The notes under the pieces: model-generated
What the model saw: only the letters and a program-made list of their open reading frames with translations
Databases searched by the model: none
What the model was told of the DNA's origin: nothing
NCBI GenBank assembly: GCA_964589815.1
Contig: CAZPUR010000003.1
Coordinates: 42,554-106,553 of the forward strand
DNA from: an uncultured Pseudomonadales bacterium
GTDB taxonomy: Bacteria; Patescibacteriota; Microgenomatia; UBA1400
Direction of reading: 5' to 3'
DNA length: 64,000 nucleotides
Program-made: the position numbers and the translations under genes
Shown here: positions 1 through 64,000 of the stretch, in pieces
How the letters are laid out: every line of letters starts with the position of its first letter
Numbering within the stretch: the first letter of the stretch is position 1

Positions 1-1708
1 CTTCTACGCCAGCCTCTTCATGTTCGGCTTCATAAGTTTTAAGTTTGTCAAAAAATTTGGCAATGTTGCCGGCCTGGACTTCTTCTTTTTGATTTTTAAC
101 CTCTGCTAATTTTTGGAGCAGACCGCTATCGTCAAGAAAGTAATAAAGGATTTGGCCAGCTGTTTCCTTAGGAATGAGTTTTAAATGGCGGTAGATCATT
201 TTAACAATTTTTTTTATTTTTTCCTTGCTTTTTTCTGAAATTAAAATCTTGTCAACCTGCTCTGCAGCCTCAAACAAAGAAAGATTTATTTTTTTAGCCA
301 GATTCCGCAAAGCAGCAATGTCCCGGGCAGAAATCTTAAAAATATCCAAAGACAAAATTCTGAAAAAAGCGACGTTATCTTCAAAATTATAAATGACTTT
401 AAGATAGGCGATGAGATCTTTAACTTCTTCCTGGCGAAGAAGTTTACCCGGGCCTAAAAATTGGAAAGGAATTCCTTGACGAATAAAGCTTCGGACAAAA
501 GCATCAGCATGATTATTAGCTCGAACCAAAATGGCGACATCTTTATATTGATAAGAGGCTTGCCCTGAATCGTGTTTGCTCTGGTTCAGGCTTAGTTTTT
601 TGATTTCTTGAGCGACTAAATCAGCCTCGTTTTCTACTCGGTCGGTTAAGAAAAACTTGATTTTTTCTCCCTGCCTGCCTGCCGGCAGGCTTTTAATTCT
701 TCTAACAGAGATGAGTTTTTTATCAATATTTTCTTTGATTTCCAAACGGTCAGGGTTATTATGCTGAATTAAATCATAAGCCCGATTTAAAATTTCCTGA
801 GTGGAACGGTAATTTTGGGTTAAAGTAATAATTTTGGCTTGAGGATAGGCTTTTTTGAATTGGAGAACATTGGAAATAGCCGCTCCCCGCCATTTATAAA
901 TAGATTGATCATCGTCGCAAACAACGGTGAGGTTGGCTTTTTTACCTGCCAAGAGTTTTACCAATTGATTCTGGGCAATATTAGTATCTTGGTATTCATC
1001 AACTAGGATATATTTAAATCTTTGACCGTATTGGCGCAAAACATTTTTTCTAGTTCTAAAAAGCTTTAAAGTGTTACTAATTAAATCCCCAAAATCCATC
1101 ACTCCTTCTTTAATTTTCAATTCTTCATATTTTTGATAAGCCTTAGCCAATTCCAAATTTTTCTTCATCTCTTCATTTTGCTCTTTTCGTTTTGCTCTTT
1201 GCTCTTGAGCCCAATGAAGGTAATCATTGGGCGATACGTCCTCGTCTTTCAACCGGCTAAAATGGTTTAATAAACCATTTAAAAATTTGGTGGGATTACC
1301 AGCCGGTCGAAAATAATCTAATTTAAAGTCAAACAAATGTTTTTTTAAAAAAAGCAAAGTTTCTGCCTCGGTCATTAAAACATAATGGGGATCAAGACCG
1401 ATGTGTAGAGCTTCATCTCTGAGAATTCGATCGCAAAAAGAATGAAAAGTAGAAATCCACATTTGGAAAAAGCCGTAGGGCATAATTTGATCAACTCTTT
1501 CTTCCATTTCCAGAGCCGCTTTTTCGGTAAAAGTTAAAGCCAGAATTTCTTGAGGTTTAGCCTGTTTAGAAGAGATAAGATACTTTATTCTTTCGGTGAC
1601 GACGGTCGTTTTTCCTGTTCCCGCGCCGGCAATAATTAAAAGCGGATCTTGACCAAATTTAATTGCCTGAAGTTGTTCTTTGTTTAATTTCTTTTTTTCC
1701 TTGTCCAT
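1..1708 (-). CDS. UvrD/PcrA-family ATP-dependent DNA helicase, N-terminal ~569 codons (C-terminus beyond window start)
   Basis: Absent from the ORF track because it is open to the window edge. Own minus-strand translation from ATG at 1708 gives MDKEKKKLNKEQLQAIKFGQDPLLIIAGAGTGKTTVVTERIKYL (Walker A). ILVDEYQDTN motif lies near 985-1012. Confidence 0.85.
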   Translation of the reverse strand, partial: MDKEKKKLNKEQLQAIKFGQDPLLIIAGAGTGKTTVVTERIKYLISSKQAKPQEILALTFTEKAALEMEERVDQIMPYGFFQMWISTFHSFCDRILRDEALHIGLDPHYVLMTEAETLLFLKKHLFDFKLDYFRPAGNPTKFLNGLLNHFSRLKDEDVSPNDYLHWAQEQRAKRKEQNEEMKKNLELAKAYQKYEELKIKEGVMDFGDLISNTLKLFRTRKNVLRQYGQRFKYILVDEYQDTNIAQNQLVKLLAGKKANLTVVCDDDQSIYKWRGAAISNVLQFKKAYPQAKIITLTQNYRSTQEILNRAYDLIQHNNPDRLEIKENIDKKLISVRRIKSLPAGRQGEKIKFFLTDRVENEADLVAQEIKKLSLNQSKHDSGQASYQYKDVAILVRANNHADAFVRSFIRQGIPFQFLGPGKLLRQEEVKDLIAYLKVIYNFEDNVAFFRILSLDIFKISARDIAALRNLAKKINLSLFEAAEQVDKILISEKSKEKIKKIVKMIYRHLKLIPKETAGQILYYFLDDSGLLQKLAEVKNQKEEVQAGNIAKFFDKLKTYEAEHEEAGVE

Positions 1709-1716
1709 TATAAATG

Positions 1717-2757
1717 CTAAACTTCTTTTTTAAGTTGTTTGGGTTTTTCTGTAGTTTCCTCAATGGTTTCTGAGAGAGCTTGAGTTGAAGAGAGTTTCTG
1801 GCCCAAAAGGGAAAAGCTTTGCAGGGCATTGGAAAACTGGTTATAAGCATTATTAATATGTCTACCTAGCACTTGAAGGACACCTTCTGTTTTTTCATAA
1901 TCTTTGTTAATGGCCCTTAACATTGTAAAGACTTGGCGGGAGCGGGCCTCAATTTTCTTACCCTCAAAAGATAAAAGTATCATTTGTAAATGAGCATAAA
2001 GGGTGGTCGGCGAGACCGGATAAACCCGATTTTGGCGGGCAAAATCAGTCAGATCAGGAATATTGGCAATTTCATAATAAACTGGTTCTGAAGGCACATA
2101 CATTAAAGCAAAATCCATCGTACCTTCTTCAGGTAAAATATATTTTTTAGAAATATCCCTAATATGTTTTTTAACATCAGCCGTAAAAGTCCTTTTTATT
2201 TTTATTCTTTCTGTTTTTGTTTCTGCTTTCACCATTCTTTGGAAATTCTCCATAGGAAATTTAGAGTCTATGGGTAAAAGGCCGGCATCGGTTTTTAAAG
2301 CCGCATCCACTTTTTCTCCTGATTTAAAAGAATATTGGAGATGAAAGCTATTCTTAGGAAACATTTGGGAGATCAGGTCCTTTAGCACTTCTTCACCAAT
2401 ATTGCCTCTAAGTTTGGGACTTTTTAGAAATTCTTGCAGGTCTTTCATCGAACGGCCAATTTCGCTCATTTGACCGACTTCTTTACTAACTTGGGCAATA
2501 AAGCGAGCGGCATTATCTAACCTTTCGTTTAAAGTTTTAGTAGATTGATGGAGGGTGTTAGAAATAGTTTTTGATTGATTCTGCAACCCTTTTTGTAGGT
2601 CTGAAGTGCCTTTTTGCAGGGTTTCAATGACTTTTAACAAATTTTCGTCAGATTTAACACTTTCACTTAAACGGCTTAATTTATGATTAATCAACCAGGC
2701 AATCAAACCTAAGCCGGCAATAATTAAAGCAGCGATCAGATATATTTCATTTGTCAT
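1717..2757 (-). CDS. rmuC: DNA recombination protein RmuC
   Basis: ORF-track protein has an N-terminal TM helix, a coiled-coil and a RmuC-like C-terminal nuclease-type domain (MYVPSEPVYYE, YPVSPTTLYAHLQ). ATG at 2757 preferred over the TTG at 2763. Confidence 0.8.
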   Translation of the reverse strand: MTNEIYLIAALIIAGLGLIAWLINHKLSRLSESVKSDENLLKVIETLQKGTSDLQKGLQNQSKTISNTLHQSTKTLNERLDNAARFIAQVSKEVGQMSEIGRSMKDLQEFLKSPKLRGNIGEEVLKDLISQMFPKNSFHLQYSFKSGEKVDAALKTDAGLLPIDSKFPMENFQRMVKAETKTERIKIKRTFTADVKKHIRDISKKYILPEEGTMDFALMYVPSEPVYYEIANIPDLTDFARQNRVYPVSPTTLYAHLQMILLSFEGKKIEARSRQVFTMLRAINKDYEKTEGVLQVLGRHINNAYNQFSNALQSFSLLGQKLSSTQALSETIEETTEKPKQLKKEV

Positions 2758-2783
2758 TAACAATATTATACAATGAGATTAAG

Positions 2784-3122
2784 ATGGTTAAAAGACGACG
2801 TAAAAATTTTTTCCCAGCCTTAATTCTGATATTTTTCTTTTGGACGACCCTAATTCTAATGATTTTTTTTGTTGAACCAAGTTTAGTAAAAGACATCTTA
2901 ATTCCCGGTTTTTATTTACCTTTTTTTCTTAACCTGTTTTTGGCTTTATTTTTTACTTTAGCCATAATTTTTGGTCATTCCAAAAAAGGTTTTTTATGGT
3001 CTTTGGGAGTAATAATTTTTCTAATTCTACGTTTGTTTGATTTGGGAAATATTTTAAATATTATCTTAATAGCCGGTTTAATTTTTGCCCTTGATTATCA
3101 CTTTACCCAACGCCATAGTTAG
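2784..3122 (+). CDS. small integral membrane protein, unknown function
   Basis: ORF 2751..3122 trimmed to the ATG at 2784 (MVKRRRKNFFPAL). Three to four hydrophobic segments. Confidence 0.5.
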   Translation: MVKRRRKNFFPALILIFFFWTTLILMIFFVEPSLVKDILIPGFYLPFFLNLFLALFFTLAIIFGHSKKGFLWSLGVIIFLILRLFDLGNILNIILIAGLIFALDYHFTQRHS

Positions 3123-3214
3123 GAATTGGGTTTTCATGGCTCCTTGATATATTAAGAATAATGTGATACTAATTTAATTGATTAAACCAACTTCTGCCCA
3201 GGAAAGGAATTTTA

Positions 3215-3577
3215 ATGCAAATCTCCAAAAATAGACTTAATCACCAGGTTAAGATACAAATTAGGAATATTTTTTGTCAGACTTTGGCAGATTTAAAAAG
3301 AAGAGGAGATGTAGAGATTTTTATCCGCGATTTTCTTAGTCCCACAGAACAGTCGGTGCTGACCAAACGGTTGGCCATTGCCATGTATTTAGAGAAGGGT
3401 CGTTCCTATGAGCAAATAAAGTCAACTTTGAAAGTTTCTTCAGCCACGATTGCCAATGTAGATAAGATGATGAATGAGAAAAGTGAAGGTTTTGTTTTAG
3501 CTTTACGCCGGATCGAAGCCGAAGAATGGGCCGACAAACTGACGAAAAGGATTACAGGTTTTCTTAAAAAGCCTTAA
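3215..3577 (+). CDS. TrpR-like YerC/YecD-family DNA-binding protein
   Basis: LSPTEQSVLTKRLAIAMYLEKGRSYEQIKSTLKVSSATIANV matches the YerC/YecD HTH pattern. Confidence 0.7.
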   Translation: MQISKNRLNHQVKIQIRNIFCQTLADLKRRGDVEIFIRDFLSPTEQSVLTKRLAIAMYLEKGRSYEQIKSTLKVSSATIANVDKMMNEKSEGFVLALRRIEAEEWADKLTKRITGFLKKP

Positions 3578-3604
3578 TTAGTTAAACTTCTTTTTTTTCT
3601 CCTC

Positions 3605-3631
3605 GTCATTCCGGATTTGGTCCGGAATGAC
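3605..3631. repeat. GTCATTCC-type hairpin repeat (GTCATTCCGGA-TTTGG-TCCGGAATGAC)
   Basis: Perfect 11-bp stem read directly. Related GTCATYC hairpins at 26893, 38718, 39795 and 45578. Confidence 0.8.
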
Positions 3632-3655
3632 AAAAGGTTTCTGTCTTGATAAAAT
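3627..3655 (+). promoter_or_regulatory. putative metG promoter (-35 ATGACA, 17 nt, extended -10 TGaTAAAAT)
   Basis: -35 lies in the 3' arm of the hairpin. -10 at 3650-3655, only 9 nt before the ATG at 3665 (very short leader). Confidence 0.5.
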
Positions 3656-3664
3656 ATCCTTACG

Positions 3665-5128
3665 ATGACTAAAAAATTTTATATTACTGCTGCTATTCCT
3701 TATGTTAATGCCGCGCCCCATATTGGACATACCTTAGAGTTTGTTCAGGCTGATGTGATGGCACGCTATCATGAATTATTGGGAGAAGAGGTAATTTTTT
3801 TATCTGGAGCTGATGAAAATGCTCAAAAGAATGTCCAAGCCGCTAAAGAAAACAATACTACTCCTAAAAAATGGTGTGATATTAATTCACAAAAATTTTT
3901 CAATCTTAAAGAGCTTCTTAATTTAACTAATAATTTTGTCTTTCAAAGAGCAACTGATAAGAAACATCACCACGCCTCACAAAAATTATGGCAACTTTGT
4001 AAAAAAGAAGATATCGAGCCTAGAAAATATAAAGGTCTATATTGTGTTGGTTGTGAAGAATTCAAAACAAACAAAGATTTAATTAAAGGCAGGTGTCCAG
4101 AACACCCGAATGAAAATCTTGAAAAAGTTGAAGAAGAAAACTATTTTTTTAAACTTACTCATTACCAAACTTTTTTAAAAGACTTAATCTGTAATGATAA
4201 ACTAGAGATTATTCCTGAGCAAAGAAAAAATGAGGTCTTGTCTTTTATAGAGCTTGGTTTAAAAGATTTTAGCATTTCCAGGTCAGCTAAGCGTATGGGT
4301 GGTTGGGGAATTCCTGTCCCTGGCGACCCCTCTCAAGTAATGTATGTTTGGTTTGACGCTCTCAATGTTTATCAATCTGGTGTTGGTTTTGGTTGGGATG
4401 AAAAGAAATACCAAAAATGGTGGCCAGCAGACGTTCACTGTATTGGTAAAGGGATTCTTCGCTTTCATGCTATCTATTGGCCAGCGATTTTAAAATCAGC
4501 CGGTCTAAAATTGCCAAAAAAGATTTTTGTCCATGGTTACTTAACCATTGAAGGCCAAAAAATTTCTAAAAGCCTAGGGAATGTGATTAATCCTGAAGAC
4601 GTAGTGGAAAAATATGGTACAGATGCTTTACGCTACTTTTTATTAAAAACAATTCATCCTTATCAGGATGGAGATTTTAGTTGGAAGCTTTTTAAAGAAG
4701 TTTACAATGCTGATTTGGCTAATGGGATTGGGAATTTAATACAACGAGTTGCTAAATTAGCAGAAAAAGTTGATTTAAGGAATTTTAAAAGAATAGCTTG
4801 GAAGGATTCTAGTTTAGGATTAGGGGTGCGTACTGTTATTAATCTTTTTGAGTTCCATACTGCCCTTGGTCTTATCTGGGAACAGATTACTAAATTAGAT
4901 AAATATATAGATACTACTAAACCGTGGGGAAAAGAAGGTAATGAATTGAAAAAGCTTTTACAAAAACCAATTGAGCAACTTTTGGAGATTGCTTATTTAT
5001 TAAAACCCTTTTTACCAGCCACAGCAGAGAAAATTGAAAAGATCTTTATCCCGCACCAAAAAGGTACGGGACAAGCTGCTAGCGAGATTAAAGCCCCTCA
5101 AAAACCCCTCTTTCCCCGTTTAAAATAA
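3665..5128 (+). CDS. metG: methionine--tRNA ligase
   Basis: N-terminus YITAAIPYVNAAPHIGH (HIGH motif) and KISKSLGN (KMSKS motif). Confidence 0.95.
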   Translation: MTKKFYITAAIPYVNAAPHIGHTLEFVQADVMARYHELLGEEVIFLSGADENAQKNVQAAKENNTTPKKWCDINSQKFFNLKELLNLTNNFVFQRATDKKHHHASQKLWQLCKKEDIEPRKYKGLYCVGCEEFKTNKDLIKGRCPEHPNENLEKVEEENYFFKLTHYQTFLKDLICNDKLEIIPEQRKNEVLSFIELGLKDFSISRSAKRMGGWGIPVPGDPSQVMYVWFDALNVYQSGVGFGWDEKKYQKWWPADVHCIGKGILRFHAIYWPAILKSAGLKLPKKIFVHGYLTIEGQKISKSLGNVINPEDVVEKYGTDALRYFLLKTIHPYQDGDFSWKLFKEVYNADLANGIGNLIQRVAKLAEKVDLRNFKRIAWKDSSLGLGVRTVINLFEFHTALGLIWEQITKLDKYIDTTKPWGKEGNELKKLLQKPIEQLLEIAYLLKPFLPATAEKIEKIFIPHQKGTGQAASEIKAPQKPLFPRLK

Positions 5129-5147
5129 AGTGAAATAATAAAAATTA

Positions 5148-5984
5148 ATGCTAGTTGATACTCATTGCCATCTTAATTTTCAGATTTTTAAGGGTAGAGT
5201 TAGAGAAGTTATTGAGGGGGCGAAAAAAGCGGGTGTGGAGAAAATGATTGTGCCAGGAACAGACTTGGAGACTAGTAAAAAAGCAGTAGAACTGGCTGAA
5301 AAATATCAAGAGGTTTATGCGGCCGTAGGCATTCATCCCCACCATGCTAGAATTAAGAATTTAGAATTAAGAATTAAGAATAAGTTAAAAGCATTAGCTA
5401 GAAATAAGTCTGTGGTGGCCATTGGAGAATGTGGTCTGGATTATTATCAATATCAGAAAACAAAATACAAAGATTATAAAATTAATGATCAGTTCAAACA
5501 AAAGCAAAAAGAAGTCTTCAAAATACAGATAGATTTAGCTAGGGAGCTAAAACTTCCTTTAATTATTCATAATCGTAAAGCTTCTGAGGACATTTTAGAA
5601 ATAATTGGAAATTGGAAACCTGCCCGTCCGGCAGGCGGGTTGGAAATTGGAAATTTTAATGGCGTTTTCCATTGTTTTGAAGGTGACGAGAAATTATTAA
5701 CCTGGGGACTAAAACACAATTTTTATTTTGGTATTACCGGGAATGTAACTTATAATGAAAAGATCAAGCAATCAATTAGAAAAATTCCTTTAAAGAATCT
5801 ATTAACCGAAACTGATACTCCTTATTTAGTTCCGGAACCTTTACATTCTCAAAAAATCTTTCCAAATGAACCTAAAAATGTTAAAATACTGGCCAAACGA
5901 ATCGCTGAGATAAAAGGCGATTCTTTTTTAAGAATAGAAGAACAAACAACCAAGAATGCAGTTCAATTATTTAAATTAGAATAA
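5148..5984 (+). CDS. tatD: TatD-family metal-dependent hydrolase/DNase
   Basis: MLVDTHCHLNF start, GECGLDYY and LIIHNR motifs. Confidence 0.9.
   Translation: MLVDTHCHLNFQIFKGRVREVIEGAKKAGVEKMIVPGTDLETSKKAVELAEKYQEVYAAVGIHPHHARIKNLELRIKNKLKALARNKSVVAIGECGLDYYQYQKTKYKDYKINDQFKQKQKEVFKIQIDLARELKLPLIIHNRKASEDILEIIGNWKPARPAGGLEIGNFNGVFHCFEGDEKLLTWGLKHNFYFGITGNVTYNEKIKQSIRKIPLKNLLTETDTPYLVPEPLHSQKIFPNEPKNVKILAKRIAEIKGDSFLRIEEQTTKNAVQLFKLE
5605..5653 (+). repeat. 21-nt GC palindrome (CCTGCCCGTCCGGCAGGCGGG) flanked by 14-nt perfect direct repeats TTGGAAATTGGAAA, inside tatD
   Basis: Read directly: left repeat 5605-5618, core 5619-5639, right repeat 5640-5653. The ORF stays open (KPARPAGGLEIGN). Confidence 0.85.
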
Positions 5985-5987
5985 ATT

Positions 5988-7475
5988 ATGATTAGAGCAT
6001 TTATTGAAAAGCACGAAAAAAAGGTTCATCGTCTTTTAGAAATTTTACCCGGAGTTTTCTCTTGGTCTTTAATTTTATTTCCTTTTTGGGGTTCTTTTGT
6101 GATCCCAGTAGTAGTCGCTTATTATATTATTGCCTTTGATGTTTATTGGTTTTACCGTTCGGCTTCGGTAATGTTTTTAGCCTTAGGATCATATTTTAAA
6201 ATTAGGGCTGCTCAAAGATATAATTGGATGAGCGATGTTAGAGATTTTGGTGACTGGGGTCGTGTTCATCATATCGTGGTGATTCCTACTTATCAAGAAC
6301 CCTTATACATTCTACGTCGGACTTTAACGGCTTTGAAAAATCAAACTTTTCCTACTAAAAAGATTTCTATTGTTTTGGGCTTTGAAAAAAGAGAAGGTCA
6401 GCCAGCAAGGAAAAAATCAAGAATTTTATCCCAAGAGTATAAAAATTTTTTTGCTAACCTTTTAACTACTTTTCATCCTGATATGCCAGGAGAAGTGAAA
6501 GGTAAATCTTCAAATATTGCCTATGCCGCCAAAATTGCCCAAAAAGAAATTGTTAATAGACAAAAGAAAAAGCTTGACTATATTTTAGTCACCTCAGCTG
6601 ATGCTGATGCTCGGTTCCACCAATCATATTTTGCCTGCTTGAGTTATAAGTTTTTAGATAATCCCCAACGTTATCATCTCATTTTTCAACCAGCAATTAT
6701 GTATTACAACAATATCTGGCGAGCACCTGCTCCGGTAAGGGTTTTTTCTAGTGCTTCAAGCCTGGTACAAACAGGTCTTTTAAATAGGAAAGATAGACTG
6801 ATTAATTTTTCTACTTACTCAACCAGTCTTAGGTTGGTTGAGGCGGTTGGTTATTGGGACGTCGACGTTATTCCTGAAGATTACCGCTTCTTTTTTAAAG
6901 CCTATTTTGCTTTAAAAGGCAAAGTAGAAGTAGAGCCAATATTCTTACCTGTTTATGCTGACGCGGTCCTTTCCACTTCTTTCTTAAAGACAATGAAGAA
7001 TCAATATGAACAAGTTAAACGTTGGGCCTGGGGAGTTTCTGATGACGCTTATATTATTAAAAAATGGTTAACTGTTCCCGGTTTGCCTTTCTGGGATAAA
7101 ACCTTAAGGGTTTTAAAAGTACTTGAGGATCATTTTTTGTGGCCGGTCAACTGGTTTGCCATCACCTTGGGAGCAACTTTGCCCCCCTTGTTAAACGAAG
7201 ATTTTGCCAGAACTATTATAGGTAAAAGATTACCTCAGACTGCTTCTTTAATCCTCAGTTTTTCTTTAATCGCTTTAATTATTGCTATTTATATTGATTT
7301 AAAACAACGACCCAAGATAGAAACATTGCCTTTCTGGCGTCGAATAGTGACACCCTTTGAATTTATTCTTTTACCAATAGTAGGGTTCTTTTTTACTGCT
7401 TTACCAGGATTAGATGCTCACACGAGGTTAATGTTGGGTAAGTATATTGAATATCGGGTGACAGAAAAAGTTTAG
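5988..7475 (+). CDS. membrane-bound family-2 glycosyltransferase, processive synthase type
   Basis: Multi-TM protein with GT2 core (VVIPTYQE, TSADADA) and Q-x-x-R-W-like motif QVKRWAWG. Confidence 0.75.
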   Translation: MIRAFIEKHEKKVHRLLEILPGVFSWSLILFPFWGSFVIPVVVAYYIIAFDVYWFYRSASVMFLALGSYFKIRAAQRYNWMSDVRDFGDWGRVHHIVVIPTYQEPLYILRRTLTALKNQTFPTKKISIVLGFEKREGQPARKKSRILSQEYKNFFANLLTTFHPDMPGEVKGKSSNIAYAAKIAQKEIVNRQKKKLDYILVTSADADARFHQSYFACLSYKFLDNPQRYHLIFQPAIMYYNNIWRAPAPVRVFSSASSLVQTGLLNRKDRLINFSTYSTSLRLVEAVGYWDVDVIPEDYRFFFKAYFALKGKVEVEPIFLPVYADAVLSTSFLKTMKNQYEQVKRWAWGVSDDAYIIKKWLTVPGLPFWDKTLRVLKVLEDHFLWPVNWFAITLGATLPPLLNEDFARTIIGKRLPQTASLILSFSLIALIIAIYIDLKQRPKIETLPFWRRIVTPFEFILLPIVGFFFTALPGLDAHTRLMLGKYIEYRVTEKV

Positions 7476-7492
7476 TTGGTTATAATGAGTTT

Positions 7493-8812
7493 ATGAACCA
7501 ACTGACCACTTCACTTTGGGGAGATGAAAGTTTTACCGCCGTCGCCGTGCAAGAAAACTTCTTCCGGATGCTGGAAATTGTCATCAAAGATACGGCCCCG
7601 CCTCTTTACTATATCCTTCTTTTCATTTGGACCAGGATTTTTGGCCATTCAGAAGTAGCCATCCGGAGTCTATCAGTTTTACTTTATTTAGGGACGGTTT
7701 TTTTAGTTTACTTAATTGCCAAACATATTTGGCATAAAAAAGCGGGTTTATTAGCGGTTTTACTTTGTTTGGCCAATCCTTTTTTATTTCCTTTTGCTTT
7801 TGAAGCTAGAATGTACGCTATTTTGGTTTTTACCGTCACCTTGTCTTTTTACTTTTTTATTAAAAATAATTTTTGGGGCTATGTGTTAGGTTCAACCGCG
7901 GCCATTTATTCACACCACTATGCTGTTTTACCTTTAATTTTTCAGTTTGGCTGGAGATTATTTACTACTAAAAAAATAAAGAAAAATTGGTTTAGGTTTT
8001 TAAAACCATATTTATTTATTGGCCTTTTTTATCTTCCCTGGCTTTATCCTCTATATAAACAGGTAACCATGGTATCTGGAGGCTTTTGGCTGGGCAAACC
8101 AAAATTAATAGATCTCTTTGGGCTTTTTGTTAAATATTTAATTGGAGGGAATATTGTTTTTCAATGGCAGAAATATCTGTTGGTTTTGGCTGTTTTAATT
8201 CTAGTTTTGAAAAAATGGAAATTTAAACTTAAAGAAAATTCAATTTTAATTGGCTGGGTATTGGCTCCTGTTTTATTAGCCTTTCTTTTATCTCAGGGGA
8301 AAACCTCGCTTTTTTATGATCGCTATTTGATTTTTATCATTCCCGGATTAATGTTGCTTTTAACTGGGGGCTTAAGAAAAATCTCTCTAGTTTTAATTTT
8401 ATTATTTTGCCTGCCCTTATTTTATGTTAATTTTTATTATTTTAATCACCCCACTAAAAGACCTTTTCGTCAGTTGGTGGCCTATATAAAAAAAGAAATT
8501 AAAAAGGATGATTTTTTAATTAATTTTAATGGTGGAGCTCATCACTTGTGGGAAACAAAATATTATGGTCTTGAGGCTCCTTTATACGTTCCCGAAGGCG
8601 ATTTGCCCTTTTATGTAGGTACGGCTCAAATGAGTGATGAGGATATAATTCGTCAGCTGCCTGATAAGGAAAGAATAGGAGTGATTAGCAGCGAAGAACC
8701 TGAATCTATGCAAATTAATGGTTTTGCGTTAAAATCTTATCAAGAATTCGGAGAGCTTTCTTTTTCTTGGTTTTCGCGCCAAATGAGACTTGAAAAAAAT
8801 GGACAAGAATAA
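7493..8812 (+). CDS. GT-C fold glycosyltransferase (family 39 / ArnT-PMT-like)
   Basis: Polytopic membrane protein with an N-terminal loop DE motif (LWGDESFTAV), as in ArnT/PMT enzymes. Confidence 0.65.
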   Translation: MNQLTTSLWGDESFTAVAVQENFFRMLEIVIKDTAPPLYYILLFIWTRIFGHSEVAIRSLSVLLYLGTVFLVYLIAKHIWHKKAGLLAVLLCLANPFLFPFAFEARMYAILVFTVTLSFYFFIKNNFWGYVLGSTAAIYSHHYAVLPLIFQFGWRLFTTKKIKKNWFRFLKPYLFIGLFYLPWLYPLYKQVTMVSGGFWLGKPKLIDLFGLFVKYLIGGNIVFQWQKYLLVLAVLILVLKKWKFKLKENSILIGWVLAPVLLAFLLSQGKTSLFYDRYLIFIIPGLMLLLTGGLRKISLVLILLFCLPLFYVNFYYFNHPTKRPFRQLVAYIKKEIKKDDFLINFNGGAHHLWETKYYGLEAPLYVPEGDLPFYVGTAQMSDEDIIRQLPDKERIGVISSEEPESMQINGFALKSYQEFGELSFSWFSRQMRLEKNGQE

Positions 8813-10274
8813 AAGAATAAATAAAACAAAATTTTTGCTGATTTTAGTCCTTATTTTAAATATTTTACTGCGTTTTCCTTCTCTTTTTGACCCTGTTTCT
8901 TATGGCGATGAGTGTATTTATTTAACCTTAGGTAATGCTTTAAAAAAAGGTTTAGTTTTTTATCGGGATATCCATGATAATAAACCACCTTTGCTTTATT
9001 TAATGGCGGCTTTAGCCGGAGGAAAACAATTTTGGCTGCGCTTGTTTATGACTTTATGGAATACAGTTAATGTCTGGTTGATCTATCAGGTAGTTAAGAA
9101 ATTACTGAAAGACGAACAATCAGGAGTTTTGGCAGCCTTTTTATTTGTTATTTTTGCTCTATTGCCTGAGGGTCGAATTGCTAATGGTGAGGTTTTTATG
9201 ATTATGCCCGCCACTTTAGGTTTACTTCTAACTTTGGTGGTTTTAGGAAGAGAGAGAAGAAAAAAACAAAAGGTCTTTTTATGGTTTTTGGCTGGTCTGA
9301 GTTTTAGCCTAGCCTTTTTATTTAAGGTGCCGGTGGTCTTTGACTTTTTAGGTTTGATTTTAGCTATTTTTGTTTTTGGGAAAAAGAAACTAAAAGAATC
9401 TTATCTAGTTTTAAAGGATAAGAGGTTTTATTTAACGATGCTTGGTTTTATTCTGCCTATTGGTTTAAGTATAATTTATTATGCTTCAAAAGGAACTTTT
9501 ACGCCCTACTTTCGTTCAGCTCTACTGCAAAATGTAGGCTATCTTTCTTCTTGGGGAAGGTCAGACCTCGGCCTTTATTATCGAGCTCTAATTTTATTCT
9601 TAGTTGCCGCTTTAATTTTCATTTGGCGGCAGAGACTTAAACCAGCTTTCTTTTTTCCTGCCTTACTAACTGCTTTTGGTCTATATGGTGTTTTTTTATC
9701 CCAAAGGCCTTATCCTCATTATTTGATAGAGATTACCCCTTGGGCGGCCATTTTAATCACAGTTTTCCTAAAACAAAGAAAAAAACTGCAGTTAGTTATT
9801 ATTCTCTTGTTGGTTTTTCTAGGATTGATTGGAGTGAATAAATATCAATATTGGTGGTATCCGCATTTGCCGTATTATAAAAATTTTTTGAGCTTTGCTT
9901 TCAAACAAATCAGTAAAAAAAGATTTTTTTCCTATTTTGGAAGCAAGGTTTTAAACGACTACGAGGTAGCTAAGTTCTTAAAAACCCATACCAAGGATGA
10001 TGAACGGGTTTTCATTTGGGGAGACGGAGCTTGTATTTATGCTTTATCAGAGAGGTTGCCGCCAGGCAGATATACAGTTAATTATCATATTTATGATTTT
10101 GATGGTTTTGAGGAAACATTGACAGCCATTGAAGAAAAACAACCGCCAATTATTGTGATGTTGGAGCCTGCTAAAAAAGACTTTCCTCAATTAGAAAGTT
10201 TACTCTCAACAGTTTTTATTAAAACTACTCAAATCGGAGAAGCGGAAATTTACCAGCGACTTAATATCAAATGA
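8799..10274 (+). CDS. GT-C fold glycosyltransferase (ArnT-like), second paralogue
   Basis: Polytopic membrane protein with YGDECIYLTLG loop motif. ATG at 8799 preferred over TTG at 8790. Confidence 0.6.
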   Translation: MDKNKRINKTKFLLILVLILNILLRFPSLFDPVSYGDECIYLTLGNALKKGLVFYRDIHDNKPPLLYLMAALAGGKQFWLRLFMTLWNTVNVWLIYQVVKKLLKDEQSGVLAAFLFVIFALLPEGRIANGEVFMIMPATLGLLLTLVVLGRERRKKQKVFLWFLAGLSFSLAFLFKVPVVFDFLGLILAIFVFGKKKLKESYLVLKDKRFYLTMLGFILPIGLSIIYYASKGTFTPYFRSALLQNVGYLSSWGRSDLGLYYRALILFLVAALIFIWRQRLKPAFFFPALLTAFGLYGVFLSQRPYPHYLIEITPWAAILITVFLKQRKKLQLVIILLLVFLGLIGVNKYQYWWYPHLPYYKNFLSFAFKQISKKRFFSYFGSKVLNDYEVAKFLKTHTKDDERVFIWGDGACIYALSERLPPGRYTVNYHIYDFDGFEETLTAIEEKQPPIIVMLEPAKKDFPQLESLLSTVFIKTTQIGEAEIYQRLNIK

Positions 10275-10630
10275 AAGAGATAGAACAATTTAAGATTCTT
10301 TTTAGCGATAAATATGTTCAAGGGGTAGTTTATTTAAGTTCTGCTTTTTTTATTTTGGTTTTAATTATGGTTTTGTTGAGTTGGACTAAATTGCCCCCTC
10401 AAGTGCCTTTTTTCTATTCCCGACCTTGGGGAGAAGAGCAGTTAGCTACTAAAACTTGGTTTTTATATCTGCTTTTAATCGGCTTTGGTTTAACGGTTTT
10501 TAATTTGAGGGTTAGTAGTATAATTTTTAAAAAAGAACCTTTTTTGGCAAAGATTTTGGTTTGGACTTCAGCCTTAGGCATATTTTTAGCCGGGACAACG
10601 ATTATAAAAGTTTTATGGCTTATAATTTAA
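10271..10630 (+). CDS. small membrane protein, unknown function
   Basis: Three predicted TM segments. ATGA overlap with the upstream gene. Confidence 0.5.
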   Translation: MKEIEQFKILFSDKYVQGVVYLSSAFFILVLIMVLLSWTKLPPQVPFFYSRPWGEEQLATKTWFLYLLLIGFGLTVFNLRVSSIIFKKEPFLAKILVWTSALGIFLAGTTIIKVLWLII

Positions 10631-10631
10631 G

Positions 10632-11729
10632 ATGGCATTTTTTCCTTTATTGAAAATTTTTCTTTTTACCGCCTTAGTTTCTTTTTTTACCACCCCTTTA
10701 GTTATTCGGCTTTATAGTCGTTTTCATTGGTTAGACGACCCTAAAATCACCAAGAGAAGAAAAAATACTCATACTTATCCTGTCCCTCGCGGAGGAGGAA
10801 TTTCTCTTTTTTTAGCTGTTTTTTTAGCCTCTTTGATTTTTCTAAATCTAGACAAGCATTTATTGGGTATTCTGGCGGGAGCTTTAGTGATTCTCGCCAT
10901 GGGAGTTTTAGATGATATTTTTGACCTTAATCCTTATTTAAGATTAATCGGTGGTTTTTTAGCCGCCTTATGTGTTGTGGGTGCAGGTATTGGTATTCCT
11001 TTTATTACCAACCCTTTTAACGGTATTGTCAAACTGAATCAACCGCAGATACCTATTTTTATATTAGGAAAATGGCGGACGATTTGGGTTTTAGCTGATT
11101 TATTTGCTCTTTTTTGGATTAACTGGTGTATGAATTTTGTTAATTGGTCTAAGGGGTTAGATGGCCAACTGCCGGGCATTGTCGTGGTGGCGGCTTTAAC
11201 TATTAGTATTTTAAGTTTGCGTTTTAGTGCTGATATTACTCAATGGCCGGTAATTATCCTGGCTTTAATCACGGCTGGAGCCTATTTTGGTTTTTTGCCT
11301 TGGAATTTTTATCCCCAAAAAATTATGCCTGGTTATGGTGGCGGCGCCTTAGCAGGATATTTATTAGCAGTTTTAACTATTCTTTCGACCACCAAGGTGG
11401 GCACGGCCATGATGGTTTTAGGCGTGCCTTTAATTGATGCCGTTTATGCCTTGCTCCGTCGGCTTAAAAAAGGTAAGTCGCCGGTCTGGGGAGACAGAGG
11501 TCATCTGCATCATAAATTACTTGATTTAGGCTGGGGTAAAAGAAGAGTGGCTGTTTTTTATTGGCTAATTACTGCTTTTCTGGGACTACTGGCTTTAAAA
11601 TTGAATGCTCAGGCCAAATTTTATACAATAATTCTACTGGCTGTTTGTTTTGCTGGAGTAGTTTTATGGCTCAATTACCTTTCCTTATTTTTAAATCCGC
11701 CCGGCCGACGCAGTGGATTAAAAACTTAA
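10632..11729 (+). CDS. MraY/WecA-family polyprenyl-phosphate sugar-1-phosphate transferase (GT4)
   Basis: GVLDDIFDLNP and NFVNWSKGLDGQ motifs in a polytopic protein. Confidence 0.8.
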   Translation: MAFFPLLKIFLFTALVSFFTTPLVIRLYSRFHWLDDPKITKRRKNTHTYPVPRGGGISLFLAVFLASLIFLNLDKHLLGILAGALVILAMGVLDDIFDLNPYLRLIGGFLAALCVVGAGIGIPFITNPFNGIVKLNQPQIPIFILGKWRTIWVLADLFALFWINWCMNFVNWSKGLDGQLPGIVVVAALTISILSLRFSADITQWPVIILALITAGAYFGFLPWNFYPQKIMPGYGGGALAGYLLAVLTILSTTKVGTAMMVLGVPLIDAVYALLRRLKKGKSPVWGDRGHLHHKLLDLGWGKRRVAVFYWLITAFLGLLALKLNAQAKFYTIILLAVCFAGVVLWLNYLSLFLNPPGRRSGLKT

Positions 11730-12598
11730 GTTTATTTACCGGCCTGGTTTTTACCGGTTGGGTTTTTTATCCTGGAAAATTTTTACGTGTGGTTTTAGCT
11801 TTTTTGGCCTTTTCTATTTTAAGTTCTGCCGTTTATATTTTTAATGATATCCTAGATGCCTCTTCTGATAGGATACATCCTTTAAAGAAAAAAAGACCTA
11901 TTGCTTCAGGGGCATTACCGATTCCCATCGCCCTATTTGTGGCCGTGACGGGCTTTGTGACGAGTTTGTTTTTTGCCATCAATCTTTCCTTCTTCTTTTT
12001 TTTACTTTGCCTTCTTTATTTATTGATTCATATTGTCTATACAGTTATCTTAAAGAAGATTCCTCTTTTAGATGTATTAACAATTGCTTCTGGTTTTATT
12101 ATCAGGGTCTGGGCCGGAGCGGTAGTGATTGACACCCATATTAATATTTGGCTTTTATTGTGTGTTATTTCTTTTTCTTTATTTTTGGCAGTGGGAAAGA
12201 GAAGGAGCGAATTAACTTTGCTCAAAGGTCTTTTAACTGATAAAAGCAGAGTGGTGCTTTTTTCTTACCCGGAAAAACTTTTGGATTTATATATTTCTAT
12301 GTTTGCCAACACTACTTGGTTGACCTATGCTTGGTTCACCTTTGTTCAACCAGTAGGTGAGTTAAGAGGAGTATTTTTAACTGTTATTACGGATTTACCT
12401 TTGGCCTTCAGAAGTAGGAAATGGTTGATGTTGACCATCCCCTTGGTAATTTATGGAGTGATGAGATATTTATGGTTGATTTATGAGAAAAACGAAGGTG
12501 AATCTCCAGCCAAAGTAATTATTTCTGACAAACCTCTTTTAATCGCCATTGTTTTATGGGGCTTAATGGTTATGGGAATTATTTATGGGTTAGGATAG
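11666..12598 (+). CDS. UbiA-family prenyltransferase, decaprenyl-phosphate phosphoribosyltransferase-like
   Basis: KSARPTQWIKN and NDILDASSDRIHPLKKKRPIASG match the DPPRT-type UbiA signature. ATG at 11666 chosen inside ORF 11561..12598. Confidence 0.7.
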   Translation: MAQLPFLIFKSARPTQWIKNLSLFTGLVFTGWVFYPGKFLRVVLAFLAFSILSSAVYIFNDILDASSDRIHPLKKKRPIASGALPIPIALFVAVTGFVTSLFFAINLSFFFFLLCLLYLLIHIVYTVILKKIPLLDVLTIASGFIIRVWAGAVVIDTHINIWLLLCVISFSLFLAVGKRRSELTLLKGLLTDKSRVVLFSYPEKLLDLYISMFANTTWLTYAWFTFVQPVGELRGVFLTVITDLPLAFRSRKWLMLTIPLVIYGVMRYLWLIYEKNEGESPAKVIISDKPLLIAIVLWGLMVMGIIYGLG

Positions 12599-12624
12599 AG
12601 AAGTAGTTTAGTAAAAAATAAAAA

Positions 12625-13575
12625 TTACTGATAGACGGTAGTATATTTGCCAGAGACCCAGCCTTGCTTGCCTTCTTCATATTCAATTTTATTCCAGCCA
12701 TTTTCATCTTGTTCTATAAATTTATAAACTTCGCCCGGATGAACTTCTGTAAGCACTGTTTTTTTGTCGCCGCTAGGAGAAGGTTCAGAGCGGACATTTA
12801 ACCATCCCCATTGGTTGTTATCTATTTTGACATAAGGCCTTTCCATTTCATCAGCGGCTTCAGTCGCTTCTTCATCTTCTTCTAATTCGGGAGAAGGAGA
12901 GGGTTTGGGAGAAGGTTTAGGAGAAGCTTTTGTTTCTTCTTCCTTGACTTCCTCTTTTTCTTCCTCTGTCTCTCCACCAGCTGGCGGATTTTCTTCTAAC
13001 TCTTTAGCCAGCTGGACATTGATCATTAACTTATGACCCTTAATAGTTTTAGCTTTAATAGTTTCTTCCTTAAACCCAGGAGAAGAGATAATCAGTAGAT
13101 GTTCGCCTTCTTCAATGCCTTCTAAGGTGAGTGGAGTAAAACCTTTAGGTTCGCCATTTAAAGAAACGACCACACTATCAGGGTTGCTAATAATAGAAAT
13201 TTTGGCTTCGTCTTTTTCAGTAATTGGTTCTAAACTAAGAACATAGCCGCTTGATTCTTCTTCCGTTGCTCCTAGGTTGCGGTTGACCACGGTTAAAATT
13301 CCTGAACTGAGCTTAACTATGCCTTGCCAAGAAATTATTTGGGATTCAGAAGAATCAGGGACGATTTTTAAAGTATATTCTCCTTCTTTTAAGTTTTCGT
13401 CAAAATAAGGGGTTTGACCAATATGGTCTTCGTTTAAAAAAACAGTGGCCTTAGGATTAGAAGTAACCTGCAAAGCCGCCTTCTTTCTACTGGAAATAAA
13501 AGGAAGGTTGCAAGCCGTAAGAATTAAAGCGGCAACCACGAGGCAGGAAAATGAAACAATTCTGAAGAGCTTCAT
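12625..13575 (-). CDS. lipoprotein with PEGA repeats and C-terminal SH3b-like domain
   Basis: Signal peptide plus Cys (LILTAC), two PEGA-like segments, acidic/Pro-rich linker, C-terminal WLNVRSEPS...GWVSGKY. Confidence 0.65.
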   Translation of the reverse strand: MKLFRIVSFSCLVVAALILTACNLPFISSRKKAALQVTSNPKATVFLNEDHIGQTPYFDENLKEGEYTLKIVPDSSESQIISWQGIVKLSSGILTVVNRNLGATEEESSGYVLSLEPITEKDEAKISIISNPDSVVVSLNGEPKGFTPLTLEGIEEGEHLLIISSPGFKEETIKAKTIKGHKLMINVQLAKELEENPPAGGETEEEKEEVKEEETKASPKPSPKPSPSPELEEDEEATEAADEMERPYVKIDNNQWGWLNVRSEPSPSGDKKTVLTEVHPGEVYKFIEQDENGWNKIEYEEGKQGWVSGKYTTVYQ

Positions 13576-13582
13576 TAAATTT

Positions 13583-13611
13583 AATATACCATATTAGAGG
13601 AAAATTAACAA
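13583..13611 (-). promoter_or_regulatory. putative promoter (-35 TTGTTA, 17 nt, TGgTATATT) giving a leaderless or near-leaderless mRNA
   Basis: The -10 ends 7 nt before the ATG at 13575. No SD. Confidence 0.5.
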
Positions 13612-13642
13612 GGAGACACTAATTTGATTTATTAAAGTAATT

Positions 13643-13651
13643 TGTTAAAAT
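13643..13651 (+). promoter_or_regulatory. extended -10 element TGTTAAAAT upstream of the GIY-YIG/tRNA-Cys unit
   Basis: Read directly. Ends 12 nt before the upstream copy of the tRNA 5' segment. Confidence 0.45.
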
Positions 13652-13733
13652 AAGGCTATTAAGTGGCCTAGTGGTCTGGCAAAGCCAGATCTGGCTCTTG
13701 CCAGACGAAGTGATCCTGTTAGAATTAATTTTA

Positions 13734-13985
13734 ATGTTTTATGTTTATGTTTTGAAAAGTCGCACTAATGGAGATATTTACGTTGGTTACTCAAGAGATT
13801 TAAGGACAAGGATTGATGCACACAACAAAGGTAAAGTAAAATCAACTAAAGCTTATAAACCCTGGATACTGGTTTATTATGAAGCTTATAAAGGTAAAAA
13901 AGACGCTACCAAACGAGAGAAAGAGTTAAAATTACACGCGGCGAAGAAATTGTTAATCGAACATCTAAAAGAAAGTCTTAAGTAA
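13734..13985 (+). CDS. small GIY-YIG nuclease-family protein (URI domain only)
   Basis: MFYVYVLKSRTNGDIYVGYSRDLRTRIDAHN has GIY..YIG-type motifs plus a conserved R and KREKELK. The caller's GTG at 13671 lies inside hairpins. Confidence 0.8.
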   Translation: MFYVYVLKSRTNGDIYVGYSRDLRTRIDAHNKGKVKSTKAYKPWILVYYEAYKGKKDATKREKELKLHAAKKLLIEHLKESLK

Positions 13986-13988
13986 CAT

Positions 13989-14061
13989 GGCCTAGTGGCG
14001 AAGAAGCTAACGCAGCTGTCTGCAAAACAGCTATACGCCGGTGCAACTCCGGCCTAGGCCT
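13989..14061 (+). tRNA. tRNA-Cys (anticodon GCA), atypical D- and T-loops
   Basis: Manual cloverleaf: acceptor GGCCTAG/CTAGGCC, anticodon stem GCTGT/ACAGC with loop CTGCAAA, T stem GCCGG/CCGGC. T-loop is TGCAACT (G where U55 is expected) and the D-loop lacks GG. Confidence 0.7.
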
Positions 14062-14104
14062 CTTTTTTATAACCTAAGATAGTGGATAGGATTGTGAATA
14101 GGAC

Positions 14105-14133
14105 TTGACAAAAAATTTTCAAAATGTTATAAA
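14105..14133 (+). promoter_or_regulatory. putative rpoBC promoter (TTGACA, 17 nt, TATAAA)
   Basis: Consensus -35 at 14105-14110 and -10 at 14128-14133. Confidence 0.6.
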
Positions 14134-14238
14134 GTCTTCAAGTCTAAAGAAAGTAGGCATACTTTTTGTATGTCTATTTTTGCAATCTTGAAAACTACCT
14201 TGATCAAGCAATTAATTAACCACTTAAAAAAATAAAAA

Positions 14239-14266
14239 TTCAGGCAAGAACCAGCCTGAATTTTTT
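14239..14266 (+). terminator. terminator-like hairpin in the rpoB leader (TTCAGGC-N8-GCCTGAA + T6)
   Basis: 7-bp stem followed by TTTTTT, 17 nt upstream of the rpoB ATG. A-run on the 5' side. Confidence 0.55.
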
Positions 14267-14283
14267 GTTAGATAAATTTTAAA

Positions 14284-17200
14284 ATGAGCCCTTATTTATC
14301 TGGTGCAAAAAGAACTTTCTTGGGTAAAAAATACAAAAAATTACCCGAACTTGATCTTTTGGAAGTTCAAAAAGAATCTTACCAACAGTTTTTGACTCAA
14401 GATATTAATAAATGCTTAGAAGAGATTTTCCCCATAGAAGATTTTACAGGTAAAAACTGGCTTTTAGAGTTTAAAGAATATTTTTTTGGCACCCCAAAAT
14501 ATAATCCCGAAGAGGCCAGAGAAAAAGGGCTTAACTTTGAGATTCCCCTCAAGATTAAAGTTACTCTTTTTAACAAACAGACCAAGGAAAAAGTCACAGA
14601 AGAAGTGTTTTTAGGCGATTTGCCGCAAATGACAGAAAATGGCACTTTTATTATTAATGGCATTGAAAGGGCAGTGGTTAATCAATTAGTGCGTAGTCCA
14701 GGAATTTTTTATTCGGGTGAACTTGACCCTTCTAGTAGCAGAATGTTTTATCGAGGTGAACTCCGTCCCCTTAATGGTTCTTGGTTAGAATTTGTGGTTT
14801 CTCATAATAACGTTTTGGTGGTGAAGATTGATCGCCGTAGAAAATTTGCCGCTACTACTTTTTTAAGAGCAGCAGGGATTTCAGAAGATGAAGAAATAAT
14901 TAATCTTTTCAAAGATGTAGATACCGATTCTAAGTATCAATATATTAAAACTACTTTGAGCAAAGATCCTTCCAAAAATACAGCAGAAGCTTTAGTAGAA
15001 ATTCACAAAAAAATGCGACCTTCGGAGCCAGCGGTGTTAGAGAATGCGCGGCAACTTTTTCGCAGTATGTTTTTCGACCCTCGCCGTTATAACTTAGGGA
15101 CAGTCGGACGTTTTAAACTCAATAAACGCTTGGATTTAAATATTGATGAAGATATAACTGTTTTAACTCAAGAAGACTTGGTGGCGGCTATTAAATATTT
15201 AATTAAGATTCAAAACAAAGAAGGCAGAGTTGATGATATCGACCATCTTTCAAACAGAAGAGTAAGAAGAGTAGGCGAGTTGGTTTTAGGCAATGCTTTT
15301 AGGATTGGATTAGTAAGGTTGGAGCGCTCTATCAGAGAAAAAATGAGCTTAGCTAAAATTGATTCTTTAGTAACCCCTTCAAGTCTTATTAATCCCCGAC
15401 CAATGATTGCCGTAATAAATGATTTTTTTAGAAGAAATAGACTTTCCACGATTTTAGACCAAACAAATTTACTTTCTGAATTAGACAATTTAAGGAGGTT
15501 TTCAGTAATGGGTCGAGGAGGAGTAACTAAAGAAAGAGCCTCCTTTTCTATGAGGGATATAAATTCTTCCCAGTATGCTCGGATTTGTCCAGTTAGGTCA
15601 CCGGAGGGGCCCAATATTGGTTTAGTTACTTATATGGCCCTTTATACCAGAGTAAATAAATATGGATTTTTAGAAGCTCCTTATCGTAAAGTAGAAAAAA
15701 ATAGTCGTAATGGCAAGACGAAAATGAAGGTGCTTAATGAAATTGTTTACCTTACAGCTGATGATGAGGAAAACTACTATATTACCCATGCAGAAGTAGA
15801 AATTGATAAAAATGGCTATATTATCGATGAATGGGTGCCAGTGAGATACAAAGGAGAATTTAAGGAGGCCCCCGTAACCCAGGTACAATTAATTGACTGT
15901 GTTTCTCGTCAAGTAGTGGGTACTTCTGCTTCTTTAATTCCTTTTTTAGCTCATGATGAAGCTAATCGTGCCTTAATGGGCACCCACATGCAATGTCAGG
16001 CAGTGCCATTAGTGAAGCCTGACTCTCCCATTATTGGTACTGGTATGGAAGAGGTTATTCCTCAAGCAATGAAGCGAGTAGTGAACTCTGATTTTGCGGG
16101 AAGAGTAGTTTATGTTGATGCTTCCAAAGTAATAATTAAGATTGACAAATCAGAGACAAAACGACTTAAGGAAAAACAAAATCAATTATCAAAATCAGTC
16201 AGTATTTATACTGATAAAGTAACATATAAAATTGAGAAATTTAGGCGCACTTCGCAAAGCACTTGTTATTCTCAAAGACCTATTGTTAGCGTAGGGCAAA
16301 GGATAAAAAGAAATCAAGTGATTATCGATGGACCTGCTTGTAAAGATGGTGAGCTAGCTTTAGGTCAAAATCTCTTGATTACCTATTCTTTTTTTGAAGG
16401 ATTAGGTTATGAAGACGCCATTATTATCTCGGACAGATTAGTCAAAGATGATAGCCTAACTTCTATTCATATTAATGAATACGAGGCAGCAGTTATGGAT
16501 ACTAAATTGGGCCCAGAAGAATTGACTCGTGATATTCCTAATATTGGTGAGGCAGATTTAGCTAACTTAGCTGAAGACGGAATTGTAGTTACTGGAAGTG
16601 AGGTCGGGCCTAATGATGTTTTAGTGGGGAAAATTGCCCCCAAAGGAGAAACGGAATTAAGTGCCGAAGAGAGACTCCTACGGGCTATTTTTGGGGAGAA
16701 AGCAAGAGAAGTAAGGGATACTTCTTTAAGAATGCCTCATGGAGAAAGAGGAATTGTTATTGACGTTCAAATTCTAGATAGAGAAAAAGATGATGAACTA
16801 GACCCAGGAGTTAATAAGTTAGTTAAAGTAAAAGTGGCTCAAATGAGAAAAGTAGTTGTGGGTGATAAGCTAGCTGGCAGACACGGGAATAAGGGAGTAA
16901 TTTCTAAGATTGTGCCCATGTCAGACATGCCCTATTTAAAAGATGGCACTCCAGTAGATATTATTATTTCTCCTCTTTCTGTTTTGGCCAGAATGAATCT
17001 AGGTCAGCTTTTAGAGGCTCACCTTGGTTGGGCAGCAGAAAGATTGGGTGAAAAACTAGCCCTACCAGTCTTTGAAAAATTTTCTGAAACAGAGATTAAG
17101 AAATATCTTAAAAAAGCTGGTTTGCCGACAGAAGGGAAGGTTCAACTTTATGATGGAAAGACAGGTGAGCCTTTCAAAGAAAAAACCGTGGTGGGGATTG

Positions 17201-17622
17201 GTTATATTCTAAAGCTTGTTCATATGGTTGAGGATAAGACTCATGCTCGTTCCACCGGGCCATACTCCCTTGTGACGCAACAACCATTAGGAGGTAAAGC
17301 CCAGCGCGGTGGTCAGAGATTAGGAGAAATGGAAGTTTGGGCCCTAGAAGCGCATAAGGCAGCTCATACTTTACAGGAAATGTTGACTATTAAGAGTGAT
17401 GATGTAGTGGGACGGGGAAAGGCCTTTGAAGCCATTGTTAAAGGCGTCGATATCCCCCATGCTACTGTTCCTGAATCATTTAAAGTCTTAGTTAAGGAGT
17501 TAAACAGTTTATGTTTGAATGTTATTCCTGGGGGAGTTGAAGAATTAAAAGCAAAAACAGAAAGTCCAACTTCAGAAGAAAAACAAAAGGATAAAAAAAC
17601 TATTAAAAAAACCAAAAAATGA
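14284..17622 (+). CDS. rpoB: DNA-directed RNA polymerase subunit beta
   Basis: 1112-aa ORF with beta-subunit motifs ([34 protein letters not shown]). Confidence 0.98.
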
Positions 17623-20600
17623 AGAACATTATGGATTTTAAAAGCCTAACTATTAAATTAGCTTCGCCAGAAGAAATTAAGAGCTGGTCCCATGGCGAAG
17701 TAACTAAGCCAGAAACGATTAATTATAGGACACTGAAACCTGAAAAAGATGGTCTTTTTTGCGAACGGACTTTTGGTCCTACTAAAGATTATGAATGTTA
17801 TTGTGGTAAATATAAAAGAATAAGATACAGAGGTATTATTTGCGATAAATGTGGTGTTGAAGTAACTCAATCTCGGGTAAGGAGAGAGAGGATGGGTCAT
17901 ATTACTCTTGCTTCTCCCGTGGCCCATGTTTGGTTTTTCAAAGGAGCGCCTTCAAAACTTTCATTATTATTAGATATTAGTCCTCGTAATTTAGGCGGCA
18001 TCATCTATTTCGCTCGCTATCTGGTTTTAGAAGTTGACGAAAATAAAAGAAAAGAAGTTCTAAAAAAGCTTAAACTTGATCTTAAGAAAACTAAAGACAA
18101 ATTAGAATTAGAGGCAAAAAAAGAAACAGATCAGATAGAAAAAGAAGGGGAGAAGGATATTAAGGAGATCAAACAAAAAATTAAAACCAAAGAACAACAA
18201 GATTTAGCCCTAGAAGAAGCCAGAATCAGAACGAAACAAAAAATAAACAATATTAGAGATAATCTTTTTTCAGAAAAGGAAACGGCAGAAGAAATTTATA
18301 AAACCATTATTGATATGGTAAGAAGGGTTAAAATAAAAAGTGTTTTATCAGAAGAGGAATATTTAAGGCTTTCTGATTATAAAGCCATTTCTTTTATTAA
18401 AACTGGCATGGGAGCAGAAAGCCTTTTGGATTTAATTAAAAGTCTTGATTTAGCTAAATTAACCGCTAGTTTAAGAAAAACAATTCACAAATCCAGTGGT
18501 CAAAAGAAGGTTAAAGCCATTAAAAGATTAAGAGTAGTTGAGGGGATGAATAAGGTTTCTATTAGCCCCAACTGGATGATTTTAAGGGTTTTACCCGTAA
18601 TTCCACCCGACCTGAGACCGATGGTGCAGCTTTCCGGCGGCCGCTTTGCCACTTCTGACCTTAATGATCTTTATCGTCGAGTAATTAATCGTAATAATCG
18701 TTTAAAACACCTGATTAATCTCGGCGCTCCGGAGATTATTTTACATAATGAAAAAAGAATGCTTCAGGAAGCGGTAGATACTTTAATTGATGCCTCTCAA
18801 TCTCGTCAATCAAGAAGAAGAGGAACTAAAGAACTTAAGTCTCTTTCTGATATGTTGAGGGGAAAACAAGGTCGTTTTCGACAGAATTTATTAGGAAAAA
18901 GAGTTGACTACTCAGGCAGAAGCGTTATCATCGTCGGGCCCGAGTTAAAACTTGATCAATGCGGTTTACCTAAGGAAATGGCTTTAGAGATGTTTAAACC
19001 TTATATTCTCCATGAAATTATTGCTACTGGTTTGGCTCCTAATGTTAAAAGTGCCAAACATGTTTTAGAACGGCGGCCAGAAGAAGTATTTGATATTTTA
19101 GAGAAAATTACCCGCGACCATCCGGTGTTGTTAAACCGAGCGCCGACCTTACACAAGCTCGGAATTCAGGCCTTTAAACCCGTGCTTATTGAAGGTGATG
19201 CGATTCAAATTCATCCTTGTGTCTGCGCTGGTTATAATGCTGATTTTGATGGCGACCAAATGGCCGTTCATGTGCCTTTAACTAAGGATGCTATCAAAGA
19301 ATGCTATGAGTTGATGACTCCGGTTCATAATTTACTTAAGCCTGCCGATGGTTCACCGATCACTTTGCCCAATAAGGAAATGGCTTTAGGTTGTTATTAT
19401 CTTACTAGCATTGATAGTCGTTTACAATTTAATGAAGAAAAAGTTTACGCTTCAGAAGAGGCAATTTTAGCTTTACAGCAGGGCAAAATTGAATTACGCC
19501 AAGCAATAAAAGTAAGAATTGATAAAAAGATTATTAAAACCACTTCTGGTAGAATTTTGTTCAACCAGGCCCTACCTGAAGAGTTTGGTTTTTTCAATAG
19601 GGCCATTGATGCCGGTGTTTTAAAAGAGATTATTAAGGAGGGTTTTGAAGAACTAGATCAAGAGAAAATTAGTAAAATAATTGACGACCTTAAGGACTTA
19701 GGTTTTAAAGCGGCCACGGTGGCGGGAATTTCTATTTCTACGACTGACTGTAAAATTATTCCGGAAAAAGAACAGATCATTAAGCAAGCCAATAAAAAGG
19801 CGGCTGAAATAGAAGAAAATTATTCTCAAGGCCTTTTGACTTCAGAAGAAAAGCAGCGGCTTTCTAATGAGTTATGGATGGATACCACGGAGATAATTGC
19901 TGAGAAAACTTGGGAAGCTTTTGGTTCGCAAAACGCAGTTAAACTTGTCATTAATTCTGGTGGCACCCGAGCTTCTAAAGATCAAGTGAAGCAACTTTCG
20001 GCTATGCGAGGCTTAGTGGTTGATCCCCTGGGAAAAATAGTAGAACTACCTACCAAATCCAATTTTAAGGAAGGTTTGTCAGTTTTTGAATATGTTTCTT
20101 CCAGTCGGGGCTCAAGAAAGGGTTTAACCGATTCAGCCATTAAGACTGCTGATGCAGGTTATTTGACTCGCCGTTTGGTGGATGTAGCCCATGAAGTGAT
20201 TATTAGAGAGAAAGATTGCGGTACTGACGAAGGCATTATGATTAAAAAAGAAGGTCTTAGAGCCAAATCCTTTTTCAGTCGCATTTTAGGTCGGGTTTTA
20301 CTTCAGGACATTAAAGATCCTAAAACCAAAAAGATAATTCTAAAAAAAGGAGAATTGGTTAAAGAAAAACATTTGGAATCTTTAAATAAGGCTAAAATTA
20401 CTCAAGTTAAAATTAGGTCGCCTTTAACCTGCAATACTAAACATGGTCTTTGCCAACAGTGTTATGGTTGGAATTTAGCCTACAAAAAATTGGTTGAACT
20501 AGGTGACCCAATAGGAGTAATGGCCGCCCAAAGTATTGGCGAGCCCGGGACACAATTAACCATGAGGGTGAAACATACAGGCGGGATTGTGGGTTTAGAC

Positions 20601-21383
20601 GTCACTCAAGGTTTACCAAGAGTGGAAGAACTATTTGAGGCCCGGATTCCTAAATTTTTATCACCTATCTCAGAAATTAATGGGAAAGTGAGCATTAAAC
20701 AAACACCTCAGGGTTATGAAGTCACGGTCAAAAGCGTGGCCATTAAACCCCAAGAAGAAAGAAGTTATTTAGTGCCTTTAACTAGTACCCTAAAAGTAAA
20801 AAATAATCAGCTAATTAATATTGGTACTCAACTTGCTTCTGGCAGTTTGGACCTTAAGGAGATTTTGAAAGTTAAAGGCTTAAGAGAAGTTCAATGTTAT
20901 CTAATTGAGGAAATCCAAAAAGTATATGAATCTCAGGGAATTCCGATTAATGATCGTCATTTTGAAGTTATTGTCAGAAAAATGTGTGATAAAGTAAAAC
21001 TTGACCATCCCGGCGATACCTCTTTGCTTCCGGGAGAATTGGTTCCCAGATACCATTTTGAGGAAGAAAACGCAGCTTGTCTGGCTAAAGGCGGGAGTCC
21101 GGCCACGGCCAAACTAGTGATTTTAGGCATTACTCGGGCCTCGCTCTATACTGAGTCTTGGCTATCCGCCGCTTCCTTCCAAGAAACATCGAATGTTTTA
21201 ACTGAGGCCTCGATACAAGCCCAAGAAGACCACCTTTTAGGTCTAAAGGAAAACGTGATTATTGGTAGATTGATTCCCACTATGGTAAAATCGGAGAAAC
21301 CTAAGGAGAAAAAAAAGGAGAAAGATGCCAACCATCAATCAACTAGTAAAAAAAGGCAGGAAAAAAAGAAAAAAGAGAATTAA
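17619..21383 (+). CDS. rpoC: DNA-directed RNA polymerase subunit beta'
   Basis: Zn-finger [20 protein letters not shown] and catalytic [16 protein letters not shown] overlap with rpoB. Confidence 0.98.
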
Positions 21384-21813
21384 AGCGACTGCCTTGCACC
21401 GTTCTTTTAACAGTATCAGGAGACAACACATTAAAACTGTTAATCCCCAAAAACGGGGGGTCTGTACTGTGGTCAAGACAGCGACACCTAAAAAACCCAA
21501 CTCGGCCTTAAGAAAAGTAGCCAGAGTTAGGCTTTCCAATAAACAGGAAGTGACTGCCTATATTCCGGGTGAAGGCCATAATTTAGCCGAACACTCCATT
21601 GTTTTAGTCCGGAGTGGTCGGGTTAAAGACCTACCCGGAGTTAAATATCATATTATTAGAGGAAAATATGATTGTTTAGGGGTGGAAGGTCGATTGAAAG
21701 GTCGATCTAAATATGGCACTAGGGCCGGCGGCAAAGTAGGCGTAGTGACGGGCACGGCTACTGTTGCTGCCAGTGACCAAGCAGCACCAACACCAGCCCA
21801 GAAAAGTGAATAA
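21325..21813 (+). CDS. rpsL: 30S ribosomal protein S12 (uS12), with C-terminal extension
   Basis: [14 protein letters not shown]-terminus and [10 protein letters not shown] motif. SD AAGGAGAAAG upstream. Confidence 0.95.
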
Positions 21814-21815
21814 TT

Positions 21816-22298
21816 ATGCCAAGATCAGGAAGAATTAGGAAACAATTATTGATTCCAGATCCGATTTACGGTAATCGCCAAATAATGCGTTTGGTTAATC
21901 GAGTGATGCAAGATGGCAAAAAACAAATTGCCTTTAAAGAGGTGTATCAGGCTTTAAAGATTGTTAAACAAAAGACTAAAACTGATGAGCCAGTAGAAGT
22001 TTTTCATCAAGCTTTGGAAAATATTAAACCCAATTTAGAGGTCAGGTCGCGAAGAGTTGGCGGGGCTGCCTATCAAGTCCCCATGCCTGTTAAAGGTGAT
22101 CGCCGAGAGGCTTTGGCCATCAGGTGGTTAATTTTTGCCGCTCGCAAAAGACCTAACAAGGAATATCATAGCTTTAGCGAAAAATTGGCAGCGGAAATGA
22201 TCGATGCTTCTAAAAATGAAGGTGGGGCGATTCAGAAAAAACAAGAAACCCAACGTATGGCCGATGCCAACAAAGCCTTCAGTCATTTCCGATGGTAA
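21816..22298 (+). CDS. rpsG: 30S ribosomal protein S7 (uS7)
   Basis: MPRSGRIRKQLLIPDPIYGN ... RVGGAAYQVP family pattern; str-operon position. Confidence 0.95.
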   Translation: MPRSGRIRKQLLIPDPIYGNRQIMRLVNRVMQDGKKQIAFKEVYQALKIVKQKTKTDEPVEVFHQALENIKPNLEVRSRRVGGAAYQVPMPVKGDRREALAIRWLIFAARKRPNKEYHSFSEKLAAEMIDASKNEGGAIQKKQETQRMADANKAFSHFRW

Positions 22299-22750
22299 AA
22301 ATAATCAAATTAATTTTTTCTATTTTTCTTTGCCAACTGGTAGGCTTAATTGGTTCTGTCTTTACCACCCCGGCCATTTCCAGTTGGTATGCTTATCTGA
22401 ATAAACCCAGTTTTAGTCCACCTAATTGGCTTTTCGGGCCAGTTTGGCTGAGTCTTTATACTTTAATGGGCATGAGTTTTTATTTAGTTTGGCAAAAGAA
22501 AAATAATCAAGTTGCCATTAAAGTTTTTCTTGCCCAGCTGGTCTTAAACAGTCTTTGGTCAATTATTTTCTTTGGCTTGCGTCAGCCCTTTTGGGCCTTG
22601 GTGGAAATTATTTTCCTTTGGTTTTTGATTTTACTCACGATTTTAAAATTTAAAAAAATTTCTCGATTAGCCAGCCTACTTCTGATTCCCTATCTTTTAT
22701 GGGTCAGTTTCGCCAGCCTTCTTAATTTTTATATTTTTAAGTTAAATTAA
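22292..22750 (+). CDS. tspO: TspO/MBR-family tryptophan-rich sensory membrane protein
   Basis: WYAYLNKPSFSPPNWLFGPVWLSLYTLMGMSFYLVW is the canonical TspO signature. Five TM segments. Confidence 0.85.
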   Translation: MVKIIKLIFSIFLCQLVGLIGSVFTTPAISSWYAYLNKPSFSPPNWLFGPVWLSLYTLMGMSFYLVWQKKNNQVAIKVFLAQLVLNSLWSIIFFGLRQPFWALVEIIFLWFLILLTILKFKKISRLASLLLIPYLLWVSFASLLNFYIFKLN

Positions 22751-22939
22751 TGAGAGTTTGGGATTTAAATCCAAGTCTGTATGGATTACGATCGGTGATT
22801 TATGCCAAACCTTCAGGAACTAGATGTGCAGAGGTTGGAGGGAAAGTAGAAAAAGATGCTTCTCGGGAGATGATGGTAAACAACTAGTTCTAACTTCCTC
22901 TCCACCAAAGGCGGACAGGTACTGCGGGGAGCAAAATCC

Positions 22940-22968
22940 TTGCCTTCTCAAGAGTTTTTTGTTACAAT
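22940..22968 (+). promoter_or_regulatory. putative fusA-tuf promoter (TTGCCT, 17 nt, extended -10 TGtTACAAT)
   Basis: Read directly in the 336-nt tspO-fusA gap. Confidence 0.45.
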
Positions 22969-23006
22969 ATCTTTTAGTTGTAATTCACTAAGTTAGAAGC
23001 CTATTG

Positions 23007-23059
23007 ATGCTTCCTTTAGGGGTCTTTGACCTTGAGCTTAGACCGAAAGGAAGCATTTT
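23007..23059 (+). terminator. long hairpin plus U-tract in the fusA leader (attenuator-like)
   Basis: ATGCTTCCTTT pairs with AAAGGAAGCAT (11 bp), inner GGTCT/AGACC, followed by TTTTGGTTG. Ends 27 nt before the fusA ATG. Confidence 0.5.
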
Positions 23060-23086
23060 GGTTGAAAAAAGGTTAAAATAAAAAAG

Positions 23087-25246
23087 ATGCCAGTACAACA
23101 AGACGACTATACCAAAACCAAAGACATCATCCCGATCGATCGGGTGCGTAACATTGGCATTATTGCCCATATTGATGCGGGTAAAACCACCACCACCGAA
23201 CGGATTCTGTATTACACTGGTAAAACATACAAGATAGGCGATATTGACGAGGGCACGACTCAGATGGACTGGATGGAACAGGAAAAGGAAAGAGGCATTA
23301 CTATTCAATCGGCCGCTACCACTTGCTTCTGGCCACCCGCAGACAAAGTGAAAGATAAAAACAAAATTCACCGGATTAACATTATTGATACTCCTGGCCA
23401 CGTTGATTTTACTGCTGAAGTAGAAAGGTCCTTGCGTGTTTTAGATGGTGGGATTGTGGTTTTTGATGCTGAAGAAGGAGTTCAATCCCAATCAGAAACA
23501 GTCTGGCGCCAGGCAGATAAATACAATGTTCCTCGAATTTGTTTTGTTAATAAAATGGACAAGCTGGGGGCGGATTTTATGATGACCATCGGCATGATTA
23601 AAGACAGATTGGGAGCCAATCCAGCCATTATGTCCTTGCCTATTGGGGCAGAGAAAGATTTTAAAGGGATGGTGTTACTTTTAGAAAAAAAAGCCCTTAT
23701 TTGGTTGGGCGATGAGACCGGAGCCAAATATCAAGAAAAAGAGATTCCTCAAGCAATGGAAAAAGAAGTAGAAAAATACCGCAGTTTATTAATCGAACAG
23801 ATTTGTGAACAGGCATCAGATGATAAACTTTTAGAACAATTTCTCGAAGGCAAGGAGCCCTCTTTAACAGAACTTAAAAAAGGTTTACGTCAGGCAACCA
23901 TTGTTTATAAATTGGTGCCTACTTTTTGCGGTTCTTCTTTGCGCAATAAAGGCGTTCAACCTTTACTTGATGCGGTGATAGATTATTTGCCTTCGCCGCT
24001 TGACATCCCGCCTGTTGCTGGCTATAATTCAAAACAGAAAGCGGAAGAAAAACGAGAAGCTAGAGCTGACCAGCCGCTGGCCGCTTTAGCGTTCAAAGTT
24101 CAAACCGACCCCCACGTGGGCCGTTTGACTTATATTCGGATTTATTCTGGCACTTTAACATCTGGCAGTTATGTTTATAATGCCACTAAAGAGAAACAAG
24201 AAAGAGTCGGCCGCCTCTTATTAATGCATGCTAACAAACGGGAAGAAATCAAAAAAGCGGAGGCTGGAGAAATTGTCGCCATTGTAGGCTTAAAAGATAC
24301 GGCTACAGGCGATACTCTGGCTCATGAGGCTAAACCAATTATTTTAGAGTCAATTAGTTTTCCCGAACCAGTGATTTCTTTAGCGATTGAACCCAAAACT
24401 AGGGCTGACCAAGAAAAATTAAGCTATTCTTTAAGAAAACTAGCTGAAGAAGACCCGACTTTTCGAATCAAAAGCGACCGGGAGACTGGTCAAACCGTGA
24501 TTTCCGGCATGGGAGAGCTTCACTTAGAAATTTTAGTTGACCGGATGAAGCGAGAATTTAAAGTTAGCGCCAATACCGGCCAACCCCAAGTAGCCTATAA
24601 AGAGACAATTACTAAGATAGCCGAAGGGGAAGGTAAATACATTCGTCAATCCGGCGGTCGGGGTCAATACGGTCACTGTCTCTTAAGAGTTGAACCTCAA
24701 GAGCGAGGGCAAGGTTATGAATTTATCAATGAGATTAAGGGGGCGGCTATTCCTAGAGAATTTATCCCCGCTATAGGAAAAGGGGTTAAAGAATCGATGG
24801 AAAATGGTGTTTTAGCTGGTTATCCTTTGGTGGACATGAAAGTAGCCGTTTATGACGGTAGTTATCATGAAGTTGATTCTTCAGAGATAGCCTTTAAAAT
24901 TGCTGGTTCTATCGCCCTACAAACAGCAGTAAAACTGGCTAACCTGGTTTTGTTAGAACCAATTATGAAGTTGGAGGTAACCACTCCTGAAGAACACCTG
25001 GGCGAAGTCATCGGCGATTTATCTAGTAAGAGGGCTAAAATTTTAGGCACAGAAACCAAGCATAAAACTAAAATTATTAGTGCTTTAGTCCCCCTAGCCG
25101 AAATGGCTCAATATGCCACCAGATTAAGGACTTTGACTGCCGGTAGAGCCTCATTTTATATGGAACCAAGCCATTATGAGGAAGTTCCGGCTAACATAAC
25201 TGAACAGATAATCAATAAAAATAAAGCTAAAGAAGAAAGTAAATAA
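23087..25246 (+). CDS. fusA: elongation factor G
   Basis: [19 protein letters not shown] and DTPGHVDF G-domain motifs; 719 aa. Confidence 0.97.
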
Positions 25247-25280
25247 AAATTAAATTATTTAGACATTTAGGAGGTCTATT

Positions 25281-26459
25281 ATGGCGACATTTCAACGCAC
25301 TAAGCCACATGTGAATATTGGTACCATTGGTCATGTTGACCATGGCAAAACTACCCTTTCGGCCGCTATTACTCAATTTTTAGCCAAGAAAGGCCAGGCA
25401 GAAGCTTTAAAGTTCGAAGACATTGATAAAGCTCCTGAAGAAAAGGAAAGGGGAATTACTATTTCCATTACTCATTTAGAGTACGAGACTGATAAAAGAC
25501 ACTACGCCCATATCGACTGTCCCGGCCACAAAGATTATATTAAAAATATGATTACGGGCGCCGCCCAGATGGATGGCGCCATTTTAGTCGTGGCCGCCAC
25601 TGATGGCCCTATGCCTCAAACTAGAGAGCATATTCTTTTAGCCCGCCAGGTTAATGTGCCGGCAGTGGTGGTTTTTCTTAATAAAGTTGATGCGGTTGAG
25701 GACAAAGAACTACTGGATTTGGTAGAGATGGAGATTAGAGAGCTTTTGAAAAAATATAAATTCCCCGGAGACAAGATTCCTATCATTAAAGGCTCGGCCC
25801 TAAAGGCCTTACAAGGAGATGAGGAAGCTCAAAAATCAATAGAAGAACTGCTTAAAGCCATAGACGATTATATTCCTACTCCCGAAAGGCCGATTGACAA
25901 ACCATTCTTAATGCCCATTGAAGACGTTTTCTCTATTAAAGGAAGAGGAACAGTAGTCACTGGCAGGATTGCCCGAGGAAAAGTCAAGGTAGGCGAGGAA
26001 GTAGAGATTGTGGGTATTAAAGATACCAAAAAAACTACCGTCACCGGCGTGGAAATGTTTAGAAAACAACTTGATGAAGGTCAGGCTGGTGATAATGTAG
26101 GGATTTTATTAAGAGGGGTTGATAAAAAGGACGTAGAAAGAGGTCAAGTTTTAGCCAAACCTGGAACGACCAAGCCTCATACTGAGTTTGAGTCAGAGGT
26201 TTACATTCTCACTAAGGAAGAGGGCGGTCGTCATACACCTTTCTTTACTGGTTACAAACCTCAATTCTATGTTGGCACTACTGATGTTACCGGCGAAGTG
26301 CAGCTACCTAAGGGAGTGGAGATGGTAATGCCTGGTGATAATGCCAAAATGACAGTTAAGTTAATTGTTCCTGTGGCCATGGAGGAAAGCCTGAGATTTG
26401 CTATCCGTGAGGGGGGCAAGACTGTGGGCGCTGGAGTTATCTCAAAAATTTTAAAATAA
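25281..26459 (+). CDS. tuf: elongation factor Tu
   Basis: [18 protein letters not shown] and NKVD motifs. SD AGGAGG upstream. Confidence 0.98.
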
Positions 26460-26470
26460 AATATCTAAAT

Positions 26471-26493
26471 CCCCCCGACGTAACATCGGGGGG
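26471..26493 (+). repeat. GC hairpin CCCCCCGA-CGTAACA-TCGGGGGG overlapping the rpsJ SD
   Basis: 8-bp stem. The 3' arm runs into GGAG, 9 nt before the ATG at 26505. Inverted relative at 32112-32129. Confidence 0.75.
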
Positions 26494-26504
26494 AGCACTT
26501 TCAA

Positions 26505-26813
26505 ATGGCAAAACAGAGGATTAGGGTCAAATTAAAAGCTTTTGATCACCGGATTATCGATGAATGTTGTCAGAAAATATTACAGACGGCTTTATCTACC
26601 GGAGCTAAAGTTATTGGGCCAGTGCCTTTACCCACAAGGAGAAAGACGATTACAGTGACCACTAGTCCACACACTGATAAAGATGCCCGAGAGCATTTTC
26701 AGATTCTAACTCATAAACGGTTGATTGATATTATCCAGCCGACGGATAAAACAATTGATAGTTTAATGCATTTGGAATTGCCGGCGGGAGTCGGGATTGA
26801 AATTAAGATGTGA
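26505..26813 (+). CDS. rpsJ: 30S ribosomal protein S10 (uS10)
   Basis: [17 protein letters not shown] ... [16 protein letters not shown] family pattern. Confidence 0.95.
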
Positions 26814-26833
26814 TAAATTAAACACTCAAAATT

Positions 26834-26859
26834 TGGCCCGGTTTAAGGGCCATTTTTTT
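26834..26859 (+). terminator. intrinsic-terminator-like hairpin between rpsJ and rplC (TGGCCC-N7-GGGCCA + T7)
   Basis: 6-bp GC stem followed directly by seven T. Confidence 0.55.
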
Positions 26860-26892
26860 AGAGAGTTTATAGTGTCGTTACGGAGCGAATTT

Positions 26893-26950
26893 GTCATTCT
26901 GGAGCGAAGCGATAGAATCCCTTGGGATCCTTTGCTGTGCTCAGGATGAT
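26893..26950 (+). repeat. head-to-head pair of GTCATYCTG-type repeats forming one long hairpin
   Basis: GTCATTCTGGAGCGAAGCGATAGAATCCC / GGGATCCTTTGCTGTGCTCAGGATGAT. Arm differences are mostly T-versus-C (G.U in the sense RNA). The 3' arm covers the ATG at 26946. Confidence 0.75.
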
Positions 26951-26960
26951 TAATCATTCC

Positions 26961-27521
26961 ATGATTAATCAATTTTATGGATTTAAGATAGACCAACAAC
27001 AAACCTTTAATAATGAGGACAAGCGGTTAGTGGTGACCAAAATTAAAGTAGAGCCTTTAGAAGTCAAGCGGGTGAAAAATGAGGCTAAAGATGGCTATTG
27101 GGCTTTACAAGTTAAGGTGGGTAAGTTTCTCAGAGAGTTAAGATTAAATGAAGAACTTAAAATCAAGCCAGGAGAAAAAATCAATCCTGGCTCGGTTTTT
27201 AAAAAAGCTGATCGAGTTCAAGTAAAAGGCATAACTAAAGGCAGAGGTTTTGCAGGCGTGGTTAAACGCTGGGGTTTTCATGGAGGACCTAAAACCCATG
27301 GACAGTCTGATAGAGCGAGAGCTCCGGGTTCAATTGGTCAAGGAACTAGCCCGGGTCGGGTTTGGAAAGGCAAAAAAATGCCCGGCCATATGGGGAATAA
27401 ACCTAAAACTATTAAAGGCCTTAAGGTTTTTAAAATAGATGAAGATAAAGGCGAACTTTGGTTGGCTGGAGTAGTTCCAGGCAATAAAGGAGGACTACTC
27501 AAAATTAGCAAAATAGGCTAA
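26961..27521 (+). CDS. rplC: 50S ribosomal protein L3 (uL3)
   Basis: KGRGFAGVVKRWGFHGGPKTHGQSDRARAPGSIG motif. Start set at ATG 26961 by alignment logic to L3 N-termini; 26946 is possible. The caller's TTG at 26922 lies in the hairpin. Confidence 0.9.
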   Translation: MINQFYGFKIDQQQTFNNEDKRLVVTKIKVEPLEVKRVKNEAKDGYWALQVKVGKFLRELRLNEELKIKPGEKINPGSVFKKADRVQVKGITKGRGFAGVVKRWGFHGGPKTHGQSDRARAPGSIGQGTSPGRVWKGKKMPGHMGNKPKTIKGLKVFKIDEDKGELWLAGVVPGNKGGLLKISKIG

Positions 27522-27626
27522 TTTTGAGTAATAGCCAAATAATCCAATAAACGAATACTCAAATACTCAAAAAAATAATTTGTTTATTGGAAATATTGGA
27601 AATATTAGTTTATTTGAGTATTAATT
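27522..27626 (+). repeat. rplC-rplD spacer module with reciprocal TTTGAGTA / TACTCAAA and CCAATAAAC / GTTTATTGG complements
   Basis: TTTGAGTA at 27523 and 27613; TACTCAAA at 27555 and 27564; 9-bp complement 27544-52 / 27581-89. TATTGGAAA x2. Confidence 0.65.
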
Positions 27627-28262
27627 ATGCAAATTGATGTTATTAGTATCAGCGGCAGAAAATTAAGCCAGATGACCATTCCGGCAGAGATTTTTAATGC
27701 CAAAATTAATAATGTCTTAATGGTTCAGGCGGCTCGTGTTTTTTCAAGCAATCAACGCCAAAGTCCAGCCAAGACCAAAAGACGGGGAGAAATTAATCTT
27801 TCTGGTAGAAAAATTTACCGCCAGAAAGGTACAGGTCGGGCCAGACACGGAGACAAAAAGCCCGGCATTTTTGTTAAAGGTGCTAAAGCCCATGGTCCGA
27901 CCGGCGAGCAGAATTTTAAACTCAAAATAAGCAAAAAAATGAGAAGATTAGCCTTATACAGCGCCTTAAGTTATAAATTTAAAGAGAAAGAAGTAATGGT
28001 GATGAGCGGATTAGATAAAATTGAACCTAAAACCAAACAAATGACTAAAGTTATTAATCATCTAATCAATAAATCCCGCAAATTCACTTTTGTATTGCCA
28101 TCTAAATTGGAAAATGTAATTCGGGCAGGAAGAAATATAGCCGGAGTAAATTTAATCCAGGCAAGACAGCTAAACGCTTATCAGGTTTTAAATGCTGGCC
28201 AATTAGTTTTTATGAAAGAAAGTATTGAAGTTTTAAAAGACACGTTTATTAAGAAAAGATGA
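27627..28262 (+). CDS. rplD: 50S ribosomal protein L4 (uL4)
   Basis: RQKGTGRARHG motif; operon position. Confidence 0.95.
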   Translation: MQIDVISISGRKLSQMTIPAEIFNAKINNVLMVQAARVFSSNQRQSPAKTKRRGEINLSGRKIYRQKGTGRARHGDKKPGIFVKGAKAHGPTGEQNFKLKISKKMRRLALYSALSYKFKEKEVMVMSGLDKIEPKTKQMTKVINHLINKSRKFTFVLPSKLENVIRAGRNIAGVNLIQARQLNAYQVLNAGQLVFMKESIEVLKDTFIKKR

Positions 28263-28609
28263 ATATCAATCAAGTTATTAAAAAACCACTAATTACAGAA
28301 AAAGCGATGGCGTTAGCTAAGGAGGGTAAGTATACTTTTATAGTTGATATCAAGGCTGATAAAAAAAAGGTTAAACAAGCCCTAGGAGTTTTATTTGGCG
28401 TTCAGGCAATTAAGGTTAATCTTTTAAAATATAAGGGAAAGAAAAAAAGAGCTTTTCGAATGCGCAAATTGATTAAAAAATCAGATTATAAAAAAGCAAT
28501 AGTGCAACTGAAAGAGGGTCAAAAAATAGAATTTTTTGAAGAAATTTCTGGAAAGAAGAAGGATAAATCCCGGCGCAAAGGCCGAGGATCGTCCTCTGGA
28601 CGAAAATGA
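28259..28609 (+). CDS. rplW: 50S ribosomal protein L23 (uL23)
   Basis: [11 protein letters not shown] start. ATGA overlaps on both sides. Confidence 0.93.
28587..28605 (+). repeat. GATCGTCCTCTGGACGAAA hairpin element forming the rplW tail and abutting the rplB ATG
   Basis: TCGTCC-TCT-GGACGA stem. Same core as 44211-44230 and 55047-55066. Confidence 0.7.
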
Positions 28610-29442
28610 AGGATTTTAAAATTTACAAACCAGTGACTGCCGGCAGAAGAAACCGGCTGGATCTTGTCAGTCGAGCCTTAAAAGTGAAGCCAGAGAAAAA
28701 ATTACTGGAAATTTTACCTAAAAGGTCAGGTCGAAACAATGCCGGTAAAATAACCGTTAGACATCAAGGTGGTCGGCAAAAAAGATTTTTGAGAAAAATT
28801 GATTTTAAACGCGAAAAACGTGGAATTTCCGCTAAAGTGTTCAGTATTGAATACGATCCTAACCGCTCAGCTAACATTGCCTTGATAGTTTATGAAGATG
28901 GAGAAAAAAGCTATATTCTGGCGCCTAAAGGACTAAAAATTGGAGCGAAAATTGAGACTGGTAAAAATGCTGATTTAAAGATAGGCAATGCCCTGCCTTT
29001 GAGAAAAATCCCTTTAGGAATGCCGATTCATAATTTGGAATTAAGCCCGGGTAAAGGGGCTCAGATAGTCAGAGGAGCCGGCACCGCCGCCCTGATCCAG
29101 TCAAAAGAAAAAAATTATGCCAGCGTCAAGCTACCTTCAGGAGAATTAAGGAAAATAAGCCTTGATTGTATGGCTACTTTGGGACAGATAGGCAATATTC
29201 ATGTTAAAGATGTATCTTTAGGTAAAGCTGGTAGAAAAAGACATCGAGGTATTAGACCATCAGTTCGGGGAGTAGCCATGCATCCTGGAGCTCATCCTCA
29301 TGGAGGCGGTGAAGGTCGGTCTGGTATAGGTATGCCCTCACCTAAGTCGCCTTGGGGTAAAAGGACTTTGGGAAAGAAAACCAGGAAAAAGAAGAAATAC
29401 TCTGATAAATATATTCTTAGAGACAGGAGAAAAAAATTATGA
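28606..29442 (+). CDS. rplB: 50S ribosomal protein L2 (uL2)
   Basis: [17 protein letters not shown] motif. Confidence 0.97.
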
Positions 29443-29723
29443 GCCGTTCATCTAAAAAAGGACCATATATTGACCAAAAACTTTTGAAAAAAGTTATGGC
29501 CCAGAAAAACTTAGCTAAAAAAGAACCGATTAAAACTTGGGCGAGAGCTTCTCAGATCCCACCTGAATTTGTTGGTCATAGTTTTAAAGTCCATAATGGC
29601 AGGACTTTTATCGAAGTTTTTATTAATGAAGCTATGGTTGGCCATCGTTTAGGAGAATTTGCTCCTACTCGAACCTTTAGGGGTCATGGTAAAGTGGTCA
29701 AAAGGGTAATAACTAAAACATAA
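29439..29723 (+). CDS. rpsS: 30S ribosomal protein S19 (uS19)
   Basis: [11 protein letters not shown] ... HNGRTF ... [11 protein letters not shown]. Confidence 0.96.
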
Positions 29724-29730
29724 AGGAGAA

Positions 29731-29834
29731 TTGTTACATTGTTACATTGTTACATTGTTGATAGTTTTTTGTAATACAAATCGGAAGGCTACTGTTAGCA
29801 ATGAAGCAATGAAGCAATGAAGCAATGAAGCAAT
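29731..29834 (+). repeat. foldback spacer: (TTGTTACA)x3 + TTGTTGAT on the 5' arm, (GCAATGAA)x4 on the 3' arm
   Basis: Units pair in register (per 8 nt: 6 Watson-Crick, 1 G.U, 1 A.A). Helix base at 29731/29833. Confidence 0.8.
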
Positions 29835-30221
29835 TTGTTAATTAAGGCGGAACAAAAATACGTTAGAATAAGCCCTCAAAAAATGAGGTTGGTGGCGACT
29901 GCGGTTAAAAACCTTGTTCCTGAAGAAGCTTTAGACAAATTAAAATTTTTAAATAAAAGAGCCGCCCAGCCTTTGGCTAAAGTTATTAAGCAGGCCTTGG
30001 CCAATGCAACCAATAATTTTAAATTAAAAAAAGAAAGCTTAAAATTTAAAAGTATTCAAATAAGAAAAGGATCAACTTATAAACGATGGAGATCAGTTTC
30101 TCGGGGTAGAGCCCATTCAATATTTAAAAGAACGAGTCATATCAGGGTGATATTGGAGAGCAAAGAGCGAAACGAAAAGAGCAAAGATGCAGATCAAATA
30201 TCAAAAAGAAAAGGCAAATAA
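29835..30221 (+). CDS. rplV: 50S ribosomal protein L22 (uL22), TTG start
   Basis: (M)LIKAEQKYVRISPQKMRLVA matches the L22 N-terminus. The TTG is the end of the last degenerate repeat unit. Confidence 0.92.
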   Translation: MLIKAEQKYVRISPQKMRLVATAVKNLVPEEALDKLKFLNKRAAQPLAKVIKQALANATNNFKLKKESLKFKSIQIRKGSTYKRWRSVSRGRAHSIFKRTSHIRVILESKERNEKSKDADQISKRKGK

Positions 30222-30222
30222 T

Positions 30223-30354
30223 GGAATTACAAATCACAAGCACCAAATATCAAATAAATTCAAAGCACCAAATTAAAAATTCTAAACGTTTTGAATTTAA
30301 AAATTTTAATTTGAATATTGTTTGGAGTTTGGAGTTTGGAGTTTGGAGTTTTCC
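30223..30354 (+). repeat. foldback spacer, ACCAAAT/ATTTGGT family copy C1, with (TTTGGAG)x4
   Basis: GGAATT..(A)GTTTTCC closing pairs, AAATTCAAA/TTTGAATTT core. Shares AATTACAAATCACAA (15 nt) with 33910-33924. Confidence 0.7.
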
Positions 30355-30371
30355 GACAGAAGGGAGGCAAT

Positions 30372-31028
30372 TTGGGTCAAAAAATTCACCCTTTCGGTTT
30401 TCGGTTGGGTAAACTTTACTCTTGGAAATCAAGATGGTTTGCCCAAAAACAGAATTACCAAAAGTTTTTATTAGAGGATTTTAATTTAAGAAAGTTTCTG
30501 GAAGACAAGCTCCAATTGGCGGGTTTGGTTAGAGCAGAAATTGAGCGTTCAATTAATACTATTAAGATTATTCTTTATGTTTCTCGTCCGGGAGTGGTTA
30601 TTGGTCGAGGCGGTTCCGGTCTGGAAACCTTGAAAAAAGAAATTAATAAAAAATTAAAAATTGATCCCAAAGACCCCAAGCAACTAAAAGTTGATTTGGA
30701 AGTCAGAGAGGTAAAAAATCCCGAGCTTTCAGCCCGATTAATAGCTCAAAGGATAGCCTTTCAGCTTAAAAAAAGGTATCCTCATCGTCGAGCGGTGGCT
30801 CAGGCAATGGAAAGAGTTATGGCCGCTGGTGCTAAAGGAGTAAAAATTGTTCTCGCTGGCCGAATCGCTGGCGCGGAAATTTCTAGAACAGAAAAGTATT
30901 CTAAAGGAAGGGTGCCTTTGCAAACCTTAAGAGCAGACATTGATTATGCTCAAATGCCAAGCCTGACCAAATCTGGCTATATTGGCATAAAAATTTGGAT
31001 TTATAAAGGAGAAGAAGAAGTTAAGTAA
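30372..31028 (+). CDS. rpsC: 30S ribosomal protein S3 (uS3), TTG start
   Basis: (M)GQKIHPFGFRLG is the canonical S3 N-terminus. SD GGGAGG sits 5 nt upstream. The caller's upstream extension is repeat-encoded. Confidence 0.93.
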   Translation: MGQKIHPFGFRLGKLYSWKSRWFAQKQNYQKFLLEDFNLRKFLEDKLQLAGLVRAEIERSINTIKIILYVSRPGVVIGRGGSGLETLKKEINKKLKIDPKDPKQLKVDLEVREVKNPELSARLIAQRIAFQLKKRYPHRRAVAQAMERVMAAGAKGVKIVLAGRIAGAEISRTEKYSKGRVPLQTLRADIDYAQMPSLTKSGYIGIKIWIYKGEEEVK

Positions 31029-31068
31029 AAGTTGACTATCAATAAACAACTTAATCAACTAAAAAACA
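31029..31068 (+). repeat. short copy (3' part) of the TTAAGTAGTTGATTA...CTATCAATAAACAACTTAATCAACTAAAAAACA family
   Basis: 31035-31068 is identical over 34 nt to 33058-33091 and ends at the rplP ATG. Confidence 0.8.
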
Positions 31069-31479
31069 ATGTTACAGCCAAAAAAATTAAAATACCGAAA
31101 GCATTTTCGTGGCACTAGAGCAGGAATAGCCACGGCCGGTAACGCTTTAGAGTTTGGTGAATATGGACTTAAAAGCTTAGGTAGGGGCTGGTTGAAAAGT
31201 GCTCAAATTGAGGCGGCTAGGAAAACAATAGCTCATTATACCAAAAGACAGGCTAAGCTTTGGATTAGAGTTTTTCCTGACAAAACTTATACCCAGAAAT
31301 CAGCTGGGAGCAGAATGGGGCAAGGAAAAGGCGATTTGCAGGGTTATGTAGCCGTAGTCAAACCAGGCCGGATTATTTTTGAGTTGGCAGGGGTAGAAAA
31401 AGAAATTGCCCAGGAAGCCATTAGACGGGCTGGTGCCAAATTACCTTTTAAAACGCGGTTTATAGAAAGAGAGCAGTAG
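31069..31479 (+). CDS. rplP: 50S ribosomal protein L16 (uL16)
   Basis: [15 protein letters not shown] start. Confidence 0.96.
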
Positions 31480-31502
31480 ACAAACGTTATTGAATATAAA
31501 AT

Positions 31503-31718
31503 ATGGCTAAAAAATCAAAAGCAGATAACAAGCTTGAATTACAAAAGCTCTCAATTCCCGAGCTTAACAAGTTGTTAAGACAAAGTCAGACAGAATGGCT
31601 AAAGCTAAAATTGGAACTGAAAACAGGTAAATTAAAAAACCTTCATCAGTCCAGACAAAAAAGAAAAGAGATTGCTCGGATTAAAACAATTATTAGAGAA
31701 AAGGAATTAGTAAAATAG
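31503..31718 (+). CDS. rpmC: 50S ribosomal protein L29 (uL29)
   Basis: Size, position and the [20 protein letters not shown] pattern. Confidence 0.88.
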
Positions 31719-31797
31719 AAATAAGTTCAAAAGTTCATTAAGTTCATAGAGTTAATAGTAAAAAATTACTCATAACTTGTTGAGCTCATAACTAATT
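31719..31797 (+). repeat. foldback spacer, GTTCATTAAGTTCAT family copy A1
   Basis: Alignable to 34454-34547 and 41368-41463. Ends ...ATAACTAATT directly at the rpsQ GTG. Confidence 0.75.
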
Positions 31798-32025
31798 GTG
31801 AAACAATTAACCGGTACAGTTGTCAGCATTAAGATGCAAAAAAGTGCGGTGGTCAAAGTTGACAGAACCTACCGTCATCCTTTATATAAAAAAACCATTA
31901 AAAAAAGTAAAAAATATTTAGTTGATAATCAACTTAAGGTTAAAAAAGGAGATAAAGTGATTATTCAAGAGTGCCGGCCAATAAGTAAGAGTAAGAGGTT
32001 TAGAATCATTAGAGTTATTAAGTAG
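31798..32025 (+). CDS. rpsQ: 30S ribosomal protein S17 (uS17), GTG start
   Basis: LTGTVVSIKMQKSAVVKVDRTYRHPLYKK pattern. Confidence 0.93.
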   Translation: MKQLTGTVVSIKMQKSAVVKVDRTYRHPLYKKTIKKSKKYLVDNQLKVKKGDKVIIQECRPISKSKRFRIIRVIK

Positions 32026-32173
32026 TGTATTAAGTAGTTGATTAGGTCCGACGCGATGGTCGGACCGTTAACTGATAGTTAACTGATAGTTTCTACCCAG
32101 TCAACGCGAGTCCTGACGTTACGTCGGGGCGAGCTAGTTAACCATAAATTAACTACTTAATTGACTATAAACG
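32026..32173 (+). repeat. foldback spacer, TTAAGTAGTTGATTA family copy with nested GC hairpins
   Basis: ATTAAGTAGTT (32030-40) is complementary to AACTACTTAAT near 32147-57. Nested GGTCCGAC-N6-GTCGGACC (32045-66) and CCTGACGTTACGTCGGGG (32112-29). (TTAACTGATAG)x2. Confidence 0.7.
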
Positions 32174-32548
32174 ATGATCCAATTACACACCATTTTAAAA
32201 CCAGCAGATAATTCTGGCGCCAAACGTTTAAGGGTGATTCATATCCATGGCGGCTCAACCCGCCCTTTTGGTTCTATTGGTGATATTACTACTTGTGCGG
32301 TTGACCAGGCTGATCCGCAGGGAATAGTTAAAGACTCACAATTGGTTAAAGTGGTTATCGTTAGAACCAAAAAAGAGATTAGAAGACCAGATGGTTCTTA
32401 TATTCGTTTTGATGATAATGCGGGTGTGGTGATCGAGAGTTTAAAAAATAAAGTGCCGGTGGGAACAAGAATTTTTGGTCCTATTGCCAGAGAGATAAAA
32501 GATTTAGGTTATAGCAAGATTGTTTCTATGGCATCGGAGGTGTTGTGA
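32174..32548 (+). CDS. rplN: 50S ribosomal protein L14 (uL14)
   Basis: [19 protein letters not shown] start. Confidence 0.96.
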
Positions 32549-32567
32549 TTCAAAGAATCACAACACC
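32539..32567 (+). repeat. perfect 13-bp hairpin (GGTGTTGTGATTC-AAA-GAATCACAACACC) containing the rplN stop codon
   Basis: Read directly. TGA at 32546-48 lies in the 5' arm. Confidence 0.8.
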
Positions 32568-32601
32568 CTGACCCCGTATTTATGCGGGAGAAGGATCTCA
32601 A

Positions 32602-32940
32602 ATGAAAAAGAATAAGCCAATTAGATTGAAAATGAAAATCCGCAAAGGAAATACTGTTAAAGTTATGGCTGGAAAAGATAAAGGTAAAACCGGCAAGGTG
32701 GAAAAAGTTTTACCTAAAGTTGCTGCAGTCTTAGTAGAAGGAGTTAATAAGTATAAAAAACATCTTAAACCCCAGGGTGAAGGTAAACCTGGTGGTATTG
32801 TAGAGATAAGTAAACCTTTACCTGTGGCTAATGTGGTTTTGCTCTGTCCCAAGTGCCAAAAACCAACCCGTGTGGGTTACCAAACAGACAGGAGTAATAA
32901 AAAATATAGAATTTGTAAAAAATGCAAGGAGGCAATATAA
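32602..32940 (+). CDS. rplX: 50S ribosomal protein L24 (uL24), with C-terminal CxxC..CxxC zinc-ribbon-like tail
   Basis: KGNTVKVMAGKDKGKTGKV KOW motif. Tail CPKCQKPTRVGYQTDRSNKKYRICKKC. Confidence 0.92.
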   Translation: MKKNKPIRLKMKIRKGNTVKVMAGKDKGKTGKVEKVLPKVAAVLVEGVNKYKKHLKPQGEGKPGGIVEISKPLPVANVVLLCPKCQKPTRVGYQTDRSNKKYRICKKCKEAI

Positions 32941-33091
32941 GTGTTAATTAAGTAGTTGATTAACTCGTTAACGCTCGTGTTAATTAGGTAGTTAATTAAC
33001 TAGTTTAATATAGTCCTATCAATCAACATGATCCGCCAGCTGGCGGAGAATAAATTAACTATCAATAAACAACTTAATCAACTAAAAAACA
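32941..33091 (+). repeat. foldback spacer, TTAAGTAGTTGATTA family, full copy
   Basis: 33015-33089 is identical over 75 nt to 41177-41251. TAGTTGATTA (32952-61) pairs with TAATCAACTA (33075-84). Carries palindrome TCCGCCAGCTGGCGGA (33032-47). Confidence 0.85.
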
Positions 33092-33646
33092 ATGAGTCGT
33101 TTACAACAAAAATACCAAAAAGAAATTGTTCCGGAGTTAAAAAAGGAATTTAAGATTAAAAATGATCTGGCTGTGCCTAAGGTAGCAAAAGTGGTACTTA
33201 ATGTGGGGATTGGCGAAATCGCTCATGATAAACAGGCTTTGGAAAAAGCCAAAAATACTTTAGCGGCCATTACCGGTCAGAAACCTTTAATTCGTCCGGC
33301 CAAAAAAGCAATTGCTGATTTTAAGATTAGAAAAGGCAATTCAGTCGGTCTTAAAGTAACTTTAAGAAGGAAAAGAATGTATGATTTTTTAGATAAACTA
33401 TTCTCTTTGGTTTTACCCTTGGTGCGTGATTTTCAGGGAGCTAAGCAGAATGCCTTTGATCAAGATGCCAATTATACCTTAGGCTTAAAAGAGCAGGTTA
33501 TTTTTCCTGAGGTGGACTATGATAAAATTGACAAGGTTCGAGGGATGGAGATTAGTATTGTTATCTCGACTAAAGACAAGAAAAAAGCAGCTAGATTGTT
33601 AGAATTAATGGGAATGCCGTTTACTAAGGAGGAATTAGGAAATTAG
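33092..33646 (+). CDS. rplE: 50S ribosomal protein L5 (uL5)
   Basis: SRLQQKYQKEIVPELKKEF start and the NVGIGE region. Confidence 0.95.
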   Translation: MSRLQQKYQKEIVPELKKEFKIKNDLAVPKVAKVVLNVGIGEIAHDKQALEKAKNTLAAITGQKPLIRPAKKAIADFKIRKGNSVGLKVTLRRKRMYDFLDKLFSLVLPLVRDFQGAKQNAFDQDANYTLGLKEQVIFPEVDYDKIDKVRGMEISIVISTKDKKKAARLLELMGMPFTKEELGN

Positions 33647-33653
33647 GATAAAA

Positions 33654-33705
33654 GTGATTAGTCAAAAAAAGACTAATCACTAATCACTAATCACTAATCA
33701 CTAAA
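33654..33705 (+). repeat. 10-bp perfect hairpin (GTGATTAGTC-A7-GACTAATCAC) followed by (TAATCAC)x4
   Basis: The heptamer array 33674-33701 places TAA in all three frames just before the S14 start position. Confidence 0.8.
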
Positions 33706-33891
33706 ATCGCTAAAGTTTCTAAATTTGCTAAACAGCAAAAAAAACCAAAATTTTCTAGCCGGAAGCACAACCGCTGTAAAATTTGCGGTCGACCCAGGGC
33801 CTATATTAGGCTTTTTGGCCTTTGCCGTTTATGTTTTCGTCAAATGGCCCATAAAGGAGAATTACCAGGGGTAACTAAAGCCAGCTGGTAA
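33706..33891 (+). CDS. rpsZ: 30S ribosomal protein S14 type Z (uS14), apparent ATC start
   Basis: Absent from the ORF track. Own translation: (I)[60 protein letters not shown]. 61 codons, CxxC..CxxC, collinear with Zn-type S14. No ATG/GTG/TTG in frame after the stop at 33688-90. Confidence 0.85.
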
Positions 33892-34034
33892 GCTTTAAAG
33901 AAATGACCAAATTACAAATCACAAATTCCAAACAATATCAAAACACCAAATTCAAAATCCAAAACTGTTTTGAATTTGAATATTTGAATTTAGGATTTAT
34001 TTGTCATTTGGTATTTGGTGCTTGGAATTTAAGC
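33892..34034 (+). repeat. foldback spacer, ACCAAAT/ATTTGGT family copy C2
   Basis: Base pairs GCTT/AAGC (33892-95 / 34031-34), ACCAAAT/ATTTGGT (33906-12 / 34013-19), and further pairing along the arms by manual tracing. Confidence 0.75.
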
Positions 34035-34054
34035 ATTAGTGAACGGAGTGAACA

Positions 34055-34453
34055 ATGCTGACAGATCCTATTGCTGATATGTTAATCAGAATCAAAAATG
34101 CCTGCTTGGCTAAGAAAAACCAGGCAGTACTGCCTTATTCTAAAATCAAAGAAAAAATCGCTAAAATTTTTCTTAGTCAAGGCTATCTTAATCAGGTTAA
34201 AAAAGAAAGCTTAAAGAATAAACAAGGAGAGGTTTTGATTTGTGACTTAAAGTATGAAAAAAACAGTTCAGTTATAAGAAACATACAAAGGGTTTCCAAA
34301 CCAGGGATGAGGGTTTATTTATCTTGGAAAAAATTACCCAGGCCTAGTTTTGGTATGGGGATAAGTATTATTTCTACCTCTAAAGGGTTAATGACCAATG
34401 CTGAGGCAATTAAGAAGAGACTAGGAGGAGAAGTAGTCTGTAAAATTTGGTAA
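34055..34453 (+). CDS. rpsH: 30S ribosomal protein S8 (uS8)
   Basis: MLTDPIADMLIRIKNA start. Confidence 0.96.
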   Translation: MLTDPIADMLIRIKNACLAKKNQAVLPYSKIKEKIAKIFLSQGYLNQVKKESLKNKQGEVLICDLKYEKNSSVIRNIQRVSKPGMRVYLSWKKLPRPSFGMGISIISTSKGLMTNAEAIKKRLGGEVVCKIW

Positions 34454-34547
34454 ATAAAGAGAAATAAGAAAAGAGTTCATTAAGTTCATGGAGTTAATAG
34501 TAAAAAAAATTACTCATAACTCATAACTTGTTGAACTAATAACTAAT
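34454..34547 (+). repeat. foldback spacer, GTTCATTAAGTTCAT family copy A2
   Basis: GAGTTAAT/ATTACTC top stem and GTTCAT units opposite ATAAC units. Ends ...ATAACTAATT at the rplF TTG. Confidence 0.75.
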
Positions 34548-35102
34548 TTGTCTAAAGTTGGAAAGCAACCTATTAAAATACCCGAAGGAGTAACGGTTGA
34601 GATTAAACCTAGTCAAGTGATCGTTAGTGGTCCCAGGGGAAGTTTGACTCAGGAAATCAGGTCGGAGATAAAAGTTGAAAAAAAGGAAAACCAGATTTTA
34701 GTTCAACCAAACTCGCAAAGTAAACTGGTTAAGTCTTTACACGGTTTACTAAGAAGCCTGATTGCCAACATGATTCAGGGAGTGACTAAAGGTTTTGAAA
34801 AAACTTTAGAACTACAGGGAGTCGGCTACCGCGTCAATTTAGAACAGGAAAATTTAACCTTAGCTTTAGGTTTTTCTCATCCGGTAGTAGTTAAACCACC
34901 TGAAGGAATTAAATTTCAGGTAGAAGGCAATAATTTGATTAGAGTTTTAGGTATTGATAAACAATTAGTTGGTCAGATAGCCGCTGGAATTAGAAGGATT
35001 AGACCGCCGGACAGCTACAAAGGCAAAGGCATAAGATACGAGGGTGAAGTGATTAAGTTAAAGCCTGGCAAGGCGGCCAAGACAGAAGCAGCCGCAACAT
35101 AA
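34548..35102 (+). CDS. rplF: 50S ribosomal protein L6 (uL6), TTG start
   Basis: (M)SKVGKQPIKIPEGV is the canonical L6 N-terminus. Confidence 0.95.
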   Translation: MSKVGKQPIKIPEGVTVEIKPSQVIVSGPRGSLTQEIRSEIKVEKKENQILVQPNSQSKLVKSLHGLLRSLIANMIQGVTKGFEKTLELQGVGYRVNLEQENLTLALGFSHPVVVKPPEGIKFQVEGNNLIRVLGIDKQLVGQIAAGIRRIRPPDSYKGKGIRYEGEVIKLKPGKAAKTEAAAT

Positions 35103-35114
35103 GGAGTCTAAATA

Positions 35115-35528
35115 ATGATTAAACGTTACAAGCATAAAACGCTTAAAAGAAAAATCAAGATCAGGGCCAAACTTTTGAAAATAGGTCGAAGACCCAGGTT
35201 ATCTGTTTTTCGTTCTAATAAATATATTTATGCCCAGATTATTGATGACCAAAAAGGAAAAACACTGGCGGCGGCTAGTGAAAAAGACATAAAAGAAAAC
35301 TCCAATCCGCCAGCTGGCGGACCAAAACTCCCCCGACCTCGCCTCGGCTCGGCCGAGGGCGGGCAAAACTCCAAGATTAACAGAGCGTTTCAGGTGGGTC
35401 AAATCTTGGCCAAGAAAGCCTTAAAAATAAAGATTAAAAAAGTATATTTTGACCGCGGCGGCTATAAATATCATGGCCTGATTAAAGCCTTAGCTGAGGG
35501 TGCCAGAAAAGGAGGACTGGAGTTCTAA
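35115..35528 (+). CDS. rplR: 50S ribosomal protein L18 (uL18) with a 23-codon GC-rich insertion
   Basis: RLSVFRSNKYIYAQIIDD and GGYKYHG motifs. Insertion NPPAGGPKLPRPRLGSAEGGQNS. Confidence 0.93.
   Translation: MIKRYKHKTLKRKIKIRAKLLKIGRRPRLSVFRSNKYIYAQIIDDQKGKTLAAASEKDIKENSNPPAGGPKLPRPRLGSAEGGQNSKINRAFQVGQILAKKALKIKIKKVYFDRGGYKYHGLIKALAEGARKGGLEF
35295..35371 (+). repeat. two adjacent GC palindromes, each bounded by the 8-nt direct repeat AAAACTCC (three copies)
   Basis: AAAACTCC at 35295, 35323 and 35364. Cores TCCGCCAGCTGGCGGA (35305-20) and CCCGACCTCGCCTCGGCTCGGCCGAGGGCGGG. Periods 28 + 41 = 69 nt. Confidence 0.85.
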
Positions 35529-35582
35529 TCCGCCAGCCTCGCTGAGCGGGGCCAGCTGGCAGACTAATTCCTAATTTCTAAA

Positions 35583-36071
35583 ATGCAAAGACAGAGACAG
35601 AGAGAATTTGATAATAAGCAATTCTGGGGCAAGAAGGAATTTGAAGAAAAGGTAGTTCAAGTTAAAAGAGTTTCAAAGAAAACTAAAGGCGGTAATCAAA
35701 TTAGATTTACAGCTTTGGTAGTAGCAGGGAATAAAAAGGGGAAGGTAGGCGTGGGCTTAGGTAAAGCCCCAGATGTTCTATCAGCCATTCAAAAAGGCAC
35801 CCGTTTAGCCAAAAAAAATCTGATTAATGTTCCTATACAAGCAGGAACCATCAGCCATGATGTTTATGTTAAAAGGGGGGCGGCTAAAGTTTTATTAAGG
35901 TCTGCGCCCGAGGGTACGGGTGTGATTGCTGGCGGGCCGGTAAGATATGTAGTTGAGGCAGCTGGAGTGAGGAATATTGTTTCTAAAATTTTAGGCACCA
36001 AAAATAAAGCTAGCAATATTTATGCCACTATAGAGGCATTGAAGCAGTTAAAGAGGAGAAAGGATAAATGA
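35583..36071 (+). CDS. rpsE: 30S ribosomal protein S5 (uS5)
   Basis: VVQVKRVSKKTKGGNQIRFTALVVAGN pattern. Confidence 0.95.
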   Translation: MQRQRQREFDNKQFWGKKEFEEKVVQVKRVSKKTKGGNQIRFTALVVAGNKKGKVGVGLGKAPDVLSAIQKGTRLAKKNLINVPIQAGTISHDVYVKRGAAKVLLRSAPEGTGVIAGGPVRYVVEAAGVRNIVSKILGTKNKASNIYATIEALKQLKRRKDK

Positions 36072-36700
36072 AACTCAACAAACTATCCCAAACAACCAAA
36101 ACAACCAAAAAAAGAGTTGGCCGCGGTTATGGTTCAGGCAAGGGCGGTCATACAGCTGGTCGAGGCCAGAAAGGCCAAAAATCACGAAGTAAAGTAGGCT
36201 TGCTTTTTGAAGGCACGAAAATGCGCAAGTCTTTAATCAGGCGTCTACCAATGCAGAGAGGCAAAGGTAAATTTAAGTCTTTTAAAAGCAAACCAATTAT
36301 TTTGAATGTTAAATATTTGAATCTTTTGAAAAGTGGGACTAAAGTAGATGTGGAAGTTTTAATTAAAGAAGGTTTGGTGGCCAAAGAAGCCTTAACCTTA
36401 GGAATGAAAATTCTAGGTGATGGGGTTTTAGAGAAGAAACTGACAGTAGTTTTGCCAGTTTCTCAGGGAGCCAAGAAAAAAATCGAAAAAGCTGGAGGCA
36501 AGGTGATAAACGCGAAAGACGCTAAAAAAAGAGAGGCGAAAAAACCTAAAATTCGTAAGCAGATTAAAAAATCACAAAAATCCTCAAAGACCAAAGAAAC
36601 CAGAACTACCCGAAAAAAACCAACCACAAAAACTAAAATAAAAAGAGGCAGTCCCGCCTTGACTCAGACTCGGCGAGGCAGGCAAAAAAAAACTAAATGA
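36068..36700 (+). CDS. rplO: 50S ribosomal protein L15 (uL15) with a long Lys-rich C-terminal extension
   Basis: [28 protein letters not shown] motif. Overlaps rpsE by 4 nt, so no rpmD between them. Confidence 0.93.
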
Positions 36701-37986
36701 ATCGCATTCTTCAGCCCATTATCAACGCCTTTAAGGTTTCCGAACTGAGAAAGAAAATTGTTTTTACCTTGCTAATGTTCATTGTTTTCAGGTTGACAGC
36801 CCATATTCCCGTTCCTGGAGTTGACCTGGAAGCTTTAAAAATGCTTTTTTCCCGTAATCAATTTTTAGGCCTTTTAGATATTTTCTCTGGCGGTACTTTA
36901 ACCAATTTTTCCATTATTGCCATCGGCCTTTCTCCCTATATTAACGCTTCCATTATTTTACAGCTTTTAACTATGGTTTTCCCCAAATTAGAAGAATTAA
37001 GTAAAGAGGGTGAATTAGGAAGAGAAAGAATTAATCAATACACTCGTTTTTTAACCATTCCTTTAGCTATTTTTCAGTCCGTGGGAATGATGGCGATTTT
37101 AAAAAAGCAGCAGATTTTTACCAGCTTAAATTTTCTCAATCTGGGTTTAATTGTGGTAACCATGACCAGCGGTTGTTTATTTTTAATGTGGTTAGGAGAA
37201 CTGATTACCCGTTATGGAATTGGTAACGGTATTTCTTTATTGATTTTTGGTGGGATTGTGGGTCGTCTACCGGTTTCTTTAGCGCAAACAGTTTCTTTAG
37301 TGGAAACAGTTAGTTTTTTTAATCTCTTGGTTTTTGTGGTTATGGCGATTGGGGTTATCGCCGCCATTTGTTTTGTCAATGAAGCCCAAAGGCAAATTAC
37401 AGTTTCTTATGCCCGCAGGGTTCAGGGCCGAAAGATGTATGGCGGTTCCAGTACTCATCTGCCTTTAAGAGTAAATCAAGCAGGAGTTATTCCTATTATT
37501 TTTGCTGTTTCTTTGGTCTTGATTCCCAATATGCTGGCCACTTGGTTGCAGACCTTGCCTAATCAAAAACTGGCCAATTTGGCCGTTTTTATGGCTCGGC
37601 TTTTTGATCCTCAAAGCCTTTTTTATAATCTTTTTTACTTTCTACTGGTAATTGCTTTTACTTATTTTTATACCGCCGTCACTTTTAATCCTGAAAAAAT
37701 CGCCGAAGAAATTAAAAAACATGGCGGTTTTATTCCAGGCATTAGACCCGGCAAACCTACGGCCGAGTACCTGAATTATATTTTAACCCGGATCACTTTG
37801 GCTGGCGCAGTTTTTTTAGGTCTGGTGGCGATTTTACCTTCTCTAGCCCGAGTTTTAACCGGCGTCACCACCATGATGATTGGCGGCACTGGTATTTTAA
37901 TCGTGGTTTCAGTCATTTTAGAAACCAGCAAATCTTTGGAAGCTCAACTTTTAATGAGAAATTATGATGGATTTTTAAAGGAGTAA
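36697..37986 (+). CDS. secY: preprotein translocase subunit SecY
   Basis: 429-aa polytopic protein with SecY motifs ([23 protein letters not shown]). Confidence 0.96.
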
Positions 37987-38136
37987 ATTTTCAATTTTCA
38001 AATCCCAATTTTCATTGAATTTTCAAATCCCAATTTTCAAACTGCATTTAAAAAGATCAAAAAAGTTTGAGAATTAAAAAATTGTAAATTAATTATTCAT
38101 TGTAAATTGAAAATTGTTAAATTGAAAATTAAAATT
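37986..38136 (+). repeat. foldback spacer between secY and adk with (ATTTTCAAATCCCAATTTTCA)x2
   Basis: 37986-38001 pairs with 38122-38136 (15 bp, one bulged C at 37992) by manual pairing. The helix base joins the last nt of the secY TAA to nt -1 of the adk ATG. Confidence 0.75.
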
Positions 38137-38727
38137 ATGTACATAATTTTCTACGGTCCTGAAGGTTCAGGTAAAACCACCCAGGCCAAATTGCTGGCCG
38201 AAAAATTAAACCTGCCTTATTTAGGTTCAGGCGATTTAGTCCGCCATTATGCTGCCCGGGATAAAGGCATTATGGGTGATGTTTGCCGCGAAGCCTTATC
38301 CATCGGCCATTATGTGCCTGATTCAGAAATGTTTGTTTTATGGAAACAGCGTTTAAAAGAGTCGGATGTCCAAAGTGGTTGGATTTTAGATGGTTTCCCG
38401 CGCAACGACACTCAAGCAGATTTTTTAGATGATAAATTAGATAAATATGGAAAAAAAGTAGATGCGGTTTTTTATATCAAAGTTAAGGAGAGTACTTCGA
38501 TTAAACGTCTGACCAAACGCGGCCGCCGCAATCCGGATGGCAGTTTACATGATGATCCTAAAAAAGTCCGGGAGAGACTGCGGATTTATAAAAAGGGCGA
38601 AAAGGGTGTTTTAGATTTATATAAGAAAAGAGGCGTCTTGTATGCTATTGATGGCGAGCCCAGCATTGAGCAGATTCACAAAGAGGTTTTACAGAGGGTA
38701 GAAAAACTGACTCTGGCGTCATCCTGA
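38137..38727 (+). CDS. adk: adenylate kinase
   Basis: MYIIFYGPEGSGKTTQAKLLAEKL P-loop start. The caller's TTG at 38107 lies in the repeat arm. Confidence 0.92.
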   Translation: MYIIFYGPEGSGKTTQAKLLAEKLNLPYLGSGDLVRHYAARDKGIMGDVCREALSIGHYVPDSEMFVLWKQRLKESDVQSGWILDGFPRNDTQADFLDDKLDKYGKKVDAVFYIKVKESTSIKRLTKRGRRNPDGSLHDDPKKVRERLRIYKKGEKGVLDLYKKRGVLYAIDGEPSIEQIHKEVLQRVEKLTLASS

Positions 38728-38743
38728 GCGCAGCGTAGGATCT
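38718..38743. repeat. GTCATCCTGAGCGCAGCGTAGGATCT repeat overlapping the adk stop codon
   Basis: The adk TGA (38725-27) is the TGA inside the GTCATCCTGA motif. Confidence 0.75.
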
Positions 38744-38745
38744 AT

Positions 38746-39444
38746 ATGAAAATTCTTAAAAAAAACTTACAAATCGCTATTGATGGATTAGTTGGCGCCG
38801 GCAAAAGTGTCGGCGCTCATCGTTTGGCCCAACGTTTAGGGATTTTGTATGTTTATACTGGCGCCATGTATCGGGCGACTGCTCTTTTAGGCATTCAAAA
38901 CAACACTGATCTTAAAGACGAAGCCAAACTTATAGCTTTGTTAAAAAAAAGCACCATTAAACTAATGCCTGCTTCCAAAAAAAGCCGGGTTTGCGATGTT
39001 TTTATTGACGCTAAGGACGTGACCGATGAACTCTTTTCTTCTCAAGTGAATTGGGGATCTTCAGTCGTAGGTCTTTTGCCCAGGGTAAGAAAATATTTGG
39101 TTAAACTTCAGCAGGAAATTGCTAAAGGTCAGGCAGTGGTCATGGAGGGCAGAGATATTACCACCGTAGTTTTGCCCCAAGCTGACCTCAAAATTTTTCT
39201 GACAGCTGAGCTTAAAATTAGAGCCAAAAGAAGACTTAAAGACTTGCGCCAAAGAGGAGAAAAAAAGACCTTAGAACAAGTGATTGAGGAAACAGTTAAA
39301 AGAGATTACCAAGATTCGCACCGTCAAGCTGATCCCCTAAGAATTGTCAAAGGCGCTTGGGTTTTAGACACTAGCAACCTTACCATTGATCAAGAAGTAG
39401 ATCTGATGATCAAACGCCTAAAAGCCAAGAAACTAGTTAGTTAG
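38746..39444 (+). CDS. cmk: cytidylate kinase
   Basis: IAIDGLVGAGKSVGAHRLAQRLG and GRDITTVV motifs. Confidence 0.9.
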   Translation: MKILKKNLQIAIDGLVGAGKSVGAHRLAQRLGILYVYTGAMYRATALLGIQNNTDLKDEAKLIALLKKSTIKLMPASKKSRVCDVFIDAKDVTDELFSSQVNWGSSVVGLLPRVRKYLVKLQQEIAKGQAVVMEGRDITTVVLPQADLKIFLTAELKIRAKRRLKDLRQRGEKKTLEQVIEETVKRDYQDSHRQADPLRIVKGAWVLDTSNLTIDQEVDLMIKRLKAKKLVS

Positions 39445-39445
39445 C

Positions 39446-40246
39446 ATGAAAATTCCTATAAAAACTCCTCAGCAAATTCAAATTATGAAGCAAGGTGGCT
39501 ATAAGCTGGGTCGGATTTTAGGTCAGCTAGTTAAAATGGCCCAGCCTGGAGTTAACCTTTTAGATATTGAAAAAAAAGCGATGGTTTTAATTAAAAAAAC
39601 TGGAGGAGAAGCTGGATTTGCCCGGGTACCTAATTATCATTGGGCCACTTGCCTTAATATTAATGAGGAAATTGTTCATGGTGTTCCTAAAGATTATTTA
39701 CTTAAAAGCGGTGATGTTTTAAATATAGACATTGGTTTATATTACCGAGGCTTTAATACAGATATGAGCAGTACCATTTATATAAAAAATCCTCGTCATC
39801 CTGAACTCGTTTCAAGATCTATAAAAAAATTCCTTTCTACTGGTAAAAAAGCTCTCCAAGAAGCTATCAAACAAGCTCAACCTGGCAATCGGGTCGGTCA
39901 TATTTCCCAAAAAATTCAAGAGATTATAGAAGGAGCTGGTTATTCTTGCGCCCGTACTCTTACTGGCCATGGAATTGGCAAACAATTGCATCAGCCGCCT
40001 TCGATTCCCTGTTTTCTTAGGGATTCAATAGAAGAAACGCCCATTTTAAAAGAAAAAATGGCTCTGGCAATTGAGGTGATTTATTGTCTGGGAAAACCAG
40101 AGTTAGTGATTGATCCTCAAGATAGATGGACAATTAGAACCAAAGATGGTCGGTTAACGGCAGTTTTTGAAAAAACTATCGCTGTAACTGAAAAAGGGCC
40201 AGTAATTATCACTCCGTTTGAGGGAAAAGAGTCCCATAATATTTAA
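39446..40246 (+). CDS. map: type I methionine aminopeptidase with a 13-codon repeat-derived insertion
   Basis: VHGVP, DIGLYYRGFNTDMS, GHGIG and AIEV metal-site motifs. Confidence 0.94.
   Translation: MKIPIKTPQQIQIMKQGGYKLGRILGQLVKMAQPGVNLLDIEKKAMVLIKKTGGEAGFARVPNYHWATCLNINEEIVHGVPKDYLLKSGDVLNIDIGLYYRGFNTDMSSTIYIKNPRHPELVSRSIKKFLSTGKKALQEAIKQAQPGNRVGHISQKIQEIIEGAGYSCARTLTGHGIGKQLHQPPSIPCFLRDSIEETPILKEKMALAIEVIYCLGKPELVIDPQDRWTIRTKDGRLTAVFEKTIAVTEKGPVIITPFEGKESHNI
39781..39830 (+). repeat. GTCATCCTGAACTCGTTTCAAGATC element flanked by the direct repeat TATAAAAAA, in-frame in map
   Basis: Direct repeats at 39781-89 and 39820-28, period 39 nt. Encodes NPRHPELVSRSIK. Confidence 0.85.
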
Positions 40247-40283
40247 CAGAAGGTAGAGTTGGGATATAATATATTTTATTATT

Positions 40284-40454
40284 ATGGAAGAAAAGATAAA
40301 AATAAGGAGTTCCCTTACTCTTCATGCTCCAGAAGGTAACGTAAAAACAGTTCCTATAAGAGAAGGGGGTTTAAAATGGTTGGCCCAAGCAGCTGATAAG
40401 AGGATGCAAAGATTGCGTGATGAGGGGGCAACTCCTGAAAGCAATCCTTTTTAG
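40284..40454 (+). CDS. hypothetical 56-aa protein (possibly the 5' part of a frameshifted gene)
   Basis: Own translation MEEKIKIRSSLTLHAPEGNVKTVPIREGGLKWLAQAADKRMQRLRDEGATPESNPF. TATAAT at 40265-70 upstream. Below the ORF-track size cutoff. Confidence 0.4.
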   Translation: MEEKIKIRSSLTLHAPEGNVKTVPIREGGLKWLAQAADKRMQRLRDEGATPESNPF

Positions 40455-40498
40455 AAGATTTAAATAGCCTTATACATGTAAGTGGGCAGCCGTTTCCT

Positions 40499-40753
40499 TT
40501 GGAACCACTTGAACCCTCAGGGGAAGAGATATTTGTAGAGAAAGCAGTAAATATTGTTGGTGAAGTAATGGCAGTAATAGAATCAGTTGATGATTCAACT
40601 CTTCCTAAATGGCAAAGAGCGCTTTTAAAAACACCAGAAGGAGAAGAGCAACTTCGAGACTTAAAAATTCAGGCTTTTGACCAGATGGCTAGTTTAATTA
40701 GAGAGGGTCTTGGGCTTAGTGAAGGAGAGAGTATTTTGGAGCTGTTGGATTAA
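40499..40753 (+). CDS. hypothetical acidic 84-aa protein (frame is open upstream to 40443)
   Basis: ORF-track entry with a TTG start and no SD. Its frame is the -1 frame of ORF 40284..40454 and opens 12 nt before that ORF's stop. Confidence 0.4.
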   Translation: MEPLEPSGEEIFVEKAVNIVGEVMAVIESVDDSTLPKWQRALLKTPEGEEQLRDLKIQAFDQMASLIREGLGLSEGESILELLD

Positions 40754-40860
40754 GACTAATTATATTCAAGCTATCAGGCTAGACAATTAGAGCCACTTCT
40801 GATAAAATAACCCTGTTATTATAAACCATCGCTATTATGGTGATGGTTGTTTAGTTTTGC

Positions 40861-40889
40861 TTGTTAACAGGCTAATTTTTTGCTAAAAT
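40861..40889 (+). promoter_or_regulatory. putative infA promoter (TTGTTA, 17 nt, extended -10 TGcTAAAAT)
   Basis: The -10 ends 11 nt before the ATG at 40901. Confidence 0.5.
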
Positions 40890-40900
40890 AGTTTCAATTT

Positions 40901-41119
40901 ATGTCACAACCCAAAGGAGAAGTAGTTGAAGGCGAAGTTTTAGAAGCTTTGCCTAATGCTATGTTTCGGGTTAAAACGACCGAAGGACAATTGTTGCTTT
41001 GTACTTTATCAGGCAAAATGAGAATTAATCGGATTCGGGTTTTGCCTGGAGATCAAGTCAAGCTGGAAACTACTCCTTATGATGAAACTAGGGGTAGAAT
41101 TGTTTATAGAACCAAGTAA
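40901..41119 (+). CDS. infA: translation initiation factor IF-1
   Basis: [33 protein letters not shown]...[12 protein letters not shown] (S1-like IF-1 pattern). Confidence 0.96.
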
Positions 41120-41253
41120 ATATAGTTATTAAGTGGTTGATTAGCTCGCAACGCTCGCGTTAATTAGGTAGTTAATCCTATCAATCAACATGATCCGCCA
41201 GCTGGCGGAGAATAAATTAACTATCAATAAACAACTTAATCAACTAAAAAATC
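41120..41253 (+). repeat. foldback spacer, TTAAGTAGTTGATTA family, second full copy
   Basis: 41177-41251 is identical to 33015-33089. Lacks ~18 nt present in the other copy. Ends at the rpmJ ATG. Confidence 0.85.
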
Positions 41254-41367
41254 ATGAAAGTCAAAGCCTCAGTTAAAAAACGATGTAAAAAATGTAAGGT
41301 AGTAAAGCGCCGCGGCCGCATTTATATTGTTTGTAGTAATAAGCGCCATAAGCAAAGACAAGGATAA
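41254..41367 (+). CDS. rpmJ: 50S ribosomal protein L36 (bL36)
   Basis: Absent from the ORF track (37 aa). Own translation [37 protein letters not shown]. Confidence 0.95.
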
Positions 41368-41463
41368 AAAAGAGAAATAAGAAATAAGTTCATTAAGTTA
41401 TTAAGTTAATAGTAAAAGAAAAAAATTACTAATAACCAATAACCTGTTGAACCAATAACTAAT
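41368..41463 (+). repeat. foldback spacer, GTTCATTAAGTTCAT family copy A3
   Basis: GTTATTA pairs perfectly with TAATAAC where copy A2 has GTTCAT/ATAAC with a bulged C. Ends ...ATAACTAATT at the rpsM TTG. Confidence 0.75.
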
Positions 41464-41883
41464 TTGCCTAGAATATCCGGGGTTAACTTACCAGAACAGA
41501 AAAAAATAAAAATTGCTTTACAAAGCATTTATGGTATTGGTAAAAAAAATAGTTTTTTAGTTCTTAATCAAGCCCAAATAGACCCGGAGAAAAGAACTGA
41601 AGATTTAAATGATCAAGATATGGTGAGATTGCAAAAAGCGGTCGAAGCCATTCCTATGGAGGGAGCTTTAAGGAAAGTGGTCATGGAGAATATTAAACGG
41701 CTTAAACAAATAAATACTTATCGAGGTTTAAGACATGTGGCCAACCTGCCGGTTCGAGGACAAAGGACTCGTGTTAACGCTAGAACCAAAAGGGGCAAAA
41801 GAGTTACTGTGGGAGCGATGAAAAAAGAATTAGCCCAAAAACTAGAAGGAGCCCGGAAAATTAAAGGCCAGGAGGAGAAATAA
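41464..41883 (+). CDS. rpsM: 30S ribosomal protein S13 (uS13), TTG start
   Basis: (M)[25 protein letters not shown] is the canonical N-terminus. Confidence 0.95.
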
Positions 41884-42245
41884 TGGAAAGAAAAGCTAGA
41901 ATTGAGAAAGGCAGAATTTATATCAATGCTACTTTTAACAACACTTTAATCACGGTGACTGATGATAAAGGGAATACCATTGTTTGGGGTTCAGCAGGAA
42001 CGGCTGGTTTTAAAGGAGCGAGAAAATCAACTCCTTTTGCCGCCATTAGTGCCATAGAAAAAGTTATCAAAAAAGCCACCAGCGCTGGTCTAAATCAAGC
42101 CCAGTGCTTTATTAAAGGGCCAGGTTCGGGAAGAGATGCAGCCTTAAGGGTTTTAAGAGGCAGCGGTATCAGAATTTCTATGATTGCCGATGTTACTCCT
42201 ATTCCTCATAATGGCTGCCGACCTAAGAAAAGGAGAAGGGTCTAA
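41883..42245 (+). CDS. rpsK: 30S ribosomal protein S11 (uS11)
   Basis: [18 protein letters not shown] and [13 protein letters not shown] motifs. Confidence 0.96.
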
Positions 42246-42865
42246 TGGCTAAATATACAGACGCAAAATGTAGACTTTGTCGCCGCGAAGGCGAAAAATT
42301 GTTCTTAAAAGGCGAACGTTGTTATTCTACCAAGTGCCCGATTGAAAAAAAAGGAGCGGTATCCCCAGGAGTTCACGGTCCTAGAAGAAGGGGTAAAGTT
42401 TCAGAATACGGTCTTCAATTAAGAGAAAAACAGAAGGCCAAAAGAACTTATGGGATTTTAGAAAGACAATTTAAAAATTATTTTAAAAAATCCTCTACTC
42501 AGAAAAAAGATACTGGTTTGAGATTACTACAGCTGTTGGAGACTAGGTTGGATAATGTGGTGTTTCGGGGCGGGTTGCTTTTTTCTCGCTCTTCGGCTCG
42601 GCAGGTAATCCGTCATGGTTTTTGTTTGGTAGATGGTAAAAAAGTAGATATACCTAGTTTCTCAGCTAAGCCAAGCCAGATAGTTAGCTTGAACTCCAAA
42701 GGATTAAAAATTAAAGAGGTCAAAAGCGCTTTGGCCGCTAAAATTGATATTCCTAAATGGTTAAAAAGAAAAGCCGCTCTGGTTAAAGTTGAGCGCCTGC
42801 CAGAAAGAGAAGAAATGGAAAAAAATATTAATGAACAATTAATTATTGAGTTTTATTCTCGATAA
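42245..42865 (+). CDS. rpsD: 30S ribosomal protein S4 (uS4)
   Basis: AKYTDAKCRLCRREGEKLFLKGERC start. S4 RNA-binding domain. Confidence 0.96.
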   Translation: MAKYTDAKCRLCRREGEKLFLKGERCYSTKCPIEKKGAVSPGVHGPRRRGKVSEYGLQLREKQKAKRTYGILERQFKNYFKKSSTQKKDTGLRLLQLLETRLDNVVFRGGLLFSRSSARQVIRHGFCLVDGKKVDIPSFSAKPSQIVSLNSKGLKIKEVKSALAAKIDIPKWLKRKAALVKVERLPEREEMEKNINEQLIIEFYSR

Positions 42866-42881
42866 AAAGAAGGAGGTTTAA

Positions 42882-43799
42882 ATGTTAAAACCCACTTTTA
42901 AAATTACTGCTCTCAAAAAAAAGAAAGATTACGGCAAGTTTGTTTTGGAACCCTTGCCTCAAGGTTATGGTGATACCCTCGGCAATTCTTTACGTCGTTG
43001 TCTTTTAGGTAGTTTGCCCGGAGCCGCCATTACTCGAGTTAAAATCGATGGTATCCGTCACCAGTTTTCCACCTTGCCTGGTTTGAAAGAAGACATGGTG
43101 GAGTTGATTTTAAACTTAAAACAGGTGAAGGTAATTTATCAAGGCAAGAAAGAAGTTAAAGCCATCCTCGAAACCAAAGGTTCAAAGGTAATTAAGGCTG
43201 GCGATATTAAAGCTCCGCCTGAGGTAGAAATTATCAATAAAGACCTATATTTAGCTACTTTAACAGACAGCAAGTCAAAATTAAAAATAAGCCTATGGGT
43301 TAGTTCTGGATTTGGTTATTCACCGGCGGAGGAAAGAAAATCAAGCACTTTAGGGATTATTCCGGTTGATGCCAGTTTTTCCCCGGTTTTGAGGGTTAAT
43401 TACAATGTTAAACCGACTCGTCTTGGCCGCCGGACTGACCTTGATAAGCTAATTTTTGAAATCTGGACTGACAGCAGCGCTAAACCAAAAGAAATTTTAG
43501 AATACGGCGCTAAAGTTTTGGTTAAGTTCTTTAGGCAGATTTACAAACCAGTATTTGCCGCCAAAGAGAAAAAGAAAGAAGTTAAAGATGAAAATAATGA
43601 ACTGATGAATTTGACGGTGGAAGAATTAGATTTGCCTACCAGAATTGCCAACGCTTTGCGTCGGGGTGGTTTTGGCACAGTTAAGGGTTTAGTCAAAGTG
43701 AAAAAGGATGACATTGCCAAAGTTAAAAACTTAGGTAAAAAATCCATTGATATCATTTATCAGAAGTTGGCTAAAAAAGGAGTAGGGGTTAAATTATGA
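42882..43799 (+). CDS. rpoA: DNA-directed RNA polymerase subunit alpha
   Basis: GKFVLEPLPQGYGDTLGNSLRRCLL and C-terminal LDLPTRIANALRR. Confidence 0.95.
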   Translation: MLKPTFKITALKKKKDYGKFVLEPLPQGYGDTLGNSLRRCLLGSLPGAAITRVKIDGIRHQFSTLPGLKEDMVELILNLKQVKVIYQGKKEVKAILETKGSKVIKAGDIKAPPEVEIINKDLYLATLTDSKSKLKISLWVSSGFGYSPAEERKSSTLGIIPVDASFSPVLRVNYNVKPTRLGRRTDLDKLIFEIWTDSSAKPKEILEYGAKVLVKFFRQIYKPVFAAKEKKKEVKDENNELMNLTVEELDLPTRIANALRRGGFGTVKGLVKVKKDDIAKVKNLGKKSIDIIYQKLAKKGVGVKL

Positions 43800-44197
43800 G
43801 ACATCGGAAAAAGATGAAAAAATTAAATCGTAATACTAAGCAAAGAAAAGCCTTATTCAAAAACTTAATTAGGGCTTTAGTTATCCATGAAGAAATCAAG
43901 ACCACTTTACCTAAAGCTAAAGCAGTTAAAAGGCTAGTTGATAAGCTGGTCACTAGGGCCAAAGCAGGTAGCTTGCATGCCAGAAGGCAAATTATGGCTT
44001 TTTTACCGGATAAAAAAGCAGTTAATAAATTATTTGATGAAATCACCTTGCGTTTTAAAAAAAGAAGCAGCGGTTTTACCCGTTTTGTTCGTTTGGGCAA
44101 AAGACGAGGTGATGATGCCATGATGGTGAAATTGTCCTGGGTGGAAAAAAATAAAGTAGGAGAGATAGAGAAGGTAGAGAAAAGTAGAAAAGGGTAG
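43796..44197 (+). CDS. rplQ: 50S ribosomal protein L17 (bL17)
   Basis: MRHRKKMKKLNRNTKQRKALFKNL start. Confidence 0.95.
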   Translation: MRHRKKMKKLNRNTKQRKALFKNLIRALVIHEEIKTTLPKAKAVKRLVDKLVTRAKAGSLHARRQIMAFLPDKKAVNKLFDEITLRFKKRSSGFTRFVRLGKRRGDDAMMVKLSWVEKNKVGEIEKVEKSRKG

Positions 44198-44200
44198 AAT

Positions 44201-44230
44201 CAGCCAGAGGCTGATCGTCCTTTGGACGAA
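44201..44230 (+). repeat. double-hairpin element CAGCCAGAGGCTGATCGTCCTTTGGACGAA abutting the rplM ATG
   Basis: CAGCC-AGAG-GCTG and TCGTCC-TTTG-GACGA. Near-identical copy at 55036-55066. Confidence 0.8.
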
Positions 44231-44644
44231 ATGAAAACAAAAATTACCAGAGCCAAAGACATCAAAAGAAGTTGGCACTTAGTTGATCTTGAAGGTCAAA
44301 TTTTAGGCAGGCAGGCCAGTAAAATAGCTCAACTTTTGATGGGTAAAAACAAAGTTTATTATACGGCTGCTTTGGATTGCGGTGACTATGTGGTAGCTAT
44401 TAACGCCGCCAAGATCCAAGTCACTGGTAGAAAAAACCAGCAGAAAATGTATTTCCGCCATTCAGGTTATCCTGGGGGTTTGAAAAAATTGACTTTTAGC
44501 CAGCTTTTAAAGAAAGATCCCAGAAAAATTATTGAATTGGCGGTCAAAAATATGCTGTCCAAAAATAAACTGCGGGACCCGCGTTTAGCTCGGCTCAAAG
44601 TTTTTCCTGGCCCAGAACATGATTATAAGGATAAATTTAAATAA
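44231..44644 (+). CDS. rplM: 50S ribosomal protein L13 (uL13)
   Basis: MKTKITRAKDIKRSWHLVD start. The caller's TTG at 44222 lies in the repeat. Confidence 0.94.
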   Translation: MKTKITRAKDIKRSWHLVDLEGQILGRQASKIAQLLMGKNKVYYTAALDCGDYVVAINAAKIQVTGRKNQQKMYFRHSGYPGGLKKLTFSQLLKKDPRKIIELAVKNMLSKNKLRDPRLARLKVFPGPEHDYKDKFK

Positions 44645-44647
44645 ATT

Positions 44648-45148
44648 ATGCCAACTAAATCAAAAAAAACCACTAAAAAAACTGCAAAGACCACCAAAAA
44701 GACTAAGTTAAAAAAGTCAACCAAAAAATCTCAATTGAAAAAAACTTTAAAAGCCAAGTTCATCCGGGCCATTGGCCGCCGCCGCACCGCCGTTGCTCGG
44801 GTTCGGCTTTATCCTCATAAAAAAGGCGACCTCGAAGTTAATGGTCAAAGCATTGAAAAATATTTTCCCGGAAAGGTCTATGAACAAATATATTTAGCTC
44901 CCTTAAAAACCTGCAATGTTCTTGGCAACTATTTAATTACCATTAAAGTCCAAGGTTCAGGATTAAAGGGGCAATTGGATGCAGTGGTCCATGGCCTAGC
45001 TCGAGTTTTAGAAAAACTCAATCAGGAAAAATTCAGACCAATTTTGAAAAAAAGAGGTTTTTTAACCCGTGATTCTCGTAAAAGAGAACCTCGCAAAGCC
45101 GGCATGGGCGGTAAAGCAAGACGAAAGAGACAATCGCCTCGGCGATAG
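44648..45148 (+). CDS. rpsI: 30S ribosomal protein S9 (uS9) with a Lys-rich N-terminal extension
   Basis: GRRRTAVARVRLYP ... GGKARRKRQSPRR. Confidence 0.94.
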   Translation: MPTKSKKTTKKTAKTTKKTKLKKSTKKSQLKKTLKAKFIRAIGRRRTAVARVRLYPHKKGDLEVNGQSIEKYFPGKVYEQIYLAPLKTCNVLGNYLITIKVQGSGLKGQLDAVVHGLARVLEKLNQEKFRPILKKRGFLTRDSRKREPRKAGMGGKARRKRQSPRR

Positions 45149-45304
45149 TTTCTTGAGCTGCAGTCCTGAACTTGACATGTCTGTAAGTAGAGGCTGTAAG
45201 CCCTTTTACAGGCAGGAATAGTTTAGGGCAAAACAAATAAGGCAGGCTCCAAGGAGATAAAGATTAGCTTTTTCCGACGCAGTCCCTCTTAAATTCCCAT
45301 TTTT

Positions 45305-45565
45305 TTATCTTCCAATATTCTGGAGTAAATCATTAAACATATCTTCTTGCTGTTTACTGGTTTCCGAAACCGAAGAAACATTTTCCAAAATTTGCTGCGT
45401 ATTTTCCAGTTGTTTTTTCAAAGCCGGCAACACTTGGACATAAAAACCCCAAACACTGATGATAATGCTCAGAAAAATTAAAATTTTAAAAACCACGGCC
45501 AAGCGATACTGCCAGATTTGAATCTTCAACCACTTTTGCAGTAATTCCTCAGTTTCCAGCTCCAT
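45305..45565 (-). CDS. small membrane-anchored hypothetical protein
   Basis: ATG at 45565 is preceded by GAGGAGG. One TM segment plus a coiled region. The caller's extra 8 codons are repeat-encoded. Confidence 0.5.
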   Translation of the reverse strand: MELETEELLQKWLKIQIWQYRLAVVFKILIFLSIIISVWGFYVQVLPALKKQLENTQQILENVSSVSETSKQQEDMFNDLLQNIGR

Positions 45566-45577
45566 TTTTCCTCCTCT

Positions 45578-45602
45578 GTCATTCCGCACCTGATGCGGAA
45601 TC
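45578..45602. repeat. GTCATTCCGCA-CCTGA-TGCGGAATC hairpin repeat
   Basis: 8-bp stem; GTCATTCC family. Confidence 0.75.
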
Positions 45603-45648
45603 TATACAAATAAAATCCTCTAATAATAAAATAACCACTACCATTATT

Positions 45649-45657
45649 TGATATAAT
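45649..45657 (+). promoter_or_regulatory. extended -10 element TGATATAAT upstream of the GIY-YIG/tRNA-Pro unit
   Basis: Read directly. Confidence 0.45.
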
Positions 45658-45719
45658 AGAAGTATTGTCAATATTTTCGGGCGCCGCCCAGAGGGCTCTG
45701 CCCGGCGGGGCGTGCAAAT

Positions 45720-46001
45720 ATGGCATTTGTTTATTTATCAAAAAGCTTAAAAGATAATAAGAAATATATTGGTTCAACAAATAATTTACAAAGACGTATA
45801 AAAGAACATCAAAATGGTTTAGTAAGGTCAACAAAATATAGACGGCCGTTAATTTTACTAGGTTATCAGATTTGCAACGATGTTAAAGAAGCAGCTTTTT
45901 TGGAAAGAAAATATAAAAGAAGCCATAATGTTCTTGGGAGAGCAATACAAAGAGGGAGTTTTAGATTAGTTCATTCGGGGCGTGGTGCAGTGGTAGCATA
46001 G
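45720..46001 (+). CDS. small GIY-YIG nuclease-family protein; 3' end of the ORF runs into tRNA-Pro
   Basis: MAFVYLSKSLKDNKKYIGSTNNLQRRIKEHQNG... GIY-YIG-like core. The last ~9 codons overlap the tRNA, so the true stop and length are uncertain. Confidence 0.7.
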   Translation: MAFVYLSKSLKDNKKYIGSTNNLQRRIKEHQNGLVRSTKYRRPLILLGYQICNDVKEAAFLERKYKRSHNVLGRAIQRGSFRLVHSGRGAVVA

Positions 46002-46046
46002 GCGCATGGGGTGCGTCTGGCCCCGGTTCAATCCCGGGCGCCCCGA
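45976..46046 (+). tRNA. tRNA-Pro (anticodon GGG)
   Basis: Manual cloverleaf: acceptor CGGGGCG/CGCCCCG, D-loop AGTGGTA, anticodon stem GGCGC/GCGTC with loop ATGGGGT, T arm CCCGG-TTCAATC-CCGGG, discriminator A. Confidence 0.85.
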
Positions 46047-46052
46047 CAAAGA

Positions 46053-46529
46053 TTATATTATACCTAGAATAGGTAATTTAAACTTCTTCTTTTTCCACCT
46101 CAAATAAAGTTGAATCGTTTCCCAATGGTCAAAGGCCACTTTTTCTTTAGAAGGAATTTTATCCAAGTCAAACCACTTCACTTCACTTACTTCTTTATCT
46201 GGTTGACCTATCTTTTTAATAGCCTTGACTAAGTAGACGAAATCCACATTTTGCCAATCTTCTCCTTCTCTATAAGGCGTGTCCACGATTCTAAATAATT
46301 TGATTATTTTACCGCTATAACCGCTTTCTTCTAGGAACTCCCTCAAAACCCCTTCTTTTATTGTTTCATTTTGTTCTAAAAAACCACCGGGAAAAGCGTA
46401 TTTTCCGCCTTCTCTTAAATGATTAGCTCTTTTAATTAACAGCAGCTTATTATTGTTGACACAAAGAGCGTCAAAAACCACATGTCTTAGATGTGCCTTT
46501 GTTCCTGATTCAAACTGACAAGTAATCAT
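46053..46529 (-). CDS. NUDIX-family hydrolase
   Basis: Nudix box GGFLEQNETIKEGVLREFLEESGY. Confidence 0.85.
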   Translation of the reverse strand: MITCQFESGTKAHLRHVVFDALCVNNNKLLLIKRANHLREGGKYAFPGGFLEQNETIKEGVLREFLEESGYSGKIIKLFRIVDTPYREGEDWQNVDFVYLVKAIKKIGQPDKEVSEVKWFDLDKIPSKEKVAFDHWETIQLYLRWKKKKFKLPILGII

Positions 46530-46852
46530 ATTTTCCCAACCAAAGGATAAATATCAATCGCTGGTTCTTCGTAAGCATGGACTTTCTTAATCGCTTTGAT
46601 TACCTTTTTCAAATCCTTTCTAAAACAAACTGCTTCGATTCTTTCTTCTTTAACTTTTTCCAATCTGTTGATTTGGCCAATGGCCGGTTTGGCTCCTTGA
46701 AGCGGTCTGAATCTGCCCATACCTTTAACCGAAAAACTGCAAAAATCATAATGACCCATTTTACCTGCCCCTGCTTCTCCCAAGGCTTGCCGGATTTTAT
46801 CCGCCTCTTTTTCCGGGGTAAAAACAACTATTTTGACCAATTCGTTTTTCAT
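46526..46852 (-). CDS. Nif3-associated PII-like small protein (YqfO C-terminal-domain-like)
   Basis: VKIVVFTPEKEADKIRQALGEAGAGKMGHYDFCSF... pattern recalled from COG3323-type proteins. Confidence 0.55.
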   Translation of the reverse strand: MKNELVKIVVFTPEKEADKIRQALGEAGAGKMGHYDFCSFSVKGMGRFRPLQGAKPAIGQINRLEKVKEERIEAVCFRKDLKKVIKAIKKVHAYEEPAIDIYPLVGKI

Positions 46853-46951
46853 TTATAACTGTTATTATATAATGAACCTATGAAGAAATTCCTGCTCAAA
46901 AAATTCATTTTACCTGGTTTTGTACCGAGGCCGAAGCTCAGGAGGCTGGTT

Positions 46952-47149
46952 TTACTCGGGCCAAGAATTGTCCAAAACCATAGTTTCTTTTAATTGCTCT
47001 AAAACGGTTTTTCTTCCACCGGTTAATTCTTCTAGCCTTTCCATTACCGTTTTTTTTCCTATAATTGCCTCTAAAATCTCCAGAGTTGTTTCTCCTGGTT
47101 GGCGCGGCAGATAGAGAACTGGATTAGGAGTAGTATGTTTTTTTTCCAT
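46952..47149 (-). CDS. hypothetical 65-aa protein
   Basis: ORF only; no recognisable motif. Confidence 0.35.
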   Translation of the reverse strand: MEKKHTTPNPVLYLPRQPGETTLEILEAIIGKKTVMERLEELTGGRKTVLEQLKETMVLDNSWPE

Positions 47150-47261
47150 CGTGGCTTTTGTTTATGTACACCCCCTGTAGAATTATTTTATCAAATTTTT
47201 TTATAATTTTATGATATTTATAATTTTTCGCCCTAAATTTCGCGTTTTTAGTGTCAACCAT

Positions 47262-47290
47262 TTGCCTTTATTTTTTATTTTCAGTAGAAT
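47262..47290 (+). promoter_or_regulatory. putative promoter (TTGCCT, 17 nt, TAGAAT)
   Basis: Read directly upstream of ORF 47341/47365. Confidence 0.45.
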
Positions 47291-47364
47291 TGAGGTAGTA
47301 AAATTTAGAAGCCACACTTCTCCCGCCAAATTGGCGGGATATGGCGAGGCAAAGGAAGGAAAAT

Positions 47365-47964
47365 ATGCCCAATAATCAACCAGCAACCACCCAAACTACC
47401 CCAGTTTCTCCAAATTCAACCAAAGCAAAAAGCAGTGGGGTTAATAAATTTTTAGTTATCGTTCTTTTTATGATGACGGCTTTACTGTTTTTTGTAGTAG
47501 GCGCTTTTGCTTTATGGTTTTTCCAGGATAAGTTGCCTGACAAACTTAGATTTTCACCCAGCCCCAGTCCTTTAGTCCAGGCTAGCGCCGAACCAGAAGT
47601 TTCTCCAGAAGAGATGGTCCCTTCTCCCCAGGTTTCCGCTGCGCCCCAAGCCTCACCCGAGATTCCGGCCAAATCAGATCTTGAATTACTCAGAGAAGCT
47701 TTTGCCACAAAATATAGTCATACTCTGGCCGAAACCGAGGTCAATATTGGCAAACAAGCAGGTCCTTATGTTTCTGGTGGCATTCATTTTAGCGGAGAAA
47801 TGGGGGGCGGCTGGTTTTTGGCTTATAAAGGAGCTGATGGCTGGATTATTGTGGCTGACGGCAATGGTACTGTTCCTTGTGAGGCGATTGAACCCTATGA
47901 TTTTCCGGTTGATATGGTGCCGGAATGCTGGGATGACAGCACCAGCACCTTAATTACCAGATAG
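47365..47964 (+). CDS. membrane-anchored hypothetical protein with a Pro/Ser-rich linker
   Basis: ATG at 47365 has an AAGGAAGGA SD; 47341 is an alternative. One TM segment, then SPSPSPLVQASAEPEVSPEE. Confidence 0.55.
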   Translation: MPNNQPATTQTTPVSPNSTKAKSSGVNKFLVIVLFMMTALLFFVVGAFALWFFQDKLPDKLRFSPSPSPLVQASAEPEVSPEEMVPSPQVSAAPQASPEIPAKSDLELLREAFATKYSHTLAETEVNIGKQAGPYVSGGIHFSGEMGGGWFLAYKGADGWIIVADGNGTVPCEAIEPYDFPVDMVPECWDDSTSTLITR

Positions 47965-47995
47965 AAAATAATAAAAGAAAGAGAGGTGATGGGAA

Positions 47996-48040
47996 ATGGA
48001 TTGTGGCAGTTGTGGTGGCGGTGATGATGACGATAAGTAA
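47996..48040 (+). CDS. 14-aa micro-ORF MDCGSCGGGDDDDK
   Basis: SD GAGAGGTGA sits 7 nt upstream. Lies 27 nt before the arsR-like gene. Confidence 0.35.
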   Translation: MDCGSCGGGDDDDK

Positions 48041-48067
48041 TCACCAAGATTAACTATTTAATGAAAA

Positions 48068-48331
48068 ATGAAAACTACTTATTTAAAATGTAATTGTTGT
48101 GGTTGTTTTCGAACCATGGCTTGTCCTTCCAGATTTAAGATTTTTAATCATCTTAAAAAAAAGGGCAGAGTTACAGTTTCTTCTTTGGTGAAATTTTTAG
48201 GTCTGCGTCAACCGACCGTGAGTTTCCATATTAATAAACTAAGGAAACAAGGCTTACTGAAAAAAGTGAAGATCGGTCGGGAAGTCTATTGTCAGCTTCA
48301 TAAAAAATGCGACCCCTGCCCCTTGTTTTAA
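48068..48331 (+). CDS. ArsR/SmtB-family metalloregulator, Cys-rich termini
   Basis: ACPSRFKIFNHL...VSSLVKFLGLRQPTVSFHINKLRKQGLLKKVKIGREVYCQL (wHTH). N-terminal CNCCGC and C-terminal CQLHKKCDPCP. Confidence 0.8.
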   Translation: MKTTYLKCNCCGCFRTMACPSRFKIFNHLKKKGRVTVSSLVKFLGLRQPTVSFHINKLRKQGLLKKVKIGREVYCQLHKKCDPCPLF

Positions 48332-48524
48332 TCCGCCTTCGCGAAAATCCGAGGGCTAATAGGCCTCGGCTGGATAGCATTTATAAAGTTTTATGATTTT
48401 CGCTTCGGCAGGATTTCAGCTATAATTCAAGATTAAGGTTGACAAATCAGAGGAAGAATCCGAGGCTTTTTAAGCCTCGGAGCTTCAATTTCCTTTTTGT
48501 CCTTGAAAATTTTCTCTTTGGGGC

Positions 48525-48553
48525 TTGACATAAATACTCTTACATAGTATTAT
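48525..48553 (+). promoter_or_regulatory. near-consensus promoter (TTGACA, 17 nt, TATTAT) for the Cys-rich peptide gene
   Basis: Read directly. Confidence 0.65.
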
Positions 48554-48559
48554 ATAGAC

Positions 48560-48591
48560 AGTTATCTATACAATAACCAGTATAGATAACT
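48560..48591 (+). promoter_or_regulatory. perfect 12-8-12 inverted repeat AGTTATCTATAC-N8-GTATAGATAACT (candidate ArsR operator)
   Basis: Starts 7 nt after the -10, so it overlaps the predicted transcription start. Confidence 0.6.
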
Positions 48592-48634
48592 ATAAAAATT
48601 CAATTAAGGTAAAACAAGCAAGGAGGTGAGCAAA

Positions 48635-48697
48635 ATGTGCGGATGCGGCAGTAAAGACAAAGACAGCTGTAGCTGTTTACATTGCGGTTGTCAATAA
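48635..48697 (+). CDS. 20-aa Cys-rich peptide MCGCGSKDKDSCSCLHCGCQ (metallothionein-like candidate)
   Basis: SD AGGAGGTGA sits 5 nt upstream. 7 Cys plus 1 His in 20 residues. Own promoter and operator upstream, hairpin downstream. Confidence 0.6.
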   Translation: MCGCGSKDKDSCSCLHCGCQ

Positions 48698-48709
48698 TCA
48701 GCTTTAAAA

Positions 48710-48748
48710 AAAGACTTGCTCAGCTGAGTCCCAGCTCGGCAAGTCTTT
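48710..48748 (+). terminator. terminator-like hairpin (AAAGACTTGC ... GCAAGTCTTT)
   Basis: 10-bp outer stem, inner palindrome CTCAGCTGAG, weak U-tail TTTATT. Confidence 0.45.
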
Positions 48749-48775
48749 ATTGGAAAAAATGATAAAATAAGGAAA

Positions 48776-49654
48776 ATGACTAAGGTTAGTTTAGTGAGAC
48801 ACCAACAATCATATGAGGGGACTTTAAAAGTTTTAAAACCTTTAGAAAATGATTTGAAGAAAAAAATTATCTCTCTGGATAAGTTAGTAATTAAGATTAA
48901 TTTTGTCACCACTTTAAACCGGTTGGCCACCACCCCTCTAACTAGCGTTAAAGGCTTTATTGATTTTATTAAGCCTTTTTATCAAGGCAAAATTATTATT
49001 GCTGAAGAAGCCAGTATGGGCAGTACTGACAAAGGCTTTAAACGTTATGGATTCAAAAAATTGGCAGATCAAGACCCTCAAACAGAGATTTTTGATTCCA
49101 GTGAAGATAGACCTCAATTGGTCAAAATTAAATATCCTGGTGGTAGAATTTACCTACCTTTGGCCAAAATTTATACCGGATCCGACTTTATCGTTTCCAT
49201 TACTCGAGCCAAAACCCATGATGCGGTCGTGGTCACCCTAGGTATTAAAAATCTTTTAATTGGTGCCATTCAAGGTGGTTTAAATGAACGAATGAAAATC
49301 CCTCATGACAAAAATCTTCATTGGATTATGACAGGGATCGCCCAAAATGCTTATCCTGATTTTGTTTTAATTGATGCCACCGAAGCAATGGAAGGTAGAG
49401 GTCCAGACAAAGGCGTCGCCATTAAAGCCAATTTTTTGGCCGCCGGCTTTGATGCTTTGGCCGTTGATTCTCTGGTTACTTATTTGATGGGTTTTGATAT
49501 TAAAGACGTCGGTTACCTGAATTTATTGCGCCAAAAAAAATTTGGTCGGCTTTATCCTCAAGATAAAATCCAAATTATTGGCTCTGATCCAAAAAGATTA
49601 GTTATTCCTTTTAAACCTCATCCTACTTTTGAATATCAGCGTCAGTGGCATTAA
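48776..49654 (+). CDS. DUF362-like protein
   Basis: Overall pattern (KINFVT..., SITRAKTHD, GIKNLLIG, IDATEAMEGRGP) recalled from DUF362 proteins; not verified by search. Confidence 0.5.
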   Translation: MTKVSLVRHQQSYEGTLKVLKPLENDLKKKIISLDKLVIKINFVTTLNRLATTPLTSVKGFIDFIKPFYQGKIIIAEEASMGSTDKGFKRYGFKKLADQDPQTEIFDSSEDRPQLVKIKYPGGRIYLPLAKIYTGSDFIVSITRAKTHDAVVVTLGIKNLLIGAIQGGLNERMKIPHDKNLHWIMTGIAQNAYPDFVLIDATEAMEGRGPDKGVAIKANFLAAGFDALAVDSLVTYLMGFDIKDVGYLNLLRQKKFGRLYPQDKIQIIGSDPKRLVIPFKPHPTFEYQRQWH

Positions 49655-50040
49655 TGATGATGTTCTTCTTTCTCAGCCTTCATTGCTTCAGCTAAAGTTT
49701 TATGAATGGTGCCATCCGGATGGTTGGGGGGAGAATAAATGGTATAGAGTTTCAAATCTTCAGTTTGGGAGCTGTTAATCACATTATGTTGGGCTCCGGC
49801 CGGGACAATCACCGCATCGCCGTCTTTAGCCATAAACTCTTGACCGTCAATCACAAATTTGGCTTCACCCTGATCCAAGCGGAAAAACTGGTCTACGGTT
49901 TTATGGACTTCTGTACCGATTTCTTCACCCGACTTTAGACTCATCAAGACTAGTTGGCAGTATTTACCGGTCCAAAGCACCTGGCGAAAATATGAATTTT
50001 TCAGAGTTAATTCTTCAATATGACCAAAATATGGTTTCAT
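49651..50040 (-). CDS. cupin-domain protein
   Basis: GEEIGTEVHKTVDQFF...GDAVIVPAGAQHNV cupin motifs. His-rich C-terminus. Confidence 0.75.
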   Translation of the reverse strand: MKPYFGHIEELTLKNSYFRQVLWTGKYCQLVLMSLKSGEEIGTEVHKTVDQFFRLDQGEAKFVIDGQEFMAKDGDAVIVPAGAQHNVINSSQTEDLKLYTIYSPPNHPDGTIHKTLAEAMKAEKEEHHH

Positions 50041-50058
50041 TTTTTATCACCTCCTTTA

Positions 50059-50538
50059 TTAAGTCAACATTTTTTCTTCTTTTTTTATCCAATCCTTGTA
50101 TTTTTCTTCGATTATCTCTTTTTCTTTTTCAATTCTTTGATGCTTTTCTTGCAAATCTTCAGGGATTTTTCTTTTGTTTTTGCTTAAATAATCATAAATG
50201 GCTTCTGCTAAAGCATCACTGGCCAAAACAGAACAATGGATTTTAACCGGCGGTAAACCGCCCAAACTTTTGACCACTTTATCCTTGTTTATATTTAAAG
50301 CCTTAGTTAGTGTTTTTCCTTTGGCTAAATCAGTGATAATACTGCTGGTCGCCAGAGCGGCGACACAACCAAAAGTTTGGAATTTTATATCCTTGATTTT
50401 GTCTTTTTCTACTTTAATATAAAGATGCATCACGTCACCGCAGACAATATTGCCCGCTTTGCCTACGCCGTCCGGGTTTTTCATTTTGCCAAAATTATGC
50501 GGCTTTTGAAAATGTTTTAAAACTTTTTGATTATACAT
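50059..50538 (-). CDS. nifU: Fe-S cluster scaffold protein, NifU/IscU N-terminal type
   Basis: GKAGNIVCGDVMHLYI, FQTFGCVAALATSS and KIHCSVLA (three conserved Cys). Confidence 0.9.
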   Translation of the reverse strand: MYNQKVLKHFQKPHNFGKMKNPDGVGKAGNIVCGDVMHLYIKVEKDKIKDIKFQTFGCVAALATSSIITDLAKGKTLTKALNINKDKVVKSLGGLPPVKIHCSVLASDALAEAIYDYLSKNKRKIPEDLQEKHQRIEKEKEIIEEKYKDWIKKEEKMLT

Positions 50539-51685
50539 AGGGTGAAATCCTCCTCAAATCTTTAATCACTTTGGGTAAAACCTTCAAGACATAGTCTATT
50601 TCTTCTTCTTTAGTCCATCTGCCCAAACTAAACCTGATTGAACCCTGAATTTCTTCTGGTCTAAGACCCATAGCCAAAAGGACATGGGATGGCTCTAAAC
50701 TTTGTGAAGAGCAAGCAGAACCAGTCGAAACCGCGATTCCCAGTTGATTTAATTTTAGCATGATGGCTTCGCCCTCAATATAAGAGAATCTAAGATTGGC
50801 ATTATTAGCCAATCTTTTTTCAGGATGACCATTTAAATATGAATCCGGAATTTTATCTAAAATTCCTTTAATTAACTTATTTCTTAGTTTAGTTAATCGG
50901 ATTGTTTCTTGGGACATTTCTTTTTGGCAAATTTCCACTGCCTTAGCCAAGCCAGCAATAACAGGAACATTAACAGTTGAAGACCGAAAACCGGATTCAT
51001 GGCCGCCGCCGTGAAGCAGGGGCTCAATTTTTACTCCTTTTCTGAGGTATAAAAGAGCCACCCCTTTTGGTCCGTAGATTTTATGAGAAGAGGCGGTTAG
51101 AAAATCAATTTTCATTTTTTTAACATTAATCGGGATTTTACCAAAGGATTGAGAAGCATCAGTATGGAAAGGGACATTTTTCTGTTTGCAGATGCGAGCT
51201 AATTCTTCAATTGGCTGAATGGTGCCGACTTCATTATTAGCCTGCATCATGGAAACTAAAATAGTTTTTTTACTGACGGCTTTTTTTAGATTTTGAGGGC
51301 TAATCAATCCATATTTATCCACCGCAAGTTTGATGATCTCAAAACCTTGCTTTTCCAGCCATTGGCTGCTTTTAAGAACACAATCATGCTCAATTGAAGA
51401 GACGATGATTTGGTTGCCTTTATGTTTATTAGCCCAAGCCACTCCTTTTAAAACCGTGTTATTACTTTCTGTAGCTGAAGAAGTAAAAATAATTTCTTCG
51501 GGATTGGCCTTTAAAGCTTGAGCCACGATTTGCCTGCTTTTTTCCACCACCGCCTGAGCCTCTTGACCAAAAGAGTGCAGAGAGGAAGAATTGGCAAAAG
51601 TAGTTTTTAAATGTTGGTTAACTACTTTTAAAACCCGAGGGTCGATTGGGGTAGAAGCAGCATAGTCTAAATATACTTTTTTCAT
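50531..51685 (-). CDS. nifS: cysteine desulfurase (NifS/IscS type)
   Basis: YLDYAASTP, SSHKIYGPKG (PLP Lys) and STGSACSS active-site loop. Confidence 0.92.
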   Translation of the reverse strand: MKKVYLDYAASTPIDPRVLKVVNQHLKTTFANSSSLHSFGQEAQAVVEKSRQIVAQALKANPEEIIFTSSATESNNTVLKGVAWANKHKGNQIIVSSIEHDCVLKSSQWLEKQGFEIIKLAVDKYGLISPQNLKKAVSKKTILVSMMQANNEVGTIQPIEELARICKQKNVPFHTDASQSFGKIPINVKKMKIDFLTASSHKIYGPKGVALLYLRKGVKIEPLLHGGGHESGFRSSTVNVPVIAGLAKAVEICQKEMSQETIRLTKLRNKLIKGILDKIPDSYLNGHPEKRLANNANLRFSYIEGEAIMLKLNQLGIAVSTGSACSSQSLEPSHVLLAMGLRPEEIQGSIRFSLGRWTKEEEIDYVLKVLPKVIKDLRRISPYV

Positions 51686-52074
51686 AGCAAGCCACTTAAC
51701 TTAATTTTTTCCAATTCTTGATTTAAGATCTTTTGTAATTTGAGCCAGATTTTTTTATGAAAACATTTTTTTTCCATTGGGCATTGGCCGCTGATGCAGG
51801 AAACCAGACCTTTTTCTCCCTCCACCGCCTTAATAATCATGCATAAACTAATTTCTTTTGGCTTTTTCTTGAGCTGATAGCCGCCGCCAACCCCTTCTTT
51901 GCTTTTAACAATACCGGCCTTTTTTAAATCCAAAACAATTCGGGAAAGAAATTTATAGGGCAGGCCGGTTTTACCGGTAATATTTTTTAATTTAACCGGT
52001 TGATCTTCCTGGTTCTTGGCTAAATGGGCTAAGAACAAGATACCATACTCGCTTGCCTTAGAAATCTTAAACAT
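51682..52074 (-). CDS. Rrf2-family transcriptional regulator (IscR-like)
   Basis: SKASEYGILFLAHLA... wHTH and a Cys cluster CISGQCPMEKKC. Confidence 0.85.
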   Translation of the reverse strand: MFKISKASEYGILFLAHLAKNQEDQPVKLKNITGKTGLPYKFLSRIVLDLKKAGIVKSKEGVGGGYQLKKKPKEISLCMIIKAVEGEKGLVSCISGQCPMEKKCFHKKIWLKLQKILNQELEKIKLSGLL

Positions 52075-52081
52075 AGTTTAC

Positions 52082-52137
52082 AGTGAATCCTGCGTGGTTC
52101 ACTAAGAAATTCTACCTTTTATGTAGAAGTTTGTCAA
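52082..52137 (-). promoter_or_regulatory. promoter (TTGACA, 17 nt, TAGAAT) plus inverted repeat AGTGAA-N10-TTCACT in the leader of the rrf2-nifS-nifU operon
   Basis: -35 at 52132-37, -10 at 52109-14, inverted repeat 52082-87 / 52098-103 (plus-strand coordinates). Confidence 0.55.
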
Positions 52138-53216
52138 GAAGCTGAAATTTTTCCTCCCCCCAAACATAGCTTACCATCATAAAAAACGGCAAATTGGCCT
52201 GGAGTAATAGCTCTTTGAGGTTGATTAAAAACAAGCTTGAGTTGTTTATTTTGGGGAGGGTAAAGAACAGCTGGTTGTTCTTGGTGACCATACCTGATTT
52301 TTGCCCTTACTTTAATTGTTTTTATGGGTGTTTTTCCAGAGATAAAATTAAAAGGCGAAAGCTCTATTTCTTTTTGAAGCAAATCTTTTTCATTTTGAGT
52401 CACAATAACTTGGTTGTTTCGAGAATCCAGTTGTTTAACAAAATATGGTCCTCCGGAAAGACCAATTCTTTTTCTTTGACCAATAGTATAAAAATGTAAA
52501 CCCTGATGTTTACCCAAAACATTACCTTGAGTATTAATGATTTTTCCTGGTTTTTGACCCAGCCTTGTTTTCAAAAACTCAGTAATTTTTTTGCTCGGAC
52601 AATAACAAAAATCCTGACTTGACTTTACTATAATTGAACTGCGCCTGCCTGCCGGCAAGGCAGGGCCGCTATTAAATAATAGTAATTTTCTAGCCATTTT
52701 TATTACTTGTTTTTTAGTATATTCTCCTAAAGGGAAAACAATATGTTTTAATTGTTCCCGGGTTAAAAAAGAAAGATAATAGGTTTGATCCTTGGCTCTA
52801 TCCTTGGCTTTCAAGAGTTGATAGCTTTTAGCTTTTAGCTTTAAGCTTTCAGCTATTCTCGCGTAGTGTCCTGTTGCCACATAATTTATTTTTCTTTTTT
52901 TAGCCAATTCCAAAAGCTTTTTAAATTTAAGTTGGGGATTACAGATAATACAAGGATTGGGTGTCCGGCCATTTTTATATTCATTAATAAAATAATCCAC
53001 TACCTTTTGTTTAAATTCTTTTTTAACATCCAAAATATAATGGGGAATTTTTAACATTTGGCAGACTTTTTTTGCACTTGCGAAAGATCTTTTGTTTTGC
53101 CAGGCAGGGATATCTAAAGAAACGCCAATCGGCTCCCAACCGTGTTTTTTCAAAAAAAAAGCGGCCATGGAAGAATCAACTCCGCCAGATAGTCCCACAA
53201 TAATTTTTTCCTTCAT
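52134..53216 (-). CDS. mnmA: tRNA 2-thiouridine(34) synthase MnmA, with a GC-palindrome insertion
   Basis: VGLSGGVDSS PP-loop and NPCIICN motifs. Insertion GPALPAGRRSS at 52641-52669. Confidence 0.93.
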   Translation of the reverse strand: MKEKIIVGLSGGVDSSMAAFFLKKHGWEPIGVSLDIPAWQNKRSFASAKKVCQMLKIPHYILDVKKEFKQKVVDYFINEYKNGRTPNPCIICNPQLKFKKLLELAKKRKINYVATGHYARIAESLKLKAKSYQLLKAKDRAKDQTYYLSFLTREQLKHIVFPLGEYTKKQVIKMARKLLLFNSGPALPAGRRSSIIVKSSQDFCYCPSKKITEFLKTRLGQKPGKIINTQGNVLGKHQGLHFYTIGQRKRIGLSGGPYFVKQLDSRNNQVIVTQNEKDLLQKEIELSPFNFISGKTPIKTIKVRAKIRYGHQEQPAVLYPPQNKQLKLVFNQPQRAITPGQFAVFYDGKLCLGGGKISAS

Positions 53217-53298
53217 CTTTTATATTTTACCTTATACCCTCTATAGCTCCTATACTCTCCATTATTATTTCTGCTAAAATGTTTTAAAGGAGGTTCTT

Positions 53299-53685
53299 AT
53301 GACTCAATTAAATCAAATTTATAGATGTAATGTTTGCGGCAATATTGTTGAAGTTTTACATACTGGTGTTGGTGAACTGGTTTGTTGTGGTCAGCCGATG
53401 GAATTACTGCAGGCAAAGACCGAGGATGAGGGTTTAGAAAAGCATGTGCCGGTTATAGAAAAGACCGACAAAGGTTTTAAGGTCAAAGTCGGCTCTGTGC
53501 CTCATCCCATGGAAGAAAAGCACTATATTGAATGGGTTAGTGTCGAAATAGCTGGCAGGCAGGGAAGGAAGTTTTTTAAGCCCGGAGAACCTCCTGAGGC
53601 CGAGTTTTTCTACCCTATCAATGAGATTACTGAAGTCAAAGCCAGAGAATACTGCAATGTTCATGGCTTATGGAGATCAGCATGA
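53299..53685 (+). CDS. dfx: desulfoferrodoxin (2Fe superoxide reductase)
   Basis: N-terminal [12 protein letters not shown]...VCCGQPM desulforedoxin-like site. [20 protein letters not shown] and CNVHGLW SOR site. Confidence 0.9.
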
Positions 53686-54209
53686 AAAATCAGAGCTCAC
53701 CCATAGCCTTAGATAATAAGGCGATGTTATTAACTTTTACTCTTGTTAGTTTTTTGGCCTTTACTCTTCCTTTTTCTTTAGGCCATCCTCAGTTATTAGT
53801 AGGAACAATTGTTAATGCCTGTTTGTTTTTAGGCGCCAGTTTTTTTCCCAAAAAGCTTATTTATCCTTTAATCTTCTTTCCTAGCCTAGGGGTTTTAACG
53901 AGGGGCGTTATTTTTGGGCCCCTAACCCCCTTTTTGTTTTTAATGATTCCTTTTATTTGGATGGCTAATTGGCTTTTAGTTTTTGGCTTTAGAATGATGT
54001 TTAATAAGCTCAAGAGCGGGGTTTTAAGTTTAATCGCAGCCGCGATTTTAAAAGCGGGGTTTTTATTTGGCTGTGCTTTTGTTTTAGTTAATCTAAAAAT
54101 ACTGCCCAAGGTTTTTTTAACCAGCATGGGTATAATTCAACTTTGGACTGCTCTTTTAGGCGGAAGCCTAAGTTTATTGGGAAGAAAGATTTATGCTAGA
54201 AACAACTGA
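53682..54209 (+). CDS. polytopic membrane protein, unknown function
   Basis: Five to six TM segments. ATGA overlap with dfx. Confidence 0.5.
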
Positions 54210-54993
54210 AATTAAACAACTGCTTTCACTTTTAGAGCAGAAAGTTCCTTTAACCGCCATGCTGGCTCCTTCCTTTCCCATTGATTTTTCTTATCCGGAA
54301 ATAGTAGGCCAGTTAAAAAGGGTCGGTTTTAAATATGTAGTTGAAGTGGCGCGAGGAGCAGTAGAAACCAATCGTCAGGTAGTTGAGGATTTAAAAAATA
54401 ACCCTCAAAAAAGAGTCATTACCAGCCCTTGTCCTAGTTGCGTTGGTTATATTAAAACTCAACGGCCTGCATTGACGTCTTTTTTAAGCCAAGCGGATTC
54501 GCCCATGACCGCCACCGCCAAATTGGTCAGACAAATGTTTCCTGGTAGCCAACCTCTTTTTATTGGTCCCTGTTTGACCAAAAAACTTGAAGCTAAAGAT
54601 TATCCTGAACTTAATATTTTAGCCATTACTTTTAAGGAATTAAGCCAGCTTTTTACTGCTTTAAAGATAGAAGATTCTACTGAAGACTTAAACGCTCGTT
54701 TCGATCTTTTAGGTCCGCAGACCCGGCTTTATCCTATTTCCGGAGGTTTATGTCAAACAGCTGGGATTGATGAACTTTTAACTGATGAAGAATGGCGGAT
54801 GGTTTCCGGCCTGAAAAACTTAAACGAGGCCCTGGGTGAATTTGTCCAAGATAAAAAGATCAGGCTCTTGGATATTTTGTTTTGTGATGGTGGCTGTATT
54901 AATGGTCCAGGCTTAATTTCCCAAGCAAGCATCAAAGAAAAAAGACATCAGGTGATTAAATTTTGGTCGACCCATCTACCACAGGAAAAATAA
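54193..54993 (+). CDS. [FeFe]-hydrogenase H-cluster-domain-like protein (short, no ferredoxin domain)
   Basis: ITSPCPSCV, IGPCLTKKLEA and LFCDGGCINGPG resemble H-cluster motifs L1-L3, but L1 deviates from TSCCP. Confidence 0.55.
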   Translation: MLETTEIKQLLSLLEQKVPLTAMLAPSFPIDFSYPEIVGQLKRVGFKYVVEVARGAVETNRQVVEDLKNNPQKRVITSPCPSCVGYIKTQRPALTSFLSQADSPMTATAKLVRQMFPGSQPLFIGPCLTKKLEAKDYPELNILAITFKELSQLFTALKIEDSTEDLNARFDLLGPQTRLYPISGGLCQTAGIDELLTDEEWRMVSGLKNLNEALGEFVQDKKIRLLDILFCDGGCINGPGLISQASIKEKRHQVIKFWSTHLPQEK

Positions 54994-55035
54994 CTTGTAA
55001 TTTTTCCTTCTTTATGTTTCAATTTAATTAATTAT

Positions 55036-55066
55036 CAGCCAAAGGCTGATCGTCCTTTGGACGAAA
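55036..55066 (+). repeat. double-hairpin element CAGCCAAAGGCTGATCGTCCTTTGGACGAAAT upstream of recA
   Basis: Differs from 44201-44230 at one position in the first loop. Confidence 0.8.
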
Positions 55067-55092
55067 TTCTCCTGCCCAAGGAAAGGACTTTT

Positions 55093-56130
55093 ATGAAAGT
55101 AGATTCCCAAAAAGCCCAAGCCATTAAAATTGCTATGGATCAAATTGAAAAACAATATGGTAAGGGTGCAATTATGAGGCTTGGCGAAAGCGGTCAGAGT
55201 TTAAAAGTTGATGTTATTCCCACTGGTTCCATTGCTTTGGATTTAGCTTTGGGAGTCGGTGGTCTGCCGCGCGGTCGGATTAGCGAAATTTATGGTCCTG
55301 AAGCTTCAGGCAAAACCACCATTGGTCTTCATGTCATTGCCGAAGCGCAGAAACACGGCGGCACCGCCGCTTTTATTGACGCTGAACACGCTCTCGATCC
55401 GATGAGGGCGGAATCAATTGGAGTTAATTTAGATGATTTGATTATTTCCCAGCCGGATACCGGAGAACAGGCTTTAGAGATTTGTGAGACCTTAATTCGT
55501 TCCGGAGCCATTGATGTTATTTGTGTTGATTCTGTAGCCGCTTTGGTGCCCAAGGCCGAGATCGAAGGCGAAATGGGCGACGCCATGATTGGGGTTCAGG
55601 CTCGGTTAATGAGTCAGGCGATGAGGAAGCTAGCCGGCGCCATTGCTAAATCTAAGACCGTAATGATTTTTACCAATCAGATTAGAATGAAGATCGGCGT
55701 TATGTTCGGTAATCCGGAGACAACTGCTGGCGGTCAGGCTTTAAAGTTTTATTCTTCGGTTAGATTGGATACGCGCCGGATTGGTAAAATCCAAGACGGA
55801 GAAAAAGTAATTGGTTCCCGCCACCGGGTGAAAGTAGTTAAAAATAAAATCGCTCCACCTTTTCGGGTGGCGGAGTTTGACATTATGAACGTCGGCGGCA
55901 TTTCCCGGACTGGTGGACTTTTGGACGTAGGCGTTGAATTAGATGTGATTGAGAAATCCGGTTCGTTTTTCAAATATAAGGGTGAAGTTTTAGGCCAAGG
56001 CAGAGAAGGCGTAAAAATTACCTTAGAGGAAAAAGAAAAACTGGGTAAGGAAATTGAAGCCGCCATTTGGAAAAGTGTTAAAGCCAGCAAACATCCACCT
56101 AAAGAAATGGGTGAACAAAAAGAAGAATAA
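55093..56130 (+). CDS. recA: recombinase RecA
   Basis: [14 protein letters not shown] and [12 protein letters not shown] (Walker A). ATG at 55093 with an AAGGAAAGGA SD. The caller's TTG at 55057 lies in the repeat. Confidence 0.97.
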
Positions 56131-56773
56131 GTTGCCAATTATTACTAAGCTTAAAAGTCAGAAGAATAGAAACAGGGTTAATTTATACTTAGATCATAAA
56201 TTTGCTTTTGGTCTAAGTTTAAATCAAGTAGTCAAATTAGGCCTAAAAACTGGTCAAGAATTGAACCAGGGTGAGGTAGAAAAACTTCTTTTCTCCAGTC
56301 AAGCAGAAAAGCTTTACCAGAAAACTTTAAATTTTCTTTCTTACCGCCCTCGGAGTGAAAAAGAAATAAAAGATTATTTAAGAAAAAATCTTAATAAATC
56401 GCCTCAATTATTAAGAAAAATCCAAACCAAAATCATTAAAAAACTTAAAAAACTTAACTTAGTTAATGATAAAGAATTTGCCCTCTGGTGGATAGAACAA
56501 AGGCTGAGTTTCAAACCTCGAGGCAAAAGAGGGTTAAAAGCGGAACTTTTCCAAAAAGGTGTAGACAGAGACATTATTGATTCTCAGATCAGCCAAATCA
56601 GCCAAATCAGCCAAATAAATTCTGCCAAAAAAATTATTACTAAAAAGAAGAAATTCTATCAAAATTTAGCTCCTCAAAAAATGAAACAGCGTCTTTTTGC
56701 CTTACTGGCTCGTCGGGGTTTTGACTTCGATACGATTAAAAGAGCGATTGACGAAGAAACAAAAAAAGAATAA
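56111..56773 (+). CDS. recX: recombination regulator RecX
   Basis: [20 protein letters not shown] and [12 protein letters not shown] repeat architecture. Start uncertain (GTG 56111 versus TTG 56054). Confidence 0.8.
56588..56614 (+). repeat. 3 x 9-nt perfect tandem repeat ATCAGCCAA inside recX (QISQISQIS)
   Basis: Read directly. Confidence 0.9.
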
Positions 56774-56896
56774 AATACCTTTAAGTAATAACTGAAGTTA
56801 TAAATTTAAATGGATTGTCAAATCAATTTCTTTTCTATCTTAATCAACGCCCCTAAAGGGGTTTAACTTCTTTTATCACTTCATTGGAGGTTTATC

Positions 56897-58435
56897 ATGT
56901 CCTTTTTAACTAATTTGCAAAAAATGTTTCAAGCTCCTTCTGTGGCTAAAAAGCCTAGAAGAAAGCAAGTAACAAAACCTAGTAGGCGAAAGCCTGGTAA
57001 AGTTTACTCTGCCAAACAAGTTTTATTAAACCAGCAAGAAATTGAGAAAGCTCAAACCAGAGCTAGAGAAATTATTCTGGAAGCCAGAGACGAAGCTTTT
57101 AAAATAAAATCCGATGCCTCAGAACAAGCCAGAAAAACAGAACAACAGGCACAGGTCTTAAAAGACAGAATTTCTCAGAAAGAGTTAGAAACCAGAGAAA
57201 AAAGCGCCGCCCTTCAGGAAAGAGAAAAGCTTTTAATAGAAAGAAATAAGGATTTAAATCAGAGATTAGAAGAAGTGGAGAAAATAAAAAAACAGCAGTT
57301 GGAAAAACTAGAGAGAGCCGCTAGTCTTACTCGTGAAGAAGCAAAAAAATTAATCCTGGTGGCCGTAGAGAAAAAGCTGACTCCGGAGATTGCTAGAAAA
57401 ATAAAAGAAAGCGAAGAAAAAGCCAGGGAGGAATCGGAAAAGAAAGGAAGGGAAATTTTAGTTGAAGCGATGCATCAAGGTGCCACTGATTATGTCCCGG
57501 AATATACTGTTTCCAGTGTCAAGATTACCGATGAAGATATGAAAGGTCGGGTGATTGGTCGCGAAGGTAGAAATATTAGAACTTTTGAAAAAACCACCGG
57601 CGTTGATGTGGACTTAGATGAAGAAGGGATGATTAGACTTTCTTCTTTTGATTCTGTCCGTCGGGAAATTGCCCGGGTAGCTTTGGAAAAACTAATTGCT
57701 GATGGTCGGATTCAACCTTCTAGGATCGAGGAAATAGTTGACAAGACGAAGAAAGATATTGAAAGACTGATGTATCAAGCAGGCGAGGATTTATGCCATC
57801 GGCTTAAGGTTTATAACTTGCCTCGGGAAGTAGTGGCCATGTTGGGCCGTTTTAAATACCGTTTTTCTTATGGCCAAAATATGATTGCCCATACTTTAGA
57901 GGAAACAAAAATAGGAGTTAAATTGGCCTATGAAGTAGGCGCCGATGTTAATATTGTTCGTTTGGGTTGTTTGCTCCATGATATTGGTAAAGTCATTACT
58001 GAAGAAGAAGGTACCCATGTTCAGGTAGGGGTGAACTTTTTACGTAAATATAATATGCCTCAGCCAGTTTTGGATTGTGTCGCTCAACATCATGAGGATG
58101 AAGCTTTTTCTTCCAGTGAAGCGGTTCTGGTTTATATTGCCGATGCTATTTCCGGCTCTCGACCAGGAGCCAGATACGAGGATTATGAAGAATACGTTTC
58201 CCGCATGGACAAACTGGAAAAATTAGCTAAGTCTTTTAAAGGGGTTAAGAATACTTATGCCATCCAGGCAGGCAGAGAAGTGAGAGTGATTGTTAATCCA
58301 GATAAACTAGACGATGCCGCTATAATTAAACTGGCCAGCGACCTGCGTGATAAAATTAAAAAAGAAATGACCTATCCTGGTCAGGTTAAAGTGACAGTGA
58401 TTCGGGAAAAAAGAGCAGAAAAGATAGCCAAGTAA
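56897..58435 (+). CDS. rny: ribonuclease Y
   Basis: N-terminal coiled coil, KH domain (GRVIGREGRNIRTFE) and HD domain (LHDIGK). Confidence 0.94.
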   Translation: MSFLTNLQKMFQAPSVAKKPRRKQVTKPSRRKPGKVYSAKQVLLNQQEIEKAQTRAREIILEARDEAFKIKSDASEQARKTEQQAQVLKDRISQKELETREKSAALQEREKLLIERNKDLNQRLEEVEKIKKQQLEKLERAASLTREEAKKLILVAVEKKLTPEIARKIKESEEKAREESEKKGREILVEAMHQGATDYVPEYTVSSVKITDEDMKGRVIGREGRNIRTFEKTTGVDVDLDEEGMIRLSSFDSVRREIARVALEKLIADGRIQPSRIEEIVDKTKKDIERLMYQAGEDLCHRLKVYNLPREVVAMLGRFKYRFSYGQNMIAHTLEETKIGVKLAYEVGADVNIVRLGCLLHDIGKVITEEEGTHVQVGVNFLRKYNMPQPVLDCVAQHHEDEAFSSSEAVLVYIADAISGSRPGARYEDYEEYVSRMDKLEKLAKSFKGVKNTYAIQAGREVRVIVNPDKLDDAAIIKLASDLRDKIKKEMTYPGQVKVTVIREKRAEKIAK

Positions 58436-58453
58436 CGATAAAATCGTTACCTG

Positions 58454-58491
58454 GCTATCCCGAATCCGCCTTTAGCGGAGATCGGGATAGC
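58454..58491 (+). repeat. nested hairpin GCTATCCCGA-A-TCCGC-CTTTA-GCGGA-GA-TCGGGATAGC after rny
   Basis: 10-bp outer plus 5-bp inner stem. No clear U-tract. Confidence 0.7.
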
Positions 58492-58504
58492 TAAATAATT
58501 TCTA

Positions 58505-58516
58505 CCTGCCGGCAGG
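58505..58516. repeat. intergenic copy of the palindrome CCTGCCGGCAGG
   Basis: Same core as 677-690, 5619-39 and 52641-69. Confidence 0.85.
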
Positions 58517-58619
58517 CAGGTTTCGCGTCTAAAAGTTTAGCGCTATTTAGTGTTAATTTTTAGTGTTATTTCGTGTTTAGAAATTTAGCGTATTTCGTGT
58601 CTAGGAGGTGAGATAATTA

Positions 58620-58895
58620 GTGAAAAAATCCAACTTAGTCGAAGTAGTAGCTAAAAAAGCCCATCTGACCAAAAATGCGGCCAAAGAAGCGATGGATGTT
58701 TTTTTAGATGAACTTAAGAGACTCTTACAAAAAGGAGAAAAAATAACTTTGTCCGGCTTTGGCACTTTCAAGGTTAAAAAAGTTGCCAATAAAACAGGTA
58801 GGAAAAGCCCTAAAGACCCGACGCCAATGGTGCACAAGTCTCATCGAGTAGTTCGTTTTATTGTCAGCAAAACCCTCCGCAAGTCCGTTAAATAA
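58620..58895 (+). CDS. hup: HU/IHF-family DNA-binding protein, GTG start
   Basis: KSNLVEVVAKKAHLTKNAAKEAMDVFLDELK...LSGFGTFKVKK. SD AGGAGGTGA. Confidence 0.92.
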   Translation: MKKSNLVEVVAKKAHLTKNAAKEAMDVFLDELKRLLQKGEKITLSGFGTFKVKKVANKTGRKSPKDPTPMVHKSHRVVRFIVSKTLRKSVK

Positions 58896-58961
58896 TAAAA
58901 TATTTTTCGTGTCTTTTGCGCCAGTGTGTTCGTATCTTTCGGGCTTAGAATTGAAGAAGTT

Positions 58962-59945
58962 ATGAGCGTTATTTCAGTAAAAAACTTAAAAAAATACTAC
59001 CAAGTTCATCAAAAAGAACCAGGGCTTAAGGGTTCAATCAAATCTTTATTCAAAAGAAAATATGAGGATGTTAAAGCCGTTAACAACATTTCTTTTGAGA
59101 TTGACGAAGGCGAACTGGTTGGTTTTATCGGCCCCAACGGCGCCGGTAAAACTACGACTTTAAAATGTCTTTCCGGCCTGTTATATCCCACTTCCGGCCA
59201 GATTGAGGTTTTAGGTTTTAACCCTTGGGACAGAAAACACGAATTTCTTAAACAGATATCCTTGGTTATGGGGCAGAAAAACCAGCTTTGGTGGGATTTG
59301 CCGGCCATGGAAACCTTTATTTTAAACAAAGAGATTTATGAAATTCCAGAGGCTCAATACGCGAAAACTTTAAATGACTTGGTTGATTTATTACAAGTTC
59401 AAGATATCCTTAAGATCCAAGTCCGCAAGCTTTCTTTAGGCCAAAGAATGAAATGCGAACTTATTGCCGCCTTGCTTCATTCACCCCAAATTTTATTTTT
59501 AGACGAACCGACCATAGGTTTAGACGTGGTGATGCAGAAAAAAATGAGGGATTTTATCAAAGTTTATAATCAAAAATACCAGGCTTCGATTATTTTAACC
59601 TCTCATTATATGGGTGACGTCCAACAACTTTGTCAAAGGGTGATTATTATTGATAAAGGTAAAATTTTGTTTGACGGTCAATTATCCCAGATTGTTAAAA
59701 AATACGCTGACCACAAATTGATTAAAGTTGTTTTTGATAAAGACATTGACCCCAAAAAACTGGAAAAAATTGGTAAGGTCAAAGAATATGATTTTCCCAA
59801 GGCGGTTTTAACTGTTAAAAGAGGCGTTTCCAACGCCGCCGCCGCAGAATTACTTAAAAACTTTCCCATCGGAGACCTCAACATCGAAGAACCTTCTATT
59901 GAAGATATTATCCGCGAAGTTTTTACCGGTAAAGACGTAGCCTAG
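58962..59945 (+). CDS. ABC transporter ATP-binding protein (COG4586-like)
   Basis: GPNGAGKTTT Walker A, LSLGQRMK signature and LFLDEPT Walker B. Confidence 0.9.
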   Translation: MSVISVKNLKKYYQVHQKEPGLKGSIKSLFKRKYEDVKAVNNISFEIDEGELVGFIGPNGAGKTTTLKCLSGLLYPTSGQIEVLGFNPWDRKHEFLKQISLVMGQKNQLWWDLPAMETFILNKEIYEIPEAQYAKTLNDLVDLLQVQDILKIQVRKLSLGQRMKCELIAALLHSPQILFLDEPTIGLDVVMQKKMRDFIKVYNQKYQASIILTSHYMGDVQQLCQRVIIIDKGKILFDGQLSQIVKKYADHKLIKVVFDKDIDPKKLEKIGKVKEYDFPKAVLTVKRGVSNAAAAELLKNFPIGDLNIEEPSIEDIIREVFTGKDVA

Positions 59946-59968
59946 GAAGATTTTTGAAGGGATTAAAA

Positions 59969-59997
59969 TTGACTTCTTCCTTAAATTGTATTACTAT
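59969..59997 (+). promoter_or_regulatory. internal promoter (TTGACT, 17 nt, TACTAT) 9 nt before the ATG at 60007
   Basis: Read directly. Confidence 0.5.
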
Positions 59998-60006
59998 CTT
60001 AATACA

Positions 60007-60261
60007 ATGGATTCATTAGATGGCTACTTACCCAATCTTTTAACTCCTAAAGAAGTCAAGGTTTTTCAAAAAAGATATAGAATTGTTCAATTATTAAAAA
60101 CCAATTTAACTTACCGGAAAATTGCTCGGCAAATGGGTATCAGTACTACCACTGTTGTCCGCTTAAATCAAAGATTAAAAATCAGAACCCGCCAAAAGCA
60201 CCAAGTGCATTTAGGCGGACAAGAGAAAAAAAATAAAAAACTGCCTTGGAAGTTCGGCTAA
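60007..60261 (+). CDS. second TrpR-like YerC/YecD-family protein
   Basis: LTPKEVKVFQKRYRIVQLLKTNLTYRKIARQMGISTTTVVRLNQ. Confidence 0.65.
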   Translation: MDSLDGYLPNLLTPKEVKVFQKRYRIVQLLKTNLTYRKIARQMGISTTTVVRLNQRLKIRTRQKHQVHLGGQEKKNKKLPWKFG

Positions 60262-60266
60262 AATCT

Positions 60267-61076
60267 ATGTTCAAATTAAAAAAATATCTTCAAATCAGCA
60301 AAATGTCTTGGCAGACCAATTTTATCTATCGATTAAATTTTCTGATGTGGCGCATCCGCACCGTTATTTTGCTTCTGAGCACTTATTTTTTCTGGTATGC
60401 CGTTTATCGTTTTAATTCCCAAGTCGGTCCTTATGATGAAAAAATGATGCTGACCTATATTTTACTTAGTTCTGTTTTGCATTCCTTGGTTTTAGCTTCC
60501 CAGAGTTTTCAAATTGCCCAGGATATTGCCACCGGCAAATTAAACCGTCGTTTGGTTAAACCCATCAATTATTTAAAGACAATGATGGCTTTGGATTTTG
60601 GCGATAAAGCCTCCAATTTATTTTTTCTTTTTTTTGAGCTTTTATTGATTTTTATCATTCTGAGACCGCCATTTTTTATTCAAACCAATCCTTTTTACCT
60701 CTTCAGCTTTTTGGCGGTTTCGCTTTTAAGCCTTTTTATTTATTTTTATTTAAGTCTTTTGGTAAGTTTAGTCACTTTTTGGTATCCGGAAGATTATGGC
60801 TGGCCAGCCAGATTTTTGTTTATGGTGGTTAATAATTTTTTGTCCGGTGCCTTGTTGCCTTTAGACATTTTTCCTAGCGTTATTTTCCATTTTTTACGTC
60901 TCTTGCCGCCAGCTTATTTTATTTTCTTTCCCCTTCAAGTTTATTTGGGGAAAATCAACCACGTTCAGGTTTGGCAAGGTGTTTTAGTGATGGTGTTTTG
61001 GGTTTTTATTTTAAAGATTTTAAGCCGTTTTTTTTGGCAAAAAGGGCTTAAAAATTATAATGCCGTCGGCATATGA
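60267..61076 (+). CDS. ABC-2-type transporter permease
   Basis: Six TM segments; operon with the ATPase at 58962. Confidence 0.7.
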   Translation: MFKLKKYLQISKMSWQTNFIYRLNFLMWRIRTVILLLSTYFFWYAVYRFNSQVGPYDEKMMLTYILLSSVLHSLVLASQSFQIAQDIATGKLNRRLVKPINYLKTMMALDFGDKASNLFFLFFELLLIFIILRPPFFIQTNPFYLFSFLAVSLLSLFIYFYLSLLVSLVTFWYPEDYGWPARFLFMVVNNFLSGALLPLDIFPSVIFHFLRLLPPAYFIFFPLQVYLGKINHVQVWQGVLVMVFWVFILKILSRFFWQKGLKNYNAVGI

Positions 61077-61852
61077 ATTTTAAAAAATATTTTTCCGTCT
61101 GGCGCCAGACGACCATTTTATCTTTAGAATCAAAGCTTTCCCGTCGTTTCAGCTCGCTTATTTTTATTTTGGGCAAGTTTATCCGCTTTGGTTTTTATAT
61201 TTTTTCCCTGATAGTAATTTTAGGCAAGACCGATAAAATAGCTGGTTTTAACATCACTCAAATGATCAACTTCTTTTTGATTTTTAATTTATTTGATTTG
61301 GTAGGCCAATTTTTTTTCCGCGGTATTTACTGGCTTAAAGGCAAAATTGTTAGTGGCACCTTTGATTTGACCTTGCTCAAGCCGGCCAGTCCTCTTTTTC
61401 AAACCCTGATTACTGACACTGATCTTCTGGATTTTCCCTTGCTTTTTATGGTGGTGGTGATGTTGATTAAACAAAATCTCAATATTTCCTTAATCAACTT
61501 GCTTTTATTTTTACTTCTTTTTCTGGTAGCTTTCTCCATTATTACCTCAATCCATATTTTAATTGCTTCTTTAGGCGTGATTACCACCGAAGTCGATAAC
61601 ACCATTTGGATTTACCGCGATTTAACTTTACTGGCCCGGGTACCGGTTGATATTTATATGGATTCGGTTCGGGCTTTTCTCACTTTTGTTTTGCCCATTG
61701 CCGTGGTTTTTACTTTTCCGGCCAAAGCTCTGATGGGTCTTTTATCCTGGTCGTGGATTTTTTATTCCTTAATTTTTGCCCTTTTATTTTTTATTTTTGC
61801 TCTTAAAGTCTGGCGCTTCGCTCTGACCAAATATTCCAGTGCTTCTTCTTAA
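61073..61852 (+). CDS. ABC-2-type transporter permease, second subunit
   Basis: Polytopic protein; ATGA overlap. Confidence 0.7.
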   Translation: MNFKKYFSVWRQTTILSLESKLSRRFSSLIFILGKFIRFGFYIFSLIVILGKTDKIAGFNITQMINFFLIFNLFDLVGQFFFRGIYWLKGKIVSGTFDLTLLKPASPLFQTLITDTDLLDFPLLFMVVVMLIKQNLNISLINLLLFLLLFLVAFSIITSIHILIASLGVITTEVDNTIWIYRDLTLLARVPVDIYMDSVRAFLTFVLPIAVVFTFPAKALMGLLSWSWIFYSLIFALLFFIFALKVWRFALTKYSSASS

Positions 61853-61893
61853 AAATGACCAAATCTCAAATGGTTCTTGGTGCTTGGAATTTA
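61853..61893 (+). repeat. minimal copy C3 of the ACCAAAT/ATTTGGT foldback family (termini only)
   Basis: 61853-64 is identical to 33901-12 (12 nt). 61877-93 is identical to 34015-31 (17 nt). The ~100-nt interior is absent. Confidence 0.75.
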
Positions 61894-61950
61894 TTTAGAT
61901 TAATTAGGTTAATTAGAAATTAGATTAATTTTCTTATATAATTCATTAAT

Positions 61951-62202
61951 ATGATGGTAAAAAAATCTAAATCCTCTCCAATTTGGCTTATTGTTTTGCT
62001 TTGCGCCATTATTCTGCTTTTGTATGCGATTATCACTTCAGTTAAACATCAGAGCGCGGTTGATAGCCTTAATCAACAAATTCAAACATTAAGAGAAGAA
62101 GTTGAGGAGCAAAGAAAAGTAAAAATTGCTCCTTTACCTGAACCTGAGGTTACTCCCGAAGCTACTAGTTCGGCCAGTCTGGCTCCCAAAACATCACCTT
62201 AA
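61951..62202 (+). CDS. small membrane-anchored hypothetical protein
   Basis: One TM segment, a coiled segment and a Pro/Glu-rich tail. Confidence 0.45.
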   Translation: MMVKKSKSSPIWLIVLLCAIILLLYAIITSVKHQSAVDSLNQQIQTLREEVEEQRKVKIAPLPEPEVTPEATSSASLAPKTSP

Positions 62203-62205
62203 AAT

Positions 62206-62991
62206 TTACTCCAGTCTAGCCAGCCCTTTTTCTTTACTTTTTTTAAAACACCATTTAAAAAAGAAATAAGCAAGGGCAATATAAATTAAATTAAGTAAAA
62301 AACTTGCCGTTAAATTGATATAAGAAATTTGCCCTTTTTGGACTACCTCTCTCATGCCTTCAAAAATATAAGAAGAAGGAATAATTTGGGCAATTTTTTG
62401 GGCCCAACTAGGTAGTGAGCTGACCGGATAGTAAATGGCCGAAAAAGGCGCCAGTAAAAATACTCCTGACCAGGCAATTGTCTCAATTCTCTGACCAAAC
62501 CTTAATAAAAGACCGCCCACGATTAACCCAGCCCACCAGCCTACGATTAAAAGACTGATAAAAAAGGGAATCAACAACCAGCCAAAGGTAAACAGATTGA
62601 CTGAATATAAAAGCCAAACCAGCAAGATGGAAAAACCTATGGCGCCAATCATTTTAATCACTCCCAATAAAATCAGGGCCATTATCCATTCATTTACAGT
62701 CAAAGGCGTAGAAAAAAGATTAACTAAATTTCGATTCCATAGCTCGTCCAACAAATTAACACTAATCTCATACTGCCCTCGCCATATTATTTGCCAAAAA
62801 ACCAAACCTGAAAGCAAAACTAAAATAAGATTACTGACTTCTCCGCCGGCCTTTTGGATATATTGACTGGTTAGACCCCACAAAATAATATCCATGGCCG
62901 GCCAGTAAAAACTATCCGAAAGACGGTTTAAATTATGTTTAAAAGTATAAAAATGCCTGACAATCACTGCCAGGACCCGATTAAAATTCAT
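62206..62991 (-). CDS. ABC-2-type transporter permease
   Basis: Six TM segments; overlaps the ATPase gene. Confidence 0.75.
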   Translation of the reverse strand: MNFNRVLAVIVRHFYTFKHNLNRLSDSFYWPAMDIILWGLTSQYIQKAGGEVSNLILVLLSGLVFWQIIWRGQYEISVNLLDELWNRNLVNLFSTPLTVNEWIMALILLGVIKMIGAIGFSILLVWLLYSVNLFTFGWLLIPFFISLLIVGWWAGLIVGGLLLRFGQRIETIAWSGVFLLAPFSAIYYPVSSLPSWAQKIAQIIPSSYIFEGMREVVQKGQISYINLTASFLLNLIYIALAYFFFKWCFKKSKEKGLARLE

Positions 62992-63896
62992 GTTTTTTTT
63001 ACGATTTCTAAAAAGAAATCTTCTAAAGTTGGTCTTAGAATCTCGATTTCTTCATAACGGACTTTTTGGTCAGAGAGTTGATAAAGAACTTTGGGAATAA
63101 TTTTTTCATCTAAACTAAAAAAAACTTTTCCTTTTTTCCAGCTAAATTCAATTTTTCTGTCCTTTAAATATTTTTCCAAAACCTCTTTTCCTTGGCTAAT
63201 TATCATTTCAATCTTAGCCTTTTTAAGTTTTCTAATTAAACCCAAAGGGGTATCATGGGCAATGATTTTTCCTTTATTCAAGAATATGATTCGGTCGCAG
63301 AGTCCTTGAACCTCCATTAGATTATGAGAGGTAAAAAGCATGGCTACTTCATATTCTTTTTGCTGTTTAACTAAAAACTGCCTGACTTTAACGGCAATCT
63401 CCGGGTCTAAAGAAGCTGTAGGTTCGTCCAAAATCAGCAAACGAGGATAATTGATAAAGGCTTTGGTTAACAAAACACGGGTTTTTTGTCCAGCCGATAA
63501 TTTACTCATCGCCTTTTTTCTTAAGTGCCAAACTTCAAATTCTTGCAAAAGTTTTTTTATTCTTTTGTCCCTGTTTTTCACTTCATAAAGGCGAGCATAA
63601 ATATTTAAATTCTCCTTAACGGTTAATAACCAAGGAAGGTCAATATAAGCAGAAGAAAAATTGACTTTATGCAAAATTTCTCTGTTTTTATCACTGAATT
63701 TTTCTCCAAAATAAAAAATCTCTCCCGCCGTAGGCGTCAGCGTGCCTAAAAGCATCTGCGAGGTAGTGGTTTTACCAGCGCCATTCGGACCCAACAAACC
63801 GACAATTTCTCCTTTATTAATTTCAAAAGAAATATCATCAACGGCTTTAGTTTTACCAAAATATTTTTTTAGATTTTTTACCTGCAAAACTGCCAT
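62988..63896 (-). CDS. ABC transporter ATP-binding protein (DrrA-like)
   Basis: GPNGAGKTTT, LSAGQKTRV and LILDEPT motifs. Confidence 0.9.
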   Translation of the reverse strand: MAVLQVKNLKKYFGKTKAVDDISFEINKGEIVGLLGPNGAGKTTTSQMLLGTLTPTAGEIFYFGEKFSDKNREILHKVNFSSAYIDLPWLLTVKENLNIYARLYEVKNRDKRIKKLLQEFEVWHLRKKAMSKLSAGQKTRVLLTKAFINYPRLLILDEPTASLDPEIAVKVRQFLVKQQKEYEVAMLFTSHNLMEVQGLCDRIIFLNKGKIIAHDTPLGLIRKLKKAKIEMIISQGKEVLEKYLKDRKIEFSWKKGKVFFSLDEKIIPKVLYQLSDQKVRYEEIEILRPTLEDFFLEIVKKT

Positions 63897-63902
63897 AAAT
63901 CT

Positions 63903-63911
63903 ATTCTAGCA
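63903..63911 (-). promoter_or_regulatory. extended -10 TGCTAGAAT ending 6 nt before the ATG at 63896 (leaderless candidate)
   Basis: Read on the minus strand. Confidence 0.45.
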
Positions 63912-64000
63912 GGTATTTTTTCTTTTTGAAGTCAGAAAGAAGGATTAATTCACCCTTTTTAAGGCCGCCGAAATAATTTTTACCAATAATTTGTCATAAT

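Follow-up and report, generated by a model that had tools for sequence, protein, structure and literature searches.

What are the long, self-complementary spacers between the ribosomal protein genes of this bacterium, and how are the genes behind them translated? The stretch of DNA analysed here (the window, 64,000 nucleotides) belongs to a tiny-genome CPR/Patescibacteria bacterium of the Microgenomates. The operon concerned is the main, S10-spc-alpha ribosomal protein operon, where hairpin-forming short repeats fill most of the gene junctions from the upstream stop codon to the downstream start codon. The view that these spacers are copies of several short, non-coding, palindromic repeat families of the REP/MITE-like type is well supported, and we lean towards an explanation in which such inserts couple termination at one gene to re-initiation at the next.

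Hairpin-forming spacers at the gene junctions

The features are given below, with the significance of folding expressed as z against 200 dinucleotide shuffles.

26893-26950, + strand: rpsJ/rplC spacer, a GC-rich (0.50) inverted dimer of the motif GTCATYCTGRGCG.AGCG.AGRATC; hairpin of -25.5 kcal/mol, z -3.8
27522-27626, + strand: rplC/rplD module, 5' arm (CAAATAAT)n, 3' arm (TATTGGAAA)x2.4; -19.2 kcal/mol, z -3.3; TRF arrays at 27536-71 and 27585-606
29724-29834, + strand: rpsS/rplV module, (ATTGTTAC)x3.8, loop, (AGCAATGA)x4.8, then a TTG start; sense -35.1 vs antisense -14.5 kcal/mol, z -6.5
30222-30371, + strand: rplV/rpsC module, family F3, G-poor 5' arm, 3' arm (GTTTGGA)x4.6; sense -32.9 vs antisense -22.6 kcal/mol, z -4.1
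31029-31068, + strand: compact F2-type copy at rpsC/rplP, 34 nt shared unchanged with the F2 modules (3' arm and leader)
31719-31797, + strand: rpmC/rpsQ module, family F1, copy 1, adjoining a GTG start; -16.7 kcal/mol, z -4.5
32026-32173, + strand: rpsQ/rplN composite module, outer A/T-rich F2-like arms and two nested GC-rich palindromes; -56.3 kcal/mol, z -6.0, GC 0.43
32549-32601, + strand: rplN/rplX spacer, a GC-rich hairpin across the rplN stop codon and a second small hairpin, not an A/U-rich module; -29.2 kcal/mol with flanks
32941-33091, + strand: rplX/rplE module, family F2, 5' arm (GTTAATTAAGTAGTTGATTAAC) with stops in all frames, nested palindrome TCCGCCAGCTGGCGGA, G-poor leader ending ...AACTAAAAAACA 5' of the ATG; -35.5 kcal/mol, z -4.7
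33622-33705, + strand: rplE/rpsN module, TAATCAC family, degenerate 5' arm (AGGAATTAGGAAATTAGGAT..GTGATTAGTC), A7 loop, GACT(AATCACT)x4.7; hairpin z -6.3, TRF 100%
33892-34054, + strand: rpsN/rpsH module, family F3, then its own SD (GGAG) and ATG; -33.6 kcal/mol, z -3.9
34454-34547, + strand: rpsH/rplF module, family F1, copy 2, adjoining a TTG start; -20.9 kcal/mol, z -5.3
35529-35582, + strand: rplR/rpsE spacer, a GC-rich hairpin from the stop codon onward; -22.5 kcal/mol with flanks
37987-38136, + strand: secY/adk module, 5' arm 2 x ATTTTCAAATCCCAATTTTCA, 3' arm (ATTGAAA)n; sense -26.2 vs antisense -32.4 kcal/mol
41120-41253, + strand: infA/rpmJ module, family F2, copy 2; -31.8 kcal/mol, z -4.5
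41368-41463, + strand: rpmJ/rpsM module, family F1, copy 3, adjoining a TTG start; sense -14.7 vs antisense -22.0 kcal/mol, z -5.2
61853-61950, + strand: F3 remnant outside the operon, ends AAATGACCAAAT ... TTGGTGCTTGGAATTTA, middle absent, then (TTAATTAGA)n

A first, sequence-only reading of this DNA had listed 13 self-complementary spacers, and all 13 do fold as hairpins, with sense minimum free energies of -13 to -56 kcal/mol and z between -3.3 and -6.5; among whole spacers of at least 45 nt, z is -3 or lower in 12 out of 14. The arms consist of tandem 7-9-nt units, often around small GC-rich palindromes. Tandem arm units had been claimed before, and TRF recovers the arrays at 100% match: ATTGTTAC x3.8 (29730-59), AGCAATGA x4.8 (29797-834), GTTTGGA x4.6 (30320-51) and ACTAATC x4.7 (33672-704), while ATTTTCAAATCCCAATTTTCA is present in exactly two copies. 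The core of the observation stands, but two of its generalizations, uniform A/U-richness and pairing in the mRNA sense only, do not. Eleven modules are A/U-rich, as opposed to the spacers at 26893-26950 (GC 0.50) and 32026-32173 (GC 0.43). It was also an overstatement that nearly every non-overlapping junction holds such a module, since between tuf and rpsI a listed spacer occurs at 13 of 24; eight of the others are short (1-24 nt) and three are longer (37, 44 and 45 nt). The junctions that had been named as module-free do overlap, by 1 or 4 nt. The F2-type copy at 31029-68 and the GC-rich hairpins at 32549-601 and 35529-82 are additions to the original list.

The rpsJ/rplC spacer is of another class than the A/U-rich modules. 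Its motif, inverted at 26926-50, is found again at 38718-42; a promoter-like TTGTCA-16-TAGAAT (26891-918) overlaps the spacer, and a terminator-like hairpin with a T-run lies at 26834-52. In the modules themselves there is no terminator signature, i.e. no T-run follows the stem.

Many arm mismatches had been read as G.U pairs possible in the mRNA sense only, which holds for the rpsS/rplV and rplV/rpsC modules alone; at secY/adk and rpmJ/rpsM the antisense fold is the better one. The more stable strand is the sense strand in 25 spacers and the antisense strand in 24, and when the arms are aligned with neutral scoring, G:T-type and A:C-type mismatches number 19 and 19 in the window, and 49 and 57 in 33 CPR modules. 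Overall the antisense folds are equally stable, an outcome that the sequence-only reading had itself named among those that would refute it.

The helices do lie close to the flanking stop and start codons, though within slightly wider ranges than claimed: for the 11 A/U-rich modules the median gap is 4 nt between the stop codon and the outermost helix (range 0-20) and 10 nt between that helix and the start codon (range 4-26). At secY/adk the helix extends from 0 nt past the stop to about 6 nt short of the ATG. In several cases (rplE, rpsQ, rpsC), likewise not noted before, the 5' arm reaches into the last part of the gene before it and provides the stop codon of that gene. The rplE/rpsN arm codes for the last rplE codons and the stop, the rpsQ/rplN arm repeat begins within the coding end of rpsQ (the TRF array 32013-44 crosses the stop codon), and the compact rpsC/rplP copy pairs with the last codons and the stop codon of rpsC. 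Most stems are broken every 6-8 bp.

Repeat families

Three families are each represented at two to four different junctions of the window. F1 has three copies (rpmC/rpsQ, rpsH/rplF, rpmJ/rpsM), F2 two full copies, one compact and one diverged, and F3 two copies and one remnant. The rplX/rplE module of F2 is 100% identical to 41176-251 (infA/rpmJ) over 76 nt, the compact copy is 100% identical to 33058-91 (34 nt) and to 41220-51 (32 nt), and the alignment shows that the composite rpsQ/rplN module shares its ends with the F2 modules. In F1, rpsH/rplF and 41369-463 (rpmJ/rpsM) are 85% identical over 96 nt, and rpmC/rpsQ and 34474-521 are 94% identical over 48 nt; in F3, rplV/rpsC and 33938-91 (rpsN/rpsH) are 85% identical over 54 nt. 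One and the same G-poor leader (...CAACTTAATCAACTAAAAAACA) stands 5' of three different genes. The F2 repeat at infA/rpmJ is also the cause of a chimeric contig (L002).

Between paralogous copies there are no compensatory double changes, and some pairs are broken; for the former reason the modules look like young repeats rather than old conserved RNA. Their density is 13-16 in the 15 kb operon, as opposed to one remnant in the ~53 kb outside. This F3 remnant, the sole related sequence outside the operon in the window, lies between two ABC-2 transporter genes; it has 17-20-nt exact matches to both F3 copies, and its fold is not significant (z -0.2).

Comparison with other CPR genomes

The genes stand in the universal S10-spc-alpha order, just as they do in module-free relatives. 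In the closest genomes available (L004, L005 and L022) orthologous junctions span only -4 to +10 nt and are empty; the rplC/rplD junction measures 1-10 nt in L004, L005, L009 and L011. In six other CPR operons (L021, L012, L026, L034, L079 and L092) the same junctions hold hairpins of unrelated families, and the style of the rpsN/rpsH module is similar to that of the L021 modules. A further operon, L109, has a spacer at each junction from rpsJ to rpsE and nine copies of one 73-nt hairpin (~90% identity), with ATG codons 1-4 nt from the foot of hairpins of -25 to -31 kcal/mol. The TAATCAC module of rplE/rpsN aligns over ~85 nt, including a 47-nt exact match, with a distant genome (L027, S8 56% identical), in which the copy sits at rpsH/rplF. 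Elsewhere (L096 and L098, another genome), modules are found beside non-ribosomal genes as well.

The earlier proposal that repeated foldback elements have been inserted into these junctions is borne out by the families at several junctions, the empty junctions of the nearest genomes, the unrelated families in other CPR lineages and the module common to a distant genome; the part of that proposal that relied on RNA-sense specificity is not. On the side of the elements themselves, no consistent target-site duplication was found at the modules and no transposase or integrase gene is encoded in the window. The missing duplication and transposase weigh against the preferred explanation, and strict MITE status is not established.

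Start codons and Shine-Dalgarno signals

Starts were assigned by alignment to the window proteins in 18 CPR loci, and junctions of at least 45 nt were compared with shorter ones. Non-ATG starts (an excess of TTG and GTG) occur at 22 of 64 long and 19 of 230 shorter junctions (Fisher p=1e-6), and SD-like motifs at 12 of 64 and 131 of 230, respectively (p=4e-8), the junctions so counted being not phylogenetically independent. Both contrasts persist without the window junctions. At hairpin junctions the median gap is 3 nt between stop and helix and 9 nt between helix and start. Of 33 such junctions, an SD 5-mer precedes the start in 2 and lies beside the upstream stop codon in 11 (background 0.14, p=0.005). 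The latter arrangement is seen at rpsS/rplV, where AGGAG immediately follows the stop codon and the SD 5-mer is on the 5' side only, and at secY/adk, where AAGGAG is right in front of the stop. A split ribosome-binding site as a general rule was nevertheless rejected, since two thirds of the hairpin junctions have an SD on neither side.

Individual genes vary in this respect. rplD starts with an ATG without SD, and so does rpsE, where an AAGGAGG lies upstream of the rplR stop. For rpsN there is no in-frame ATG, GTG or TTG available at the start of the gene, and an ATC appears to occupy the start position. Three modules have a downstream SD of their own: rplV/rpsC (GGGAGG, before the TTG start of rpsC at 30372), rpsN/rpsH, and rplN/rplX (an SD-like AAGGA 5' of the rplX ATG).

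Proposed coupling across the hairpin and its alternatives

Re-initiation is strongest at overlapping genes and declines with linear distance. As the genes behind the hairpins have no normal ribosome-binding signals, they probably rely for their translation on the ribosome that completes the upstream gene. In our reading the elements were inserted into stop-to-start junctions, were enlarged by slippage and are transcribed within the mRNA of the operon. Through its self-folding, each keeps both the upstream stop and the downstream start within a few nt of the feet of a single helix. From this we infer the following mechanism. On reaching the stop, a terminating ribosome would cover and melt the outer base pairs of the helix, freeing the 5-15 nt 5' of the downstream start, where that ribosome, or another recruited just then, could initiate, i.e. 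coupling would proceed by ribosome-assisted unfolding and re-initiation across the hairpin. Upstream ribosomes are known to unfold structures overlapped by their footprint (PMC4538824). The inserts would then be tolerated because the fold holds stop and start together and the terminating ribosome opens the foot of the hairpin. If true, this would explain SD-less downstream ribosomal protein genes with TTG, GTG and even ATC starts. The idea of the sequence-only reading that folding may bring stop and start together again has indirect backing in the near-lack of SD sequences behind hairpins and the surplus of TTG and GTG starts at long junctions. There are also points against coupling: the hairpin potential is strand-symmetric and reveals no selection on RNA over a DNA palindrome, the abutment of stop and start is partly what any complete palindrome placed in a tight junction would trivially give, and the three modules just named retain a downstream SD.

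The strand symmetry would suit a neutral origin, with the modules as selfish or slippage-born DNA without a role in expression, the downstream genes initiating alone on G-poor, A/U-rich tails (SD-independent, S1-type) and the hairpin being merely harmless, e.g. because a folded spacer offers Rho no loading site. The fast turnover of families at orthologous junctions, the broken pairs and absent compensatory changes of the paralogs, the identical G-poor leaders and the modules beside non-ribosomal genes in L096 and L098 all agree with this. However, with start codons only 1-10 nt away from the feet of stable helices, the standard 30S binding region is paired; if initiation were independent, SD-less weak starts (TTG, GTG, ATC) would not be expected in genes of the highest expression; and the modules of the window are concentrated in the operon. 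We regard a purely neutral origin as unlikely.

Processing or stability modules are, in our judgement, quite improbable. The hairpins would be cut by RNase III (in the stems) or RNase Y (adjacent), or would block exonucleases, so that the long mRNA is split into segments of set stability and downstream cistrons are translated from processed ends. Correia and ERIC-type repeats and REP hairpins influence mRNA processing and stability in other bacteria, the stems here are long, and an RNase Y gene is present in the window (56897-58435). On the other hand, cleavage would leave the downstream cistron with a short leader lacking an SD, and often with a TTG or GTG start, whereas leaderless or near-leaderless initiation normally requires AUG. 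Stems interrupted every 6-8 bp are poor RNase III substrates, the pairing is without strand bias, and the window, which is part of the genome only, shows no RNase III gene.

A role at the DNA level, with cruciform or single-strand hairpin sites serving recombination, transposition or replication (attC-like cassette sites, or REP-like gyrase or IHF sites), is very improbable: the palindromes do equally well on either strand and the alternation of genes and hairpins bears a superficial likeness to integron cassette arrays, but the module ends do not match attC core sites, the gene order is that of module-free relatives, and the window is without integrase or transposase genes. Least probable of all are classical autoregulatory leaders (rRNA-mimicking sites for S8, S4, L4 and similar), which would be expected 5' of ribosomal protein cistrons, where model bacteria have them, but fit poorly, as the modules have no Rfam match at gathering score or at E<=1, are missing from the closest relatives, place the same sequence 5' of different genes and differ at the same junction between related genomes.

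A further short hairpin unit lies 5' of two genes.

44199-44224, + strand: ATCAGCCARAGGCTGATCGTCCT+TTG, 5' of rplM

An identical copy lies 5' of recA (55034-55059), giving two exact matches against 0 expected, and the TTG of the unit is the start codon of both rplM and recA.

Hairpin spacers of the S10-spc-alpha superoperon

The SecY protein encoded in the window is 72-76% identical to that of metagenome-assembled genomes which carry the labels Candidatus Beckwithbacteria and UBA1400, whereas its identity to that of Shapirobacteria is 55-65%; the host belongs to the Microgenomates group of the Patescibacteria (CPR). Its ribosomal protein (r-protein) genes are arranged in the universal order:

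26505-44197, + strand: S10-spc-alpha superoperon

The genes follow one another as rpsJ, rplC, rplD, rplW, rplB, rpsS, rplV, rpsC, rplP, rpmC, rpsQ, rplN, rplX, rplE, rpsN, rpsH, rplF, rplR, rpsE, rplO, secY, adk, cmk, map, two small ORFs of no assigned function, infA, rpmJ, rpsM, rpsK, rpsD, rpoA and rplQ. Few gene arrays of prokaryotes are as conserved and compact as this cluster, and CPR genomes are highly streamlined, therefore hairpin repeats at most of its junctions are unexpected.

All 13 spacers that a sequence-only reading had listed as self-complementary fold into hairpins far stabler than their dinucleotide shuffles (z from -3.3 to -6.5). Among the 14 operon spacers of at least 45 nt, 12 have a z of -3 or lower, and the largest helix encloses 65-95% of the spacer. 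In the 11 A/U-rich modules the helix has a median distance of 4 nt to the stop codon before it and of 10 nt to the start codon behind it. These modules are 60-160 nt long and contain no ORF. The tandem sub-repeats described in their arms are real, as Tandem Repeats Finder returned, with 100% matches, the units ATTGTTAC (x3.8), AGCAATGA (x4.8), GTTTGGA (x4.6), ACTAATC (x4.7) and TATTGGAAA (x2.4); other arms are built from units of 8, 9 or 12 nt, and at the secY/adk junction a 21-mer is present exactly twice. Two parts of the original description had to be narrowed. Firstly, the A/U-rich composition applies to the modules other than 26893-950 (GC 0.50) and 32026-173 (GC 0.43). Secondly, "nearly every non-overlapping junction" is too broad, since 11 such junctions are without a listed module (eight of 1-24 nt, three of 37-45 nt). 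As to the methods, most modules escaped an exact inverted-repeat finder, since such a tool takes no account of G.U pairs or mismatches, and a z-score scan of sliding 120-nt segments, each compared with 12 shuffles, was so noisy that the modules did not stand out from the background; folding was done junction by junction instead.

It had also been proposed that many mismatches pair as G.U in the mRNA sense only. This is valid in two modules alone (rpsS/rplV and rplV/rpsC), while at secY/adk and rpmJ/rpsM the antisense fold is the better one. When the arms are aligned with neutral scoring, mismatches of the G:T and A:C types are equally frequent in the window (19 and 19) and similarly frequent in 33 CPR modules (49 and 57), and the stabler strand is the sense strand in 25 spacers and the antisense strand in 24. 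The apparent G.U bias of single modules arises because a tandem arm copies one unit mismatch into every repeat.

The operon region is present at 100% identity in JGI contigs of other samples, so an assembly error in a single sample does not account for the spacers. No population variation is present in the three sample contigs, which match the window exactly; a search for close sister genomes gave, as nearest S8 homologue, a protein of 59% identity.

Repeat families and their distribution

By BLAST against the window, the spacers fall into families. F1 has three copies (rpmC/rpsQ, rpsH/rplF and rpmJ/rpsM) at 85-94% identity. The F2 copies at rplX/rplE and infA/rpmJ share a stretch of 76 nt at 100% identity; rpsC/rplP has a compact copy with 34 identical nt and rpsQ/rplN a diverged composite, i.e. 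three to four copies in total. F3 occurs at rplV/rpsC and rpsN/rpsH, plus a remnant without the middle at 61853-61950, which is the sole related sequence beyond the operon in the 64-kb window and a 4-kb extension. The intergenic regions of the remaining 49 kb and of the extension were read and folded, and none contains a complete A/U-rich module; what they do contain are promoter regions and GC-rich hairpins that resemble terminators or REPs. The enrichment in the operon thus applies to the 64-kb window plus 4 kb, and the complete copies seen of F1-F3, and of a nine-copy element in another CPR contig (L109), are all within the ribosomal operon. Compensatory changes between paralogous copies are almost absent (one pair among the three F1 copies, none among the nine L109 copies), as expected for young repeats.

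The proposal that foldback elements have colonised these junctions gains support from empty sites: in the nearest available genomes (L004, L005 and L022) the same junctions are compact, from -4 to +10 nt, as they are in the locus L108. Hairpin spacers of unrelated sequence are found at the same or other junctions in eight comparison loci (L021, L012, L026, L027, L028, L034, L079 and L092); 13 of 21 junctions in L021 are at least 45 nt long, and rpsS/rplV and rplV/rpsC carry three different modules in three genomes. Junction hairpins recur independently in several CPR lineages. In L109 (ENA GROS21-1 scaffold_564, 2978-11582) all rpsJ-rpsE junctions have a spacer of 73-400 nt, and in nine of these one 73-nt hairpin recurs at about 90% identity, with a gap of 0-7 nt to the preceding stop codon and of 1-4 nt to the ATG. 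The element is also present at junctions that overlap in the window (rplD/rplW, rplW/rplB and rplB/rpsS).

One module of the window is shared with another organism: the rplE/rpsN module resembles the rpsH/rplF spacer of L027 over about 85 aligned nt, 47 of them exact and the loop included, and the S8 protein of L027 is only 56% identical to that of the window. The final codons of rplE, its stop included, lie in the 5' arm of this module, thus the element was inserted into the end of the gene. At rpsQ/rplN and rpsC/rplP, too, the module arms extend into the coding end of the upstream gene. The repeats add element-derived C-terminal residues to ribosomal proteins. A metagenome scan with GACT(AATCACT)3 matched 77 contigs; among them are CPR contigs in which the module stands before rplW, rpsC and rplV, all with TTG starts, and in at least one other CPR organism (contigs L096 and L098) modules lie beside non-ribosomal genes.

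A transposase was found in none of the Pfam scans of window ORFs outside the operon, and the window encodes neither an integrase nor a RAYT (Y1_Tnp) protein. No consistent direct repeat, as expected of a target-site duplication, flanks the copies and module pairs in alignments A1, A2, A4 and A5; a TA/TAA target at the stop codons is possible, yet it is inconsistent across copies. Rfam gave no match at the gathering score in the window, none at E<=1 in 26400-44300, and none except tRNA and rRNA in 16 related loci. On the strength of the families, the empty sites, the unrelated modules in relatives, the module shared with L027 and the lack of an Rfam match, we consider it highly probable that the spacers are several families of fast-turnover REP/MITE-like palindromic repeats. 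The uniform mismatches within arms suggest that elements would enter a junction and that each arm would then be homogenised by slippage.

The repeats also break assemblies, one chimeric contig having been seen. In this contig (L002, JGI 3300031365, 1199 nt) rplE is located directly after infA, most likely through an assembly chimera via the 76-nt exact repeat common to both F2 modules.

GC-rich palindromes

Small GC-rich palindromes are nested within several modules. TCCGCCAGCTGGCGGA, a 16-nt perfect palindrome, occurs four times in the window (12973, 33032, 35306 and 41194) as opposed to 0.1 expected occurrences, and hairpin modules of a second CPR organism, from sample Ga0154696 (L034, around 1820-1838; L079, around 1300), are built around it. 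One copy is in frame within rplR. In-frame GC-rich palindromes are located inside rplR (35296-35372) and rplO (around 36640-36690), and in rplR three direct repeats of AAAACTCC surround TCCGCCAGCTGGCGGA and one further palindrome. The L18 protein has 137 aa as compared with 114-120 in relatives, and L15 has 210 aa as compared with about 147-187. These palindromes recall the in-frame insertions of Rickettsia palindromic elements.

Translation signals at the junctions

The operon genes of 18 CPR loci were mapped by tblastn and the resulting 294 junctions were classified by the length of the interval between stop and start codon, the start codons being assigned from alignment.

Table. Start codons and Shine-Dalgarno (SD)-like motifs at short and long junctions
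Spacer; junctions; starts other than ATG; SD-like motif within the 20 nt upstream of the start
at least 45 nt; 64; 22; 12
less than 45 nt; 230; 19; 131

The differences have a Fisher p of 1e-6 for start codons and 4e-8 for SD motifs, and both hold without the window; the junctions are not phylogenetically independent. Of the 33 junctions with a significant hairpin, only two have an SD 5-mer before the start. An SD 5-mer stands beside the upstream stop codon in 11 of the 33 (background 0.14, p=0.005) and in 5 of the 12 hairpin junctions of the window, e.g. AGGAG immediately behind the stop of rpsS, AAGGAG at the 3' end of secY and AAGGAGG at that of rplX; two thirds of the hairpin junctions have none. 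TTG is the start codon of rplV, rpsC, rplF and rpsM in the window, and GTG that of rpsQ.

The gene rpsN has no in-frame ATG, GTG or TTG after the preceding TAA (window 33688-33708). The ATC at 33706 aligns with the ATG of rpsN in relatives, and the product is an S14 protein of the zinc-ribbon type (Pfam E=6e-27). The repeats can conceal such genes from gene callers: rpsN, without a canonical start, is not called in the JGI contig L001 that is identical to the window. Expression of rpsN via a frameshift on A-AAA-AAG (33663-69) was rejected, as both shifted frames reach stop codons before rpsN.

Possible coupling across the hairpins

The modules are almost certainly transcribed, since they lie inside a co-directional operon and are without terminator T-runs. 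A start codon located 1-10 nt from the foot of a helix of -15 to -55 kcal/mol, without an SD motif and often with a weak codon, is a poor independent site for the 30S subunit. A ribosome terminating at a stop codon covers roughly 6-9 nt past the stop, and such a footprint would melt the outer base pairs of the helix and set free the matching nucleotides before the downstream start, while the inner helix would remain folded and hold stop and start near each other. Split ribosome-binding sites are found in T4 genes 38 and 25, and a split site of this kind could be a further component in the third of the modules that keep an SD motif on their 5' side. In E. coli, the upstream ribosome unfolds the structures that it overlaps, and the shorter the distance, the stronger is re-initiation (Tian and Salis 2015, PMC4538824).

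Taken as one combined statement, repeat-element identity plus coupling is the account that we favour by a small degree. That coupling is the reason why the elements are tolerated or used is, on its own, a tentative suggestion to which we give slightly less than even chances. We further speculate, as a doubtful extension, that the hairpins were domesticated as intercistronic coupling devices in which the terminating ribosome is handed from the 5' foot to the start at the 3' foot. If true, the domesticated hairpins would amount to a bacterial equivalent of ribosome shunting or of hairpin-bridged termination-reinitiation, they would provide the normal initiation route for SD-less r-protein cistrons with UUG, GUG and AUC starts in several CPR lineages, and one-to-one synthesis would be enforced along a 15-kb operon. 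The loss of SD motifs together with weak starts makes these junctions a natural multi-copy test case for coupling across folded spacers, and they bear on the question of long-distance coupling via hairpin-bridged re-initiation or ribosome-assisted unmasking. Rho, moreover, would find no loading site on a folded spacer, and its exclusion could be a further reason why the inserts surviving within operons are hairpin-forming only.

The best surviving alternative is pure neutrality, i.e. inserts that are merely tolerated while the downstream genes initiate independently on G-poor leaders. The strand-symmetric folds and the fast turnover of the modules support it, but it leaves unexplained both the weak start codons and the pairing of the initiation regions. 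It is also possible that the modules are processing or stability elements; RNase Y is encoded in the window, where no rnc (RNase III) gene was seen, and such a role fits poorly with starts that are SD-less and non-AUG. DNA-level roles fit poorly as well, and so do classical autoregulatory leaders, which were rejected because there is no Rfam match, the modules are absent in L004, L005 and L022, and the sequences at these junctions in L079, L092, L021 and L109 are unrelated. Integron attC sites were dismissed, as the module ends do not fit the core sites RYYYAAC ... GTTRRRY, the r-protein gene order is universal and the window encodes no integrase.

Comparison with known repeats and coupling systems

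It is useful to compare the modules with the known families of bacterial repeats. REP/BIME and REPIN elements of Enterobacteria and Pseudomonas are likewise short, non-coding intergenic palindromes that are present in many copies and co-transcribed in operons. A typical REP/REPIN is a GC-rich imperfect palindrome of 20-40 nt with a conserved head, mobilised by a RAYT transposase. The A/U-rich modules, in contrast, are 60-160 nt long, consist of tandem 7-9-nt units and have no common head of the GTAG type; no RAYT is encoded in the window and the complete modules there are confined to one operon. Nearest to REP are the nested GC-rich palindromes such as TCCGCCAGCTGGCGGA, which could qualify as REP/REPIN, and the inverted dimer at 26893-950.

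Correia elements of Neisseria and ERIC/IRU elements of enterobacteria are MITEs, also 70-160-nt foldback elements with empty sites in relatives, that insert at gene ends, are co-transcribed and can alter the expression of flanking genes. The modules share with MITEs in general a size of 50-500 bp, a non-coding foldback structure, several copies and empty sites. Unlike Correia and ERIC, they have no consistent target-site duplication, no known autonomous partner and no terminal inverted repeat distinct from the arms; they are internally repetitive in the arms, span the interval from stop to start exactly and are tied to the loss of SD motifs. The STRR heptamer arrays of cyanobacteria are likewise tandem 7-nt units in intergenic DNA, and the heptamers TAATCAC/TAATGAC form long arrays in three metagenome contigs (L029, L074 and L105). 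The modules, on the other hand, are inverted pairs of 2-5 units that form a hairpin inside an operon of a CPR host, and their units presumably differ from the canonical STRR units. In summary, the elements behave like REP/BIME, REPIN, Correia/ERIC MITEs and heptamer arrays, and share only some of the defining features of each. They are set apart by the tandem-repeat arms, the exact placement from stop to start, the SD loss with weak starts, and the near-saturation of the most conserved operon in a streamlined genome.

As regards function, hairpin-mediated ribosome shunting in CaMV and bypassing in T4 gene 60 are possible analogies, since there, too, a hairpin loops out RNA and joins distant signals. 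The modules would also work like coupling by ribosome-assisted unfolding, in which the upstream ribosome opens a structure that masks the start (PMC4538824). By comparison with the known bacterial coupling structures, which are short and gene-specific, we would be dealing with a repeated element of 60-160 nt, proposed to act at a dozen consecutive junctions. Rickettsia palindromic elements are another example of hairpin repeats entering compact genomes, and hairpin repeats of sponge and fungal mitochondria likewise invade the few intergenic sites of very compact genomes (PMC2800124). Both concern other hosts and other sequences, and neither is known to be linked to stop-start junctions or start-codon changes. 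Full-text literature searches found no description of hairpin repeats at r-protein operon junctions.

Transcription boundaries and further observations

Intrinsic terminators were rejected as the identity of the modules, as the + strand terminator scan picked no A/U-rich module and only the hairpin at 26834-52 after rpsJ. Promoters inside modules were rejected too, since the promoter scan gave no more sites (36) than shuffled sequences (40 +/- 7). The rpsJ/rplC and map-infA regions are exceptions in terms of promoters and resemble real transcription-unit boundaries. Directly after rpsJ there is a terminator-like hairpin with a T-run (26834-26852), followed by a promoter-like site (26891-26918), therefore the operon may be split or attenuated between rpsJ and rplC. 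The module at 26893-950, an inverted dimer of a GC-rich motif also found at the end of adk, is located between the terminator-like hairpin and the promoter-like site. Comparable hairpins follow rpsJ in L006 and L034.

The two small ORFs between map and infA (window 40284-40753; 56 and 84 aa, without Pfam matches) are absent in the relatives examined and have promoter-like and terminator-like sites on their flanks. About 30 nt on the 5' side of infA (40860-40889, TTGTTAACAGGCTAATTTTTTGCTAAAATAG) are 93-97% conserved in four relatives (L004, L006, L013 and L022); this sequence resembles a -35/-10 promoter, and no other spacer sequence of the operon is conserved across relatives. A 26-nt unit, ATCAGCCARAGGCTGATCGTCCT+TTG, stands in identical form directly before rplM (44199-44224) and recA (55034-55059), where the TTG is the start codon of both genes; no match is expected by chance.

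Other features of the window lie outside the superoperon. The rpsG-fusA spacer (22751-23086) is unusually long, i.e. 336 nt, with a GC content of 0.40, an MFE of -93.6 kcal/mol and a z of -2.6; it has no Rfam match and contains just one ORF, of 55 aa and without a Pfam match. Two GC-rich hairpins follow the RNase Y gene, and after them, upstream of the HU gene, a 24-nt unit (TTTCGTGTCTAGAAATTTAGCGCTA) is tandemly repeated 3.5 times (58521-58604). An ORF of 104 aa with a GIY-YIG nuclease domain (13671-13985) is directly upstream of tRNA-Cys and the rpoB-rpoC operon.

The GACT(AATCACT)3 scan had one unexpected outcome, as many GC-rich genomes carry very stable hairpins directly after stop codons. 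These hairpins (-60 to -100 kcal/mol) have the general form (AGTGAWT)n-AGTC-GC-rich core-GACT-(AATCACT)n and are covered by no Rfam family. The carriers include L030, L031, L041, L044, L061, L068, L072, L089 and L101, metagenome contigs of other phyla with a GC content of 0.59-0.68, and both arms of their hairpins contain stop codons in all three frames.

Follow-up and report, generated by a model that had tools for sequence, protein, structure and literature searches.

The analyzed stretch of DNA (the window; 64,000 nucleotides) comes from an uncultured CPR (Microgenomates) bacterium and carries the str/S10/spc/alpha ribosomal protein gene cluster between 21 and 45 kb. By ribosomal protein L22, which shows 54–61% identity, the closest genomes that bear a name belong to Candidatus Blackburnbacteria and other Microgenomates. 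The same strain is present in three more public assemblies with 99.97–100% identity. The spacer between the S19 and L22 genes is identical in these assemblies (JGI 3300031551, Logan SRR9706179, and Logan SRR9707468), making four with the window; therefore, an assembly artefact is ruled out as the source of the hairpin found in this spacer. The features of the S19–L22 junction are as follows.

29439–29723, plus strand: rpsS (S19) coding sequence from the ORF list, ending with a TAA stop at 29721–23; Pfam Ribosomal_S19 was assigned on the identical gene in locus L161
29723–29728, plus strand: Shine-Dalgarno (SD) sequence AAGGAG, which shares one base with the S19 stop and is single-stranded in the predicted fold
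29730–29759, plus strand: 5' arm tandem array, ATTGTTAC repeated 3.8 times, 100% perfect, detected by TRF and a repeat search
29730–29771, plus strand: 5' strand of the 39-bp helix, consisting of 7-bp blocks with A·A mismatches at 29736, 29744, and 29752 between the blocks
29772–29781, plus strand: apical loop of 10 nt in the predicted fold
29782–29826, plus strand: 3' strand of the helix, in which 29788–90 form a 3-nt bulge; the pair 29733–29823 has a probability of 0.999
29797–29834, plus strand: 3' arm tandem array, AGCAATGA repeated 4.8 times, 100% perfect, detected by TRF, with its last unit unpaired
29827–29834, plus strand: single-stranded linker GAAGCAAU from the helix base to the start codon, with unpaired probabilities of 0.55–1.0
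29835–30221, plus strand: rplV (L22) coding sequence with a TTG start and a conserved N-terminus that shows synonymous differences only

A first-pass annotation of this DNA had proposed that the SD and start codon of rplV are far apart and meet at the base of a repeat-built helix. The S19 TAA, the AAGGAG, and the TTG at the L22 N-terminus all lie where it had placed them. TTG 29835 is the sole possible in-frame start of L22, as no start can lie upstream because of a TGA in frame at 29826–28. It is a weak UUG codon without an adjoining SD. The N-terminus beginning at this codon, LIKAEQKYVRISPQK, agrees with those of the relatives, and the first 14 codons differ from those of the related locus L164 by six synonymous changes and no non-synonymous change. 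This codon-level comparison indicates that the N-terminus from TTG 29835 is translated. The public gene calls place the L22 start 16 codons late at ATG 29883, giving a protein of 112 aa, and this assignment is almost certainly wrong. The absence of an SD next to the TTG, which had already been noted, was confirmed, and none was found at any alternative in-frame L22 start, including ATG 29883.

The hairpin between the SD and the L22 start comprises 97 nt (29730–29826) and is built from 8-nt tandem repeats. The energy calculated with RNAfold was −36.7 to −41.2 kcal/mol, varying with the flanks folded. The fold z scores were −5.5 (136 nt) and −5.7 (117 nt), and none of the 200 dinucleotide shuffles folded as well. 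The helix of 39 pairs is formed by 30 Watson-Crick and nine G·U pairs, and its three A·A 1×1 mismatches (29736/29820, 29744/29812, and 29752/29804) are 8 nt apart. The fold is strand-specific, with −36.7 kcal/mol for the mRNA strand versus −15.4 kcal/mol for the antisense strand. All of the non-Watson-Crick pairs are G·U, at least six of the nine being independent, and there are no A·C pairs; therefore, maintenance at the RNA level is modestly favored. Two helix registers are possible because the 3' array is one unit longer than the 5' array. In the partition function, the register spanning 29730–29826 has a probability of about 0.999; ending the 3' arm at 29833 instead carries a penalty of 5.3 kcal/mol (probability of about 0.001). 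The repeat-built helix of the first-pass annotation is thus confirmed in kind by the predicted fold, but its 3' arm ends at 29826 instead of 29833. The single nucleotide that had been placed between the helix and the TTG has to be corrected to eight (29827–34) in the favored register. The 8-nt unit was found at the S19–L22 junction alone in the window, where the other junctions carry other units, and blastn-short detected no second copy of the hairpin within the 64 kb. As a putative target-site duplication, AATTGTTA (29729–36) and AATTTGTTA (29832–40) were noted on the two sides of the insert, the former of which belongs to the tandem array itself.

We inspected the hairpin for transcript-level signals. 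No terminator-like site was found in 29724–29834; the tail is AAUUUGUUAAUU, and there is no G+C-rich stem with a U tract. No promoter-like signal was found in the hairpin, and the hand-found TTGTTA-17-TGTAAT fails the criteria of the promoter tool as an internal promoter. A comparison of the window with the Rfam covariance models gave no matches at the gathering score; the best matches were chance-level miRNA-precursor matches (E 0.2–0.3), far under that score. The lack of terminator-like, promoter-like, or Rfam signals argues against the hairpin as an element for mRNA processing, stability, or expression setting, in which case the SD would be located there only incidentally. It might be a cleavage site of the RNase III type, a 3' stabilizer, a brake on L22 and the downstream genes, or a source of interference with S19 termination. 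The helix is long and specific to the sense strand, and the presence of similar hairpins at about ten junctions of the operon cluster suggests a role at the transcript level. RNase III processes intercistronic hairpins, such as that of rpsO-pnp. Moreover, the helix begins just 6 nt past the S19 stop, and REP hairpins less than about 15 nt from a stop can reportedly stall terminating E. coli ribosomes. However, cleavage of the stem would part the SD from the start, and L22 would then carry an SD-less 3'-arm leader. Strong differential control of S19 and L22 is also not expected because ribosomal proteins are required in equal amounts, and neither the sequence nor the position of the hairpin is conserved across species. 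We therefore consider such an element decidedly unlikely to be the explanation.

The linear gap between the end of AAGGAG (29728) and the TTG (29835) is 106 nt, which agrees with the earlier value of about 105 nt. In the predicted fold, the path that skips the helix consists of A29729 and the 8-nt linker, leaving nine unpaired nucleotides between the SD and the UUG. In the genes of the window, GGAG precedes the start by 4–13 nt, and 9 nt is the commonest single value, found also at S10, S19, L15, and the gene at 42245. The predicted unpaired probability is 0.73–1.0 for the SD and 0.86 for the first base of the UUG (U29835). Bases 29836–39, which include the second and third bases of the UUG, pair weakly with 29717–20, within the S19 coding sequence, to form a closing helix of 4 bp. 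AAGGAG is a perfect 6-mer consensus, and it occurs 71 times in 128 kb (both strands), i.e., about once per 1.8 kb per strand. Chance is therefore an unlikely source of a perfect copy within the 6-nt 5' flank; we put its probability at about 0.3–0.4%. Canonical SDs occur in the window, such as GGAGGT before EF-Tu, S11, and RpoA, and an SD is present before about 21 of the 75 crude ORFs (about 28%). The 9-nt geometry alone is no evidence of selection because any self-complementary insert at this position yields it by construction.

AAGGAG may instead drive a mini-ORF in the 5' arm, whose translation would open the helix and expose the L22 start or couple to it. The mini-ORF begins at UUG 29739, located 10 nt past the SD, encodes MLHCYIVDSFL, and stops at 29772–74. 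A linear spacing of 10 nt would be workable, and the apical loop contains the end of the ORF. However, UUG 29739 lies within the helix (about −37 kcal/mol) and has a pairing probability of at least 0.99, whereas UUG 29835 is accessible at a comparable distance. The mini-ORF is a by-product of the 8-nt repeat and is conserved in no relative: it is missing from L164, and in L165 and L167 the hairpins lack an SD. Its use therefore appears very improbable.

The locus L164 (three-digit labels of this kind denote loci, not ribosomal proteins) is the closest relative without the hairpin, and its L22 is 83% identical to that of the window. Its junction reads ACC TAA GAGGA TTAG ATG ATG TTG ATT AAA, in which the SD GAGGA is located directly after the S19 stop and 4–7 nt ahead of the start. 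In a pairwise alignment with the window, a gap of about 99 nt falls precisely in the interval from the SD to the start codon. The first-pass annotation had suggested inspecting relatives without the insert for an SD beside the start, and L164 (TAA-GAGGA-TTAGATG-ATG) has this arrangement. All other Microgenomates with short S19–L22 spacers (0–7 nt) have no SD at the junction. The window and L164 are sisters on a neighbor-joining tree of L22, which is a weak tree of one short protein. Because the sister L164 has the SD and the other short-spacer relatives do not, the SD is a shared derived trait older than the hairpin. The SD is thus ancestral, and the roughly 99 nt that part it from the start came later. 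No relatives between 83% and 100% L22 identity were found in the genome scans, metagenome scans, or protein search. The SD and the hairpin are seen together in one strain only; L164 has the SD without a hairpin, and L165, L167, and L177 have a hairpin without an SD. A common origin of the hairpins of the window and the L165 clade is unlikely because hairpin-less lineages lie between them on the (weak) L22 tree.

About ten junctions in this operon cluster have repeat-built hairpins. In the window, the spacers L3-L4, L22-S3, L29-S17, S17-L14, L24-L5, L5-S14, S14-S8, S8-L6, and L36-S13 are also filled with hairpins, and those without an SD on either side include L3-L4, L29-S17, S8-L6, and L36-S13. 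Several of these other spacers form multi-copy sequence families. The S19–L22 hairpin is a singleton within the window, and its assignment to a dispersed repeat family was rejected. A possible second SD-hairpin-TTG case at SecY-Adk was also rejected: Adk in fact starts at ATG 38137, and the A/U-rich repeats there have no significant structure (z score of −1.2). The S14 gene in the window seems to be without a canonical start.

We surveyed 73 expanded ribosomal protein spacers from about 35 Microgenomates loci. Most of them are hairpins that fill the spacer with flanks of 0–10 nt and have no SD. S19–L22 hairpins with z scores of −2.6 or lower (at most three of 200 shuffles as good) were found in L003, L004, L005, L095, L099, L165, L167, and L177, and those of L003, L004, L099, L165, L167, and L177 have no SD. 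L165, L167, and L177 belong to one clade (84–92% L22 identity), and their hairpins (z scores of −4.8, −5.0, and −5.4) have the design with tandem-repeat arms in common with the window. The hairpin of L165 also has periodic 7-bp blocks, as in the window. The repeat units of the three loci are different (ATTATTAG, TTAGAGTT, and TGACTAA). The hairpin of L095 (z score of −2.6) has GGGAGG at its 5' base and 8 nt before an AUG, and this is the only relative that resembles the window. SDs are not enriched at the 5' bases of the hairpins among the 73 spacers, and the significant hairpins with an SD are those of the window and L095 only. In L083 and L007, the S19 stop is followed by an SD and then by inserts without significant structure (z scores of +0.4 and −0.4), and these SDs look like relics.

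The sequences and positions of the hairpins differ between species and show no conservation. In a covariation alignment of the window, L165, L167, and L177, the hairpins were not alignable, and the consensus energy was −3.4 kcal/mol. Between L165 and L167 (92% L22 identity), one pair is compensatory and six or seven are broken, although each hairpin alone has a z score of about −5. In another species, the number of heptamer copies before the L23 start differs (4 versus 5) among assemblies with 99.7% identity; therefore, the arrays change by rapid slippage. The S19–L22 hairpin is not a purpose-built device but one of a repeat-built class that colonizes operon junctions in this Microgenomates lineage. 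Literature searches returned no description of repeat-built hairpins at ribosomal protein junctions in CPR genomes, and these fast-evolving hairpins at many CPR ribosomal protein junctions apparently represent an undescribed class.

Because most of these hairpins have no SD on either side, an SD is dispensable for translation after them. The main alternative to a functional SD, and in our view a less likely one, is that AAGGAG is a relic left from an L164-like ancestor, that the hairpin is a neutral or selfish product of slippage or duplication, and that L22 is initiated without the SD, like the genes at most junctions of the clade. Initiation would then involve transfer across the helix base after S19 (hairpin-bridged coupling) or binding of the S1 type at the A/U-rich start. 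In favor of a relic, SD-less hairpins at the same junction persist through the clade of L165, L167, and L177, most hairpin-bearing spacers of the survey have no SD, and the relatives with 0–7-nt spacers have none, implying coupling. The modest proportion of window ORFs with an SD, the perfect repeats suggesting a recent event, the heptamer slippage before L23, and the stranded SDs of L083 and L007, with no significant structure on their 3' side, point in the same direction. However, the SD is a perfect 6-mer, its effective spacing of 9 nt matches the genome norm, and a weak UUG is normally helped by an SD. Furthermore, translational coupling drops steeply, decaying within tens of nucleotides of linear stop-start distance (PMC12548453). 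Because this distance strongly limits coupling, the SD-independent model also needs the helix as a bridge over the gap. Therefore, the folding of the hairpin would be functionally relevant even if the SD is a relic.

A more general possibility is that SD-independent, hairpin-bridged ("shunt-like") reinitiation operates in Microgenomates, in which ribosomes would reach the next cistron by crossing a long helix at its base. We consider it unlikely. If it were true, hypervariable tandem-repeat hairpins would be tolerated and so accumulate between essential genes, the copy number of the arms would tune coupling, and weak UUG, GUG, or AUC starts would be preferred after the helices. The S19–L22 junction would then be the single case in which the ancestral SD is also kept at the helix base. 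The eukaryotic CaMV ribosome shunt is a comparable transfer, and a crossing of this kind at a long helix is not known from bacterial operons.

The reading that we prefer, and to which we give about an even chance, is that the self-folding insert keeps an old stop/SD/start module spatially contiguous and that L22 starts at the helix base in the manner of T4 genes 25 and 38. A recently expanded self-complementary insert would have entered the compact module of the rpsS stop, the SD, and the rplV start. On the mRNA, the insert is predicted to fold into a very stable 39-bp helix, returning the SD and the start to a distance of 9 nt. With the insert looped out, 30S subunits could still pair with AAGGAG and set UUG 29835 in the P site. 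Such subunits might arrive de novo, or they might stay bound after termination on the S19 UAA, which overlaps the SD. Because the helix begins 6 nt past the stop, a ribosome ending S19 need not melt it. The perfect consensus SD, the right spacing, and the weak UUG, together with the precedents of T4 genes 38 and 25 and of thrS, argue by analogy for a ribosome-binding site that is split. The persistence of the same arrangement in four natural-population assemblies, in an essential gene, may also be counted for it, and so may L095 as a putative second case. On the other hand, the perfect units indicate a recent expansion of the repeats; therefore, retention of the SD says little on its present use. 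The structure is real and striking, and from its predicted fold, we infer, rather than prove, a plausible split ribosome-binding site.

The first-pass annotation had named T4 genes 38 and 25 as the precedent, and this is documented. In these genes, a hairpin shortens the SD-to-start spacing: 22 nt becomes 5 nt in gene 38, and 27 nt becomes 11 nt in gene 25 (PMC3014915). The split translation initiation regions (TIRs) of T4 were described by Nivinskas et al. (1999) and Malys and Nivinskas (2009), as summarized in that review. That of gene 25 is located at the intercistronic junction of genes 26 and 25, and the arrangement is conserved among the T-even phages and was proven by mutagenesis and probing (PMC3014915). 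At the L22 junction, a distant SD and start are likewise predicted to be re-joined by a stem-loop (9 nt, compared with 5 and 11 nt in T4), and the site is also intercistronic with the SD and the start left unpaired. Five of the six features of a T4-type split TIR were examined; four are present in silico, and conservation among relatives is absent. There are further differences. The T4 hairpins remove about 16–17 nt, whereas the L22 hairpin spans 97 nt (39 bp), about six times longer, and consists of perfect 8-nt repeats. The L22 arrangement occurs in a single strain with a sister lineage without it, and it is known from the sequence and predicted fold. It is found in a cellular CPR bacterium, in the gene of an essential ribosomal protein. 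The earlier suggestion that the T4 principle operates at L22 is thus matched by the geometry in silico (9 nt with an unpaired SD), but most similar hairpins have no SD.

In E. coli thrS, the 30S subunit accommodates a long hairpin in a split site without unfolding it (Sacerdot et al. 1998, as cited in PMC3936740). Binding of 30S to a discontinuous site with a long hairpin is the likeness to L22. As outlined in the same source, however, the hairpin of thrS separates the SD from a single-stranded standby region upstream, not from the start codon, and it is a regulatory operator for ThrRS. A likeness to termination-reinitiation is also present, in that the S19 stop and the L22 start are an ancestral coupled pair and the helix would hold both spatially close. 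Scanning to a nearby start in vitro required an SD (PMC12548453).

The array of AGCAATGA (4.8 copies) ends at 29834 and directly abuts TTG 29835 without an adjoining SD, a feature shared with certain known tandem repeats. Cyanobacterial STRR heptamers are short tandem repeats of a similar kind. The nearest described phenomenon to the junction hairpins is the TAACTGA tandem repeats, which abut start codons in Beggiatoaceae, cyanobacteria, and Bacteroidetes, including the ribosomal protein operons of Beggiatoaceae (PMC4679880). In both cases, perfect arrays of 7–8-nt units in ribosomal protein operons end at the start codon or a few nucleotides from it, and they usually replace a canonical SD. 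In contrast, the TAACTGA and STRR repeats consist of one genome-wide direct unit without a hairpin, whereas the L22 junction has two complementary arrays of a junction-specific unit. REP, BIME, and MITE-like elements are also stem-loop inserts between operon genes, a likeness that extends to the multi-copy families of other window spacers. However, the S19–L22 hairpin occurs just once within the 64 kb, and its arms are internal tandem repeats with no fixed consensus.

If the SD works across the 39-bp helix, the split ribosome-binding site principle would reach far past two T4 genes with hairpins of roughly 17 nt and would take in an essential cellular gene. It would then follow that the 30S subunit copes with very long inserts looped out from between the SD and the P site. 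A simple rule is offered by this arrangement, namely that only self-complementary inserts survive in compact coupled operons. Gene finders and ribosome-binding site models that assume a linear SD-start distance fail at L22, and the pattern of junction hairpins bears on the balance of ribosomal protein synthesis in reduced CPR genomes.

Entire intergenic spacers are repeated as sequence families inside the ribosomal protein gene cluster of the window, according to a sequence comparison within the window.

Recurring spacers in the cluster (window positions)
31719-31797: L29-S17 spacer, in one family with S8-L6 and L36-S13, 85-94% identical
34454-34547: S8-L6 spacer, same family, with L29-S17 and L36-S13 (85-94%)
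41371-41463: L36-S13 spacer, same family, with L29-S17 and S8-L6 (85-94%)
32941-33091: L24-L5 spacer, 76 nt in common with IF1-L36 at 100%
41120-41253: IF1-L36 spacer, 76 nt in common with L24-L5 at 100%
31029-31068: S3-L16 spacer, a 34-nt A-rich leader also found in L24-L5 and IF1-L36
30222-30371: L22-S3 spacer, similar to S14-S8
33895-34054: S14-S8 spacer, similar to L22-S3

The recurrence of these families suggests that the spacers are duplicative or mobile modules, which would bring their own pre-start sequence.

Every non-ATG start in the cluster comes directly after a repeat-built hairpin, usually in the context AAU-UUG.

Non-ATG starts, each directly after a repeat-built hairpin
29835: L22, TTG
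30372: S3, TTG
31798: S17, GTG
34548: L6, TTG
41464: S13, TTG

None of the approximately 17 hairpin-free junctions in the cluster has a non-ATG start (hypergeometric p ~0.003 for non-ATG starts versus hairpin junctions, calculated by hand from the list of starts in the window). S14 (~33713-33718) apparently has no canonical start; its conserved N-terminus is preceded by ATC, with which an ACTAATC x4.7 array ends.

The L22-S3 hairpin (30222-30371) is sense-strand specific like that of S19-L22 (-38.0 versus -24.1 kcal/mol). Its 3' array, a perfect GTTTGGA x4.6, is matched by a degenerate 5' arm of 7-nt periodicity to form the helix, and the Shine-Dalgarno (SD) sequence GGGAGG is located 3' of the hairpin, 4 nt upstream of the TTG. 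The same layout with a different repeat unit is found at this junction in L165, a Microgenomates relative, while the L22 and S3 genes overlap in its place in L164, the closest relative without the S19-L22 hairpin.

In the public annotation (NCBI, JGI, and Logan; P0001, 112 aa), L22 begins not at 29835, where its conserved N-terminus is encoded, but 16 codons further downstream, at an internal ATG (29883). This misannotation is likely due to the true start being a TTG without an adjacent SD. By hand translation, each repeat unit in the 3' arm of the S19-L22 hairpin contains an ATG, giving mini-ORFs (29801-29845) that encode MKQ*; the one from the last ATG (29825) encodes MKQFVN*, runs to a TAA (29843-29845) and overlaps the L22 start. 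In the 5' arm, a TTG (29739) located 10 nt past the SD opens an 11-codon ORF (29739-29774; also hand-translated). The repeat units probably create all of these mini-ORFs as a by-product.

A AAUAACUAAU motif or tandem (U)AACUAA units occur immediately 5' of start codons at various junctions in various Microgenomates genomes, and the junctions bearing them lack an SD. They are found in the window at 34520-34547, 41437-41463, and 31770-31797, and in spacers of the relatives L002 and L168. They could be an SD-independent initiation signal, and they resemble the TAACTGA repeats reported from Beggiatoaceae (PMC4679880). At the L4-L23 junction of another species there is a module resembling the L29-S17 family of the window, in which an array of TAACTAA heptamers abuts the ATG.

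L4-L23 modules in three loci of that species
L168:4440-4530, 4 copies
L169:4433-4530, 5 copies
L170:4402-4530, 5 copies

The three loci are at least 99.7% identical despite the differing copy number; the array is a copy-number polymorphism within one species.

At the SecY-Adk junction (37978-38136), AAGGAG lies just upstream of the SecY stop (37984-37986). Between it and the ATG at which Adk truly starts (38137; MYIIFYGPEGSGK) are ~150 nt of A/U-rich repeats with units of 7 and 14 nt. No significant folding was found in this repeat region (z -1.2), and the AAGGAG may be another stranded SD.

Within the operon, the S10-L3 spacer (26834-26859) contains a hairpin that resembles a terminator (TGGCCCGGTTTAAGGGCCA and then T7) and could act as an attenuator. 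A TspO/MBR-family gene (PF03073; 22292-22750) lies between rpsG and fusA in the str operon, as indicated by a Pfam match on the identical locus L161.

Follow-up and report, generated by a model that had tools for sequence, protein, structure and literature searches.

The S10-spc-alpha cluster ranks with the most compact and most conserved of bacterial gene arrays, and genomes of the candidate phyla radiation (CPR) are highly streamlined. In the window studied here, by which we mean the whole 64,000-nucleotide stretch of DNA that was analysed, ~12 hairpin repeats of at least five families lie exactly between the cistrons of this compact and conserved cluster. The locus raises the question of what these repeats are and how they came to stand between ribosomal-protein (r-protein) genes. 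The explanation that we favor, with a probability of roughly 0.6, is that they are mobile small palindromic repeats that are tolerated between r-protein cistrons.

Hairpin repeats in the ribosomal-protein cluster

The window has a G+C content of 37% and derives from a CPR genome (Microgenomates, Beckwithbacteria-like). Its S3 protein is 72-74% identical to those of named Candidatus Beckwithbacteria, and the closest database relatives besides itself reach 79%. The + strand encodes rpoBC, the str operon and the S10-spc-alpha r-protein cluster. The r-protein spacers measure 79-163 nt and nearly every one of them is filled by a long AT-rich hairpin, with folding z-scores of -2.6 to -7.3 for most. 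All-against-all comparison of the spacers grouped the repeats into at least five families, which together fill ~12 spacers of the cluster; the elements are ~80-150 nt long with a GC fraction of 0.19-0.31 (about 70-80% A+T). They are strongly enriched here, as ~12 elements occupy the 18.5-kb r-protein cluster versus one (C3) in the other 45 kb plus a 3.9-kb rightward extension of the contig, which by itself holds no element. Structured spacers outside the r-protein cluster are of other kinds (tRNAs and G+C-rich stems), and the only family member found there is the C3 region. The members of families B, C and D and the single-copy hairpins are as follows.

31719-31797, + strand: family B hairpin, rpmC/rpsQ spacer (z = -5.3)
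34454-34547, + strand: family B hairpin, rpsH/rplF spacer (z = -6.0)
41369-41463, + strand: family B hairpin, rpmJ/rpsM spacer; 41372-41408 matches the rpsZ/rpsH spacer of the related locus L019 at 36/37 positions
32941-33091, + strand: family C element, rplX/rplE spacer (z = -4.6)
41120-41253: second copy of family C, with 76 nt at 100% identity to the copy at 32941-33091
31035-31071: 3' fragment of family C, 37 nt at 100% identity between spacers
32026-32173: distant copy of family C
37987-38136, + strand: family D element, secY/adk spacer; homologous, in reversed orientation, to spacers of L045 and L171
29724-29834, + strand: single-copy hairpin, rpsS/rplV spacer, each arm being a perfect octamer array
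27522-27626, + strand: single-copy hairpin, rplC/rplD spacer (z = -2.6)
33647-33705, + strand: hairpin with a perfect (ACTAATC) x4.7 array by TRF, rplE/rpsZ spacer (z = -7.3)

The arms of the rpsS/rplV hairpin are built of ATTGTTAC x3.8 and AGCAATGA x4.8, both with 100% matches by TRF, and the ends of family D are ATTTTCAATTT and AAATTGAAAAT. TRF also registers a TAACTGA-containing repeat in the window at 32067-32091.

C1 and C2 are homologous hairpins

Two long members of family A, C1 and C2, lie in the rplV/rpsC and rpsZ/rpsH spacers.

30222-30358, + strand: C1, family A hairpin, rplV/rpsC spacer, starting right after the rplV stop codon
33892-34036, + strand: C2, family A hairpin, rpsZ/rpsH spacer, starting at the base after the rpsZ stop codon
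30320-30351, + strand: perfect heptamer array (GTTTGGA) x4.6 in the 3' arm of C1 (TRF, 100% matches, score 64)

The initial annotation had described C1, C2 and a minimal third copy, C3, as one foldback family whose members share exact words, oppose an A/C-rich 5' arm to a G/T-rich 3' arm and begin right after a stop codon; its description of C1 and C2 was reproduced in every point. The 15-nt word AATTACAAATCACAA is exact in both copies, at 30225 and 33910, and is otherwise absent from both strands of the window. Stems were predicted at 30223-30354 for C1 and 33892-34034 for C2, which are exactly the intervals proposed at the outset. The base composition of the arms is asymmetric in C1 (5' arm A35 C13 G5 T14; 3' arm A18 C3 G16 T33) as well as in C2 (5' arm A40 C17 G3 T15; 3' arm A24 C5 G21 T38), and all three copies begin 0-2 nt past a TAA codon, namely that of rplV (30219-30221), of rpsZ (33889-33891) and, for C3, of an ABC-2 permease gene (61850-61852).

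C1 and C2 measure about 135-145 nt and are homologous to each other, with 81% identity over 70 nt between 30244-30312 and 33922-33991 by blastn and E=2e-8 by nhmmer in a search of about 0.55 Mb. Both fold end to end into a single long hairpin, at -34.4 kcal/mol (z = -4.4) for C1, whose stem is closed by GGAA/UUCC, and at -35.1 kcal/mol (z = -4.2) for C2, whose stem is closed by GCUU/AAGC; 0/200 shuffles folded as well in either case. Assemblies made independently from other samples agree at 99.99-100% identity over C1, C2 and C3, so these elements are not assembly artefacts.

In the case of C1, the heptamer array of the 3' arm contains four GGAG pseudo-SD motifs within the stem, and the 5' arm that pairs with it reads as a series of degenerate xxxCAAA units. 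The arms of C2 have a period of 7 with x3.6 to x4.7 copies and 69-83% matches (TRF), and its outer ends carry an E-type or C3-type module. The heptamer-array pattern fits the arms only and not the whole element. Because several arms in the cluster are perfect 7-8-nt tandem arrays, they point to ongoing slippage, and arms made of such units would be continually remodelled by replication slippage.

C3 is probably related to a sister family

61853-61893, + strand: C3 as first defined, directly after the stop codon of the ABC-2 permease gene (PF06182)
61853-61932, + strand: extended C3 region, read here as a degenerate family E copy, collinear with family E of L171, L030 and L019

C3 had been described as C2 with the interior missing. 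The identity of the termini holds, as the 12-nt word AAATGACCAAAT (33901 and 61853) and the 17-nt word TTGGTGCTTGGAATTTA (34015 and 61877) are exact in both elements and unique in the window on both strands. When up to 3 mismatches are allowed, the 17-mer has 4 matches versus 0.53 expected, a number reached in 0/100 shuffles. C3 alone folds no better than shuffles (z = +0.2). Its homology runs ~40 nt further in the 3' direction than 61893, to about 61932, and this 3' part is a TTAGATTAA / TTAATTAGA-type repeat (TRF period 9, x4.7, 61891-61930). The extended region is 73% identical to L171 4261-4380 over 84 columns and 69% identical to the L030 copy; by nhmmer the link between C3 and family E is weak (E=0.02-0.04), and sequences built of short repeats can inflate similarity statistics in family comparisons of this sort.

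Since the extended C3 aligns with family E throughout, the 12- and 17-nt words that it shares with C2 would represent an E-type module. An internal deletion of C2, as first suggested, is one of two equally good readings of C3, and C2 may be an A-type core that is nested in, or has recombined with, a short hairpin of E or C3 type. The better interpretation of C3 is that it is a degenerate member of sister family E with one module in common with the C2 ends. Modules may thus have been exchanged between families, for example between the C2 ends and C3 or family E.

The same spacers in related genomes

S3 protein searches of genome and metagenome contigs returned distant relatives of at most 62% identity, which served as compact-spacer controls. 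In nine CPR genomes (48-60% S3 identity) the same spacers mostly measure 0-15 nt, and compact spacers are also found in closer genomes, represented by L013/14 (79% S3 identity), L015-18 (76%) and L170 (74%). Because the same spacers are compact in most relatives, the r-protein hairpins are lineage-specific additions and dispensable.

Expanded spacers with hairpins were found in three genomes, L019 (75% S3 identity), L045 (78%) and L171 (75%). In L019 the orthologous rplV/rpsC spacer is occupied by an A-type hairpin, with E=3e-7 to C2 by nhmmer. An A-type hairpin is also seen at rplV/rpsC in L037; the tail of the rplV coding sequence serves there as the 5' arm, and the GGAGG of rpsC appears to lie in the 3' arm, the SD pairing having been worked out by hand from the fold. 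The L043 contig starts within a G/T-rich 3' arm that ends in the cGACGAAAGGAG module, and its rplV/rpsC spacer probably holds an A-type hairpin as well. Further nhmmer matches in L025/L026 (inside rplD) and L036 were weak and were dismissed as spurious. A scan of viral contigs with AATTACAAATYACAA gave more than 120 single chance matches, none of them homologous to C1, C2 or C3 by nhmmer.

Near-identical copies at non-orthologous spacers

From conserved termini with variable interiors, the initial annotation had inferred non-autonomous mobile elements. This inference gains from the finding of lineage-specific copies at high identity in non-orthologous spacers, whereas the accompaniment expected of transposition, a target-site duplication or a transposase, did not turn up in the searches described below. 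The family B stretch at 41372-41408 (rpmJ/rpsM) and L019 13295-13331 (rpsZ/rpsH) are identical at 36/37 positions, which is the highest-identity non-trivial nucleotide match between the window and the L019 locus; coding matches lie at about 79-89%. Family D of the window secY/adk spacer is 82% identical over about 150 nt to spacers of L045 (rplD/rplW) and L171 (rplC/rplD), with ends of 91-95% identity, a divergent centre and a collinear order that includes the non-repetitive ends, and the window copy is reversed relative to both (nhmmer E=2e-6, minus strand). Family E copies of L171 (rpsC/rplP) and L030 (infA/rpmJ) are 87% identical (80/92 columns), although they stand in different spacers and the S3 proteins of the two are only 52.5% identical. 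Taken together, copies of these families at non-orthologous spacers of other genomes are 87-97% identical, far above coding sequence. Copying within the genome has been very recent, as spacers have stretches of 76 nt and 37 nt in common without a mismatch. Such near-identity at non-orthologous sites is unexpected for a vertically inherited regulatory RNA and supports mobility within and between genomes.

A target-site duplication or sharp common insertion boundary could not be defined in the flanks of C1, C2, C3 and the family D and E copies, and none of about 40 non-ribosomal ORFs in the 64-kb window encodes a transposase (IS, TnpA/RAYT or TnpB). Like miniature elements (MITEs), the repeats are dispersed, with presence and absence varying between relatives across the 64-kb window and the relatives' loci, and they have terminal inverted repeats or are palindromic over their whole length. 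Family A counts three copies within the 64-kb window. Known RNA classes did not account for the elements, as Rfam 15, including its r-protein leaders, gave 0 matches at the gathering score over the whole window and 0 matches at E<=1 over 26400-45200. Promoter-like, terminator-like and sigma-70-like sites were absent from the sense strand of C1 and C2, and the stems of both are rich in A-U and G-U pairs, unlike those of intrinsic terminators. These sequence comparisons support the mobile-element reading in substance, short of proof.

We propose that the elements are lineage-restricted, small, AT-rich, imperfectly palindromic dispersed repeats with non-autonomous behaviour of the MITE, ERIC or Correia type. 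They would insert into, or be copied between, the stop-to-start junctions of co-directional genes, chiefly those of the S10-spc-alpha cluster. Because they sit at junctions of co-directional genes, they are probably transcribed within polycistronic mRNA, where they would fold into long A-U/G-U hairpins.

Translation of the downstream genes

30355-30374, + strand: ribosome-binding module GACAGAAGGGAGG with the TTG start codon of rpsC (30372), 3' of the C1 hairpin

The GACAGAAGGGAGG module is unpaired in the main stem of C1. Downstream of C2, rpsH has a GGAG SD at about 34044 and an ATG at 34055; where genes abut, the SD lies within the upstream coding sequence. A cGAC-N-GAA(A/G)GGAG module is also found after hairpin elements in L043 and in two spacers each of L019 and L171, and this cGAC-N-GAARGGAG module is homogenised within each genome. 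In the compact genome of L025/26, GACTAAGAAAGGAG forms the native junction of rplV stop codon and rpsC SD, which suggests that the module may have arisen at such a junction and now travels with the element; the unpaired Shine-Dalgarno module after family A appears to do so. Downstream of families B and C and of most other hairpins, the genes lack an SD and have conserved A/U-rich leaders instead; an identical stretch of 37 nt precedes rplP and rplE, and one of 32 nt precedes rpmJ. We propose that the elements are tolerated because they leave translation of the next gene intact.

Orientation, RNA-level selection and other explanations

The strict strand asymmetry of the copies had been taken to argue for function or selection at the RNA level. 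The six A-like hairpins seen are uniform in their A/C-first polarity and sense orientation, and the family A copies in sense orientation comprise three in the window, one in L019 and one in L037; these copies are not independent, as C1 and those of L019 and L037 may be orthologous. The folding of the two strands is inconsistent across copies, and RNA-level selection is accordingly not established by the asymmetry. The sense strand is much more stable in the whole C1 spacer 30222-30371 (-38.0 versus -24.1 kcal/mol antisense, 8 G-U pairs), in L037 (-32.8 versus -19.5 kcal/mol) and in the rpsS/rplV hairpin (-36.7 kcal/mol, z = -6.1 and 9 G-U pairs, versus -15.4 kcal/mol); the two strands fold equally well in C2, and in L019 it is the antisense strand that is more stable. 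Family D occurs in both orientations across genomes. Because all copies in the window lie on one strand and the GC skew of the window largely keeps one sign, orientation with respect to transcription is inseparable from that with respect to replication, and a replication-strand bias of insertion is an alternative to RNA-level selection. Among the consensus pairs of C1, C2 and L019, 2/21 had changed on both sides, an alignment of three sequences being too shallow for a covariation test.

It has to be weighed whether the hairpins are selected cis-acting elements of r-protein mRNA that serve in processing by RNase III or RNase Y, in 3'-end stabilisation or in translational coupling or insulation, their resemblance then resulting from common function and gene conversion and not from transposition. 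The exact placement of the elements from stop codon to ribosome-binding site agrees with such a role, as do the single A/C-then-G/T polarity of the A-like copies, all in sense orientation, and the far stabler sense strand of C1, L037 and the rpsS/rplV hairpin. The L037 arms, formed by the rplV coding end and the apparent rpsC GGAGG, have the classic layout of coupling, RNase Y is encoded in the window, and the heptamer-arm hairpin in the hmw1A 5'-UTR of H. influenzae, which is cut by RNase III, provides a precedent (PMC12721329). Random insertion of DNA, moreover, would not predict that family A is all sense, a point that counts against mobility. However, most close relatives do without hairpins in the same spacers, so that these are dispensable, and different genomes hold different families in one and the same spacer. 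Family D in both orientations, the missing sense-strand advantage of C2 and L019 and the compensatory change in only 2/21 consensus pairs also fit poorly with selection on the RNA, and we regard this explanation as rather unlikely. It is compatible with the mobile-repeat reading if any function arose by secondary co-option. Much less probable still is growth of each hairpin in place, by slippage and fold-back template switching, with the likeness between hairpins due to convergence on CAAA/TTTG and with neither mobility nor selected function. Perfect tandem 7-8-mers in the arms and stems of register-flexible CAAA:UUUG blocks are what such growth would leave, and heptamers are the commonest long simple-sequence repeats of bacteria, found upstream of starts in Beggiatoaceae (PMC4679880). 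Convergence nonetheless does not account for unique-sequence matches of such length (exact words of 15, 12 and 17 nt, 76 nt at 100%, 36/37 and 80/92), and the order of family D is collinear across about 150 nt, non-repetitive ends included.

Open reading frames run through C1, C2 and C3.

30221-30412, + strand: 63-codon open frame across C1, with an ATG that overlaps the stop codon of rplV (TAATG)
33903-34061, + strand: 52-codon open frame across C2, with a TGA that overlaps the ATG of rpsH (ATGCTGA)
61855-61923, + strand: 22-codon open frame across C3, MTKSQMVLGAWNL..., in the frame of the C2 ORF at both common ends

That the elements are small protein-coding genes, or are translated as bridging ORFs, could be argued from the same homologous frame being stop-free in C1, C2, C3 and the L019 copy, the in-element stops (7 and 10) all falling in the other two frames. 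Each frame has its ATG 0-11 nt after the upstream stop codon, or just before it in L019; the C2 ORF ends on the rpsH start in ATGCTGA, and in L037 the C-terminal tail of L22 is read from the homologous sequence. Composition weakens this argument: with a T-poor 5' arm and an A-poor 3' arm, 9-13% of arm-wise shuffles yield an open frame (chance of 0.13 for C1 and 0.09 for C2), and the copies are not independent of each other. In addition, the 52-aa C2 peptide matched only itself among 5.8 billion proteins (P0121) and so has no other homologue, the frame ATGs of C1, C2 and C3 have no SD ahead of them, and ERIC, RPE and YPAL elements are known to contain open frames as a by-product (PMC2229807). 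The common open frame is thus suggestive only, and we give the coding explanation very little credence.

Mobile palindromic repeats, tolerated between cistrons, therefore remain our preferred reading. As to function, the elements would be tolerated and co-transcribed hairpins that possibly modulate the mRNA. We infer from sequence the mechanism of mobility, the co-transcription, the portability of the ribosome-binding site and any influence on how the mRNA is processed or how stable it is. A bolder version, which we consider doubtful, would make the elements horizontally spreading intercistronic cassettes of Patescibacteria, specific for stop-to-start junctions in highly expressed operons and equipped with their own initiation module and stop-free frame; these would move by a non-classical single-strand or RNA-linked route that needs no transposase and leaves no duplication, and would secondarily rewire the processing and stoichiometry of r-protein mRNA.

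Near-identical copies in genomes with 52-78% S3 identity suggest that small mobile palindromes circulate among Microgenomates and colonise even this operon. The hairpins have practical consequences as well. They break metagenome assemblies, with contigs that end inside hairpins, and they mislead gene callers, giving an extended rpsC and spurious small ORFs. They also offer natural test cases for how intercistronic structure bears on r-protein mRNA processing and translation in unculturable organisms.

Comparison with known small palindromic repeats

ERIC/IRU and YPAL elements of enterobacteria and Yersinia are imperfect palindromes of 127-168 bp in transcribed intergenic regions (PMC2229807), with orientation-dependent effects on the stability of flanking mRNA as summarised there from De Gregorio 2005. 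The elements described here resemble them in size, in being imperfectly palindromic over the whole length with a long predicted RNA stem-loop, in lying between genes that are (here presumably) co-transcribed, in containing open reading frames and in their variable presence among relatives. They differ in that they have no sequence similarity to ERIC or YPAL, belong to a different phylum and have arms of 7-8-nt tandem units; the TA ends and target-site duplication were not found in them, and their copies are concentrated in the r-protein cluster. Correia elements are marked by promoter elements, an IHF site, a TA duplication and terminal inverted repeats of 24-26 bp; these features were not found in the present elements. 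Correia/NEMIS repeats of Neisseria are palindromic and co-transcribed, and their hairpin is a proposed RNase III substrate that modulates adjacent mRNAs (PMC2229807). The likeness lies in a small, non-autonomous palindromic repeat that would be co-transcribed with its neighbours.

Short tandem units are also known from other settings. The hmw1A 5'-UTR hairpin of H. influenzae pairs a heptamer arm with a degenerate arm, is cleaved by RNase III and varies in repeat number by slippage (PMC12721329). C1 has the same anatomy, with (GTTTGGA) x4.6 facing a degenerate xxxCAAA arm, but hmw1A is a single 5'-UTR locus for phase variation of an adhesin, not a dispersed or intercistronic element. TAACTGA and other heptamer direct repeats (LSSR/STRR) occur in Beggiatoaceae, cyanobacteria and Bacteroidetes, directly upstream of starts, often without an SD and also inside r-protein operons, with a patchy and possibly horizontal distribution (PMC4679880). 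They share with our elements the short heptamer arrays near starts in r-protein operons; they are direct repeats for which long hairpins are unreported, whereas the arrays seen here are the arms of inverted repeats with unique-sequence ends.

REP/BIME sequences are extragenic palindromes that follow stop codons in operons, can stabilise the upstream mRNA and are mobilised by RAYT. REPs are 20-40 bp long and G+C-rich, with a GTAG or CGTC head (PMC3733652). The present elements likewise are palindromes after stop codons within operons, but they are 80-150 nt long, A+T-rich and free of a GTAG/CGTC head, and the window encodes no RAYT. Membership in a named family is unsupported because there is no sequence similarity, REP tag, Rfam match, demonstrated duplication or transposase to base it on. 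We classify the elements as being of a known kind, the small dispersed palindromic repeat, which is distinguished here by arms of heptamer units, by dense occupation of r-protein stop-to-start junctions and by an apparent spread among divergent CPR lineages.

Strand-specific folding predicted in the rpsS/rplV spacer

The spacer between rpsS and rplV carries a hairpin (window 29724-29834) whose arms are two perfect octamer arrays, ATTGTTAC repeated 3.8 times and AGCAATGA repeated 4.8 times, and whose arm pairing includes 9 G-U pairs. Computed fold energy was -36.7 kcal/mol for the sense RNA (z = -6.1) compared to -15.4 for the antisense, and the hairpin is the window's clearest predicted strand-specific RNA structure. 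The TTG start codon of rplV directly abuts the 3' array, and tandem ATGs are found within that array.

Translation starts in the ribosomal-protein cluster

The reading frame of rpsZ (S14 type Z; window 33706-33891) contains no in-frame ATG, GTG or TTG. The first codon of its conserved N-terminus (IAKVSKFAK...) is an ATC located directly 3' of an (ACTAATC)n array, an arrangement that suggests a non-canonical start for rpsZ. An identical A/U-rich leader of 32-37 nt (...AATAAACAACTTAATCAACTAAAAAACA), without a Shine-Dalgarno (SD) sequence, ends at the ATG of three other genes:

31035-31071, leader of rplP
33058-33094, leader of rplE
41220-41251, leader of rpmJ

SD sequences are missing from the genes 3' of the AT-rich hairpin families B and C and of most other hairpins; they are present in abutting genes.

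Family E hairpins in two genomes

Copies of family E, a sister family of hairpins, are 87% identical (80/92 columns) between the comparison loci L171 (4261-4380) and L030 (11838-11925), and the S3 proteins of these loci share 52.5% identity. The two copies occupy non-matching spacers, rpsC/rplP in L171 versus infA/rpmJ in L030. This pair is the strongest hint that these hairpin elements have spread horizontally among CPR lineages.

Effects on assembly and annotation

For this organism and for relatives of it, metagenome contigs start or end inside hairpins:

L042, starts at window 30290, in the loop of C1 (the family A hairpin between rplV and rpsC)
L043, contig start (1-60) in the 3' arm of its own rplV/rpsC element
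L046/L047, end at window 60533

In addition, the JGI gene caller lengthened rpsC by 18 codons into the 3' arm of C1. Hairpin elements thus break up assemblies and distort annotation.

Other structures, genes and short repeats

Structured regions and genes elsewhere in the window include the following:

13671-14062, stand-alone GIY-YIG nuclease-domain protein (104 aa), with tRNA-Cys immediately downstream
13986-14283, long structured leader preceding rpoB (z = -5.6)
22292-22750, TspO/MBR family gene, then a 55-codon ORF, between rpsG and fusA in the str operon
22992-23086, terminator-like G+C hairpin with a U-run, downstream of the TspO/MBR gene region
44199-44232 and 55034-55067, twin motif of small hairpins rich in G+C (ATCAGCC-nnn-GGCTGAT CGTCC-TTT-GGACG AAAT; 97% identity between sites), in sense orientation directly upstream of rplM and of recA
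58436-58619, strongly structured RNase Y/HU spacer (z = -6.6) with 3.5 copies of a 24-nt unit and a pair of hairpins rich in G+C

Near the window's left end, a TTTGCTC-type heptamer array (1177-1205) matches in inverted orientation, over 29 nt at 97%, an AGAGCAA-type array (30157-30185) that codes for the Lys/Glu-rich C-terminal tail of L22. Inside the rpsQ/rplN element, positions 32067-32091 consist of 2.3 copies of an 11-nt repeat, GTTAACTGATA, within which TAACTGA is present, a heptamer described from intergenic regions of Beggiatoaceae, cyanobacteria and Bacteroidetes, where it forms direct repeats (PMC4679880).
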